Notes: generated by a model not told the origin, from the letters alone. Counted from the first letter of the stretch, positions 1 to 42,647 are shown. The stretch is DNA of 42,647 bases from an uncultured Chloroflexota bacterium (GCA_913030785.1 CAJWER010000001.1:1-42647), one strand, 5' to 3'. Numbers and translations: made by a program.

Positions 1-156
1 CCCTCTGAACACCCCTCTTACGGCGGATTGCCCTTCGACTTGCTCGGGGTGAACGGTGAATCGGGAACTCCGTTCGTGGTGAGCCTTTCGAACCGCGTCC
101 GGGATCACGCTCATCCTCACATACCCGGCGAGGGGCTGATGCCCTCTGCACACCCC
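1..156 (+). repeat. Composite copy of the mosaic intergenic repeat family: tail 'ccctctgaacacccc' (1-15), A module (31-96), B module (about 101-156)
   Basis: A module 'cccttcgacttgctcggggtgaacggtgaat...gttcgtggtgagcc' matches 9279-9340, 4099-4124, 5318-5340 and 25906-25932. The B module ending 'gccctctgcacacccc' matches 25861-25881, 11974-11994 and 31281-31306. Confidence 0.7.
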
Positions 157-200
157 ATTCTCGGCTTGGAGTTTTGTAGTGCGCTGCTAGAAGGGTATAG

Positions 201-1799
201 CTAGGGCGCGTCTGCTTCGTAGAGGTTGGGGGCATGCCTTGTCGTGAGGGACGGGTTGATGAATGTTGAGAATACCTTTGCGGAGCCCGAGTTGTGGTCT
301 ACGATGGCGTCGATCGCTTCCTGGATTCGGGTGGTGTGCAGGACCGGTACACGTTCTGGGAAGGTGCGGTGGATGTCCTTGAGGTACCAGTCGAATTGCA
401 GCAGCGGCGCGGCGATCACTGCGACATCGCGATTCGGGGATTTGACGTAGCGAACGTACCAGAGGGAGAAGAGGGTCTCCTCGGTCTGGCTGATAAGCAC
501 TGACCCGTCGGGCACTGCGTCAAGGATGCCCTCGGCGTGCTGCAGGGCCGTCCGATCGTCGCTCAGATCCTGGTCTGCGTAGTTGAGGGCAAGTGACACC
601 CCGGGCAGCAGCGCAAAGGCCAGCACTCCGAGGACCAGTAACGGTTGTGAGAGCAGTGACTTTTGCCATGCGGTCTGTGTTTTGAGCGCGTCGCCTTGCT
701 CTGTCAGGGCGCTGGCTATCTTGGCGAATCCGATTCCGACCCACACGGAGAAGAGTATGAAGACGGGGATCATCAGGACTTCGAAGTCGAAGGAGTTGTA
801 GGTCACCGAGTAGACGCTCAGGATGGCGATGCTGATCACAGAGGCGGCCCAGAGTGCTGGGAGGTACTTTCTCAGTGTCGGGATGGCCATCAGCCCGATG
901 AACAGGCCGAGAGGGTTGAACTGGGAGAAGACGAGGCGAGTCCAGTCTACGAGTCGTTCGAAGATGTTCCCCACCGTGACGCCGAACACGTACTCCTGGT
1001 AGGGGCGTGCCGAGAGGATCCAGATCGCACCTCGGAGTGTAGCGGCGTTGCCCCAGTTTATGGGCGGATGCTGGCCGGCGCGGAGGGGCAGGTAGGCGTA
1101 CACGGCGAGCCCCAGGAGCAGGGGGATGAAGAGCCAGAGCGACAGGGTTGCACGGGTCCCGAGGGACTTCCATATCCAGTAGATGAGGGGTACGGCGACG
1201 GCTAGCAGCGTGAGGTGGTTTCCGAGCCCCACTCCGAGGATCAGGCCGAACATGGCGAGTTTGGCATTCGGCGACGCGTACGAGGCGTCGCTGTCGTCGG
1301 TGCGGCGCAGCGTGAGCCACGTGGCTATGAGCAGGAGCAGCGACGCAAATAGCGCATTGAGGGCGTAGACCTCGGTGATGACGGCCTGTGACCAGAAGAG
1401 GGGCGAGGTGGCGAGGACGCTGCTGCCCAGGGCTGCGCCGGTGAGGGCGAGCCGTGGCGACGAGCCGGTGGCTGAGGTGATTCTCAGGATGGCCCAGAAG
1501 GTGGCGAAGACAGCGGCCGCGGCCAGGGTTGCCGAGAGCAGGTTGCCGCGGTAGGCGATGTCGCCGGCGGGCACGAGTTCTGTGAATCCCCGCAGGAGCA
1601 GTGTGTAGGTCGGATAGCCTGGCGGGTGCGGGATGCCCAGGGTGTGGGCTGCCGTCAGCAACTCGCCACCGTCGACGCCTTTGCGCTCCCAACCCCAGGT
1701 GAGGGTGGGGGCGAGGGTGGCGAGGTAGAGGGCGAAGGAGGCGAGCAGGATGGCGGTGGATACGAGCCTGGGCCATGGACTTGCTTGCACTGCATTCAT
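201..1799 (-). CDS. DUF2723 / TMEM260-like polytopic membrane glycosyltransferase (protein O-mannosyltransferase-like)
   Basis: 532-aa ORF with many hydrophobic segments. N-terminal 'GIPHPPGYPTYTLLL' motif is characteristic of DUF2723 proteins. The overlapping 430-aa Arg/Pro-rich ORF is an alternative-frame artefact. Confidence 0.7.
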   Translation of the reverse strand: MNAVQASPWPRLVSTAILLASFALYLATLAPTLTWGWERKGVDGGELLTAAHTLGIPHPPGYPTYTLLLRGFTELVPAGDIAYRGNLLSATLAAAAVFATFWAILRITSATGSSPRLALTGAALGSSVLATSPLFWSQAVITEVYALNALFASLLLLIATWLTLRRTDDSDASYASPNAKLAMFGLILGVGLGNHLTLLAVAVPLIYWIWKSLGTRATLSLWLFIPLLLGLAVYAYLPLRAGQHPPINWGNAATLRGAIWILSARPYQEYVFGVTVGNIFERLVDWTRLVFSQFNPLGLFIGLMAIPTLRKYLPALWAASVISIAILSVYSVTYNSFDFEVLMIPVFILFSVWVGIGFAKIASALTEQGDALKTQTAWQKSLLSQPLLVLGVLAFALLPGVSLALNYADQDLSDDRTALQHAEGILDAVPDGSVLISQTEETLFSLWYVRYVKSPNRDVAVIAAPLLQFDWYLKDIHRTFPERVPVLHTTRIQEAIDAIVDHNSGSAKVFSTFINPSLTTRHAPNLYEADAP

Positions 1800-1924
1800 T
1801 GTGTGGGGTCATATGGTACCGGAATCGGCGAGGCAGTTCACTTCCACTGGCTGAGCCTAGCGCTGGCCATGCCTGGGATGAGTAGGGCGCTCCGGTCGGG
1901 GGCTGAGTCTTTGCTGCGGCATTT

Positions 1925-2188
1925 TTACAGGTAGGCGATCACCGCGGCCTCGGTGGGCAGGTGGACTTTGGGGCCGAGTATCTGGGTTATGAATGCGAGG
2001 ATGTTGGGTTTAGGGTCTTCGCTTGCCTCGATGGTCTGCCAGCGGGTGGTGATGGCGTCTGTGTAGAGGTGTGCGCCGATGATGGCGCGCTGAAAAAAAA
2101 TCGATCCCCAGGTAGTAGATGTTGTCGCTGCGCAACTGAAGAAATCGGGTTCAAATGTTGGCCTCGTATTCTGTTCACGGGCCGACAT
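1925..2188 (-). CDS. Hypothetical protein, possibly a gene remnant
   Basis: 87-aa ORF with no recognisable motif. Contains a T8/A8 homopolymer (about 2093-2100) inside the frame and lies at the edge of a lower-GC patch. Confidence 0.2.
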   Translation of the reverse strand: MSAREQNTRPTFEPDFFSCAATTSTTWGSIFFQRAIIGAHLYTDAITTRWQTIEASEDPKPNILAFITQILGPKVHLPTEAAVIAYL

Positions 2189-2592
2189 GGCTACGATGGT
2201 CTGGGGGGATCAGAAACTGGTACGCGATGGACCGCCTCGCTATCCTCGTATTTGATGAAAGCGACCTGAAATCCATTGCCGCGGGAACCAACCTTGTCGG
2301 TATTCTCTATGATAAGTATTTCGATGTTAAGCAACTAGCATGACGCTAGCGCGTTAGAAGATGGGTGCATCATGTCATCTTTCTCATCATCTTTCGCACT
2401 TCTTCCGTCTTTCCGGCAATCAGGGCTACCATCGCTGACGTTTGAACCGTCAACGCCCACGTCGCCGTGGGAGGGCAGATGTGATTTCCATAGTGCTGGA
2501 ACACATTGGTGTTTGGTCGCCCGACTCTTTCATCCCTGATAGCAGACATTCCACAGGCCCTGCCATAGTGCCCGACGGGGAGAGGACCACGG

Positions 2593-2622
2593 TTGACAAG
2601 GCCGTGCTGCTGGGTGATTATA
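2593..2622 (+). promoter_or_regulatory. Sigma70-type promoter feeding the cobalamin riboswitch
   Basis: TTGACA at 2593-2598. -10-like 'gattat/attata' at 2616-2622 after a 17-18 nt spacer. Lies about 40 nt upstream of the riboswitch aptamer. Confidence 0.55.
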
Positions 2623-2659
2623 TGGCATGAGCGTCCGATGGGGCGTGTGTTGGAAAAAC

Positions 2660-2805
2660 TGAATAGGTGACGGGGGTGCCCGTCCAGGGAAAAATTCCTG
2701 GACGGGCCTAATAGAGGAAGCCGGTCTAAGTCCGGCACTGTCCCGCAGCGGTAGGTCCGGGTCCACTTTGGTGGGCGTGGGCGAGTCCGATCAACTGCCC
2801 CTGTC
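2660..2805 (+). promoter_or_regulatory. Cobalamin (B12) riboswitch aptamer
   Basis: 'ggtgcc' at 2675-2680. Conserved core 'aatagaggaagccggtctaagtccggcactgtcccgcagcggta' (2710-2752) closely matches the cobalamin-riboswitch core (AAUAGGGAAgCCGGUG..AAUCCGGcGCUGaCCCGCAaCGGUA). B12-box-like 'gagtccgatcaactgccc' at 2783-2800. Sits upstream of a BtuF-type transporter. Confidence 0.85.
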
Positions 2806-2856
2806 AATGTCGATGGCCTTCGAGGAAAGGTACGGGCATGGGTGGTTGTTGTTTAG

Positions 2857-2889
2857 CCCTGCATCCGTCTCGGAGCAGGGTATTTTTTG
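2857..2889 (+). terminator. Intrinsic terminator forming the riboswitch expression platform
   Basis: Stem 'ccctgc' (2857-2862) pairs with 'gcaggg' (2875-2880), followed by 'tatttttt' (2881-2888). Confidence 0.7.
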
Positions 2890-3061
2890 CCCTCTTCGGT
2901 TGTGGTACTCGCTGCCCTGGCAGGTAGCGATGTGTCTTCCTCGGTAGAAATTAGGGGAATGCGTGGCGAAGTGGATCCGGTATTGTGCATTTCCTTTCTT
3001 CGACGGCCTGCCACTGGGTCCGAGCGAGGATTTTCGGAAACCGAGGGAGGTGTTGTCAGTG

Positions 3062-4093
3062 ATGGGTCTTACGTCGTATAGAGCGAAATTGTTGTTTGTG
3101 CCGGTGCTGGCGGTCTTGGTGCTGCTTGCGATGGCTTGCGGGTCGGATGATGAGCCGCCGACTCGGGTGGCCAGCGATGTGGCTACAGATACCTCAACCG
3201 AGGCCGCTGCGGTGGCGACTTCGGCCCCGACCGAGGTCCCGACGAATCCTACTGCAATTGCTACTGCGACGCGGTTGCCTACAGCCACGCCGGTGCCGCT
3301 GTTCCCTGTTACCGTTACGGGCAGCAACGGTCGTGAGATCACCTTCGATGAGGCGCCCGAGAGGATCGTGGCGATCGATTCGGCGGTTGTGGAGACGCTG
3401 TTCGCGATCGGCGAGGGCTGGAGACTGGTGGGGACGCACGATTTTGTGTCGTATCCGCCCGAGGCGGCGGATATTGAAAGGGTGGGTGGCGCATTCAACC
3501 TCAATTTCGAGGCGACGGTGGGGCTGGACCCAGACCTGGTGTTTGTGTTTTCCGAGGGGCCGGCGGAGGAGCTGGAGCGGCTGGGCCTGCGGGTGCTGTA
3601 CCTGCAGAGTCTGAGCGACGATTTTCGCGGAGTGGCCGACAACGTCAGGATGTGGGGCCGAATCGTGGGGAATCCGGTGGCGGCGGGGGAGGTCGCGGCT
3701 GATTTTGAGGCGCGGGTCGCGGCCATCGAGAGGGCGATGGCGGGGCGAGACGAAGGGCCGAGGGTGTTCCAGGACGAGGGCGAGCTTTGGACACCGGGTC
3801 CGGATACGCTGATCGGCCAGGTGTTTACTGTGCTGAAGCTTCAGAATATTGCTCACGATGTGGTGGGGTATTCGCAGTTGAGCCCGGAGGTGATTGTGGA
3901 GCGGGCTCCGGAGATTGTGATCGCGTCGTATGGGGACTCGATCTCTGCCAATCCGGCTTTTGCGGAGCTGCCGGCGGTGAAGGATGGGCGCGTGTATGTG
4001 CCGGATAGTGACGCGCTGTCTATTACGGGTCCGCGGTATGTGGTGGGGCTGGAGAAGCTGGCGAAGTGGGTGTACCCGGACCTGTTTGACTAG
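3062..4093 (+). CDS. btuF: ABC transporter periplasmic substrate-binding lipoprotein, BtuF/FhuD class (cobalamin-type)
   Basis: ORF 2963-4093. Preferred start is ATG 3062, preceded by 'gagggagg', giving signal peptide 'MGLTSYRAKLLFVPVLAVLVLLAMAC' with a lipobox. 'ITFDEAPERIVAIDSAVVETLFAIGEG' is typical of PF01497-type binding proteins. Downstream of the B12 riboswitch. Confidence 0.85.
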   Translation: MGLTSYRAKLLFVPVLAVLVLLAMACGSDDEPPTRVASDVATDTSTEAAAVATSAPTEVPTNPTAIATATRLPTATPVPLFPVTVTGSNGREITFDEAPERIVAIDSAVVETLFAIGEGWRLVGTHDFVSYPPEAADIERVGGAFNLNFEATVGLDPDLVFVFSEGPAEELERLGLRVLYLQSLSDDFRGVADNVRMWGRIVGNPVAAGEVAADFEARVAAIERAMAGRDEGPRVFQDEGELWTPGPDTLIGQVFTVLKLQNIAHDVVGYSQLSPEVIVERAPEIVIASYGDSISANPAFAELPAVKDGRVYVPDSDALSITGPRYVVGLEKLAKWVYPDLFD

Positions 4094-4098
4094 GGCGG

Positions 4099-4124
4099 CC
4101 CTTCGACAGGATCAGGGTGAGCGG
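4099..4124 (+). repeat. Short A-module repeat copy between btuF and btuC
   Basis: 'cccttcgacaggatcagggtgagcgg' matches the A-module core seen at 31, 5318, 9279 and 25906. It creates the artefactual upstream start (4117) of the btuC ORF. Confidence 0.6.
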
Positions 4125-4185
4125 GGCTTGGGATGAGGGTGGGCTCACGTTTGGATTTGGGTTGCGAGAGGGGATTGGACTCCGG

Positions 4186-5256
4186 ATGAGGTCTTTGCAT
4201 AGGGAAAAAGCAGCAGTCGTCACGGGCCGCCGTGTGGGGGTGTTTCCCTGGCGGCGGCTTGGTGTCGGGCTGGTGGTGGTTGCTCTGGTGGGCGTGCTGG
4301 CGTCGGGGGTTGGCGCGGTGGCCATACCGCCGCTGACGGTAGTGAAGATAGGGTTGTCGAGGCTGCCGCTGGTAGAACTGGCTCAGACGTGGCCGGACAC
4401 GTGGGACACGATTGTGTGGCAGCTTCGGCTGCCCAGGGTGGCGCTGGCGGCGATTGTCGGCGGTTCCCTGGCTATGTCGGGGGCTACGTACCAGGGGCTG
4501 TTCCGGAATCCGCTGGCGGACCCTTATCTGATAGGCGTGGCGTCGGGGGCGGGCCTCGGTGCGACGATTGTGCTGGTGACGGAAGTGCCGGAGACGTTCG
4601 CGGGCGTCGGGGTGCTACCTGTGGCGGCGTTTGTGGGAGCTGTTGGGGCGGTGCTTCTGGCCTACGGGGTTGCGCGAGTATCCGGAGGGCTGCCGCTGAC
4701 GACTCTGATCCTGGCAGGGGTTGCTGTGGCGGCCCTTGCGGGTGCGGTGACGACGTTGTTGATGATTCGGAGCGACCCGGACCTGCGGCCGGTGCTGTCG
4801 TGGCTGCTGGGGGGCTTTGCGTCAGCTCAGTGGAAGCACTCGGCGGTGGTGCTGGCGTATTTGGGGCCGAGTGCGGTCGTGATGCTTTCTTATGGACGCG
4901 TGCTGAACGTGTTGCAGCTGGACGAGGCGCATTCGACGCAGCTCGGGGTCGACGTGGGCAGGGCTAAGCTGGTGCTGATTGGTGCTGCGTCGCTGGCGAC
5001 GGCGGCGGCTGTGGCGTTCAGCGGGCTGATCGGGTTCGTGGGGCTGATCGCTCCTCATGCCGTGCGGCTGGTGTGGGGGCCTGATCACCGGTCGCTGATC
5101 CCGATGGCGGCGATCGTGGGGGCTGGGTTCCTGATTGTGGCGGACCTGGTGGCGCGGACGGTGGTGAGTCCGTCGGAGTTGCCGGTGGGGATTGTGACTG
5201 CGTTCTGTGGCGCGCCTTTCTTTTTGTATCTGCTGAGACGGCGCCGGGGGGTCTAG
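4186..5256 (+). CDS. btuC: FecCD-family ABC permease (BtuC-like)
   Basis: ORF 4117-5256. Polytopic, with FecCD hallmarks ('RLPRVALAAIVGGSLAMSGATYQGLFRNPLADPYLIGVASGAG', C-terminal 'PVGIVTAFCGAPFFLYLL'). The start is uncertain: ATG 4186 is chosen because 4117 lies in a repeat. Confidence 0.85.
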   Translation: MRSLHREKAAVVTGRRVGVFPWRRLGVGLVVVALVGVLASGVGAVAIPPLTVVKIGLSRLPLVELAQTWPDTWDTIVWQLRLPRVALAAIVGGSLAMSGATYQGLFRNPLADPYLIGVASGAGLGATIVLVTEVPETFAGVGVLPVAAFVGAVGAVLLAYGVARVSGGLPLTTLILAGVAVAALAGAVTTLLMIRSDPDLRPVLSWLLGGFASAQWKHSAVVLAYLGPSAVVMLSYGRVLNVLQLDEAHSTQLGVDVGRAKLVLIGAASLATAAAVAFSGLIGFVGLIAPHAVRLVWGPDHRSLIPMAAIVGAGFLIVADLVARTVVSPSELPVGIVTAFCGAPFFLYLLRRRRGV

Positions 5257-5257
5257 T

Positions 5258-5368
5258 GTGCCCCTCCCCTCCAAAAAAAAGAAAACAATTATCCGAGGGG
5301 CACCCTCAAGCTCCCGGCCCTTCGGCGGGCTCAGGACAGGCGATGGGCTCTGTTCCTCTGCATACCCC
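5258..5368 (+). repeat. Composite repeat (A-rich P module + B-left hairpin + short A module + B-right) between btuC and btuD
   Basis: 'cccctcccctccaaaaaaaagaaaacaattat' + 'gaggggcaccctc' hairpin + 'cccttcggcgggctcaggacagg' + 'cctctgcatacccc'. Same module order as 25794-25932. Confidence 0.7.
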
Positions 5369-5511
5369 GTCCTCATAAGAGAAAAACATGATCTGCGAGA
5401 TACCGTTTGATGCTCCCAGCAAGGGGCTGTGCTTTTCTGCTCACGCCGTGTTATGGGTCTGCCAGAGCTGATGGTGCCGAGGGAGGATGAAATGCCGCGA
5501 AGATCGGTGGT

Positions 5512-6312
5512 GTGGGCTTGCTGAAAGTTGACAGAATAAGGTTTGGTTATGGCGCCGAGGCCGTGCTGGATGGGGTTGGGCTCGAGGTTGGGCGGGGTGA
5601 GCTGGTGGGGCTGGTGGGGCCTAATGGCTCGGGGAAGACGACGCTGCTGCGTGTGATTAGCGGTGTGCTGGCGGTGTCGGCCGGGCGTGTGAGTGTGGAT
5701 GGCCAGGATCTGGCAGGGCTCAGAGCGAGCTCTCGGGCGCGGCTTGTGTCGGTAGTGCCTCAGAATCCGCAGCTTCCAGAGGGATTTACGATCAGGGAGT
5801 TGGTGCTGATGGCGCGTAACTCTTATTTAAAGCTACTGGAGTGGGAGGGCCGTGGGGATGTGGAGGCGGCGACACGGGCGATGATGGAGACGTCGACGCT
5901 TGAGCTGGCTGATCGGGCGCTGGGTACGGTCTCCGGTGGGGAGCGTCAGCTGGCTGTGGTGGCGATGGCACTGGCTCAGGACGCGCCTGTGATGCTGCTG
6001 GATGAGCCCACGTCGAACCTGGATCTGGCCCACCAGACGGGCATCATGGATCTGGTGGTGCGACTGATGGAGGAGCGGGGGACGGCGGTGCTGGTGGCGA
6101 TGCACGATCTTACGCTGGCGGCGCAGTACTGCGACCGGCTCATCATGCTGTTTGAGGGGCGTGGGTTCGCCGTGGGGACGCCGTCGGAGGTGCTAACTGC
6201 GGCGAACATCGAGGCGGTGTACGGGGCTGAGGTGTACCTGGTGCCACACCCGTTGGGAGGGACGCCGGTGGTGCTTCCGGCGCGAGGTGCGAGGAGAGAG
6301 AATTACCGCTGA
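5512..6312 (+). CDS. btuD: ABC transporter ATP-binding protein (BtuD/FepC-like)
   Basis: Walker A 'GPNGSGKTT', signature 'VSGGERQ', Walker B 'VMLLDEPT', H-loop 'MHDL'. GTG start; an in-frame stop at 5488-5490 limits upstream extension. Confidence 0.9.
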   Translation: MGLLKVDRIRFGYGAEAVLDGVGLEVGRGELVGLVGPNGSGKTTLLRVISGVLAVSAGRVSVDGQDLAGLRASSRARLVSVVPQNPQLPEGFTIRELVLMARNSYLKLLEWEGRGDVEAATRAMMETSTLELADRALGTVSGGERQLAVVAMALAQDAPVMLLDEPTSNLDLAHQTGIMDLVVRLMEERGTAVLVAMHDLTLAAQYCDRLIMLFEGRGFAVGTPSEVLTAANIEAVYGAEVYLVPHPLGGTPVVLPARGARRENYR

Positions 6313-6371
6313 GACCGCAGAGAGGGGTCTTGTAGGGAGTTCGCAAGTTCGAGGATGCGTGATATGACGGC

Positions 6372-6488
6372 ATGGTGCAGGGTACGGGGTCGTCGGTGGG
6401 CAAGAGCCTGATAGCGACGGCGTTATGTAGGATGTTGCGGAAGGACGGTTATAAGGTTGCGCCGTTCAAGGCGCAGAACATGTCCCTT
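6372..6488 (+). pseudogene. cobQ: Remnant of cobyric acid synthase (CobQ/CbiP): N-terminal ~39 codons only
   Basis: '[39 protein letters not shown]' matches the conserved CobQ N-terminus (compare '[38 protein letters not shown]'). Similarity then stops. The ORF terminates at 6566, inside the 3' end of the convergent lactonase gene. Confidence 0.75.
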
Positions 6489-6562
6489 CTTTGCCTGGCA
6501 CATGTCGTCCACTGGTTGGGCATTCGCGCGATGCCCCTCCAGCCCGTTCCTCAGCCAGGCTG

Positions 6563-7636
6563 CTAGGCGAGGGGCGCCAGCTTCACGCAGACGGGCATGG
6601 GGACCTCAGCGACGTCGCCTGTTGGGTGCAGTTCCCCGGTATCCTGGTCGATGTGGAAGGTGACGATGCTGTCCGAATCCTGGTTGGCGGCCAGCAGGAT
6701 GATTCCCGTGGGGTCGATGGCGAAGTTACGTGGGGTTCTGCCCAGGGTGGGTTCGTAGCCGACCAGGGATAGCTCGCCGGTGGCTTGATCGATGGCGAAG
6801 ATTGCGATGCTGTCGTGGCCGCGGTTTGAGCCGTAGACGAACTTGCCAGAAGGGGCGACGTGGACGTCTGCACAGTGGGTGACTCCTGAAAAGCCCTCTG
6901 GGATAGTGGACAGTGTCTGCACGGGGTCTAGTGCGCCGGTGTCGGGGTCCAGCGTCAGGGCGGTGATTGTGGAGTTGAGCTCGTTGATCGCGTAGGCTCG
7001 TTTGCCGCCCGGGTGGATGTCGAAGTGGCGGGGGCCGGCACCATCGGCCATGCGGGCGAATGGGGATGCGGCCGGGGTCAGCTTGCCGGAGGTGATATCA
7101 AGCTGATATGTGAATAGCTTGTCGATGCCGAGGTCCGCGGCGTAGACGAAACGGTTTTCGGGTCCGATGGTTACGGAGTGGGCATGGGGCCCCTGCTGTC
7201 GCTCGGGGTTGATGCTGGAGCCCTCGTGCTGGACAAACTCGGACATCTCTCCAATTCCACCGTCATCGCGAATGGGGTAGACGACGACGCTGCCTGATCC
7301 GTAGTTGGCGAGTACGAGGCGCGTCGAGGTGGAGTCGACCTTCAGGTGGCAGGGAATTGTGCCGATGGTGGGCCTTGTGTTGATCGTGGTCATTTTGCCG
7401 GTCCCACTTTCGATGGAGAAGGCGCTGACGGAGCCGCCTGGGCTTCCCTCGAATTCCTGCACCTCGCTCACGGCGTAGAGGTTTTTTTGGGCAGGGTCGA
7501 AGGTGAGGAACGACGGGCTTTTCATCTCCGCGGTCTCTCCGGTAGGCTCCAGTGCACCTGTGGTTGGGTCCATGTTGTAGGCGTAGATGCCTTTGCTGGT
7601 GCTGTGGGTGTACGTGCCGACGAAGACGAGTGTCAT
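6563..7636 (-). CDS. Seven-bladed beta-propeller lactonase family protein (6-phosphogluconolactonase-like)
   Basis: 357 aa. 'LVFVGTYT...SKGIYAY' N-terminus and repeated blade-like segments are typical of the YbhE/Pgl lactonase family. Confidence 0.75.
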
Positions 7637-7699
7637 GGTGGTTCTCCGTTGTTCGTGTGTCGATACTTTAGACTAAATGGTGGCGCGTGTCTTTCTCTA

Positions 7700-7935
7700 T
7701 TTCCGCCCACCCGTCCTTTAGAGGAATCTGGGGGCGTTGCCCCCAGACCCCCACCAGAGGGGTGGAGCCCATCTGGACTCCCCATGTTGAGGGGCGCTAT
7801 GACCGGGGCTGGGATGGTTTTTTAGGTAGTGGAGTTCTCGTTTTACGCCTGTCCGCCCTAGATGGGAATCTGAGGCGTTGTCCCCAGGTCCTCACCAAAG
7901 GGGTGGGGTCCCTCTGGACTCCACTTGTTGGGGGT
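7700..7935 (+). repeat. Tandem duplication (period about 142 bp) of a C-type repeat unit
   Basis: 'gaatctgggggcgttgcccccagacccccaccagaggggtggagcccatctggactcccc' (7724-7784) versus 'gaatctgaggcgttgtccccaggtcctcaccaaaggggtggggtccctctggactccac' (7866-7924). The flanks also align. Confidence 0.75.
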
Positions 7936-7938
7936 GAT

Positions 7939-9153
7939 TTACGGTGTGTTCCAGGTCTGGGGGGGTTGCCAGGTGGCGTGGGGGTAGCTCCCTTCGAGCA
8001 GTGGCGTGTGGGCAGGGTCGAGCAGTGGTGGTGGGGGCAGGTCTTCTTTCTCGGCTGGCAGGAGCTGATCCAGGTTGTGGGTTTCGGTGTTTTTTTGCTG
8101 CACCAGGATGACGAAGTCGCCCAGACCTCCTGGTCTGATGATGTCGCGCATGGCCATCATGTTGGCGTCGCGGTCCGGTTGCGAGAGCTCCATCCTGCGC
8201 AGGGTGTGAAGCCAGCGATTGATCCCGAGGGCGCCCAGAAGGTTTGCCTGGCTGACGATGCCGATACCAACGAGGCCGCTTTCGCCCCCTACTCGGTCAA
8301 GGGCCGCGAAGTCGACGTGGGTGGTGATGTCCTGGGCGCCAATGTGGCTGAGAGGGTCGTTGCCTGCCGTGTGGCTGCGGTGGGTCCGAAGGGTTCCATC
8401 GGGCCGGTGCGGCGAGTAAGGATCGGACCCGGCGTGACCATAGTCGATGGTGACCATGAACCCGCGATCTAGAGCTTGGGATGCCTCATCGATCCATGTC
8501 GCCATGCCCAGGTTGACTTCGCCTCGATACCCCTCGGGCAGTTTGTGGTCAACCCCCGCAACGGCCTGAATCAACTCCGGGGTGTTCGGCTCTTCGAGTA
8601 CCTCGCGTAACTCGCCGTCTTGCAGGGTGATGTATACCTCTCTTGGGATGCCGTCACGGACTTCGAATAGGGCGACGGGGAACGCATCGACCAGCTCGTT
8701 GGAGAGCATGCACCCGACTATGTTACGCAGGGGCACTCCCGTGGCTGCGACCCTATTGGTGGTCGTGGTATCTGGCGCAAGGTTCGGGGTCGGGGATATG
8801 CGATCGAGGACGACGTATCGGATGTTTTGCGCAAGCTGGTCGGAAAGCACTGGGATGAAAGCGGCGATGTCACGGGCAAGGAGTCCATCGCCTGCGCCCA
8901 TCTCTACTACATGGAACGGGGAAGGTCTTTCGAGCGCCTCCCACATATTGCGGAGCATGACTGCGAGTGCTGCTCCAAAAGTGGGGTGGGCGGAGGGACT
9001 GGTGTAGTAGTCGCCGCTCGCACCGACGGGGGAGCCGGACGTGTAGTAGCCGCCTGTCGGGTGGTAGAGGGCGAGTTCCATGAACTCGGCGAACGTGATC
9101 CGGCCATGGACGCCGATGCGGGCTTTGATCTCGGTTTCGGCAGGGTTGGTCAT
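7939..9153 (-). CDS. MidA/NDUFAF7-family class I SAM-dependent methyltransferase (DUF185)
   Basis: 'ITFAEFMELALYHPTGGYYTS....GASGDYYTSP' and SAM-binding 'VVEMGAGDGLLARDI'. Preferred start is ATG 9153 (M29 of ORF 7939-9237). Confidence 0.8.
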   Translation of the reverse strand: MTNPAETEIKARIGVHGRITFAEFMELALYHPTGGYYTSGSPVGASGDYYTSPSAHPTFGAALAVMLRNMWEALERPSPFHVVEMGAGDGLLARDIAAFIPVLSDQLAQNIRYVVLDRISPTPNLAPDTTTTNRVAATGVPLRNIVGCMLSNELVDAFPVALFEVRDGIPREVYITLQDGELREVLEEPNTPELIQAVAGVDHKLPEGYRGEVNLGMATWIDEASQALDRGFMVTIDYGHAGSDPYSPHRPDGTLRTHRSHTAGNDPLSHIGAQDITTHVDFAALDRVGGESGLVGIGIVSQANLLGALGINRWLHTLRRMELSQPDRDANMMAMRDIIRPGGLGDFVILVQQKNTETHNLDQLLPAEKEDLPPPPLLDPAHTPLLEGSYPHATWQPPQTWNTP

Positions 9154-9278
9154 GGGGATACTGCGTGCGTTTTGTGCGGCCGGAGTTGTATGCGCGCCCG
9201 GGGGCTCCGCTAATTTGCGCAAGTCTCTCCCTCTCATAAAGAGGGATTAGCACAAGAGGTGTCCCACTGGCGAATTTG

Positions 9279-9340
9279 TCCTTCGACAAGCTCAGGACGA
9301 ACGGTGAATCTAAGGTTGAGTTCGTGGTGAACCCATCGAG
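9279..9340 (+). repeat. Long A-module repeat copy
   Basis: 'tccttcgacaagctcaggacgaacggtgaatctaaggttgagttcgtggtgaacc' is collinear with 31-96. Confidence 0.7.
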
Positions 9341-9384
9341 TCACGGTTCCAGTTGGCGGTTTTTGAGGCAGAGCCGGTGAATTG

Positions 9385-9579
9385 TCAGGTTTTGGGTTGC
9401 GCTTGCTTGGCTCGACGGTTTTGGGACCCGGACCTGTCCCATCCGGATACGGGCATGGAGTTCTTGAACTCACCGACTTCTCCGCACAGAGTGCACACGC
9501 CCTGGCTAGTTGGTCCGTTAGGACTATCGATCAACCAGCGATGACGACATTCGGTCTCAAGCTCTTCCTGTTTGGTCAC
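9385..9579 (-). CDS. Small Cys/His-containing protein (putative zinc ribbon), function unknown
   Basis: 64-aa ORF with GTG start. Possible C-x-H...C-x-x-C ligand set ('ECRHRW...GVCTLCGE'). No family recognised with certainty. Confidence 0.4.
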   Translation of the reverse strand: MTKQEELETECRHRWLIDSPNGPTSQGVCTLCGEVGEFKNSMPVSGWDRSGSQNRRAKQAQPKT

Positions 9580-9777
9580 GGCAAGTCCCTTCTAGCCGAG
9601 CGCCCCCCTTGGATGGTACGTCGGCTGCTAGTCAGGCTTTTTGAAGAACTCCTCTGGGTCATACCATTTCCTCCGGTTCAGGGGAGAAATAAAAGCATGT
9701 TCGGTCGTGAGGTTGTCCTCACATACTTGGGTTCGGTACTATGCCCGTCTGTGCGCCTCCTCTATGTCAGATGACTG

Positions 9778-10929
9778 CTAATCTCGTTGGTCTATGGGTG
9801 AGTACTCCAAATCTACGGGCCCGGTGTAGAGCAGTCTCGGCCGGAGGATGTCCCTGACCGAGTACTGTTCGAACACGTGGAGTGTCCAGCCGGGCATGCG
9901 TCCAACGGCGAAGAGCGGAACGAAGAGGTCGTCGGGGATGCCGAGCAAGGAGTAGATCGCCCCGGACCACAGGTCCACATTGGGAGCGATACCCCGCTTG
10001 GCCCGCTTCTTCATGGCTTCGGTGTTTGTGACGGCCTCTATGATGGAGAACCATTTGGTCTGTCCGCGCCGTTCGCCAAGTGCTTTGGCCTCGGCTTTTA
10101 GGTGGACGGAACGCGGATCGACATCGTCATAGACAGGGTGACCAAATCCCATTACGCGACCGCGGTTGGCGATGATATTTTCGACGTATGCTTCCGCGTT
10201 CTCTTCGGAGCCAACCTCCTGGGCCATTCGTATGGCGCCTTCGGCTGCTCCGCCGTGTTTGGGGCCCTTGAGCACGGCAACTGCGGCTGTGATGGCCGCC
10301 CAGAAATCGGCCCCGGTGGAGGCGGCCACACGGGCGGCAAAGGCCGACGCGTTGGCGCCGTGCTCCGCATGGAGTATCAGGTCTGTGTCCATGAGGCTTG
10401 TGTCATCAGCGTCCGGTAGTTCGCCGAACAGCATGTAGAGGAAGTTGCCAGCGTGGGTCAATTCCGGATCGGGTTTGATGGGCTCCAGACCGTTCCTGAC
10501 GCGATGGTGAAATGCGACCATCGTGGCGACGGACGAGGTCAGTCGGATACCCTTCTTCAGTGCTCCCCGGGGGGACACATCCAAAATGTCGGGGTCCGAC
10601 AGGCTCATTGCAGAGACTGCCCCACGGAGTACGTCCATGGGATGGGCATTCCGGTAGATCCGGATGATGTCCTGGACCTCTTGCGGAAGCTCGCGGTTTG
10701 CTTTCAGGCTCGCATCGAGTCCGTCGAGTTGCGAGCGTGTGGGCAGGGAGCCGTGCAAGAGGAGATAAGTGGTCTCTTCGAAGGTGGAAAAGCGGGCAAG
10801 ATCGTCGATGTTATAGCCCCGGTAGAGGAGCTTTCCGGGCTTGGCAACGATGAGGCTAGAGGTTGTGCGGTCGAAGTAGCCGTTTTTGAGCCCTTTATTG
10901 AGCTCAATATTCTCTTTCACTACCGCCAT
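9778..10929 (-). CDS. gltA: Citrate synthase
   Basis: 383 aa. Catalytic-region motif 'VMGFGHPVYDDVDPR'. Overall layout typical of the small bacterial/archaeal citrate (or 2-methylcitrate) synthases. Confidence 0.9.
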   Translation of the reverse strand: MAVVKENIELNKGLKNGYFDRTTSSLIVAKPGKLLYRGYNIDDLARFSTFEETTYLLLHGSLPTRSQLDGLDASLKANRELPQEVQDIIRIYRNAHPMDVLRGAVSAMSLSDPDILDVSPRGALKKGIRLTSSVATMVAFHHRVRNGLEPIKPDPELTHAGNFLYMLFGELPDADDTSLMDTDLILHAEHGANASAFAARVAASTGADFWAAITAAVAVLKGPKHGGAAEGAIRMAQEVGSEENAEAYVENIIANRGRVMGFGHPVYDDVDPRSVHLKAEAKALGERRGQTKWFSIIEAVTNTEAMKKRAKRGIAPNVDLWSGAIYSLLGIPDDLFVPLFAVGRMPGWTLHVFEQYSVRDILRPRLLYTGPVDLEYSPIDQRD

Positions 10930-11057
10930 GTCTACCTGTCTCCGACATTCCCGAACAGTAAGCTAGACGGGCGCAAAAATCTCAAAAGACAGGCGTACGC
11001 GAAAGGAACCAAATGCCGCGCCGAAACGGCGTCGCGAGACCCTCCAAGAGCAAGGAA

Positions 11058-11086
11058 ATTCTAGCATTCCACTTCCAAGCTGTCAA
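11058..11086 (-). promoter_or_regulatory. Sigma70-type promoter for citrate synthase
   Basis: On the minus strand: TTGACA (11086-11081), exactly 17 nt spacer, TAGAAT (11063-11058). About 125 nt upstream of the gltA ATG. Confidence 0.6.
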
Positions 11087-11171
11087 GGAAGGGCGATAGT
11101 GGGGCGGGAGGTCGGATTGAGTCGGTGAGATCGGCGGGGCGCTGTTACCCGGCTTTATGGATGGCGAGGGT

Positions 11172-11189
11172 TAGTTATAATATTCACAA
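11172..11189. promoter_or_regulatory. Degenerate Rex-operator-like site upstream of rex (possible autoregulation)
   Basis: 'tagttataatattcacaa': the right half-site TTCACAA is perfect and the left half is 4/7 against TTGTGAA. It abuts the -35 of the rex promoter. Confidence 0.35.
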
Positions 11190-11193
11190 GTCA

Positions 11194-11222
11194 TTGACGA
11201 GGCCGAGGTCAGTCGATACAAT
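11194..11222 (+). promoter_or_regulatory. Sigma70-type promoter for rex
   Basis: TTGACG (11194-11199), 17 nt spacer, TACAAT (11217-11222). 31 nt upstream of the rex ATG. Confidence 0.6.
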
Positions 11223-11252
11223 GCCGTCCATCCAGAGGGTGGCAAATGAGGG

Positions 11253-11906
11253 GTGGCAATGGAGTCTGGCGGAGTTCCCGATGTTGTCGTACTCAGGCTG
11301 CCTCTGTATGTCAGGGCCCTCTCTCAACTGCTAGCCGCTGGGTGCGAGGTCGTTAGTTCACAGAAACTCGGCGGTCTTCTCCAGGTTACCCCTGCGCAAA
11401 TAAGGAAAGATCTCAGCTATTTCGGCAGGTTCGGCAAGCAGGGACGTGGCTACAATGTCCGCTTCCTGCGGGACGAGCTGAAGCAGATTTTGGGCTTGGA
11501 CCGGAAGTGGCACGCGTGCCTCGTGGGCATGGGCTTCCTTGGCCAGGCGATCGTGAACTACCCCGGCTTTGCCCCAGAGGGTTTTGACATTGTGGCGGCT
11601 TTCGACAGCGACGCGGAGATGGTGGGGACGACTGTCCAGGGGTTGACGGTGCAGCCGATGGGAGAGCTTGACGCTCTGGTCCGGGGCGGGAGCATCAGTG
11701 TGGGTGTGGTGGCTGTCCCTGCGGCGCAGGCTCAGGAGGTGATCGACAAGCTAGTCGACGCCGGGGTTCACGGGATTCTGAATTACGCTCCGGTAGCGCC
11801 TCAGGTGCCGACGAGTGTTGTGATCAGGAATATCGACCCGGTGCTTTCGTTGCAGTCGATGACTTTCTATCTATTGAAGGAAGCTGAAAGGGCGTCTGGG
11901 CGCTAG
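11253..11906 (+). CDS. rex: Redox-sensing transcriptional repressor Rex
   Basis: 217 aa. N-terminal winged-helix 'RLPLYVRALSQLLAAGCEVVSSQKLGGLLQVTPAQIRKDLSYFGRFGKQGRGYNV' and a Rossmann-type NADH domain ('ACLVGMGFLGQAI'). Confidence 0.9.
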   Translation: MAMESGGVPDVVVLRLPLYVRALSQLLAAGCEVVSSQKLGGLLQVTPAQIRKDLSYFGRFGKQGRGYNVRFLRDELKQILGLDRKWHACLVGMGFLGQAIVNYPGFAPEGFDIVAAFDSDAEMVGTTVQGLTVQPMGELDALVRGGSISVGVVAVPAAQAQEVIDKLVDAGVHGILNYAPVAPQVPTSVVIRNIDPVLSLQSMTFYLLKEAERASGR

Positions 11907-11945
11907 TCCCGACCGCCTCTTGTTCGAGGAGTGAAGGTCGTAGTT

Positions 11946-11994
11946 GTGGGGGCACCCTCACACACTGCTGAGGGCACGCCCCTCTGCAGTCCCC
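11946..11994 (+). repeat. B-type repeat copy between convergent rex and atpC
   Basis: 'gtgggggcaccctcacacactgctgagggcacgcccctctgcagtcccc': hairpin gtggggg/ccctcac plus the conserved 'gcccctctgca' tail. Confidence 0.7.
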
Positions 11995-12062
11995 TTGTTC
12001 AGTGGCACTGCCATAGGTGACGACGTGTGTCGCTACGCGGGTCACAATAGCGCCTGTGGCGT

Positions 12063-12479
12063 CTACAGCGGGCGATTACGCCGGCGACGGGCGACTTTGA
12101 TGCGTGCCTGGGACCTTCGCAGGGAGGCCAGGGCCCTATGCAGATCCATGTCGACAGGCGCAGAGGCTATGCGTTCTTGCGCGGCCTTGAGGGCTGCCTC
12201 GGCCCGCTCAATGTCGATCTCATCAAGTCGTTCGGCGGTGTCGGCCAGGATGGTGACTTTCTCGGGCATGACTTCCATGAATCCGCCGCTGACGGCGATG
12301 AAGCTGTCTTCCCCGTCCTTGACTACGCGAATCTCGCCCGGCTTGAGAACGGTCAGCAGCGGGGCGTGGCTCGGTAGGATCGCCATTTCGCCCTCGACGC
12401 CAGGAGCCACTAGCAAGTCGACCTGGTTGGACGAGACGTGCCTCTCGGCGCTGACTATGTCTAGCTGGAATGTTGGCAC
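12063..12479 (-). CDS. atpC: F1 ATP synthase epsilon subunit
   Basis: 138 aa, 'LDIVSAERHV...' N-terminal beta-sandwich pattern. Position is last in the atp operon. Confidence 0.9.
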   Translation of the reverse strand: MPTFQLDIVSAERHVSSNQVDLLVAPGVEGEMAILPSHAPLLTVLKPGEIRVVKDGEDSFIAVSGGFMEVMPEKVTILADTAERLDEIDIERAEAALKAAQERIASAPVDMDLHRALASLRRSQARIKVARRRRNRPL

Positions 12480-12485
12480 GGCCGG

Positions 12486-14823
<2,338 letters not shown>

Positions 14824-14849
14824 ATGGTCCTTTCGACCATCTCCTTGCC

Positions 14850-14937
14850 CCATTCCTATCCAGGAAGGGGTTCAAGAGAGGGTTATGGGGGTTCCCCCCC
14901 AGTCCTCTGCCAGAGGGTTCTACCTCTGGACTTTCTG
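14850..14937 (+). repeat. C-type repeat copy inside the atp operon (atpA|atpG spacer)
   Basis: 'tgggggttccccccc' hairpin plus 'ccagagggttctacctctggac' hairpin. Collinear with 7729-7784, 26883-26933 and 21510-21539. Confidence 0.65.
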
Positions 14938-15019
14938 CATTGTCAGTACTGCTCACTTCGGTGCCGATCTGGCTTCCTGTCCGTTTGTGGAGAGGAATGA
15001 GGTGAGGGTGAGTTGTTGG

Positions 15020-16531
15020 CTAGTATGGCACGCTCGACTTGAATTCTTCGCCTGCCTTTGTGAGGGCTTCGGCGGTCTCGTCGGTGATGTTTTTCGTATC
15101 TGCGATGCTCTTGAGAATCTCGGGATGGCTGGCTTCGAGAAAGCTCTGGAAGCCCTTCTCGAAGTCGGCTACCTTCGTCAGGTCGACATCGTCCAGGATG
15201 CCGTTGATCAGTGCGAACAGGACGCATACCTCCTGCTCAAGGGAGAAGGGCGCGTCCTGGACCTGTTTTAGGACCTCGACGGCCCGCTGCCCACGTTCGA
15301 GCTGGGCACGTGTAGCCGCGTCCAGGTCGGATGTGCCGAACTGGGCGAAGGTGGCAAGCTCGCGGTACTGGGCCAGCTCCAGGCGGAGCCTCCCTGCTAC
15401 GCTCTTCATGGCCTTGCTCTGGGCGGCGCTGCCGACTCGTGAGACGGAGAGGCCGGCGTTGACGGCGGGCCTCATGCCCGACATGAACAGCTCCGGCTCG
15501 AGGTATATCTGGCCGTCTGTGATGGAGATGACGTTGGTGGGAACGTAGGCCGAGACGTCGCCTAAGAGTGTCTCAATGATGGGCAGTGCGGTCATCGACC
15601 CGCCCCCGAGTTCAGGAGAGAGCCTGGCGGACCTTTCGAGGAGGCGGCTATGCACGTAGAAGACGTCGCCTGGATACGCTTCGCGGCCCGGAGGGCGCCT
15701 GAGCAGCAGGGACATCTGCCTGTAGGCCCATGCGTGTTTCGATAGGTCGTCGTAGACGATCAGAGCGTCCTGGCCGTTGTACATGAACTCTTCTGCCATC
15801 GCACATCCGGCGTAGGGGGCGAGGAACTGCAATGGGGCCGGGTCGGAGGCGCTGGCGGACACTACGATAGTGTGTTCCATGGCGCCATTTTCTTCTAGAA
15901 GGGCGACTGTCTGGGCTACTTTCCCGATCTTCTGGCCTATTGCGACGTAGACGCAGAATAAGTCTCCACCCTTTTGGTTGATGATGGCGTCGGTGGCAAG
16001 TGTGGTTTTGCCGATGCCCCGGTCGCCGATGATCAGTTCGCGCTGTCCACGGCCAATGGCGACCATCGCATCGATGGCTTTGATTCCGGTCTGGACCGGG
16101 ACGGTGACGGATTGTCGCGCAGCCACGCCGGGGGCGACGATCTCGGCCGGGCGGGTCTTAATGGACTTGATTGGGCCTTTGCCGTCGATGGGCCTGCCGA
16201 GTGGGTCGACGACGCGTCCTAGGAACTCTTTGCCGACGGGCAGCTCAGCGACGCGCCCGGTGCTGCGTACCTCGGTGCCTTCTTGCACAGAGAGCGGGTC
16301 GCCCAGTATTACTGCGCCGACGCCGTCCTCTTCGAGGTTGAGGGCCATGCCGACGGTGCCTCCCTCAAACTCGATCAGCTCGGTGGAGCCAACTCCGGAG
16401 AGGCCGTGAATCCTGGCGATGCCGTCACCGACTTCGACGACGACGCCTACGTCGGTCATCGTGAGATCTTGACCGAACTCCTCGATCTGCCGTTTGATAA
16501 CGGACGCTATGTCCTGTCCTCTTACTGCCAT
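15020..16531 (-). CDS. atpA: F1 ATP synthase alpha subunit
   Basis: 503 aa. P-loop 'GDRGIGKT', '[12 protein letters not shown]', '[13 protein letters not shown]'. Confidence 0.98.
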
Positions 16532-16580
16532 CGCTGCCTCCCTAAGAGCAACTGCCCTGCCAAGACGGATTTAGGGCTGG

Positions 16581-16627
16581 GTCTGAGGGCCTTCCTCAGA
16601 CAACTGGCAAGGGGACTAGTCCCCTTG
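16581..16627. other. Two adjacent perfect palindromes in the atpH|atpA spacer
   Basis: 'gtctgagg gcctt cctcagac' (16581-16601, 8-bp stem) and the 20-bp perfect palindrome 'caaggggactagtccccttg' (16608-16627). Confidence 0.8.
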
Positions 16628-16637
16628 CTTATGTGGT

Positions 16638-17180
16638 TCAGTTTATTTGCTCGACGACTGTGCGGCGCATACCCTGGAGCTTGGTCCGCAGACTTCCATC
16701 GATGACGCGGTCTCCCACACGGGCGACCAGGCCTCCGAGGATGTTCGGATCTACGCCTGTGGACAGGCGAACGTCCTTGTCAACCAGTTTGACCAGGACC
16801 GCATTGATGGCGGCTTCCTGGTCCTGGTCCAGCGGCGTGGCTGATATGACCTCTGCACGCTCGATGCCATTGTGGCTGTCGACGAGGGTCTCGAAGGTCT
16901 CGATGATTCCTGGAACCAGGTTCGCGAGGTTCCTGGTTGCCAGAAGCGCCAGCAGGTTGGCCGCGAGCGGGTCGACGGCGTCGCCAAGAACTGTCTCGAC
17001 CGTCTCGATCTTGATCGCTGCTGGAACCTGCGGAGAGTCGAGCAACCCTGCCAATCCTTTGTTTTCGAGGGCGGTGGCGACGGTGCGCAGGTTATCTGAC
17101 CAGGCGTCGAGCTGGCCCGATTCGGTTGCGATCTGGAAGACCGCCTGAGCGTATCGTCTTGGTGAAGCGGCCCTTGGCAT
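16638..17180 (-). CDS. atpH: F1 ATP synthase delta (OSCP) subunit
   Basis: 180 aa. 'RRYAQAVFQIA' N-terminus and C-terminal 'VIDGSLRTKLQ' are typical of delta. Operon position supports the call. Confidence 0.9.
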   Translation of the reverse strand: MPRAASPRRYAQAVFQIATESGQLDAWSDNLRTVATALENKGLAGLLDSPQVPAAIKIETVETVLGDAVDPLAANLLALLATRNLANLVPGIIETFETLVDSHNGIERAEVISATPLDQDQEAAINAVLVKLVDKDVRLSTGVDPNILGGLVARVGDRVIDGSLRTKLQGMRRTVVEQIN

Positions 17181-17219
17181 GTTTTGCTCCGATGTCGCGG
17201 CGTGGTGACAGGCGTGAGC

Positions 17220-17720
17220 CTACTTGCCGGAGATCTTGGAGCCCTCCTCAAGAACCTGCTCTATTAGCTCTCGGTGTGAATCACCGTCGAGGGAGCGGTG
17301 TATCACTTTCTCCGCGGCGGTGATGGCTAGGCCGGCGAATTCGCTGCGGAGTTCCTCAATGGCGGAATCGCGTTCCCGTTGTATGCTGGCCTCGGCCCGC
17401 TCTCGCTCTGCGGCGATTTCGGCTCGGGCCTTACCCAGTTCCTCTTCGCGGAAGCGGTCGGCAACCTCACGGGCCTGGACGATCATCGCCTGGCTCTCGG
17501 CGCGTGCCTCGGTGAACTGTGCCTCGACGGCCTCTGAAGACCGCGCGGCATCGTCTCGAGCCCTCTCGGCGGTCTCCAGACTCTCTTTTATCTTTTCCGC
17601 ACGCTGGTCGAGCATGCGCAGGATCGGTTTGTAGAGCACGGCGTAGAGCAGCACAAATAGTAGTGTGAAGCTCACGAGCTGTGTCAACAGGCCGGATAGG
17701 TTTATTCCAAGTGCATCCAT
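17220..17720 (-). CDS. atpF: Fo ATP synthase subunit b
   Basis: Single N-terminal TM ('LLTQLVSFTLLFVLLYAVLYKPI') followed by a long charged helix. Preferred start is ATG 17720 (M19 of ORF 17220-17774). Confidence 0.9.
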   Translation of the reverse strand: MDALGINLSGLLTQLVSFTLLFVLLYAVLYKPILRMLDQRAEKIKESLETAERARDDAARSSEAVEAQFTEARAESQAMIVQAREVADRFREEELGKARAEIAAERERAEASIQRERDSAIEELRSEFAGLAITAAEKVIHRSLDGDSHRELIEQVLEEGSKISGK

Positions 17721-17852
17721 AATCTTGCTCTCAGCCTCAGCGGCGCCCCTGTCCCAATGGAGAACTGGAGGCACAACCAGGCAACTCCGGCAATGGCCAG
17801 CGCGCCGGCCGCTCAGGCCACGCCTACGTCGTAAGCCGATTGGCCGTCGCTG

Positions 17853-18083
<231 letters not shown>

Positions 18084-18355
18084 TTACTCCTTAGACTCTT
18101 CTAATTTCGATTTGGGGCTGGGGCCCACCGATTCTATCACTTGCTCACAGATTCGCGGGAGACCTCTCCCGAAGCACAGGGTAATGGTAGGAGCGTGAGG
18201 GAAACCCTCTTGTTATCGGCAGACGGGCTGCGACCCTCTGCTCTCCCTTTACTCAGACCCTGCTATGGACCTATATGTAGTGTGTGACTCCCTATCGACA
18301 GTGCTCGGGACGCACCGAGTCTATTCCCCTTGCAATCCCCTTTGGCGGCAGGCCG

Positions 18356-19417
18356 TCAATGGTCCTCTGATCCGTGGGATATGGAGGCCGATGCGGCGAA
18401 TACGAGGGTCAGCATCGAGAATATAAACGCTTGAATCAGGCCGACAAACAGCTCGAGACCGAGGAACGGCACTAAGCCGACGAGCGGTATCAGGAACGCC
18501 ATCGCGATGAGCAGAACCTCGCCCGCGAAGATATTGCCGAATAGGCGGAAGGTGAAGCTGATGACTCGGGCAGCCTCGCCAATGGCTTCGAGGACACCGA
18601 CGAAGACGCCTATCGGTCCCTCCTTGAAGTTCAGAAATTTGCCAACATGTCCGAATACGCCAAGGCTGCGCAGCCCCCAGAAGTGGACCATGAACATCGC
18701 GATGATCGCCATAGAAAGCGGGGTATTGATATCGGTGTTGGCGCTCCTGAAGAAGGGGATCAGGATCCCGGCCCGCTTCCCGTCGTCGACCCCGTGCTCT
18801 TCGAACTCCTCAAGGGTCACAGTGTTGTCGATGGAGCCCAGTGACAGCAGAGCCAACCCGCCGTCGCCGTCGAATACCTGCAAATTGACGGAGCCGAGGT
18901 CTAGGTCGTGAGGGTCGTCGAGGGCAGCCTCCTTGTGATGCTTGACCTCTTCGGGAGACTCGACCCATCCGATCGTTCCGACGCCCGGGAGGATGCCCAG
19001 CCAGTTGGAGGTGACTATGAACAGGAATATGGTGGTGGCCAGGGGGAAGAATCGGCGGGCGTTCTTGGGCCCTGCCACGCTTTCGGCCAAGCTGAGGAAG
19101 AACTCGATGATGATTTCGAGGAATCCCTGCAGTCTGGACGGGATCTCAGTCGCTCGGCGTGTGCCAAGGAAGGAGATGAGGCCGAGGATGACGATGGCTA
19201 TCCAGGTGTTGACCATCGTGTTGGTGATCTTGAAGTCGCCGATGATGGGGTCGGGGCCTATGGGCTCAGCCTTGAGCTCGATTGGGGCAAGGGGAGCGCC
19301 GAGGAAGCCGCCGCCAAACTGGTTGCCCAGTGCGCCGCCTGCGAGGCCGAGTATGAATAGGATACCTACCGCGATTACGGCGGTGAGCATCTTGGGGTTA
19401 CCGAGGAGGCTTGACAC
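18356..19417 (-). CDS. atpB: Fo ATP synthase subunit a, with an unusually long loop insertion
   Basis: 353 aa. Essential-Arg motif 'RLFGNIFAGE' and 'SANTDINTPLSMAI'. About 70 extra acidic residues (aa ~151-219) lie between 'NWLGILPG' and 'PFFRSANTD'. GTG start overlaps the atpZ stop by 1 nt. Confidence 0.9.
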   Translation of the reverse strand: MSSLLGNPKMLTAVIAVGILFILGLAGGALGNQFGGGFLGAPLAPIELKAEPIGPDPIIGDFKITNTMVNTWIAIVILGLISFLGTRRATEIPSRLQGFLEIIIEFFLSLAESVAGPKNARRFFPLATTIFLFIVTSNWLGILPGVGTIGWVESPEEVKHHKEAALDDPHDLDLGSVNLQVFDGDGGLALLSLGSIDNTVTLEEFEEHGVDDGKRAGILIPFFRSANTDINTPLSMAIIAMFMVHFWGLRSLGVFGHVGKFLNFKEGPIGVFVGVLEAIGEAARVISFTFRLFGNIFAGEVLLIAMAFLIPLVGLVPFLGLELFVGLIQAFIFSMLTLVFAASASISHGSEDH

Positions 19418-19644
19418 TATTGTTTACTTTGGTCCTCGGGATCAGGTCCCTCGGATACGACGGCCATTAACATTCGATACATTCCGATTCCCGCTATGAT
19501 CAAACCCGCACCGAGGCCCAGTAATGTGAGCATTGGCTTTGAGCCTAGACGGCCGTCGAGCCAGATTCCACCGAACCCGCCTCCCAGGAGGCAGAGCGCG
19601 ACGTACCATCCAATGCCTGTAATTCGTAGTACGGTCCTCATCAA
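19417..19644 (-). CDS. atpZ: AtpZ/AtpI-family small membrane protein (first gene of the atp operon)
   Basis: 75 aa, two TM helices, 'GIGWYVALCLLGGGFGGIWLD' is typical of the ATPase_gene1 family. Sits immediately upstream of atpB. Confidence 0.7.
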   Translation of the reverse strand: MMRTVLRITGIGWYVALCLLGGGFGGIWLDGRLGSKPMLTLLGLGAGLIIAGIGMYRMLMAVVSEGPDPEDQSKQ

Positions 19645-19674
19645 ATGTGCCCCTGGAAGGGTTCTCGACGAGGT

Positions 19675-19692
19675 TTGTGGATTGTATCACAA
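19675..19692. promoter_or_regulatory. Rex operator overlapping the -10 of the atp operon promoter
   Basis: 'ttgtggattgtatcacaa' matches TTGTGAA-N4-TTCACAA at 12 of the 14 specified positions. It contains the TACAAT -10 box on the minus strand. Confidence 0.65.
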
Positions 19693-19710
19693 TCGTTTTC
19701 GGAGGGTCAA
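19681..19710 (-). promoter_or_regulatory. Sigma70-type promoter of the atpZBEFHAGDC operon
   Basis: Minus strand: TTGACC (19710-19705), 18 nt spacer, TACAAT (19686-19681). About 37 nt upstream of the atpZ ATG. Confidence 0.6.
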
Positions 19711-19718
19711 TCTCAATC

Positions 19719-19752
19719 AAGAGGCGCGCCGGGCATCGCGAGCGCGCCTCTT
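19719..19752 (-). terminator. Strong hairpin downstream of the bifunctional-nuclease gene (putative terminator)
   Basis: 11-bp perfect stem 'aagaggcgcgc'/'gcgcgcctctt' with a 12-nt loop. On the minus strand it is followed by the U-containing 'ttgattgagattg'. Confidence 0.5.
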
Positions 19753-19773
19753 CTTCAGGACTGGGAAATGTGG

Positions 19774-20370
19774 CTAGGTGGTACCCTCGGGCGAGCTGGC
19801 TTCCGAAGATGGCGGAATCTCTCCCTTGCCAAGGTCGTCCAGGTTAAGGGTCTCGATAAAGTCGGTGAATGCGGAGAGGCTCTTGAGCTCCTCCTCTTTC
19901 ACGGGCTCCGCGGCGTCCTCGCCGACCTCGGTCTGGACCGGCCTGCCCTCTTCGTCCATTTCGACTCCGGCCTTTTCGATGACATCGTCGTGGGCGAATA
20001 TGGGCGCGTCGGTTCTGACTGCAAGGGCTATAGCATCGCTGGGCCGGGAGTCGACCTCCAACTCGGTGTCGTTGACTTGCAGAATAATCTTCGCGTAGAA
20101 CGTGTCGTTGTTGAGACCGGACACCAAGATGCGTTTTACTTCAGCACCCATGGTCGAGATTACCGTTTTGAGCAGGTCGTGGGTAAGGGGTCGCGGCGCA
20201 GCGACGTCTTGCAGCTTGAAGGCGATGGCGTCCGCTTCGGTGGGGCCGATCCATATCGGTAGGTAGCGGTTGGACTCCTTGACTCGCAGGATAACTACCC
20301 TTTGCTGGTAGTTAACGATGCTGACCCGGATGCTGTCGATAACCATCTCTCGCATCGCGTCTTCCGGCAT
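19774..20370 (-). CDS. Bifunctional nuclease family protein (DUF151/BFN) with acidic C-terminal tail
   Basis: 'VVILRVKESNRYLPIWIGPTEADAIAFKLQDVAAPRPLTHDLL' is typical of PF02577. Start ATG 20370 has AGGAGG 7 nt upstream. The ORF-track start 20412 lies upstream of the predicted transcription start. Confidence 0.8.
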   Translation of the reverse strand: MPEDAMREMVIDSIRVSIVNYQQRVVILRVKESNRYLPIWIGPTEADAIAFKLQDVAAPRPLTHDLLKTVISTMGAEVKRILVSGLNNDTFYAKIILQVNDTELEVDSRPSDAIALAVRTDAPIFAHDDVIEKAGVEMDEEGRPVQTEVGEDAAEPVKEEELKSLSAFTDFIETLNLDDLGKGEIPPSSEASSPEGTT

Positions 20371-20399
20371 GGAATTCCTCCTAGCTAACCAGTCGGTCC

Positions 20400-20428
20400 A
20401 TTGTAAGACCACCGATTTGGCATGTCAA
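20400..20428 (-). promoter_or_regulatory. Sigma70-type promoter for the bifunctional-nuclease gene
   Basis: Minus strand: TTGACA (20428-20423), exactly 17 nt spacer, TACAAT (20405-20400). Confidence 0.65.
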
Positions 20429-20471
20429 TTTGGAGAGGGGGTTATTTACGCCCATGCAAATGAGGCGAGGA

Positions 20472-20669
20472 CTACGGCGTTTGGCTCTTGGGCACCACGC
20501 TCCGGGTCCTTTTGGAGAGGTCGGACCTGGAGAGCATTACGGTACGTTCGCAGGTTAGGCATCGGACGCGAATATCGGCCCCGAGCCGCGTCACTTCCCA
20601 GTCGAAACCACCGCAGGGGTGCGGCTTTCGGAGGCGGACTACATCGCCTAGGTGGAGGTCGGTCGCCAC
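20472..20669 (-). CDS. DUF951 family small protein
   Basis: C-terminal 65 codons of ORF 20472-21071. 'LGDVVRLRKPHPCGGFDWEVTRLGADIRVRCLTCERTVMLSRSDL' matches the DUF951 pattern (LGD.V..KK.HPCG...W...R.GADIR.KC..C...VM..R). Putative GTG start at 20669 overlaps the pyrF 3' end by 22 nt. Confidence 0.6.
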   Translation of the reverse strand: MATDLHLGDVVRLRKPHPCGGFDWEVTRLGADIRVRCLTCERTVMLSRSDLSKRTRSVVPKSQTP

Positions 20670-21493
20670 GGCTTGCCCGCTTCGTCCAATATCCCGTTCA
20701 CAAGTTGGCGCAGGTCGTCGGCGGCGGCGCGTGCGGCGCGCTCGAAGGAGGCCGGTTCTTTGGAGGCGTAGGTGATGCCTCGGGAACTGGAGACGATCAG
20801 GTTTCGTCCAGCCTGGTCTATGCCGGCGAGGACTGACGCTCGCAATTGGCCCTCCTGTGCACCAACTCCGGGCAGCAGGATGGGCATGTCCGGGGCTATC
20901 TCTCGGACGCGGGCGAGATCTTCGGGGTATGTGGCGCCGACGACGAGGCCGATGTTGTCGTTGCGGTCCCAGCGAACGGCGCTCTCGGCGACGTGCTCGA
21001 ACAGCCGCTTGCGTTTGCCGCCGAGGGCCTGGTCTTGAAGCTCCCGGGCGCCTTCGTTGGACGACCGGCACCAGATGATGATGCCTCTGTCGGCATAGTC
21101 GATGAATGGGCCGAGGGCTTCAACGCCGGCGTAGCCGTTGAAGGTGGCCGCGTCAAAGCCCCAGGTATCGAACAGGGCTTTGGCGTACTGGGTGTTGGAG
21201 GAGCCGATGTCGCCGCGTTTGCCGTCGCCGAGGACGACAACGTCGGGGGCCTGGTAGCGGATGTAGGCGACGGTTGCTTCAAGGGCAATAATACCGGCGC
21301 TGCCTTGCGCCTCGTAAAAGGCCATGTTTGGTTTAAAGGCGCACACCAGGTCTTTTGTGGCGTCGACGATGGCGCGGTTGAAGTCCAAAATGTCGGGGAT
21401 CGCCATAAGTTTTGGGTCGGGGTCCAATCCGACGCAGAGCAGGCTTTGGGCGGCCTGCGATGCTTTTTCTAGTTTCTGGCGAAAACCGGTCAC
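20648..21493 (-). CDS. pyrF: Orotidine 5'-phosphate decarboxylase, type 2
   Basis: 'LCVGLDPDP', 'DGKRGDIGST/SN' and 'LLPGVGAQ' motifs. Preferred start is GTG 21493 with AAGGAG 5 nt upstream. The longer ORF start (21541) lies inside a repeat hairpin. Confidence 0.9.
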   Translation of the reverse strand: MTGFRQKLEKASQAAQSLLCVGLDPDPKLMAIPDILDFNRAIVDATKDLVCAFKPNMAFYEAQGSAGIIALEATVAYIRYQAPDVVVLGDGKRGDIGSSNTQYAKALFDTWGFDAATFNGYAGVEALGPFIDYADRGIIIWCRSSNEGARELQDQALGGKRKRLFEHVAESAVRWDRNDNIGLVVGATYPEDLARVREIAPDMPILLPGVGAQEGQLRASVLAGIDQAGRNLIVSSSRGITYASKEPASFERAARAAADDLRQLVNGILDEAGKPWRPTST

Positions 21494-21509
21494 GTGATCT
21501 CCTTCGGAA

Positions 21510-21539
21510 CCAGAGGGGTACGACCCCTCTGGACTCCCC
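21510..21539 (+). repeat. C-type repeat half-unit (perfect hairpin) in the pyrF leader
   Basis: 'ccagaggggtacgacccctctggactcccc': 9-bp perfect stem ccagagggg/cccctctgg, with the 'ctggactcccc' tail shared with 7771-7784. Confidence 0.7.
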
Positions 21540-21643
21540 ATCTGGGGGCGAGGTGGGACATTTGAAGTGTACGTGGAGATGGGGCGATGGGCAAGTTTGT
21601 GTGGCGGATGCGGCTGGTGCTAGCATCGGCCTTGAGGTGATTT

Positions 21644-22345
21644 GTGAAGCTGCATCCTGACCTTGTAGAAGGCAGGTTTGTTGAGAGGGTGAACCGGTTC
21701 GTTGTCAGGGTGGACCTGGACGGACGGGATGTTCTGGCTCATCTGCCCAACACAGGGAGGATGACGGAACTGCTGGTGCCTGGCGCTATTGTTTATGCCA
21801 CGCCAGTACCGGACCGTCCGGGACGCAAGACCGCTTATGACCTGACGCTGGTGGAGTACGCAAATATGCTGGTATCGGTGGACAGCCGTATGCCCACGGC
21901 GGTGTTTCGGGAGGCGGTGGATGACGGGGCGCTGGCCGGTTTCGAGGGGTACAAGGTGGACAGGGCCGAGGTTCCTCTCGGCGACAGCCGTATTGATTTG
22001 CTTCTGCGTGGGGGCGAGGGAATGTGTTACGTGGAGACCAAGTTGGTGAACCTGGTCGTGGATGGTCGGGCGCTGTTCCCGGACGCTCCCACGGAGCGGG
22101 GTCGCCGTCATCTGGGAGAGTTGGCTGCAGCTGTGGCGTCGGGACACCGCGCTTGCGCCGTGTTCGTTGTTCAGCGAAGCGACGCTGTTGAGATGATGCC
22201 GCACCGGGAGGCCGACGAGTTGTTCGGGGAGGCGCTGGACCGCGCTGTCGCTTCGGGTGTGGAGGCGAGGGCCTACAGGTGCCGGGTGACTCTCCAAGAG
22301 ATCAGGATTGAGGGGAGCATTCCGGTCAGGATGGGATTGGTTTGA
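21644..22345 (+). CDS. sfsA: SfsA family DNA/RNA nuclease (sugar fermentation stimulation protein A)
   Basis: 233 aa. 'GRFVERVNRFVVRVDLDGRDVLAHLPNTGRMTELL' and 'CYVETKLV...FPDAPTERGRRHL' are typical SfsA motifs. GTG start. Confidence 0.85.
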   Translation: MKLHPDLVEGRFVERVNRFVVRVDLDGRDVLAHLPNTGRMTELLVPGAIVYATPVPDRPGRKTAYDLTLVEYANMLVSVDSRMPTAVFREAVDDGALAGFEGYKVDRAEVPLGDSRIDLLLRGGEGMCYVETKLVNLVVDGRALFPDAPTERGRRHLGELAAAVASGHRACAVFVVQRSDAVEMMPHREADELFGEALDRAVASGVEARAYRCRVTLQEIRIEGSIPVRMGLV

Positions 22346-23037
22346 TGGCCAAAGGAACTGCGTCGCTTGGGGAGGTCTACGAGCTGATGCTGGGACGGTA
22401 CGGTCCGCAGCATTGGTGGCCGGCGGACTCGTGGTTCGAGATGATGGTCGGAGCGGTGCTCACCCAGTCTGCTGCCTGGACCAACGTTGAGAAGGCCATT
22501 GGCAACCTGAAGTCGGTCGGCAAGCTCTCTCCCGAGGCTATTCGAACTACGCCGCAGGACGAGCTGGCGGCGCTGGTGTACCCTTCGGGCTACTACAACG
22601 CCAAGGCCCGGAAGCTGAAGGCGCTGGCCGAGTATCTTGGGACAACTTGGGAGGACGATATCGATGCGATGGCGGGTGCGGACCTGGCTCCACTGCGGGT
22701 GGAATTGCTTGCGGTGCACGGTGTTGGGGAGGAGACGGTGGACGATATCCTGCTGTACGCCCTGGACAAGCCGGTGTTTGTGATTGACGCGTACACTCGA
22801 CGCCTCGTCGATCGCCTGGGTCTCGCGCCTGGGGAGGACCGGTATTCCGCGTACCAGGCGTTGTTCATCGAGCGGCTGGAGCCCGACGCGGAGGTGTACG
22901 GAGAGTACCACGCGTTGATCGTCCGGCATGCCAAGGAGGCATGCCGGAAGACTGCGCCGCTATGTAACGGCTGTGTGCTGCGGGAGGTGTGTGCGACGGG
23001 TCGAGGAGGGGAATTTGCGCCGGGGCGGACTTCGTAA
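22342..23037 (+). CDS. Endonuclease III-like HhH-GPD domain protein with C-terminal 4-Cys cluster
   Basis: 'LLAVHGVGEETVDDILLYAL' helix-hairpin-helix and 'CRKTAPLCNGCVLREVC' Fe-S-type cluster. 4-nt overlap with sfsA. Confidence 0.8.
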   Translation: MMAKGTASLGEVYELMLGRYGPQHWWPADSWFEMMVGAVLTQSAAWTNVEKAIGNLKSVGKLSPEAIRTTPQDELAALVYPSGYYNAKARKLKALAEYLGTTWEDDIDAMAGADLAPLRVELLAVHGVGEETVDDILLYALDKPVFVIDAYTRRLVDRLGLAPGEDRYSAYQALFIERLEPDAEVYGEYHALIVRHAKEACRKTAPLCNGCVLREVCATGRGGEFAPGRTS

Positions 23038-23076
23038 CGGAAGCCGTAACGGTGTTGGGAAGCTGCCCTTCTAGGA

Positions 23077-23853
23077 TTGATTGTGACAAAGTTCACAAGA
23101 ATTCCTGGGAGGGTGATCACGACTGCAGAACTTGCGACGGTTGGAGGGTGGCAGGGGCTGCCGTTCTACACACAGATGTCGATTGCGGGGCTGCTGGTGT
23201 ATGCAGCGCTGTTCGAGGGGCTTGGGGTGCTTATTTGGTCGCTGGGCGAGCCGTTTCTGGTGATATTCGCCAGTATCCTGGTGGTGCCTACGCTGGTGGC
23301 GGTGGTGCTGGACAGGCGGTACGGGAAGTGGGCGGTACTTGGTGCGGGAATATGGGCGACGGCCAGCATGCTGGTGCACTCTTATAACATCGTTTCGGCA
23401 CTTAGCCATGTCGACAGCTTCTTTGATTTTGGGATTGCACTGCCAATAACTCTTTCGATCATCGTGGCGGCCGTGGCTGGCTACGTGGCGTTCGGGCAAC
23501 ATCGCAAGGGCAATGCCCGAGTGACAGCGAGCAAAAACGAGTCGACCGCACTGACCTTGGTTGTAGTTGTAACAGTGGCACTGATGTCGGTGTCCGGGGT
23601 AATGCACCTTACAGGGCGGGAGTCCGCGTCTGCCGCAGACATGGCTGGGGCGACGCTGGTGAGCATGAAGAACGCGGAGTTTGAGCCGGTCAACATGCAG
23701 GTCGCTTCCGGGGATGCGCGGCTCGTAGTGAAGAATGGCGACCTCGGCGTCCATACGTTCACGATCGATGAGTTGGAGGTGGACGTGACTGTACTCGGCG
23801 GCAGCGAGAAGCTGGTCACACTGCCGTCGTCAGCGAAGGGCACATACGAGTAA
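23077..23853 (+). CDS. Membrane-anchored cupredoxin (plastocyanin/auracyanin-like) protein, truncated by an in-frame TAA
   Basis: N-terminal multi-TM region, then a cupredoxin fold ('FEPVNMQVASGDARLVVKNGDLGVHTFTIDEL...GTYE*'). The real start may be downstream (for example ATG near 23176). The stop at 23851-23853 precedes the Cys/His/Met ligand motif. Confidence 0.7.
   Translation: MIVTKFTRIPGRVITTAELATVGGWQGLPFYTQMSIAGLLVYAALFEGLGVLIWSLGEPFLVIFASILVVPTLVAVVLDRRYGKWAVLGAGIWATASMLVHSYNIVSALSHVDSFFDFGIALPITLSIIVAAVAGYVAFGQHRKGNARVTASKNESTALTLVVVVTVALMSVSGVMHLTGRESASAADMAGATLVSMKNAEFEPVNMQVASGDARLVVKNGDLGVHTFTIDELEVDVTVLGGSEKLVTLPSSAKGTYE
23081..23098. promoter_or_regulatory. Near-consensus Rex operator at the 5' end of the cupredoxin gene
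   Basis: 'ttgtgacaaagttcacaa' matches TTGTGAA-N4-TTCACAA at 13 of the 14 specified positions. Perfect 6-bp inverted arms TTGTGA/TCACAA. Confidence 0.65.
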
Positions 23854-23907
23854 GTCTGCACGATTCCGGGTCATGAGAGCATGACGGGGACGCTGGTGGT
23901 GCAGTAG
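23854..23907 (+). other. Orphaned in-frame continuation encoding the cupredoxin copper-ligand loop
   Basis: In frame after the TAA: 'VCTIPGHESMTGTLVVQ*'. With the preceding 'GTYE' this gives the type-1 copper pattern GTYE-[Y/F]-x-C-x-x-P-G-H-x-x-M-x-G-x-L-x-V. Confidence 0.75.
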
Positions 23908-23913
23908 GGATTT

Positions 23914-23942
23914 CCAATGTGGCCGCCCAGTGGCTACATTGG
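23914..23942. terminator. Hairpin between convergent cupredoxin and modC genes (putative bidirectional terminator)
   Basis: 'ccaatgtggcc gcccagt ggctacattgg': 11-bp stem (one G-U pair), 7-nt loop. No clear U-tract. Confidence 0.35.
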
Positions 23943-24000
23943 ACCCGGGCTTTCACCCTCATCTCAGTCCTCTCCCTCAGGAAGAGGAAGGGGACGGAGC

Positions 24001-25092
24001 TTAGGCGGGGGTATCTAGCAGGATGATGCTGGTGCTTTTGATGATTAAGTGGAGTTGCTGGCCAGACTCGATATGGAGGGTCTGCAGCGCGTTTGGGGTG
24101 ATTTCCACGGTCAGCATAGCGCCTATGTCCACGGATACGAAGACACGAGAGCCGGAGATCTGGATGTCTTGCACGGTCGCTTCGAGGATGTTCCGGGCGC
24201 TGATATTGGAGGGTGGTTCGAGCGCAAGCAAGATGTCGTTGGCCCGAAGCGAGAAGGTCACGGTTGTGCCCGGATGGTGGCCGGATGGCGGGGCTGTGAG
24301 CCTCGTGGGGCCAACCTGAAGGATGGTGGCGCTGTCATCGTCATCCGGCGTAGCGATTTCGGCCTCGATCATGTTTTCGAGCGTCGCGTAGTCTGCCAGG
24401 GCCGTGACGTTCGGGTGGGTCAGCACGTGGGATGGCCTGCCCTGGGTTACTACGGCGCCGTCGCTCAGGACGAGGACGTTGTGGGCCAGGGCCATGACTT
24501 CGGACATTGAGTGGGAGACGTAGACCATCGGTATCTGGAGGTCTTTCCAGATACGAGCTAGGTATCGGATGATGGGGCCTTTGAAGGCGGCGTCGAGGGA
24601 GGCTAGGGGCTCGTCGAGCAGCAGTAGTCGTGGCGATGTGACTAGGGCTCTGGCGAGGGCCACACGTTGCGTCTCTCCTCCTGAGAGGCTTTCCACATCA
24701 CGCTCCAGCAGTGCTGAGAGTTGGAACAGTGAAATCAGCTGGTCCATTTCGACGGTACGGCGTTCCGCGGGGGTTAGCCGATAGCCGTAATGCACGTTGT
24801 CCTCGACGCTCATGTGGGGAAAGAGGGCTGAGTCCTGGAATACGTATCCGAAACGCCTTTTTTCCGGGCTCACGTTCTTGCGTGGTGACGACGAATATAG
24901 GGTCTCGCCGAAGGCTGCTATATGGCCGCTGTCGGGGGTGGTGAGGCCTGCGATGCTATCGAGCAGCGTGGATTTGCCGCTTCCGGATGGGCCGAAGACG
25001 GCCGTGATCCCTTGATCGAAGGTCGCTTCGCACGAGAGGGTGAACTCCCCGTAGCTTTTGGTGATGTCGAGATAGAGCATGTGGTCGGTCAT
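24001..25092 (-). CDS. modC: Molybdate ABC transporter ATP-binding protein with C-terminal TOBE/Mop domain
   Basis: Walker A 'GPSGSGKST', 'LSGGETQRVALARAL', 'LLLDEP', and a ~130-aa C-terminal TOBE-like extension. Overlaps modB by 4 nt. Confidence 0.85.
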   Translation of the reverse strand: MTDHMLYLDITKSYGEFTLSCEATFDQGITAVFGPSGSGKSTLLDSIAGLTTPDSGHIAAFGETLYSSSPRKNVSPEKRRFGYVFQDSALFPHMSVEDNVHYGYRLTPAERRTVEMDQLISLFQLSALLERDVESLSGGETQRVALARALVTSPRLLLLDEPLASLDAAFKGPIIRYLARIWKDLQIPMVYVSHSMSEVMALAHNVLVLSDGAVVTQGRPSHVLTHPNVTALADYATLENMIEAEIATPDDDDSATILQVGPTRLTAPPSGHHPGTTVTFSLRANDILLALEPPSNISARNILEATVQDIQISGSRVFVSVDIGAMLTVEITPNALQTLHIESGQQLHLIIKSTSIILLDTPA

Positions 25093-25766
25093 CGCCTGTA
25101 CCGACCCTTTCGATCGGCCCTTGAGAGGAGCCAGTTGTGAACCAGCAGGGTCGCCAGTGCGAGGCCGATGGAGACCGCCACGAGCTTGAGGGCGGTGGCG
25201 TCGTCGCGAAGCTGGACGTTGGAGTAGATGGCCAGGGCGAGGGTCTGGGTGCGGCCTGGAATGTTGCCGGCAACGGTGATGGTCGCGCCGAACTCACTGA
25301 GGGCGCGGACGAAGCCTAGCAGGACGCCCGCCAGGATGCCGCGGTAGGCGAGGGGGATGGTCACCGTGAATATGGTGCGCCATGGGCCGGCGCCCAGGCT
25401 TCTGGCCGACATTTCAAGGCGCTCGTCGACCTCGGACATCGCTGTCATCATGGACCTTGCGATGAGCGGGAACGAAACCACGGCTGAGGCCAGGACAGCC
25501 GCGAACCATGTGAACACTATTTGCGTGCCGAACAGGCTCTCTGTGATTCTGCCGATGGGTCCGTCGCGGCCAAGGGCTAGCAACAGGAAGAAGCCTACGA
25601 CCACGGGTGGCACGGCCAGAGGCAGCGACACTAGGGCGTCGATGATCGTCGCGCCGCGCACTCGCTTTTTCGTGACGAGCCAGCTTACCGTTAGGGCAAG
25701 CGGCAGGTTGATCGCGGTGGCTACCGTTGCGATCTTGAGGGTTAGTGTTATCAAGGACAGGTCCAC
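25089..25766 (-). CDS. modB: Molybdate ABC transporter permease
   Basis: The 'SLGAGPWRTIFTVTIPLA' EAA-loop region and its size (~225 aa from GTG 25766) fit ModB. The ORF-track start 25844 lies within a repeat. Confidence 0.85.
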   Translation of the reverse strand: MDLSLITLTLKIATVATAINLPLALTVSWLVTKKRVRGATIIDALVSLPLAVPPVVVGFFLLLALGRDGPIGRITESLFGTQIVFTWFAAVLASAVVSFPLIARSMMTAMSEVDERLEMSARSLGAGPWRTIFTVTIPLAYRGILAGVLLGFVRALSEFGATITVAGNIPGRTQTLALAIYSNVQLRDDATALKLVAVSIGLALATLLVHNWLLSRADRKGRYRR

Positions 25767-25793
25767 GTTCGCCTCATGATTTGGGAGGGTGCG

Positions 25794-25932
25794 CTCCCTC
25801 CCCCCAAAAAGAAACAAATAGTTAGGTGTGAGGGACACCCTCACACGCCCGGCAGATGGGCGATGCCCCTCTGCACACCCCCTAGTGTCTCAGATTTGAA
25901 ACCAACCCTTCGGCAGGCTCAGGGTGAGCGGT
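25794..25932 (+). repeat. Composite repeat (P + B + A modules) inside the mod operon (modA|modB spacer)
   Basis: 'ccccccaaaaagaaacaaatagtt', hairpin 'gtgagggacaccctcac' (25828-25844, identical to 29891-29907), 'gatgcccctctgcacacccc', and 'cccttcggcaggctcagggtgagcgg' (25906-25932). Confidence 0.8.
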
Positions 25933-25962
25933 TGCGGTCTCTTCTACGAGTGTATGTAACGC

Positions 25963-26787
25963 TCACCGGGCGGGCTGGAAACCTAGGTCCAGGAATATCT
26001 TGCTTGCCGTTTGGTCTTGTAAGAACTCCAAGAATAGCCTGGCGTCGCTCTCGTTGGGGGCTTTATGGATCAGCGCTGCTGGATACACGATTGGCGAGTA
26101 GCTTTCGATGGGCACGATGTCCAGGACCTCGACTCTGTCCGATGCCCGGGCGTCGGTCTCGTATACGAGCGCGGCGTCCGAGTTACCGGACTCGACGTAG
26201 GCAAGGACTGCGCTGACGTTCGGGCCGAATACCAACATCTTTTCGATCGGTGTCCACAAGCCCAGCTCCTTCAGCGCCTCCCGTGCATAATCCCCTGCAG
26301 GGGCCAGGTCAGGGTCGGCGATGGCGACACTTGGGAAGTCCGAATCTGTCAGGTCCTGCAGCGTATTGGGCTGATAAGCGCCCTTTTGGACGACTACCAC
26401 GAGCTTGTTGGTGAGCAGGTCTACTGGCTCTGAACGGACGAGGTTTCTCTCAATAAGGAACTGCATGGGCAGTTCGCCAGCGGCGACGATAATATCTGCG
26501 GGCGCGCCACCTGCAACCTGCTGCGCTAGCGTCTGCGATCCGCCGAATGAGAAGGTCACCGTGGCGTTCGACACTGCCTCGAATTCCGCGCCTATCTCTT
26601 CCATGGCGACTGCCAGGCTGGCGGCGGCGAAGACGAGAATTTCCTTTGGTTCGGAGTACGAGGGCGAGCACGCGAGCAGGATGAGGGCGAGGCCAAGGGT
26701 GGTCGCCCACTTTATGGGCCATCCACCCGTGGCACTTGGCGTAGTGTGGGATTGAAGGGGGGTATGCATTTGTTCTCTGAGGGACAC
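25963..26787 (-). CDS. modA: Molybdate ABC transporter substrate-binding lipoprotein
   Basis: Signal/lipobox 'LGLALILLACS', 'ILVFAAASL', 'FSFGGSQTLAQQ' and 'APAGDYAREAL' are typical of ModA. The start is uncertain (GTG 26787 or ATG 26769). Confidence 0.85.
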   Translation of the reverse strand: MSLREQMHTPLQSHTTPSATGGWPIKWATTLGLALILLACSPSYSEPKEILVFAAASLAVAMEEIGAEFEAVSNATVTFSFGGSQTLAQQVAGGAPADIIVAAGELPMQFLIERNLVRSEPVDLLTNKLVVVVQKGAYQPNTLQDLTDSDFPSVAIADPDLAPAGDYAREALKELGLWTPIEKMLVFGPNVSAVLAYVESGNSDAALVYETDARASDRVEVLDIVPIESYSPIVYPAALIHKAPNESDARLFLEFLQDQTASKIFLDLGFQPAR

Positions 26788-26865
26788 CTGTAATATCCCG
26801 GCTTTTCGTCATCTCAGTAACTATCTCAACATAGAAGAGGCTGCTTCTACCCGCCCACCCACCTC

Positions 26866-26933
26866 GGGGGGACTTCCAATAAGGGGGACATCCCCCATGC
26901 CTTGCCAGAGGGGTTACCTCTCTGGAATCCCCG
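26866..26933 (+). repeat. C-type repeat copy in the modA leader
   Basis: 'gggggacatccccc' hairpin plus 'ccagaggggttacctctctggaatcccc'. Confidence 0.65.
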
Positions 26934-27008
26934 TCAAGCTAGAGACAGGCGTCGTACTATCGCGGGCGAAGTGCCCACCTCTTCCTAGTGCGCCTTGTCT
27001 GGCTGTAT

Positions 27009-27037
27009 ATTATGGGCTCCGCGTCGGGTAGTGGCAA
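27009..27037 (-). promoter_or_regulatory. Candidate sigma70-type promoter for modABC
   Basis: Minus strand: TTGCCA (27037-27032), 17 nt spacer, CATAAT (27014-27009). Implies a ~220-nt leader. Confidence 0.4.
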
Positions 27038-27066
27038 TTCTGTGTGATGCGGTGTGGCTGGTCGCG

Positions 27067-27095
27067 TTGACACGGTTGTGGGCCGTGAATAGAAT
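27067..27095 (+). promoter_or_regulatory. Sigma70-type promoter for the formaldehyde dehydrogenase gene
   Basis: TTGACA (27067-27072), exactly 17 nt spacer, TAGAAT (27090-27095). Confidence 0.6.
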
Positions 27096-27188
27096 GCCCT
27101 TGCCTGCCGTTGACGATTTTCGGGTTCTTTTTGGCGGTTGGCGATGACACTTGAACCCCGACCAGGCCCAATAGCAAGGAGGCCCCCG

Positions 27189-28340
27189 ATGAGAGCAGTC
27201 GTTTACAAGAAGCCGTTTGAAGTGGCGGTGGAGTCTGTTCCCGACCCGACGATTCAGCACCCCAACGATGCCATTGTGAAGATCACGTCGAGCTGCATTT
27301 GCGGGTCCGACCTGCACATGTACGAGGGGCGCACTGCCGCCACGCCTGGGATCGTTTTCGGTCACGAGAACATGGGCATCATTCAGGAGGTCGGCCCGGG
27401 GGTCAAGGACCGCAAGGTTGGCGATCGGGTCGTCATGCCATTTAACGTGGCATGCGGGTTCTGCAAAAACTGCCTGGGCGGCTTCACTGGGTTCTGCACG
27501 ACGGTGAACCCGGGGTTCGCCGGAGGCGCTTATGGTTATGTGTCGATGGGGCCCTGGGTGGGGGGCCAGGCAGAGTACCTGCAGGTGCCGTTCGCCGATT
27601 TCAATTGCCTGCCATTGCCTGCGGGCACCGAGCACGAGGCGGATTTCGCATTGCTGGCCGACATCTTTTGCACTGGCTACCACGGGGCGGAGCTGGCAGG
27701 CGTGAAGCCGGGTGAGAGCGTGGCGGTGTTTGGGGCCGGCCCGGTGGGCCTGATGGCCGCGTACAGCTGCTTGTTGAGGGGCGCGGCCGAGGTCTATGTT
27801 GTGGATCACGTTCAGGAGAGGCTTGATAAAGCCGAGTCCATCGGCGCGACGCCCATCAATTACGACGTTGCCGACCCCGTGGCTCAGATCAAGGAGCTGC
27901 GTGGTGGTGAGGGCACAGACAAGGGCATAGACGCGGTTGGTTACCAGGCCACAAAGGCGGGATCTTCGGCGTCGGGTGGCGAGCAGGACGAGGTTCCGAA
28001 CATCGTCCTGAACCAGCTCATCGACATGGTGAACCCCACGGGTGCGCTGGGTATCCCAGGCCTGTACGTCCCGTCGGATCCGGGTGGAGTGGACGCCGGA
28101 GCGAAGAAGGGTGCGCTCTCCCTCAACTTCGGGAAGCTGTTCGAGAAGGGCATTAGCCTGGGGACAGGACAGTGCAATGTGAAGCAGTACAACGCGCACT
28201 TGAGGGACCTGATTATCTCTGGCAAGGCGAAGCCGAGCTTCGTGGTGTCGAATGAGGTGTCGCTGGACGCCGCTCCAGACGCCTACAGCAAGTTCGACAA
28301 GCGGATCGAAGGCTACACCAAGGTCATCCTGCATCCCTAA
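27189..28340 (+). CDS. fdhA: Glutathione-independent formaldehyde dehydrogenase (Zn-dependent MDR family)
   Basis: 'ICGSDLHMYEGRT', 'PFNVACGFCKNCLGGFTGFCTTVNPGFAGGAYGYVSMGPWVGGQAEYLQVPFADFN' closely parallels Pseudomonas FdhA. ATG 27189 has AGGAGG 7 nt upstream. Confidence 0.85.
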   Translation: MRAVVYKKPFEVAVESVPDPTIQHPNDAIVKITSSCICGSDLHMYEGRTAATPGIVFGHENMGIIQEVGPGVKDRKVGDRVVMPFNVACGFCKNCLGGFTGFCTTVNPGFAGGAYGYVSMGPWVGGQAEYLQVPFADFNCLPLPAGTEHEADFALLADIFCTGYHGAELAGVKPGESVAVFGAGPVGLMAAYSCLLRGAAEVYVVDHVQERLDKAESIGATPINYDVADPVAQIKELRGGEGTDKGIDAVGYQATKAGSSASGGEQDEVPNIVLNQLIDMVNPTGALGIPGLYVPSDPGGVDAGAKKGALSLNFGKLFEKGISLGTGQCNVKQYNAHLRDLIISGKAKPSFVVSNEVSLDAAPDAYSKFDKRIEGYTKVILHP

Positions 28341-28343
28341 ATC

Positions 28344-28378
28344 TGTGGGGAGTGCAGTGGGGCACGCCCCTTTGCATC
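28344..28378 (+). repeat. Partial B-type repeat copy
   Basis: 'tgtggggagtgcagtggggcacgcccctttgcatc' resembles 11946-11994. Confidence 0.45.
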
Positions 28379-28401
28379 TTAAATCTTTCGGGGGTGCTGT
28401 C

Positions 28402-28635
28402 TTGTCCACAGACGGAGTAACGACAGTAATAAGCCTGATGGGCGCCATAGTAGGGTCCGAGGGCGGCACGCTGGAACTGGTCGACCTGTCTGGCGACAAG
28501 TTGACGGTCCGGTACAACGAGGGCACCAATGAGGAGTGTCCTGAGTGTGTACCGAGCCATGAGATGGTCCAGCAGATGCTCGCGGCGTCGTTGAAGGTGC
28601 ATGCGCCGGACGTCAGCGTGGTGGAACTGCTCTAG
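28402..28635 (+). CDS. NifU-like (C-terminal domain) small Fe-S-assembly-type protein
   Basis: 'GSEGGTLELVDLSGDKLTVRYNEG...CPECVPSHEMVQQMLAASLKVHAPDVSVV' follows the NifU C-terminal pattern (GG.lELV....l.V.......C..C). The start is uncertain (TTG 28402 or ATG 28438). Confidence 0.55.
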   Translation: MSTDGVTTVISLMGAIVGSEGGTLELVDLSGDKLTVRYNEGTNEECPECVPSHEMVQQMLAASLKVHAPDVSVVELL

Positions 28636-29825
28636 GGGCGATGTCCTAGCCAGGGGCGGTATACCTGGCCGCCGATTACGGTGCTGACGTGGTTGAGCTT
28701 GCGGGTCGCCTCGACCGCCGTTGGTTTCTGCCAGGTCATGCCGCCTATGTTCAGCGCCTGGGATAGGCGGTCGTTGAGGGTGAAGCGGCCTTCGTCCAGC
28801 GTGAGTATCGCCGCGTCCCCTATTGCCCCCACGGCGAGTGTGCCGTATCCGCCTTTCAGCCCCATGATTTTTGCCGCCGAGATCGTGCTGCGTTCGATTA
28901 CGTCGTCGAGGCTCATACCCAGGTGGATGAATTTGGATAGCGTGGTTACGAGGTCGTAGACCGGCCCCTCGACGTTGAAGATGTGCAGGTCGGTGCTGAT
29001 GCTGTCGGGTACGAACCCGGCGGCGAGGGCCCTTTCGGCGGTATCGAATGAGAAGCCGCCCATACCATGACCGACGTCGAACAGGACGCCGCGTTCGCGT
29101 GCCTCAAGGATGCCAGGCAGGACACCATCGAGGTTGGCGATGCGGTCCCCGATGCCGTGGAAGGCGTGGGTGACGACGTCGCCGGGCCTCATCATTGCGA
29201 CCAACTCTTCGATGGGTACGGGACATGCGCCGATGTGGGACATGACGAAGCCGTCGATGGCCTCGGCGGCCTCAATGGCACGCTTCAGGGACTCCACTGT
29301 GTTTTCGCCCGACTGTAGTTTGCCCAGCCGGACCTTGATGCCTGGTACGACGTCGCGGTTCTGCCTGGCTACCGTGATCGCCTTGTCCACCTCAGCCCAG
29401 CGCAGATCTTCCAGTTCGCCGACGTGGGATTCGGAGATCATGCCGGCGGAGGATATGTTGAGGAGCGCGAATGTGCGGGTGACCGCCTGGTCGATGACGT
29501 AGTGACGGAACCCTGGGAATGTGCGTGCGCCCGACGAGCCTGCGTCGAGGATGGTGGTGACGCCCTTGGCGACGTTGACGGGGTCGGGAAGGACGCCGTA
29601 GGCGGAGGAGCCCCAGAATGCGTGGACGTGGAGGTCGATGAGGCCTGGGGTGACGATTTGTCCCTTGGCGTCGATTGTCTCGAGGGCGCTATCGGAGGGG
29701 ATGTCTTGCTCGATAGCGGCTACTTTGCCGTCGGCGAACGCTATGTCGCGTAGGGCATGGAGCTTTTGTGAGGGGTCTACTAGTTTGCCGTTCTTGATTA
29801 GCAGGTCGTGTTTCGTCGTGGTCAA
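28632..29825 (-). CDS. Amidohydrolase / deacetylase-family metallohydrolase (dihydroorotase-like fold), paralog 1
   Basis: 397 aa. Metal-binding 'GLIDLHVHAF', 'DAGSSGA' and 'VTHAFHG' motifs. TTG start with AGGAGG 7 nt upstream. Paralog of 39374-40561. Confidence 0.8.
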   Translation of the reverse strand: MTTTKHDLLIKNGKLVDPSQKLHALRDIAFADGKVAAIEQDIPSDSALETIDAKGQIVTPGLIDLHVHAFWGSSAYGVLPDPVNVAKGVTTILDAGSSGARTFPGFRHYVIDQAVTRTFALLNISSAGMISESHVGELEDLRWAEVDKAITVARQNRDVVPGIKVRLGKLQSGENTVESLKRAIEAAEAIDGFVMSHIGACPVPIEELVAMMRPGDVVTHAFHGIGDRIANLDGVLPGILEARERGVLFDVGHGMGGFSFDTAERALAAGFVPDSISTDLHIFNVEGPVYDLVTTLSKFIHLGMSLDDVIERSTISAAKIMGLKGGYGTLAVGAIGDAAILTLDEGRFTLNDRLSQALNIGGMTWQKPTAVEATRKLNHVSTVIGGQVYRPWLGHRP

Positions 29826-29850
29826 AGGTTGGCCTCCTGGCTCGTTTTAT

Positions 29851-30013
29851 TTCCCCACCACCACCCCAAAGGAAGAAAAAATAATAGTCTGTGAGGGACA
29901 CCCTCACACTCCAGGCATAGGGGCTGTACTCCTCTGGACACCCTCGCAAGAGAAACGGGTGCTCTGTCCCCACGGGCACCCGGCAAAAGGGACTGGCCCT
30001 TCTGGGCTCCCCA
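29851..30013 (+). repeat. Composite repeat (P + B + C modules) between thrC-like and amidohydrolase genes
   Basis: 'ccccaaaggaagaaaaaataatag', hairpin 'gtgagggacaccctcac' (29891-29907), 'cctctggacaccc', then 'gggtgc...gcaccc...cccttctgggctcccc'. Confidence 0.8.
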
Positions 30014-30025
30014 TAGTAGAGACGC

Positions 30026-31192
30026 CTAGAGGAGGTCCAGGTATTTTAGGCCTGAGCCTGTGTTTAGCAATATGATCTTGTCGTTCTCTGATAGTGTGCC
30101 GTCTTGCAGGAGTTGGGCCGCTGCTGCTGCGGTGGCCGCTCCTTCCGGGCACATCAGGATGCCCTCGAGGGGCGGGACGCGGCTTGTCCATTCCATGATG
30201 GTCTGGTCGGAGAGGGCGATCGCGCCCCCTTTGCTCTCGCGAAGGACCTGCAAAATTAGGTAGTCGGCGATAGCCGCCGGGACCCGGAGCCCCGCCGCAA
30301 CGGTGTGGGCGTTTTTCCAGGGCTCGGCGAACTCGTCGCCACGTTGGAAGGCCCGGACGATGGGCGCGCATCCATCGGCTTGGACGGCGAACACCCTGGG
30401 CCTCTGAGATCCGATCCAGCCGAGGCGCTCCATCTCGTCAAAGGCCTTCCAGAAGCCCACGATGCCGGTGCCGCCGCCAGTTGGATAGATGATGACATCG
30501 GGCAGGGTCCAGTTCATCTGCTCGGCTAGCTCGTAGCCCATTGTTTTCTTGCCCTCGACGCGGTACGGTTCCTTGAGGGTCGAGACATCAAACAGGCCCT
30601 CCTTCTCCGCGGCCTCGTTGGAGAGCTTGCCAGCATCGGAAATTAGGCCGTCAACGAGAATCAGACGCGCTCCGTTGTACCTGACCTCTTTTTGATTGGC
30701 CTCGGGCGCGTCTTGGGGCATGAATACGCTCGCCTGCATGCCCGCGGAGGCGGCGTAGGAAGCCATAGCTCCGCCTGCATTGCCAGCCGAGGGCATCGTG
30801 AGCTTGGTGAGGCCCAGCTCCTTGGCTTTCGAGACGGCGGCGGATAGGCCACGGGCCTTGAACGACGCGGTCGGGTTGATCCCTTCGTCTTTGACGTATA
30901 GGTTGCTTGCGCCGATCTCTTTGCCCAGAGTTCGAGTCTTGAGGAGGGGCGTGAAACCCTCGCCGAGGCTCACGACGTTGGCGGGGTCGCGGATGGGCAT
31001 CATCTCAAAGTACCGCCACATGTTTGCGGGGCGGTTCTTCAGGGAGTCGCGGTCGAAGCCGGTTGCTGCGGCGTCCATGTCATATCTGGGATAAAGCACC
31101 TTGCCGCAGGACGGGCACGTGCGGTGCGGCTCGTCCGCGGAGAAGGTGTCCCCGCAATAGGTGCATTCAAGGTTTGTCAGGTAGCTATTCAT
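30026..31192 (-). CDS. thrC: Threonine synthase-like PLP enzyme with N-terminal zinc ribbon
   Basis: 388 aa. 'CTYCG...CPSCG' ribbon, PLP-lysine motif 'NPTASFKARG', 'PSAGNAG', 'GGGTG'. The family is clear, but the exact reaction (threonine synthase versus a paralogous activity) cannot be resolved from sequence alone. Confidence 0.7.
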   Translation of the reverse strand: MNSYLTNLECTYCGDTFSADEPHRTCPSCGKVLYPRYDMDAAATGFDRDSLKNRPANMWRYFEMMPIRDPANVVSLGEGFTPLLKTRTLGKEIGASNLYVKDEGINPTASFKARGLSAAVSKAKELGLTKLTMPSAGNAGGAMASYAASAGMQASVFMPQDAPEANQKEVRYNGARLILVDGLISDAGKLSNEAAEKEGLFDVSTLKEPYRVEGKKTMGYELAEQMNWTLPDVIIYPTGGGTGIVGFWKAFDEMERLGWIGSQRPRVFAVQADGCAPIVRAFQRGDEFAEPWKNAHTVAAGLRVPAAIADYLILQVLRESKGGAIALSDQTIMEWTSRVPPLEGILMCPEGAATAAAAAQLLQDGTLSENDKIILLNTGSGLKYLDLL

Positions 31193-31223
31193 GTTTCGTT
31201 CGATCGTCTCCTTGGTCCTCTTT

Positions 31224-31306
31224 CTGTCCAGGAAGAGGAAATAATGTAGTTGTGAAGGGTACCCTCACTCACCCAGCAAAGGGGCTCTGCCCCTCTGCAC
31301 TCCTCC
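31224..31306 (+). repeat. Composite repeat (P + B modules)
   Basis: 'ccaggaagaggaaataatgtag', hairpin 'gtgaagggtaccctcac' (31252-31268), 'ggggctctgcccctctgcactcctcc'. Confidence 0.7.
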
Positions 31307-31356
31307 TTGGCGATTGGCAGGTTGCCATGCCCATGGGAGGCGCACCTCTTGGCTGG

Positions 31357-32703
31357 TCAGTTGATTGCAAATGAGAATAGTTTGGCTGATTTTACGTAGA
31401 ACTTCAGCCGGATGGTCTTGCCCTGGAGGTGGTCTAGAGACGCGCCGCGCCATGTGACCCTGTGGCGGACGGAGTCGGTGTCGAGGACCGCGCAGTCTAT
31501 CATGCGCATATCCTCGTGCTGGGTTCCCTCCTCGTCCAGGACGGCGACGGCTACTGTGCCGCCGCGGGCGTCTGCGTTCACGGTGAGTTGTCCGCCCTCG
31601 CAGAGTATCGGCTTTGTGAGAAGTGTGCCGATCTGATCGCCAGCATCCAGTGATACAAAACCGTCGAGCCTGAGCTTGGAAAGCGTGCCACGGGCATTGC
31701 GGTGGGTGGTGCCGTGGTCGCCGTCGGATGCCACGCCGTAGAACCAAAGCTCGTCGCCCATGCGGATGGGTTTCTTGGCGGCACTGACGATTCCCTGGTC
31801 CATCTTGCCGTTTGCGCCCAGGGGGATGAAGGGCTGGCGGTCGCCGGCACGTTGCCAGTCGATGCCGTCGCGGCTGACTGCGAGTTGGATGTCGGTGGTA
31901 CCGGCGCGCCTCGGGTGGGGCTCCTCAGCATAGGTGTGGTAGGCCCAGGGCAGTCCGAGGTAGAGGCCTTCGTACTTGAATACGGGCATGCCGTAGAACT
32001 CGAGATCGGGCTCGTCTTCGTCAGGGGCTAGCACAACTTCGGGCATCGTCCAGTCTATGAAGTCGTCGCTGACTGAACGGCCGATGACCCGGACGTTGGG
32101 GCCGCCCTTGTACTGGCGTCGGGGGCGTATATAGGCGACGTACTTGCCCACGGATTCGTCCCAGCCTAGAACGGTGTGGGTGTCGCCGGTGCCGGTGAGA
32201 ATGGGATTGCCGGGGTGTTCGGTCCAGCGGATTCCGTCGGGCGAGAAGGCAACGGAGGCCGACGCCCAGCCAGGTTTGCGTGGGATCGAAAAATCCCAGT
32301 ACAGCATCTTGTACCGTCGAGCCGGATCGGGGTCGTTGGGCTCGATGATCACGTTCGGCACGCATGCTTCGTTCAGGACCCTGTTGTTGGCTGTTGAACC
32401 AGAAACTTCGTGTATGCCTAGCTCGGGCTTGTGCCAGTGGATGCCATCTTCGGAGGTGGCGTAGCAGGCCGGGTATGACTCGTCGAACCAGCCCTGGTAC
32501 CAGGCCCTGAATGTGCCGTCGTCGTCACGTACGACCGTTCCTACGAATCCCACGTCGTGCTCCCACGAGGGAGACGGCCGGAGGATCGGGTTGCCGGCAT
32601 AGGGCGTGGGCTGGTTCAGAACCTGGGCGAGGCCGTTGACTTCGTCGATGGCCCCGTCGTCGATTAACAGTTGCCGGTTGCCGTTTAATTTGATGTGGGC
32701 CAT
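31357..32703 (-). CDS. Uncharacterised protein, probably a beta-propeller glycoside-hydrolase-like enzyme with a C-terminal beta-sandwich
   Basis: 448 aa from ATG 32703 (AGGAG 7 nt upstream). Repeated 'W...P' blade-like segments ('GNPILRPSPSWEHD', 'FSPDGIRWTEHPGNPIL', 'AVSRDGIDWQR'). The coding call is solid; the function is only a fold-level guess. Confidence 0.5.
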   Translation of the reverse strand: MAHIKLNGNRQLLIDDGAIDEVNGLAQVLNQPTPYAGNPILRPSPSWEHDVGFVGTVVRDDDGTFRAWYQGWFDESYPACYATSEDGIHWHKPELGIHEVSGSTANNRVLNEACVPNVIIEPNDPDPARRYKMLYWDFSIPRKPGWASASVAFSPDGIRWTEHPGNPILTGTGDTHTVLGWDESVGKYVAYIRPRRQYKGGPNVRVIGRSVSDDFIDWTMPEVVLAPDEDEPDLEFYGMPVFKYEGLYLGLPWAYHTYAEEPHPRRAGTTDIQLAVSRDGIDWQRAGDRQPFIPLGANGKMDQGIVSAAKKPIRMGDELWFYGVASDGDHGTTHRNARGTLSKLRLDGFVSLDAGDQIGTLLTKPILCEGGQLTVNADARGGTVAVAVLDEEGTQHEDMRMIDCAVLDTDSVRHRVTWRGASLDHLQGKTIRLKFYVKSAKLFSFAIN

Positions 32704-32760
32704 TTGGCGCTCCTGTTTCCGGGACGGGCGCAAGTCATGCGCCCCACGGTGGTGTCAGCG

Positions 32761-32788
32761 TTGCATTACTTAGGCCGCAGTCTATAAT
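32761..32788 (+). promoter_or_regulatory. Sigma70-type promoter for the aminotransferase gene
   Basis: TTGCAT (32761-32766), 16 nt spacer, TATAAT (32783-32788). AGGAG precedes ATG 32834. Confidence 0.6.
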
Positions 32789-32833
32789 TGTCCGCAATAC
32801 GCGCCGAGCCCGCGCACATTGTAGAGGAGATGG

Positions 32834-34159
32834 ATGCCAACGCCAATCGAACAACGCTATATTGACGCACACCCCAAGTGCGCGGACCTGTACGCAACCT
32901 CGAAGGATCTGTTCCCCAACGGGGTAACCCACGATGCTAGGAACCTGAAGCCGTTCCCGTATTTCGTGTCCCACGGCCTTGGGGCCCGCAAGTGGGATGT
33001 GGATGGCCAAGAGATCATTGACTACAAGGGCGGCCACGGGGCCCTGATCCTCGGACATAGTCACCCGGAGATCGTTGCCGCAGTCAGCGATCAGATGACC
33101 AGGGGTACTCACTATGCGGCATCCACGGAGTTGGAGATCAAGTGGGGAAGCTTGGTCCGGGAATTGATCCCGTGCTCCGAGAAGGTGCGTTTCCACAGCT
33201 CGGGTACCGAGGCGACGCTGATGGCGCTTCGGATGGCTCGTTCATACACGGGCAAGTCCCGCATTATAAAATTCGATGACCATTTTCACGGCTGGCATGA
33301 CTACCTGCTGGCGGAGAATACCGGAGATGGCGGCGTGCCTGAGGAGGTCAAGGGCACGGTGACCTCGTTGCCGGTCAACAATATCTCGCTTGTCGAGGAG
33401 GCGCTGAAAGCCGACGACGTGGCTGCGGTAATCATTGAGCCTACGGGCGCGCACATGGGTCTTTGGCCGGTGCGTCCAAGCTTCCTGAGCGAGCTGCGAG
33501 AGCTCACCGAGAGGCTCGGCGTCGTGCTGATCTTCGACGAGGTGGTGACAGGATTCAGGACGTCGAAGGGGGGCGCTCAGGGCTACTACGGCGTCACACC
33601 GGATTTGTGCACGCTGGCCAAGATCCTGGGCGGCGGCCTGCCGGGGGGTGCGGTTACGGGCAAGGCTGAGATCATCGACATGATTCAGCTTCGCGACGAC
33701 CCCAGTTTCAACGCAAACACGCGTGTCGGTCACAACGGGACCTTCAACGCCAACCCGCTTTCGGCGGCGGCCGGAGCGAAGGCTCTGGAGTTGCTGTCGA
33801 CTCAGCCTATCAACGACCGGGCTACTGCGGCGGCCAATCACCTCAAGGCGGGCCTGAACGACGTTCTGTCCAAACTGGAGATTCCCGGATGCGCTGCCGG
33901 TGTTGGGTCGGCAATCTTCCTGCGCCTAGGCGTGGACCATGAGTGTGACCAAGAGGTCTGCTTGATGTCGGATGAGGACCAGCACAAGGTGGAGGACCGC
34001 ACGGTACGTCATCAGCTGGAGCTGGCGATGTATTCAAACGGTGCAGACGGTGGTCAGAGGTTCATCGTGAGCTCCGTCCACACGGACCGGGACATCGACG
34101 AGACGGTCGAGGCTGCCGAGCGGTCGCTGACCGCCGTGCGGGCTCAGGGTCTGGTGTAG
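32834..34159 (+). CDS. Class-III (GSA-aminomutase-like) PLP aminotransferase
   Basis: 441 aa. 'GGHGALILGHSHPEIVAA', 'IFDEVVTGFR', PLP-lysine context 'CTLAKILGGGLPGGA'. Confidence 0.85.
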   Translation: MPTPIEQRYIDAHPKCADLYATSKDLFPNGVTHDARNLKPFPYFVSHGLGARKWDVDGQEIIDYKGGHGALILGHSHPEIVAAVSDQMTRGTHYAASTELEIKWGSLVRELIPCSEKVRFHSSGTEATLMALRMARSYTGKSRIIKFDDHFHGWHDYLLAENTGDGGVPEEVKGTVTSLPVNNISLVEEALKADDVAAVIIEPTGAHMGLWPVRPSFLSELRELTERLGVVLIFDEVVTGFRTSKGGAQGYYGVTPDLCTLAKILGGGLPGGAVTGKAEIIDMIQLRDDPSFNANTRVGHNGTFNANPLSAAAGAKALELLSTQPINDRATAAANHLKAGLNDVLSKLEIPGCAAGVGSAIFLRLGVDHECDQEVCLMSDEDQHKVEDRTVRHQLELAMYSNGADGGQRFIVSSVHTDRDIDETVEAAERSLTAVRAQGLV

Positions 34160-34291
34160 GCAGGGACTGGGGGCTAGGGGAAGATAGTGCGGAGTTTCGG
34201 AGCCAGGTTTCTGGCTCTGGCGTAGCTGGGGGTGTGTGTAGGCTTAGTCCCTGGGCGCACTACCCTTGACCTCACTGAGCGCGCGCAGCGC

Positions 34292-35140
34292 CTAGAACGC
34301 CCCGCGTCCTATTAGCAGTGCTCCGATTAGCAGTGCTCCGATTCCTACCATCACGACGCCCATCGTCATTATCAGGCCTTGCAGGCTGACGCGCTCTGTG
34401 TACCGTGACCCTATGGCTACGCCGATCATGGCGCTTATTGCCAGAAGGAACATGAGGGGGTAGTCGACATTGCCGCGGGCGACGTGGGCTATCCAGCCGG
34501 TGGCGCCCATGAGCGCGCCTATGAACATGTTTGTGCCAGCGGCGATTCTCGGGTCGACCCCGAGAATGCGTATTAGGGCCGGTATCCTCAGGCTCCCCAG
34601 GATTAGTCCGACTGCCCCGCCGACCAGCCCTATGACCAGTCCGATGGTTGAGGCGACGGCCGTGCGACTGGTCTTAGCAGGCCCCGATGAGGTGGCTACG
34701 GCGTCGGCGAAGGCCGAGCCCGATGCGTCTGGCGCTACCTCTCGCCCGGCCATGTTCACCAGCTCGATCCCCTGCCACAGGACCAGAGCGCCTACAGCGA
34801 AGATCAGCAGGTCTTCGGGTGCGAGGTGTGCGTAGAAGCCGCCGATGAATGCGCCGACGAAGCTCGGAAGCCCCATTGTGATGACTAGGCGCAGGTTAAC
34901 GCGTCCGCCGCGATAGTGGCTGATAGCGCCAACGACGGAGCTTGCGCCGCTGACGATGATGTTGGTGCCGGCGACTATGGGAGCGGGCACGCCTATGAGC
35001 AGGAGCGTCGTGAGGCGCAGGGTGCTCAGTGACAGGCCCACGAACCCGCCGAGAACTCCGATGGCGAAAGAGGCTGCGGTCAAGATGCCGGCCTTCCAGA
35101 GCAGGACATCGGAAGGCAGGCCGAGGTCGTCGAATGTCAT
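34292..35140 (-). CDS. TauE/SafE (TSUP) family anion exporter membrane protein
   Basis: 282 aa, about 8 TM segments with internal duplication and Gly-rich helices typical of PF01925. The 3' end carries a perfect 15-bp tandem duplication. Confidence 0.7.
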   Translation of the reverse strand: MTFDDLGLPSDVLLWKAGILTAASFAIGVLGGFVGLSLSTLRLTTLLLIGVPAPIVAGTNIIVSGASSVVGAISHYRGGRVNLRLVITMGLPSFVGAFIGGFYAHLAPEDLLIFAVGALVLWQGIELVNMAGREVAPDASGSAFADAVATSSGPAKTSRTAVASTIGLVIGLVGGAVGLILGSLRIPALIRILGVDPRIAAGTNMFIGALMGATGWIAHVARGNVDYPLMFLLAISAMIGVAIGSRYTERVSLQGLIMTMGVVMVGIGALLIGALLIGRGAF

Positions 35141-35158
35141 GGCGCCTAGTGTACAGGC

Positions 35159-35347
35159 TCAGGTGTCACTTGGCACATCCATGGACGCCGGGGAGGCTAT
35201 TCCCAGGATGATCAGGACCGCGGGCCAACTCAGGGGACTTGCATCCAGGCCCATCGCGATGCCTGTGACTCCGAGCACGGCGAAGAGCCACGCGCTTTCG
35301 GCGATCAGGTTTGTCGCTGTTACCCAACTACCCCGAGACAGGCTCAT
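35159..35347 (-). CDS. Putative 62-aa two-TM peptide downstream of the DUF58 gene (possible remnant of a third operon member)
   Basis: ATG 35347 overlaps the DUF58 3' end by 20 nt. 'NLIAESAWLFAVLGVTGIAMGLDASPLSWPAVLIILGIA' is hydrophobic. No family recognised. Confidence 0.3.
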   Translation of the reverse strand: MSLSRGSWVTATNLIAESAWLFAVLGVTGIAMGLDASPLSWPAVLIILGIASPASMDVPSDT

Positions 35348-36578
35348 CCTGGGCCTCCAGAGAGTCGAGGTATTGCCGAATGTTGTGTACCAGGATGCTC
35401 TCGTGGAGCGGCGGGCAGTCGTCCTGACCGACATATACGACGACGATGCTGAAGCCTCGGGTCCGCACCGCGTTGAGGGATTCTGCGAACTCAGGGTACA
35501 TGTGGGACGTGCAGACGACGAGGGTGGAGCCCGGTGGCAGCCTGCGTGACTGTTCCAGCAGCATTTTCGACATTGGCGCCAGGGCGTAGGGGCGTATAGC
35601 GGCGAGGCTTGTCAGGATGGCGGTCATCTGATCTGTGCCCCTTCCCGGGGGGACAGTGATAGGTTTCCCTGCCAGGACGGGCAGGTCGTTGGAGATCATG
35701 CCGACGGTGTATTGTCGTCCGATTGCGTCGAAGGCGACGGATGAGGCCGCGGTGACGACCCGTTCGAGGTCATCTGGAAAGTATGCCTCCCAGTACGGGG
35801 TGGTAGTGTCGACTGTGACCACGACGACCACGTTGTAGGTGGAGCTTGGCTCGTAGGTTCTGACCTGGAGCTCCTGCATTCTGGCGGTGGCCTTCCAGTC
35901 GACGGACTTGAGGGGGTCGCCGAGACGGTACTCGCGCAGGCCCATGGGTCTGGCCGGGTCGCGGTAGATGGGCAGACCCTGGCGCACGTCGCCAAGGGGC
36001 CTAGCGGCGGGGATGCCGAGGTCGTTGAGCGGCACGACCTTTGGGTAGACGGTGATGATTTTTTGCACAAGTTCGTCGCCGCGGTTGCGAAGGAAACCGA
36101 AGGGATCACCGCTCTCCAGCCGGGCCGGGCCTATGCGGTGCATGCCGCGCTGGGTGCACTTGAACTTGTAGTGCCACCGGATTCGCTCGTACCAGGCCAT
36201 GGAGGTTGAGTGTTCCAGGGTCTGGACTTTTGGCCTGACGTTGGCGGCCACGTCTCCTTCGATCACCTCCAGGGCGTCGGGGAGTTCATCTTGAACGCGT
36301 ATCCAGGGCAGGGGCAAGGGCTTGCGATTCGTGAGGGTCACGGTCATGTGCAAATCCTCGCCGATGAAGGCACGGGACCCGGAAACCGTGCGCTCGTATG
36401 AGACCTCTTCGAGGGCGAGCCTGTTCCACACTAGGGAGATGGCGCCGGCGACGAGTCCCATGACTCCGAAGGCGATGACCAGCCCCTGGCCGAGTATGAT
36501 GCCGACGGCGATGATCAAGACGAAGAAGGCGATCCAGAGATCGTGCCAGAAATGGCCCGATAGGATTGAGCGCTTCAA
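35328..36578 (-). CDS. DUF58 domain protein (vWA-like, MoxR-associated)
   Basis: 416 aa. N-terminal TM pair and the hallmark 'LREYRLGDPLKSVDWKATAR'. Immediately downstream of the MoxR ATPase gene. Confidence 0.85.
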   Translation of the reverse strand: MKRSILSGHFWHDLWIAFFVLIIAVGIILGQGLVIAFGVMGLVAGAISLVWNRLALEEVSYERTVSGSRAFIGEDLHMTVTLTNRKPLPLPWIRVQDELPDALEVIEGDVAANVRPKVQTLEHSTSMAWYERIRWHYKFKCTQRGMHRIGPARLESGDPFGFLRNRGDELVQKIITVYPKVVPLNDLGIPAARPLGDVRQGLPIYRDPARPMGLREYRLGDPLKSVDWKATARMQELQVRTYEPSSTYNVVVVVTVDTTTPYWEAYFPDDLERVVTAASSVAFDAIGRQYTVGMISNDLPVLAGKPITVPPGRGTDQMTAILTSLAAIRPYALAPMSKMLLEQSRRLPPGSTLVVCTSHMYPEFAESLNAVRTRGFSIVVVYVGQDDCPPLHESILVHNIRQYLDSLEAQDEPVSG

Positions 36579-36581
36579 ATG

Positions 36582-37553
36582 CTACCTCTCGATGGGGACC
36601 GGGGCTGCCGACAGTATCTCTTCGACGAGTTGCTCGGCGGTGGTGCCGCGGAGTCTTGCGGTGGAGCTGAGGATCATTCGGTGTGGCAGGACGGAGGGCG
36701 CCAGAAGCTTGACGTCGTCGGGGATCACGAAGTCCCTGCCCTCGATTGCGGCCCATGCCTGGGTGGTCTTGTACAGGGCGAGTCCGGCCCTTGGGCTGGC
36801 GCCCAGGGAGATACCGGAGTGGACGCGAGTTCTGCCCACGATGTCGATGATGTAGTCACGAACGGGCTGGTCCACCCTCACAGTGGGGACTATATCCTGC
36901 GCGTACTTCAGCTCGTCCTCGGTGGTGACTGGCTCCAGATCGGGGAGGTTGAAGCCTGGCTCGAACCTCACAAAAATTTTGGACTCCTCTTCGGGGGTCG
37001 GGTATCCGAGAGTAACGCGAACCATGAACCGGTCGAGCTGCGCCTCGGGGAGCGGGAAGGTGCCCTCCATTTCTATGGGGTTTTGGGTCGCCAAGACCAG
37101 GAATGGCCGGGGCAGGGCCATTGTGACGCCGTCGATGGTGGCCTGGACCTCCTGCATCGCCTCGAGTAGAGCGGACTGGGTCCTGGGGGTGGCTCGGTTG
37201 ATCTCGTCGGCCAGGAGCACCTGGCTGAAGATTGGCCCCGGCCGGAACTCGAATTCGGATGTGCGCTGGTTGAAGAAGTTGACGCCGACTACGTCGTTGG
37301 GCATCAGGTCAGGGGTGAACTGGATGCGCTTGAATGTGCAGCCAAGGGACTGGGAGAGGGCCTTGGAGAGCGTGGTCTTGCCGATACCGGGTACGTCCTC
37401 TACGAGGATGTGCCCCCCGCAGAGGAGGGCGACCATAGATAGGTCGATGGCGCGATCCTTGCCGACGATGACTAGCTGGACGCTCTCTCGGACGCGGGTG
37501 GCGAGCTCCTGAACCTTGGTGATGTTTCCCGATTCGTCCATGTGGTCTCCCAA
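36582..37553 (-). CDS. MoxR-family AAA+ ATPase
   Basis: 323 aa. Walker A 'DVPGIGKT', 'LLADEINRATPRTQSALLEAMQE', 'VLATQNPIE'. Confidence 0.9.
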   Translation of the reverse strand: MGDHMDESGNITKVQELATRVRESVQLVIVGKDRAIDLSMVALLCGGHILVEDVPGIGKTTLSKALSQSLGCTFKRIQFTPDLMPNDVVGVNFFNQRTSEFEFRPGPIFSQVLLADEINRATPRTQSALLEAMQEVQATIDGVTMALPRPFLVLATQNPIEMEGTFPLPEAQLDRFMVRVTLGYPTPEEESKIFVRFEPGFNLPDLEPVTTEDELKYAQDIVPTVRVDQPVRDYIIDIVGRTRVHSGISLGASPRAGLALYKTTQAWAAIEGRDFVIPDDVKLLAPSVLPHRMILSSTARLRGTTAEQLVEEILSAAPVPIER

Positions 37554-37774
37554 TAGTGGCGGTGCCGTCTTGACGTGTATACGTATTGGGGCAAATTGCC
37601 TATGTATGTGGCGGGAAGGGGCCTGAGTGTCCGGCGCGACCGTCGCGTAGTATAGATGTTTCGCATGGACGCCGCAAAATGGGCGGCTGGGTGCGCCATC
37701 GGTTATATTAGAGATATGAGGCCAGTGGTGAGGATAGCCACGAGGGGCCCGATCGACTCAGGAGGCCGGTAGCT

Positions 37775-38068
37775 GTGCGGACGTTGAGTGCAATACTGCC
37801 GACAGCGACGATGGCGTTGACGGTGGCTGCCGCGGTGTACGCGTACCGGACAAAGCAGCCCGAGGGACGGATCCTGAATGTGCCTTACGACTTCCGCATG
37901 CCGACGATGGAGAGGCTGCGCCGCCGGGTTTGGAACCCCGATGAACCGCGGGTGTTTACGCCGGCGATTTTTGGGGTGGGCTGGTCACTGAACTTTTTCC
38001 AGGTGGTGCGGCAGCTACGAGGCGACGAGCCGCCGGACGATCAACCGCCAGACGACGGAGCGGTCTGA
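37775..38068 (+). CDS. Small membrane protein, DUF5808-like
   Basis: 97 aa, GTG start with GGAGG upstream. N-terminal TM and 'NPDEPRVFTPAIFGVGWSLNF', which resembles the DUF5808 motif. Confidence 0.5.
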   Translation: MRTLSAILPTATMALTVAAAVYAYRTKQPEGRILNVPYDFRMPTMERLRRRVWNPDEPRVFTPAIFGVGWSLNFFQVVRQLRGDEPPDDQPPDDGAV

Positions 38069-38092
38069 CCTGCCGTCGATCAGGTATCGCAT

Positions 38093-38166
38093 TGCCCGGT
38101 GGTGTAGTGGCAACACAAAGGACTTTGAATCCTTTGACCCAGGTTCGAATCCTGGCCGGGCAGCCA
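38093..38166 (+). tRNA. tRNA-Gln (anticodon UUG), CCA encoded
   Basis: Cloverleaf by hand: acceptor tgcccgg/ccgggca, D stem gtgt/acac, anticodon stem aagga/tcctt with loop cTTTGaa, 4-nt variable loop, T arm ccagg-ttcgaat-cctgg, discriminator g, then cca. Confidence 0.9.
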
Positions 38167-38189
38167 GACGATGCATCGCATTAACTAGG

Positions 38190-38217
38190 GGCTCCGGGCA
38201 AACACCCGGAGCCTTTC
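38190..38217 (+). terminator. Hairpin downstream of tRNA-Gln (putative terminator)
   Basis: 9-bp perfect stem 'ggctccggg'/'cccggagcc' with loop 'caaaca', followed by 'tttcgtc' (short U-tract). Confidence 0.45.
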
Positions 38218-38262
38218 GTCATTAACTCGAAATGGATTTTGCCGACATTTTGCCGATATCAC

Positions 38263-39054
38263 TCACAGAGTGGCTTCTTGAACATCCTCAAGGGTCGACT
38301 CAAAGGCGAGCGCAGCTTTTTCTTGCAGCCCAGGGAGCACGTGCGAATACGTATCTAACGTGATGGCGATACTGGAATGTCCCAATCTCTCCTGGACCAC
38401 CTTCGGGTGAACGCCTGCTAGCAACAAGAGCGTCGCGTGGGTGTGACGTAAGTCGTGGAGTCGGATCCGCGGTATGTCCAACCCCTGCACCAGTTTTCTA
38501 AATCTGTGGGTAACGACATCGGGATCCAGGTGTCGCCCGTCCGAGCGGGTGAATACCCAGTCTTCATCTCGCCAGAGAGGTCCTAGCCCGAGGCGGAGTT
38601 CAGCTTGAGTCGCCCCGTGCTGTCTGAGGGCAGTCACAGCGACAGGTCCTAGAGAGATGCGTCGTCTATCCGCCGAACTCTTGGGCTCCGCGACTATGTA
38701 GCCCTTGCCAGATACAACTCTCAAAGCCCTCTGGACGGAGAGCATCCCCTGAGACAGCTCTACGTCCTGCCATTTCAGGCCCAACAGCTCTCCTCGCCTG
38801 AGTCCCGTATGGGCGGCGAGCAACAACAGACTTCCCATCCCTGCCTCTTCCGCGGCGTAGAGGAGTGTCTTGAGGTCTGCCGGTGGGAGCACCTGCATCT
38901 CCCTGGTCGATTTTCTTGGAGGCGTCACCGTTTCTGTGACATTTCTCAAGGCAACGCCCCACTTCACCGCGTCTTTGAGGGCCTTGTGTAGGATTCGGTG
39001 GGCCTGGTTGACTGTCGAGCCTGACAGGCCCCTTGAAGTCATGGCCTCTTCCAT
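38263..39054 (-). CDS. Tyrosine-type site-specific recombinase/integrase, probably N-terminally truncated
   Basis: Catalytic residues in context: 'GLRRGELLGLKW' (R), 'HDLRHTHATLLL' (H-x-x-R), 'LGHSSIAITLDTYSH' (H, Y). Only 263 aa. An in-frame TGA lies two codons upstream of the ATG, and no arm- or core-binding domain is recognisable in other frames. Confidence 0.8.
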   Translation of the reverse strand: MEEAMTSRGLSGSTVNQAHRILHKALKDAVKWGVALRNVTETVTPPRKSTREMQVLPPADLKTLLYAAEEAGMGSLLLLAAHTGLRRGELLGLKWQDVELSQGMLSVQRALRVVSGKGYIVAEPKSSADRRRISLGPVAVTALRQHGATQAELRLGLGPLWRDEDWVFTRSDGRHLDPDVVTHRFRKLVQGLDIPRIRLHDLRHTHATLLLLAGVHPKVVQERLGHSSIAITLDTYSHVLPGLQEKAALAFESTLEDVQEATL

Positions 39055-39317
39055 GCCAACTCATGGACATAATGAAATCCACCTTGCGAGTCCGTGGTGG
39101 GTGTGTTCGTGCTAGTTGAGATTTGCTCATGAGCGAGTCTGCCCTGACCCCATTGCTTGCCTGAGCTCGGGCTCTGCTCTAGATGCTTCGATCTATAAAT
39201 CTCCTGCGGAGCCACCTGTCCTGTGCGCTTTTCCCTTGTGACAATGATCTTGATAAGCACGGCCAGGACAATTGCGGCAAGTACACTAACCAAGAAAGTG
39301 GCAGTTCCCCCATCCAT
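39039..39317 (-). CDS. Hypothetical small single-TM protein
   Basis: ATG 39317 with AGGAGG 6 nt upstream. 'FLVSVLAAIVLAVLIKIIV' is a TM segment. The 3' part runs over the integrase start in another frame, so its real length is doubtful. Confidence 0.3.
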   Translation of the reverse strand: MDGGTATFLVSVLAAIVLAVLIKIIVTREKRTGQVAPQEIYRSKHLEQSPSSGKQWGQGRLAHEQISTSTNTPTTDSQGGFHYVHELAWKRP

Positions 39318-39373
39318 TCTTAACCTCCTCTTGCCAGTTGCCAGCTCGCAGATCACGGACTCGACTCAGACGC

Positions 39374-40561
39374 CTACGCATTCCAATCCAGCCAGGGACG
39401 GTACATACTGCCACCGCGGACCGTGTCCACGTGCTCGAGCCTTTGCCTTGCTTCGACCCGCACGGGGGCTTCCCACTTCAGGTTTTGGAAACGTAGGCTT
39501 GTACTCACGCGATCGACCAGTGGAAATCTGCCCTCTGCGAGGCGCAAAATTGTCGCGTCACCTGCAGCGCCCACGGCCAGCGTCCCGAGGGTGTCGCCCA
39601 TCCCCATGATCGCAGCGGTGCTCTGAGTCGTGAGCCTTACCACCTCGTCCAACGACAGACCCAGGTACAAGAACTTCGACATGGTCGTCACCATATCGAA
39701 CACAGGCCCGCCTATGCTCCCTTGGTGTAGGTCTGTGCTGATGTTTCCGGGCGGCAGACCATCTGCTATAGCCCTCTCCGCGTTTGTAAAGGAGAATCCG
39801 CCGCCTCCGTGTCCCACGTCGAATACCACTCCTCGCCGCGCCGCCTCCTTGAAGCCGTCACGGACCTTGCCGCTCTCATCGATCAGCACATCCTCGAAGC
39901 CGCCGAAGCTGTGGGTCACCACGTCGCCGGGCCTGAGCATTTTGCATAGTTCTTCCAATGGAGTCGCGGTGTTGCCGACGTGAATCATTACAAAGCCGCC
40001 CATGGCCTCGGCGGCCTCCAGCGAGCGCTTTAACGCCTCCACATCGTTTTCTAGGGCCTGGACCCTGCCGAGGCGCGCCTTAATCCCCAGCACATACCGT
40101 TTGTTTCCCCGCCATGACTCCACCGCCTCGTCGACGTCGGCCCAGCGCATGTCCTCAAGTTCGCCAATGTGGTTGCCCCCAACCATGCCCATGGAGGATA
40201 TGTTTAGGAGGGCGAAAAGCCTGGTATCGGAGCGCTCGATGATCCACTTCCGGAACGCAGGAAACGTGCGCGCCCCTGCGGAGCCGGCGTCTACAGCGGT
40301 AGTGACGCCCTTTGCCACGTTTACGGGGTCTGGCGGCAGGCCGGGGTCCGACGCTCCCCAGTAGGCGTGGGCGTGGAGATCGATGAGGCCGGGCGTGACC
40401 AAAAGCCCTGAGGCGTCTACGACCTCGCGCGCTTCAGCCGCCGGGATCTTCGGCCGGACGGCGGCGACCTTGCCGTTCGCAAAGGCCACGTCCATCTCCG
40501 CGTGCAGGCCCTGCGACGGATCAATCACCGTCCCTCCCCGTACCGCTAGATCGTATGGCAT
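39374..40561 (-). CDS. Amidohydrolase / deacetylase-family metallohydrolase, paralog 2
   Basis: 395 aa, collinear with 28632-29825 over its full length (by eye roughly 55-60% identical). Shared blocks: 'TPGLIDLHAHAYWG', 'PDPVNVAKGVTT', 'FALLNISS', 'RPGDVVTH', 'FDVGHG.GGFSF', 'GTLAVGA.GDA'. Confidence 0.8.
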   Translation of the reverse strand: MPYDLAVRGGTVIDPSQGLHAEMDVAFANGKVAAVRPKIPAAEAREVVDASGLLVTPGLIDLHAHAYWGASDPGLPPDPVNVAKGVTTAVDAGSAGARTFPAFRKWIIERSDTRLFALLNISSMGMVGGNHIGELEDMRWADVDEAVESWRGNKRYVLGIKARLGRVQALENDVEALKRSLEAAEAMGGFVMIHVGNTATPLEELCKMLRPGDVVTHSFGGFEDVLIDESGKVRDGFKEAARRGVVFDVGHGGGGFSFTNAERAIADGLPPGNISTDLHQGSIGGPVFDMVTTMSKFLYLGLSLDEVVRLTTQSTAAIMGMGDTLGTLAVGAAGDATILRLAEGRFPLVDRVSTSLRFQNLKWEAPVRVEARQRLEHVDTVRGGSMYRPWLDWNA

Positions 40562-40666
40562 ATGTTCACCTCCACATGTCTTTTCAGTTGGCCGAGGTCA
40601 TGGTAGCGAAAAGCGAGGCCGTCTATGGCGCATCGGTCGAACCCGAATGGATATCATCCGCGAGCA

Positions 40667-40840
40667 CTATGTCTTCATCGTAGACAGGGCGACGTCAGGG
40701 TCAGTGAGCAGGCGAGACGCCTCGACCGCGATTGTGTGTGGCGCGGCGTGCGTGTTGTAGGCGTGACGGTATGCCGCTGAGGCGTTGCCGCTGTTAGCTA
40801 CGTACTCTTCGGCGAAGGCCTGCTTTTTGACAGTGAACAT
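40667..40840 (-). pseudogene. Fragment of a phage terminase small subunit (N-terminal ~57 codons)
   Basis: 'KKQAFAEEYVANSGNASAAYRHAY....AVEASRLLTDPDV' follows the Terminase_2 N-terminal HTH pattern (KQ.F..EY....N...AA..AGY......A..LL..P.V). It stops far short of the usual ~150 aa. Confidence 0.5.
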
Positions 40841-40938
40841 GGCGCCCCTCACATTCCTGCACTACCTACGACCACATGCGCTGAGCAGTAGTAGCAAGCT
40901 GAGAAGACTACTAACTACTAGCGTGTGTTTCATGAGGG

Positions 40939-41784
40939 CTACTTCCCTTCGGAGCCGACTAATCGGTGGTGGCGGACTGCTTCTGTTTCCTCAGCTTCAC
41001 TTAGCACAGAATCGGGTAATATGATTTTAGGCATACGGAACGGCTTTTCTTGGACGAACGGTTCGGCGTATTGCGTTCCTGAAAACCAGCCAGCGTTGCC
41101 TAAAGTAACTTCCATCCTTTTTTTGGCAAATTCTGGAGTGTGCCCTTGGGAGATATAAGTTGCCTCAGCTTGAACTCGCTTCTCAAAGTAGTCGGTAACA
41201 TCAACTACAAAATCCCACTCGTCTCGCTCAAAGTACACTCCTGGGAAGAAGGTAGCCGGGATCTTGTGGATAGGGAGTGAATCTTCGTAGCGTGGTATCG
41301 CTGCCAAAAACCCTGCTTCAATTGAGGCGAAACCTGTCTCGCTGTGGTCGTCTCGGGCACCAAGTTTATGTCCTCTGCGGCCCGTCAAATAAGGGCTCTG
41401 AGTAATCATAATGTGGGGACGAACTTCGAGGATGATTTCCCTGAGCGCGTCGACAGCCCCCGGGTTCTTTTCCAATGTAAACGGCTTGTCTGCATAGGGC
41501 AGTATACGAACGTCTGTAATGCCGAATATATTGCAAGCAGTTGCCAGTTCGTCTGCCTTTTGTTTTGTATAATCTCTATTGATCTTCTCGATTAGTTGCT
41601 GGTCTCTGTTTTGACGGGGTTTTGCCATTTCTTCAGAGAGCTTTTGATTATGGGTTGAAGCACCGCCAGTCATCGAAACGACTGTAGCCGTATCGCCGTC
41701 AGCGACGTGTATACCTAGGGTTCCTGCGTAATGAGTAAAATCATGTGGATGAGCATTGATACCGAGTATTCTTAGACCCGCCAT
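40939..41784 (-). CDS. PIG-L/LmbE-family deacetylase
   Basis: 281 aa. 'ILGINAHPHDFTHYAGTL' (AHPDD-type metal motif) and 'VVSMTGG'. AGGAGG ribosome-binding site. Markedly lower GC than the rest of the window. Confidence 0.7.
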   Translation of the reverse strand: MAGLRILGINAHPHDFTHYAGTLGIHVADGDTATVVSMTGGASTHNQKLSEEMAKPRQNRDQQLIEKINRDYTKQKADELATACNIFGITDVRILPYADKPFTLEKNPGAVDALREIILEVRPHIMITQSPYLTGRRGHKLGARDDHSETGFASIEAGFLAAIPRYEDSLPIHKIPATFFPGVYFERDEWDFVVDVTDYFEKRVQAEATYISQGHTPEFAKKRMEVTLGNAGWFSGTQYAEPFVQEKPFRMPKIILPDSVLSEAEETEAVRHHRLVGSEGK

Positions 41785-42134
41785 TATTAATCCTCCTAGA
41801 TAGTATGATATTTATACCTTGAATAACGACCCATATTACCGACTGACATCGTTTGGAAGATTCATCTATCCCTCCTCCCCTGTACCTAATCCTCCAATGG
41901 GACTTCTAGCCGTTAGGTTCTAGCCCACCACCCCGCATGACCCTGCATCTGGGGGCAGTATAGCCTAGGGGAAAGGGGACGGAGGGCTAGGGCTTAGGTG
42001 GGAGGTGTAGCAGCTAGGGCTACGGGCCAACAGGTGACAGGGACTTTGACTTCTCAAGAACAAAACGAAATGAGCAGAGATAGTTGTCAATGCCGTCACA
42101 ACGGCATTCGTTTGCAGTTGTATGGAGCCTAAAG

Positions 42135-42190
42135 GATCAGGAGGTTACTGAGTCAGGGCAGTCCGAAGATCAGGAGGTTATGGAGTCAGG
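42135..42190 (+). repeat. Two 23-bp direct repeats (33-bp period) in an AT-rich intergenic region
   Basis: 'gatcaggaggttactgagtcagg' (42135-42157) and 'gatcaggaggttatggagtcagg' (42168-42190), 21/23 identical. Followed by the tandem 9-mer 'tcagccagt' x2. Confidence 0.8.
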
Positions 42191-42317
42191 ACATTGGGAT
42201 TCAATCAGGTCAGCCAGTTCAGCCAGTCCCTTTTTTATTCGAAATTTCCATTTTAAGGATTGGAATTAAAAAATGTCAGTTGGTAAGATGATGAATTACG
42301 CCGTCGCGAACACATAA

Positions 42318-42647
42318 AACTTCGAAAATCTTCCAAACCCCTTTGGGGGTCCTGAGAAATCGACGATTTCTATTAACCTCGACCCTCAGGCTATCCGACG
42401 GCTTGGATCGAAGCCCTGGCTGGGGAATTCCGCTGGTTATTATGACCACCTTCACATCATTGATGCCGGTGACGGTGTCCCCATCTGGACCCATGAGGGC
42501 AGTCTGCCGATGATGCACCTGGGCCGTTCCCTGACGCTGACTCACGATTGGGATGGTGACGGTATCAACGACGTGGCCGTGGGGGCTCCTGGGGCCGCCC
42601 CTCGCGGGCGCATAGGGGCGGGGTCGGTGGAGGTCCTGTCGGGCGCT
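42318..42647 (+). CDS. FG-GAP repeat protein, partial (runs off the window); start unresolved
   Basis: Open frame from the TAA at 42315 to the window end. '...IIDAGDGVPIWTHEGS....LGRSLTLTHDWDGDGINDVAVGAPGAAPRGRIGAGSVEVLSGA' is a classic FG-GAP/integrin-alpha repeat. The only in-frame ATGs are at 42273 (before the TAA) and 42510. Confidence 0.6.

Follow-up and report, generated by a model that had tools for sequence, protein, structure and literature searches.

In this study, we report what is probably a TA-targeting MITE that would be co-transcribed with host genes. The window, by which we mean the whole stretch of 42,647 nucleotides analysed from an uncultured Chloroflexota bacterium, holds about 16 copies, which are probably the decayed remains of a Chloroflexota-wide non-autonomous element (MITE) that targets TA and is favoured in the sense orientation, with a second repeat, module A, standing apart from it.

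The motif CCTCTGSACWCC, with at most one mismatch, matches 12 times in the window against 1.09 expected, and none of 100 shuffles gets to 12, in keeping with the view of a preliminary description of this DNA that chance was an unlikely explanation. The ~16 core copies identified by a covariance model fall in 13 of the window's 30 intergenic regions and are confined to 1-31.4 kb; a repeat search recovered families D1-D3, D6, D7 and D10, and pairwise blastn between window copies gives E values as low as 5e-13. By these measures repeats are present at essentially all of the 13 loci originally listed; the 17-nt hairpin GTGAGGGACACCCTCAC indeed has the same sequence at 25828 and 29891, and copies do lie inside operons (atpA|atpG, modA|modB, btuC|btuD and thrC-like|amidohydrolase). 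The list had missed 18174-18268 (atpB|atpE), 16552-16628 (atpH|atpA), 5382-5451 and 29953-30025, and neither the HMM nor the covariance model picked up, at E<=1, the two weaker echoes it mentioned (23950-24000 and 41975-41995). The features of the window are as follows.

1-15, minus: partial core copy (H2' arm and GGGGTG), truncated by the window start; CCTCTGAACACC is the motif with 1 mismatch (sequence read)
28-91, unstranded: module A, full inverted pair making a long hairpin; small palindromic element distinct from the core copies; D7 repeat, 73% identity to 9276-9339, arms read
112-190, minus: core copy, matched by the covariance model at 121-157, its left TIR surviving as the remnant CTAGCAGCGCACTACAAAAC at 171-190; sense, 3' of a glycosyltransferase gene (stop 201)
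4099-4124, unstranded: module A half-element in the btuF-like / FecCD spacer; D6 repeat, 92% identity to 25906-25931
5259-5373, minus: core copy in the FecCD(+) / ABC ATPase(+) spacer, antisense to both genes
~5316-5338: module-A half (~20 nt and a GCC repeat) splitting the core copy at 5259-5373
5382-5451, minus: second degenerate copy in the FecCD / ABC ATPase spacer, antisense to the genes; nhmmer E=9e-5 and 3e-3
7702-7795, minus: core copy of the GGGCGGGTGGG-box subfamily; covariance-model match 7724-7784, 58.1 bits
7854-7930, minus: core copy, direct repeat of 7702-7795, beginning 14 nt past the Methyltransf_28 gene stop (7939)
9276-9339, unstranded: module A, full inverted pair; repeat search and pairwise identity
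11940-12003, minus: core copy 3' of atpC, sense, with partial left TIR (CTGAACAA); HMM / covariance model
14829-14937, minus: atpA / atpG copy, sense, keeping core, H0 and GAGATGGTCGAAAGG and ending 5 nt ahead of the atpG ATG; nhmmer model positions 30-135, E=1e-11
16552-16628, minus: atpH / atpA copy, sense, 10 nt past the atpH stop; H2' is a perfect 22-nt palindrome
18174-18268, minus: atpB / atpE copy, sense, with left-TIR remnant ATAGCAGGGTCTGAGTAAA; nhmmer model positions 5-79
21506-21541, minus: H2'-only copy in the pyrF / sfsA divergent region
25793-25887, minus: modA / modB copy, sense; top covariance-model score, 67.5 bits
25906-25931, unstranded: module A half-element adjoining the modA|modB copy
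26868-26933, minus: copy 5' of modA (divergent from adh), GGTGGGTGGGCGGG-box subfamily
28346-28382, plus: inverted copy, 6 nt past the + strand adh stop, sense to adh
29870-29947, minus: thrC-like / amidohydrolase copy, sense
29953-30025, minus: second copy in the thrC-like / amidohydrolase spacer; the thrC-like TAG stop lies 13 nt ahead of GGGGAG
31197-31312, minus: fullest window copy (core, A/U spacer, H0, GACGATCGAACG segment), sense, in the spacer of an unknown 458-aa gene and the thrC-like gene; nhmmer model positions 28-134, E=3e-18

Read along the mRNA strand, the element consists of TA, TIR RCAGGCTGCTGAAAAA, GGGRGU, H2', H1', an A/U-rich spacer, H0, GAUGGUCGAAAGGG, the right TIR and TA. 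Intact elements measure 138-143 bp, with TIRs of ~15 nt (RCAGGCTGCTGAAAAA ... TTTTTCAGCAGCCTGY) around three GC-rich hairpins that include a strongly conserved two-hairpin core after GGGRGU. What had been taken for recombining modules P, B and C are segments of this single ~140-bp element, P being the A/T spacer with the degenerate H0 hairpin. Module A, formerly placed beside them, is a second small palindromic repeat unrelated to the ~140-bp element; it alone makes inverted pairs (28-91 and 9276-9339), and it is able to nest inside the element.

The unit is present in dozens of Chloroflexota MAG tiles, retrieved by a strand-neutral pattern, with more than 90 further copies in genomes other than the window's, and many MAGs of Dehalococcoidia and other Chloroflexota contain the element intact, complete with TIRs and TA flanks. 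Fifteen intact TIR copies from relatives have TA at both flanks in about 11-12 cases, frequently in a CTAG context, and matching TG/TG flanks in one, as expected of target duplication. Such TIR and TA ends indicate cut-and-paste DDE-type elements. Within the window, RCAGGCTGCTGAAAAA and TTTTTCAGCAGCCTGY have no match at up to 3 mismatches, and neither window search nor HMM alignment found a copy with both TIRs; left-TIR remnants persist in two or three copies (18250-18268, 11996-12003 and 171-190), and the window copies can be aligned with the HMM of the full element across the core, H0 and the GATGGTCGAAAGG segment. To judge from these alignments, the window copies are TIR-less, decayed derivatives of the intact element, and the idea that they are MITE-like and mobilised in trans gains from the existence of intact relatives. 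The statement that the window has no transposase stands as regards DDE domains, none of which was found among the window ORFs submitted to Pfam, but a phage-type integrase gene lies at 38263-39054.

Fifteen of the 16 window copies lie on one strand, the + strand GC skew is strongly positive and the elements are rich in hairpins, all of which would suit REP/BIME-like elements moved by an HUH transposase (RAYT or IS200/IS605 TnpA) with orientation set by replication, as the preliminary description had proposed. However, the orientation of copies in other genomes shows no relation to the sign of GC skew (44:50 for 94 copies, 61:65 for 126 copies, and 19:26 where |skew|>0.04), and within 8-kb tiles it is mixed, 21 the same and 11 different. 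It is strongly related to the direction of the flanking co-directional genes, with sense:antisense counts in other genomes of 58:12, 49:9 and 44:4 for the three E-value cut-offs applied (p~1e-8), and with 11 intact copies sense and 0 antisense in co-directional spacers; the strands of the flanking genes were checked with Pfam, which placed domains on the called strand in 9/10 and 8/10 sampled ORFs. The shared orientation is thus set by gene transcription, and not by replication or by one DNA strand. The near-uniform + strand look of the window copies arises because most window genes are on the minus strand, and the sole inverted copy (28346-28382), which is the one copy behind a + strand gene in a convergent spacer, follows the stop of that gene, adh, and is therefore sense to it. 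The earlier claim that every copy has the same orientation consequently holds for nearly all but not strictly, 28344-28378 being opposite. Intact copies also carry TIRs and TA duplications, features that HUH elements lack; the GTAG (or CGTC) tag, as defined in PMC3733652, is absent from an 81-copy alignment, in which GGGRGT flanks the core instead; core copies that adjoin one another repeat directly (7724/7866, 29887/29953, 5292/5382), without inversion; and window ORFs scanned against Pfam gave no RAYT or IS200/IS605 signature. Taken together, these observations largely refute the HUH/replication model, to which we attach very little probability.

In 15 of 63 copies, the upstream stop codon lies 13-19 nt from the start of the copy, and the proteins encoded upstream of copies are mutually unrelated. 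Copies that are sense and just past stop codons could be ordinary intrinsic terminators or attenuators with an incidental likeness in sequence, and a T-rich stretch does follow H1' in a few (5309, 25840 and 29908, minus strand). The U-tract is interrupted and displaced, however, and only 3 copies fit the terminator pattern, loosely; terminator-like sites show no enrichment relative to shuffled sequence (13 vs 15.7; 19 vs 14.0), which leaves the suggestion of minus-strand terminator-like signals weak. Moreover, three copies lie within the atp operon, 5' of essential subunit genes, and one in the modA/modB spacer, where efficient termination would be lethal or polar, and the intact copies have transposon ends. 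We find it hard to credit that the copies are terminators.

Another possibility is that the two-hairpin core (GGGRGU-H2'-H1') is a candidate functional RNA module, acting in protein binding, processing or stabilising in 3' UTRs and intercistronic spacers, with MITEs merely its vehicle; host selection, not transposition, would then lie behind the phylum-wide conservation and the sense orientation. In 81 copies from many genomes, GGGRGU and CAGAGGGG are almost invariant while H1' co-varies, one core is common to three subfamilies whose 3' halves differ, and MAGs of Clostridia and Spirochaetia carry cores like it; the sense bias of 44:4 also agrees with a functional RNA. The Rfam candidate sRNA Clostridiales-2 (RF02937) gives whole-model sense matches to 9 canonical copies (19-25 bits) and to 2 window copies (15.6-16.8 bits), yet there are no matches at its gathering threshold of 58.6 bits, and with every score far below it, the copies are not RF02937 members by the Rfam criterion. 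Copy positions also differ between relatives, the window copies have decayed freely, and some 10-15% of copies are antisense. We consider an RNA module of this kind unlikely. The cross-class conservation of the core does exceed what a purely selfish MITE interior would need, and counts against the MITE reading, as do the two antisense copies at btuC|btuD, which are nevertheless retained.

Under that reading, which we favour, the element would be mobilised in trans by a TA-targeting transposase of IS630/Tc1-mariner type, would insert into intergenic DNA, often right at a gene's stop codon, and would then be co-transcribed with the neighbouring genes. The transcript orientation GGGRGU-H2'-H1' would be strongly favoured, likely because the opposite orientation is harmful in the transcript or because the sense hairpins are useful, perhaps by shielding the 3' end of the upstream mRNA or by serving as a processing site; module A may occasionally insert into the MITE. 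We count in favour of this reading that hairpin pairing is kept, with 89.5% of cells paired, double changes in 9 of 18 pairs and a covariation score of 0.214 versus 0.111 in shuffles (0/500). At pair 12-32, 45 copies have G.U and none has A.C, so that the mRNA-sense strand pairs better there, but at other pairs G.U is not above A.C (25 vs 39), which makes the support for which strand folds thin. About 1.7 Mb of loci yielded no autonomous element or transposase with matching ends, so that the sole grounds for an IS630-type assignment are the TA flanks and the form of the TIRs. In the closest relatives that were available (AtpA 67-75% identity), the atp-operon copies are missing, and they would thus be lineage-specific insertions; the near-identical contigs L001-L004 have no indels, and no filled-versus-empty orthologous site was observed among the relatives compared.

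Among catalogued entities, RF02937 is the nearest, as a sub-threshold match only. Its consensus, AAAA..GGGgGUGcaGgGGg-loop-cCCcCugCCG...GUCGAAGGGAA, parallels the A-run, GGGRGU, H2' and the GUCGAAAGGG segment, whereas the alignment takes the middle of the element (H1', spacer, H0) as an insertion, and the Rfam entry is an sRNA gene, not a transposon. REP sequences are intergenic hairpin repeats, mainly of co-directional or convergent spacers and probably transcribed (PMC3733652). REP/BIME and REPIN-RAYT systems share that general character with our family, but a REP is a tagged palindrome of 20-40 nt and not a 140-bp unit with TIR and TA ends, and REPIN-RAYT differs in that our family has no inverted doublets and no RAYT was seen in window ORFs; only module A resembles REP, by its size and inverted pairing. 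BOX of S. pneumoniae has a similar mosaic look, co-transcription with operons and spurious ORFs. It is a variable boxA-boxB(n)-boxC array, however, whereas the modules in the window are segments of one element with nested insertions; the similarity of BOX primers (CAGGCTGCTCAAAACACG) to the TIR of our family is an unverified lead.

RUP and other MITEs derived from IS630-Tc1-mariner elements are intergenic and ~100-150 bp long, with TIRs, TA duplication and extensive folding, and are believed to move in trans (PMC2229807). Our family is like RUP (S. pneumoniae) and other IS630/Tc1-mariner MITEs in size, non-coding nature, intergenic placement, folding and putative mobilisation in trans and, in the intact copies of relatives, in TIRs and TA duplication. 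It differs in host phylum, in its three GC-rich hairpins with a cross-class core, in its strong sense bias with many copies abutting stop codons, and in that no cognate IS was found for it in the ~1.7 Mb searched. Correia elements (Neisseria) and ERIC/IRU (enterobacteria) are MITEs co-transcribed with their neighbours, whose RNA hairpins alter mRNA fate; Correia elements duplicate TA too. Our family would share their MITE nature and their co-transcription with flanking genes, but its sequence is unrelated, and evidence for RNase III/E or IHF concerns those elements. The effects of ERIC depend on its orientation; what our family presents goes further than an orientation-dependent effect, being a population-level skew of 5-10:1 towards the sense orientation.

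The repeat family of the window is real and statistically solid. A repeat search recovered the modules of the preliminary description (P, B, C and A) as families D1-D3, D6, D7 and D10, self-blastn matched the listed loci to one another in direct orientation only (+/+, E down to 5e-13), and the tail motif CCTCTGSACWCC, at no more than one mismatch, occurs 12 times (11 on the + strand, one on the - strand) against 1.09 expected, a count that 0 of 100 shuffles reached; the claim that these loci are not chance likenesses therefore holds. An HMM trained on five window copies added four that had gone unseen (atpB|atpE, atpH|atpA, a second in btuC|btuD and a second in thrC-like|amidohydrolase). Of the 30 spacers that measure 60 nt or more, 13 hold copies; every one lies before 31.4 kb, with none found in the window beyond that point, and the weak echoes proposed at about 23950-24000 and 41975-41995 were not recovered. 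The window has a G+C content of 60% and carries about 26 of its 37 genes on the - strand; Pfam and Rfam assigned its genes as follows.

2657-2816, + strand: cobalamin riboswitch (Rfam, 52.5 bits), upstream of the btuF-like, FecCD and ABC ATPase genes
3' of the riboswitch, + strand: btuF-like, FecCD and ABC ATPase genes
Window: lactonase, methyltransferase, citrate synthase and rex genes
Window, - strand: complete atpBEFHAGDC operon
Window: pyrF, sfsA and modABC
Window: alcohol dehydrogenase (adh), two amidohydrolase and thrC-like PLP enzyme genes
38093-38166: tRNA-Gln, preceding the integrase gene
38263-39054: phage-type integrase gene, 3' of tRNA-Gln

Marine metagenomes, TARA among them, contain contigs with an identical AtpD and with DNA 99.5-99.9% identical to the window; four such contigs (L001-L004) show zero differences at the repeats. 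The window accordingly derives from an uncultured marine bacterium, and the taxa in which the repeat family occurs suggest Chloroflexota. The + strand GC skew is strongly positive (0.06-0.28) over 1-38 kb, even though the - strand carries most genes and the atp operon in full. Directly beyond the tRNA-Gln and integrase gene (near 38000) the skew becomes negative and G+C drops to 0.55-0.58, so the region past about 38 kb looks like an integrated island. An amidohydrolase gene inside this putative island (39374-40561) has a paralogue at 28632-29825, both on the - strand, with DNA 68% identical over 514 nt.

The apparent mosaic resolves into one MITE family and a small palindrome nested in it. 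A strand-neutral pattern, AGGGGN{3,9}CCCTCTGSACWCC, run over species-representative genomes matched at least 120 tiles; among the matches listed these were mostly Chloroflexota MAGs, with sources in Dehalococcoidia (Lake Baikal deep water, groundwater and other collections), Chloroflexia and Ktedonobacteraceae. Alignment of 44 long copies yielded a single unit, in which P is an A/T-rich spacer plus a degenerate palindrome, the 3' hairpin H0 (CCCCCTTCCTGGCCAGGAAGGGGG), and B and C represent variant forms of two other hairpins. Read on the strand opposite to that of the preliminary description, the 5' half of the full element is (c)TA-RCAGGCTGCTGAAAAA-c-GGGRGU-[GCAGAGGGGC gaa GCCCCUUUGC]-c-[GGGGGUCUGGGGG ugu CCCCCAGAU], where the bracketed hairpins H2' and H1' together with GGGRGU form the core; after H1', the 3' half runs A/U-rich ~12 nt-[H0]-AGGGGGAUGGUCGAAAGGG-UUUUUCAGCASCCUGY-TA(g). 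Intact copies (n = 15) measure 138-143 bp, longer with inserts, and have terminal inverted repeats (TIRs) of about 15 nt; some 11-12 of the 15 are flanked by TA on each side and one by matching TG/TG, as target-site duplication predicts. Complete chromosomes of Dehalococcoidia, OZ250142.1, OZ240219.1, OY282365.1, OZ242348.1 and OY764542.1 among them, also carry intact copies. Three subfamilies have the two-hairpin core in common and differ in the 3' half, which is H0 with GATGGTCGAAAGG, or CCCCCAAGACTGGGGG, or a GGGCGGGTGGGTGGGAA box.

The full-element HMM aligned with window copies over the core, spacer, H0 and GATGGTCGAAAGG. This alignment, the left-TIR remnants and the failure to find both TIRs on any one window copy indicate that the window copies are decayed relics of the MITE family. 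The relevant repeat features of the window are these.

31303-31197: full-element HMM match, E=3e-18
14932-14829: full-element HMM match, E=1e-11
16607-16628: perfect 22-nt palindrome GCAAGGGGACTAGTCCCCTTGC that forms H2' in a decayed copy, 10 nt past the stop codon of atpH
18268-18250, 12003-11996 and 190-171: left-TIR remnants
28-91 and 9276-9339: module A, long inverted pairs
4099-4124 and 25906-25931: module A, solo halves
5316-5338: module-A half of about 20 nt (mRNA sense TGYCCTGAGCnnGCCGAAGG), within the btuC|btuD MITE core between H2' and H1', with GCC/GCC flanks

Module A, which on the + strand reads CCCTTCGACaaGCTCAGGacGAACGG, is a separate, REP-sized palindromic repeat, and its nesting in the MITE accounts for the impression of a mosaic: recurrence of the modules stands, with P, B and C as one unit and A apart from it. 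Loci L011 (2835-2999) and L085 (6409-6614) from other genomes carry a module-A half at the identical core site and in the same orientation, the latter with three module-A inserts in one element; in all three genomes the halves are preceded by GCC and followed by GCC or GAC. The shared insertion point reflects either a tiny element with strong target preference or an old MITE lineage that carries the insert. With respect to genes, module A has no preferred orientation (6:5), and the atp spacers of one relative (L125) carry it the other way round from the window. This small repeat seems to be very widespread. An occurrence outside Chloroflexota (CCTGAGCTTGCCGAAGG) was seen in an Acidobacteriaceae MAG (L053, 3285-3301). 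A literature search found no description of module A or its peptide motifs.

The preliminary description had every alignable copy in one orientation, and pointed to transposases of the RAYT or IS200/IS605 type, which give an orientation bias relative to replication. The first part stands for nearly all copies: a covariance model with filters off placed the core at 13 loci on the - strand and at one (28346-28382) on the + strand, and the HMM likewise found the 28344-28378 copy inverted. All window copies are sense to the gene immediately upstream, including the + strand copy behind adh, except two in btuC|btuD, so the seemingly single orientation arises because most local genes are on the - strand. 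The spacers of the riboswitch-headed btuF-like operon hold the sole antisense MITE copies of the window, along with a module-A half. For other genomes, genes on each tile were called with a codon log-odds caller trained on Pfam-verified window genes, and Pfam placed a domain on the called strand in 9 of 10 sampled flanks of antisense cases and in 8 of 10 sampled upstream genes of sense cases. The following counts are for non-window copies between co-directional genes, sense meaning GGGRGU-H2'-H1' on the coding strand.

E<=1e-3: 58 sense, 12 antisense
E<=1e-5: 49 sense, 9 antisense
E<=1e-7: 44 sense, 4 antisense

This bias (binomial p ~1e-8) extends to copies with intact TIRs, 11 of which are sense and 0 antisense. 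A replication-strand bias produced by an HUH transposase would tie orientation to GC skew, yet tile-wide skew sign and copy orientation showed no association (44:50; 19:26 where |skew|>0.04), and copies that share an 8-kb tile were often opposed (21 same, 11 different). We therefore reject that account: the orientation pattern reflects transcription, not replication. Of the earlier mobile-element model, the MITE-like part survives, given the intact TIR-bearing, largely TA-flanked copies, and the HUH part is unsupported. A search for an autonomous IS, as TIR pairs 0.7-2.6 kb apart in the fetched loci, returned only noise at 4 mismatches, and no common gene (transposase or RAYT) was found beside the copies, whose neighbouring and upstream proteins are mutually unrelated. 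The transposase family is one that we infer, unlike the element's anatomy, distribution, orientation statistics and covariation.

Insertion next to stop codons is frequent. The core starts 13-19 nt after the stop in 15 of 63 copies with a same-strand upstream gene, which means that the stop abuts the left TIR; other distances are broadly spread. In the window, the stops of adh, atpH, the thrC-like gene and the methyltransferase gene lie 6-14 nt from the core. Insertion at a TA target (often CTAG) of an element starting with G or A would regenerate TAG or TAA; since the ends are symmetric, this alone could not fix orientation. The copies in the atp spacers are missing from the nearest available relatives (AtpA 75-67% identical), which argues for lineage-specific insertions and against an ancient regulatory feature. 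At atpG the start is probably 14823 (286 aa), as called on metagenome contigs; the start of an alternative 296-aa ORF, at 14853, would fall within the repeat. The GGAGATGGTCGAAAGG segment of the repeat, directly upstream of the 14823 ATG, may serve as the atpG ribosome-binding site.

Covariation was scored on a hand-specified structure over 81 distinct cores, as loops were misaligned in the MAFFT alignment and made its RNAalifold consensus meaningless. Paired cells reach 89.5%, compared with 82.0% for shuffles and no more than 66% once partners are slid; double changes occur at 9 of 18 pairs (e.g. G-C to C-G at the H2' base and G-C to A-U in H1'), and the covariation score is 0.214 vs 0.111 (0 of 500 shuffles). 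GGGRGU and CAGAGGGG are nearly invariant, which suggests sequence-specific recognition beyond folding. At pair 12-32, 45 copies have G.U, 33 have G-C and none has A.C, which favours folding of the sense strand; the other pairs show no G.U excess (G.U 25 vs A.C 39). With this single pair informative, we set the G.U criterion aside, and the strand argument rests mainly on gene orientation. A canonical copy folds into a multi-branch structure closed by its TIRs; the energy is -78.9 kcal/mol (z = -3.7) for the sense strand and -67.2 kcal/mol for the antisense strand. The terminator-like role once suggested for the repeats is rejected: terminator-like sites were not enriched in a pattern scan (13 vs 15.7 expected; 19 vs 14.0), with a loose match in three copies only, and efficient termination is implausible given three copies inside the atp operon and one between modA and modB. 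The copies are presumably co-transcribed with their genes.

At Rfam gathering thresholds, the repeats in the window and in 18 loci matched 0 families. At permissive thresholds RF02937 (Clostridiales-2 RNA, a listed sRNA) matched 9 canonical and 2 window copies over the whole model and always in sense, at 15-25 bits vs a gathering score of 58.6; its consensus and the element have in common the A-run, GGGgGU, the H2' hairpin and GUCGAAGGGAA. Two-hairpin cores resembling that of the element are also present in MAG tiles of Clostridia and Spirochaetia. Cores of the form GGGAGTCCAGAGGGGC...GCCCCTCTGG followed by a second hairpin (GGGGTGCAGGGGCAGAGCCCCTGC) were seen in the non-Chloroflexota MAGs L022, L030, L045 and L039 (Clostridia), L031 (Spirochaetia) and L107, in L030 as a tandem array about 215 nt apart. 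The Chloroflexota MITE is a likely origin of the orphan Clostridiales-2 motif. It is possible, though we consider it unlikely, that the GGGRGU-two-hairpin core is a domesticated, sequence-specifically recognised RNA module, a candidate site of host-factor binding or processing that tunes the stability or stoichiometry of operon segments, spread by the MITE in Chloroflexota and with related forms in Clostridia and Spirochaetia, one of them Clostridiales-2. If so, a mobile regulatory cassette that crosses phyla and enters at stop codons, oriented according to transcription, would be tied to an orphan Rfam motif.

Across the first 31 kb the relics take up about 40% of the larger spacers; they create long spurious ORFs and would pass wrongly for terminators or sRNAs. 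Models m1 and R1 allow masking of the relics in MAGs of SAR202-like and other Chloroflexota. The most notable traits are the sense bias, the stop-abutting insertions, and a core conserved across classes that has an orphan Rfam link. The 5-10:1 sense bias, intact copies included, makes an unusually clean case of transcription shaping the survival of MITE insertions, a reason for the bias that we infer, and the frequent stop-codon insertion, in the atp and mod operons among others, is likewise a clean case. A literature search found no paper on these Chloroflexota elements. The element is apparently undescribed, albeit of a known kind, and is no evidence for a new class of mobile elements.

Correia elements are TA-duplicating MITEs. 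RUP/IS630-Spn1 is also a TA-duplicating bacterial MITE, and ERIC and BOX are co-transcribed, orientation-sensitive repeats (PMC2229807, PMC3049150); the GTAG/CGTC-tagged REP families do not match the element (PMC3733652). The pneumococcal BOX primers CAGGCTGCTCAAAACACG and GCAGGTTGCTCAAAACACTG (PMC3049150) resemble the TIR RCAGGCTGCTGAAAAAC of three loci (L018, L043 and L058). This likeness may be fortuitous, or the transposon ends may be related. The nearest mechanistic analogues of the Chloroflexota element are RUP/IS630-Spn1 and the Correia elements, together with ERIC and BOX.
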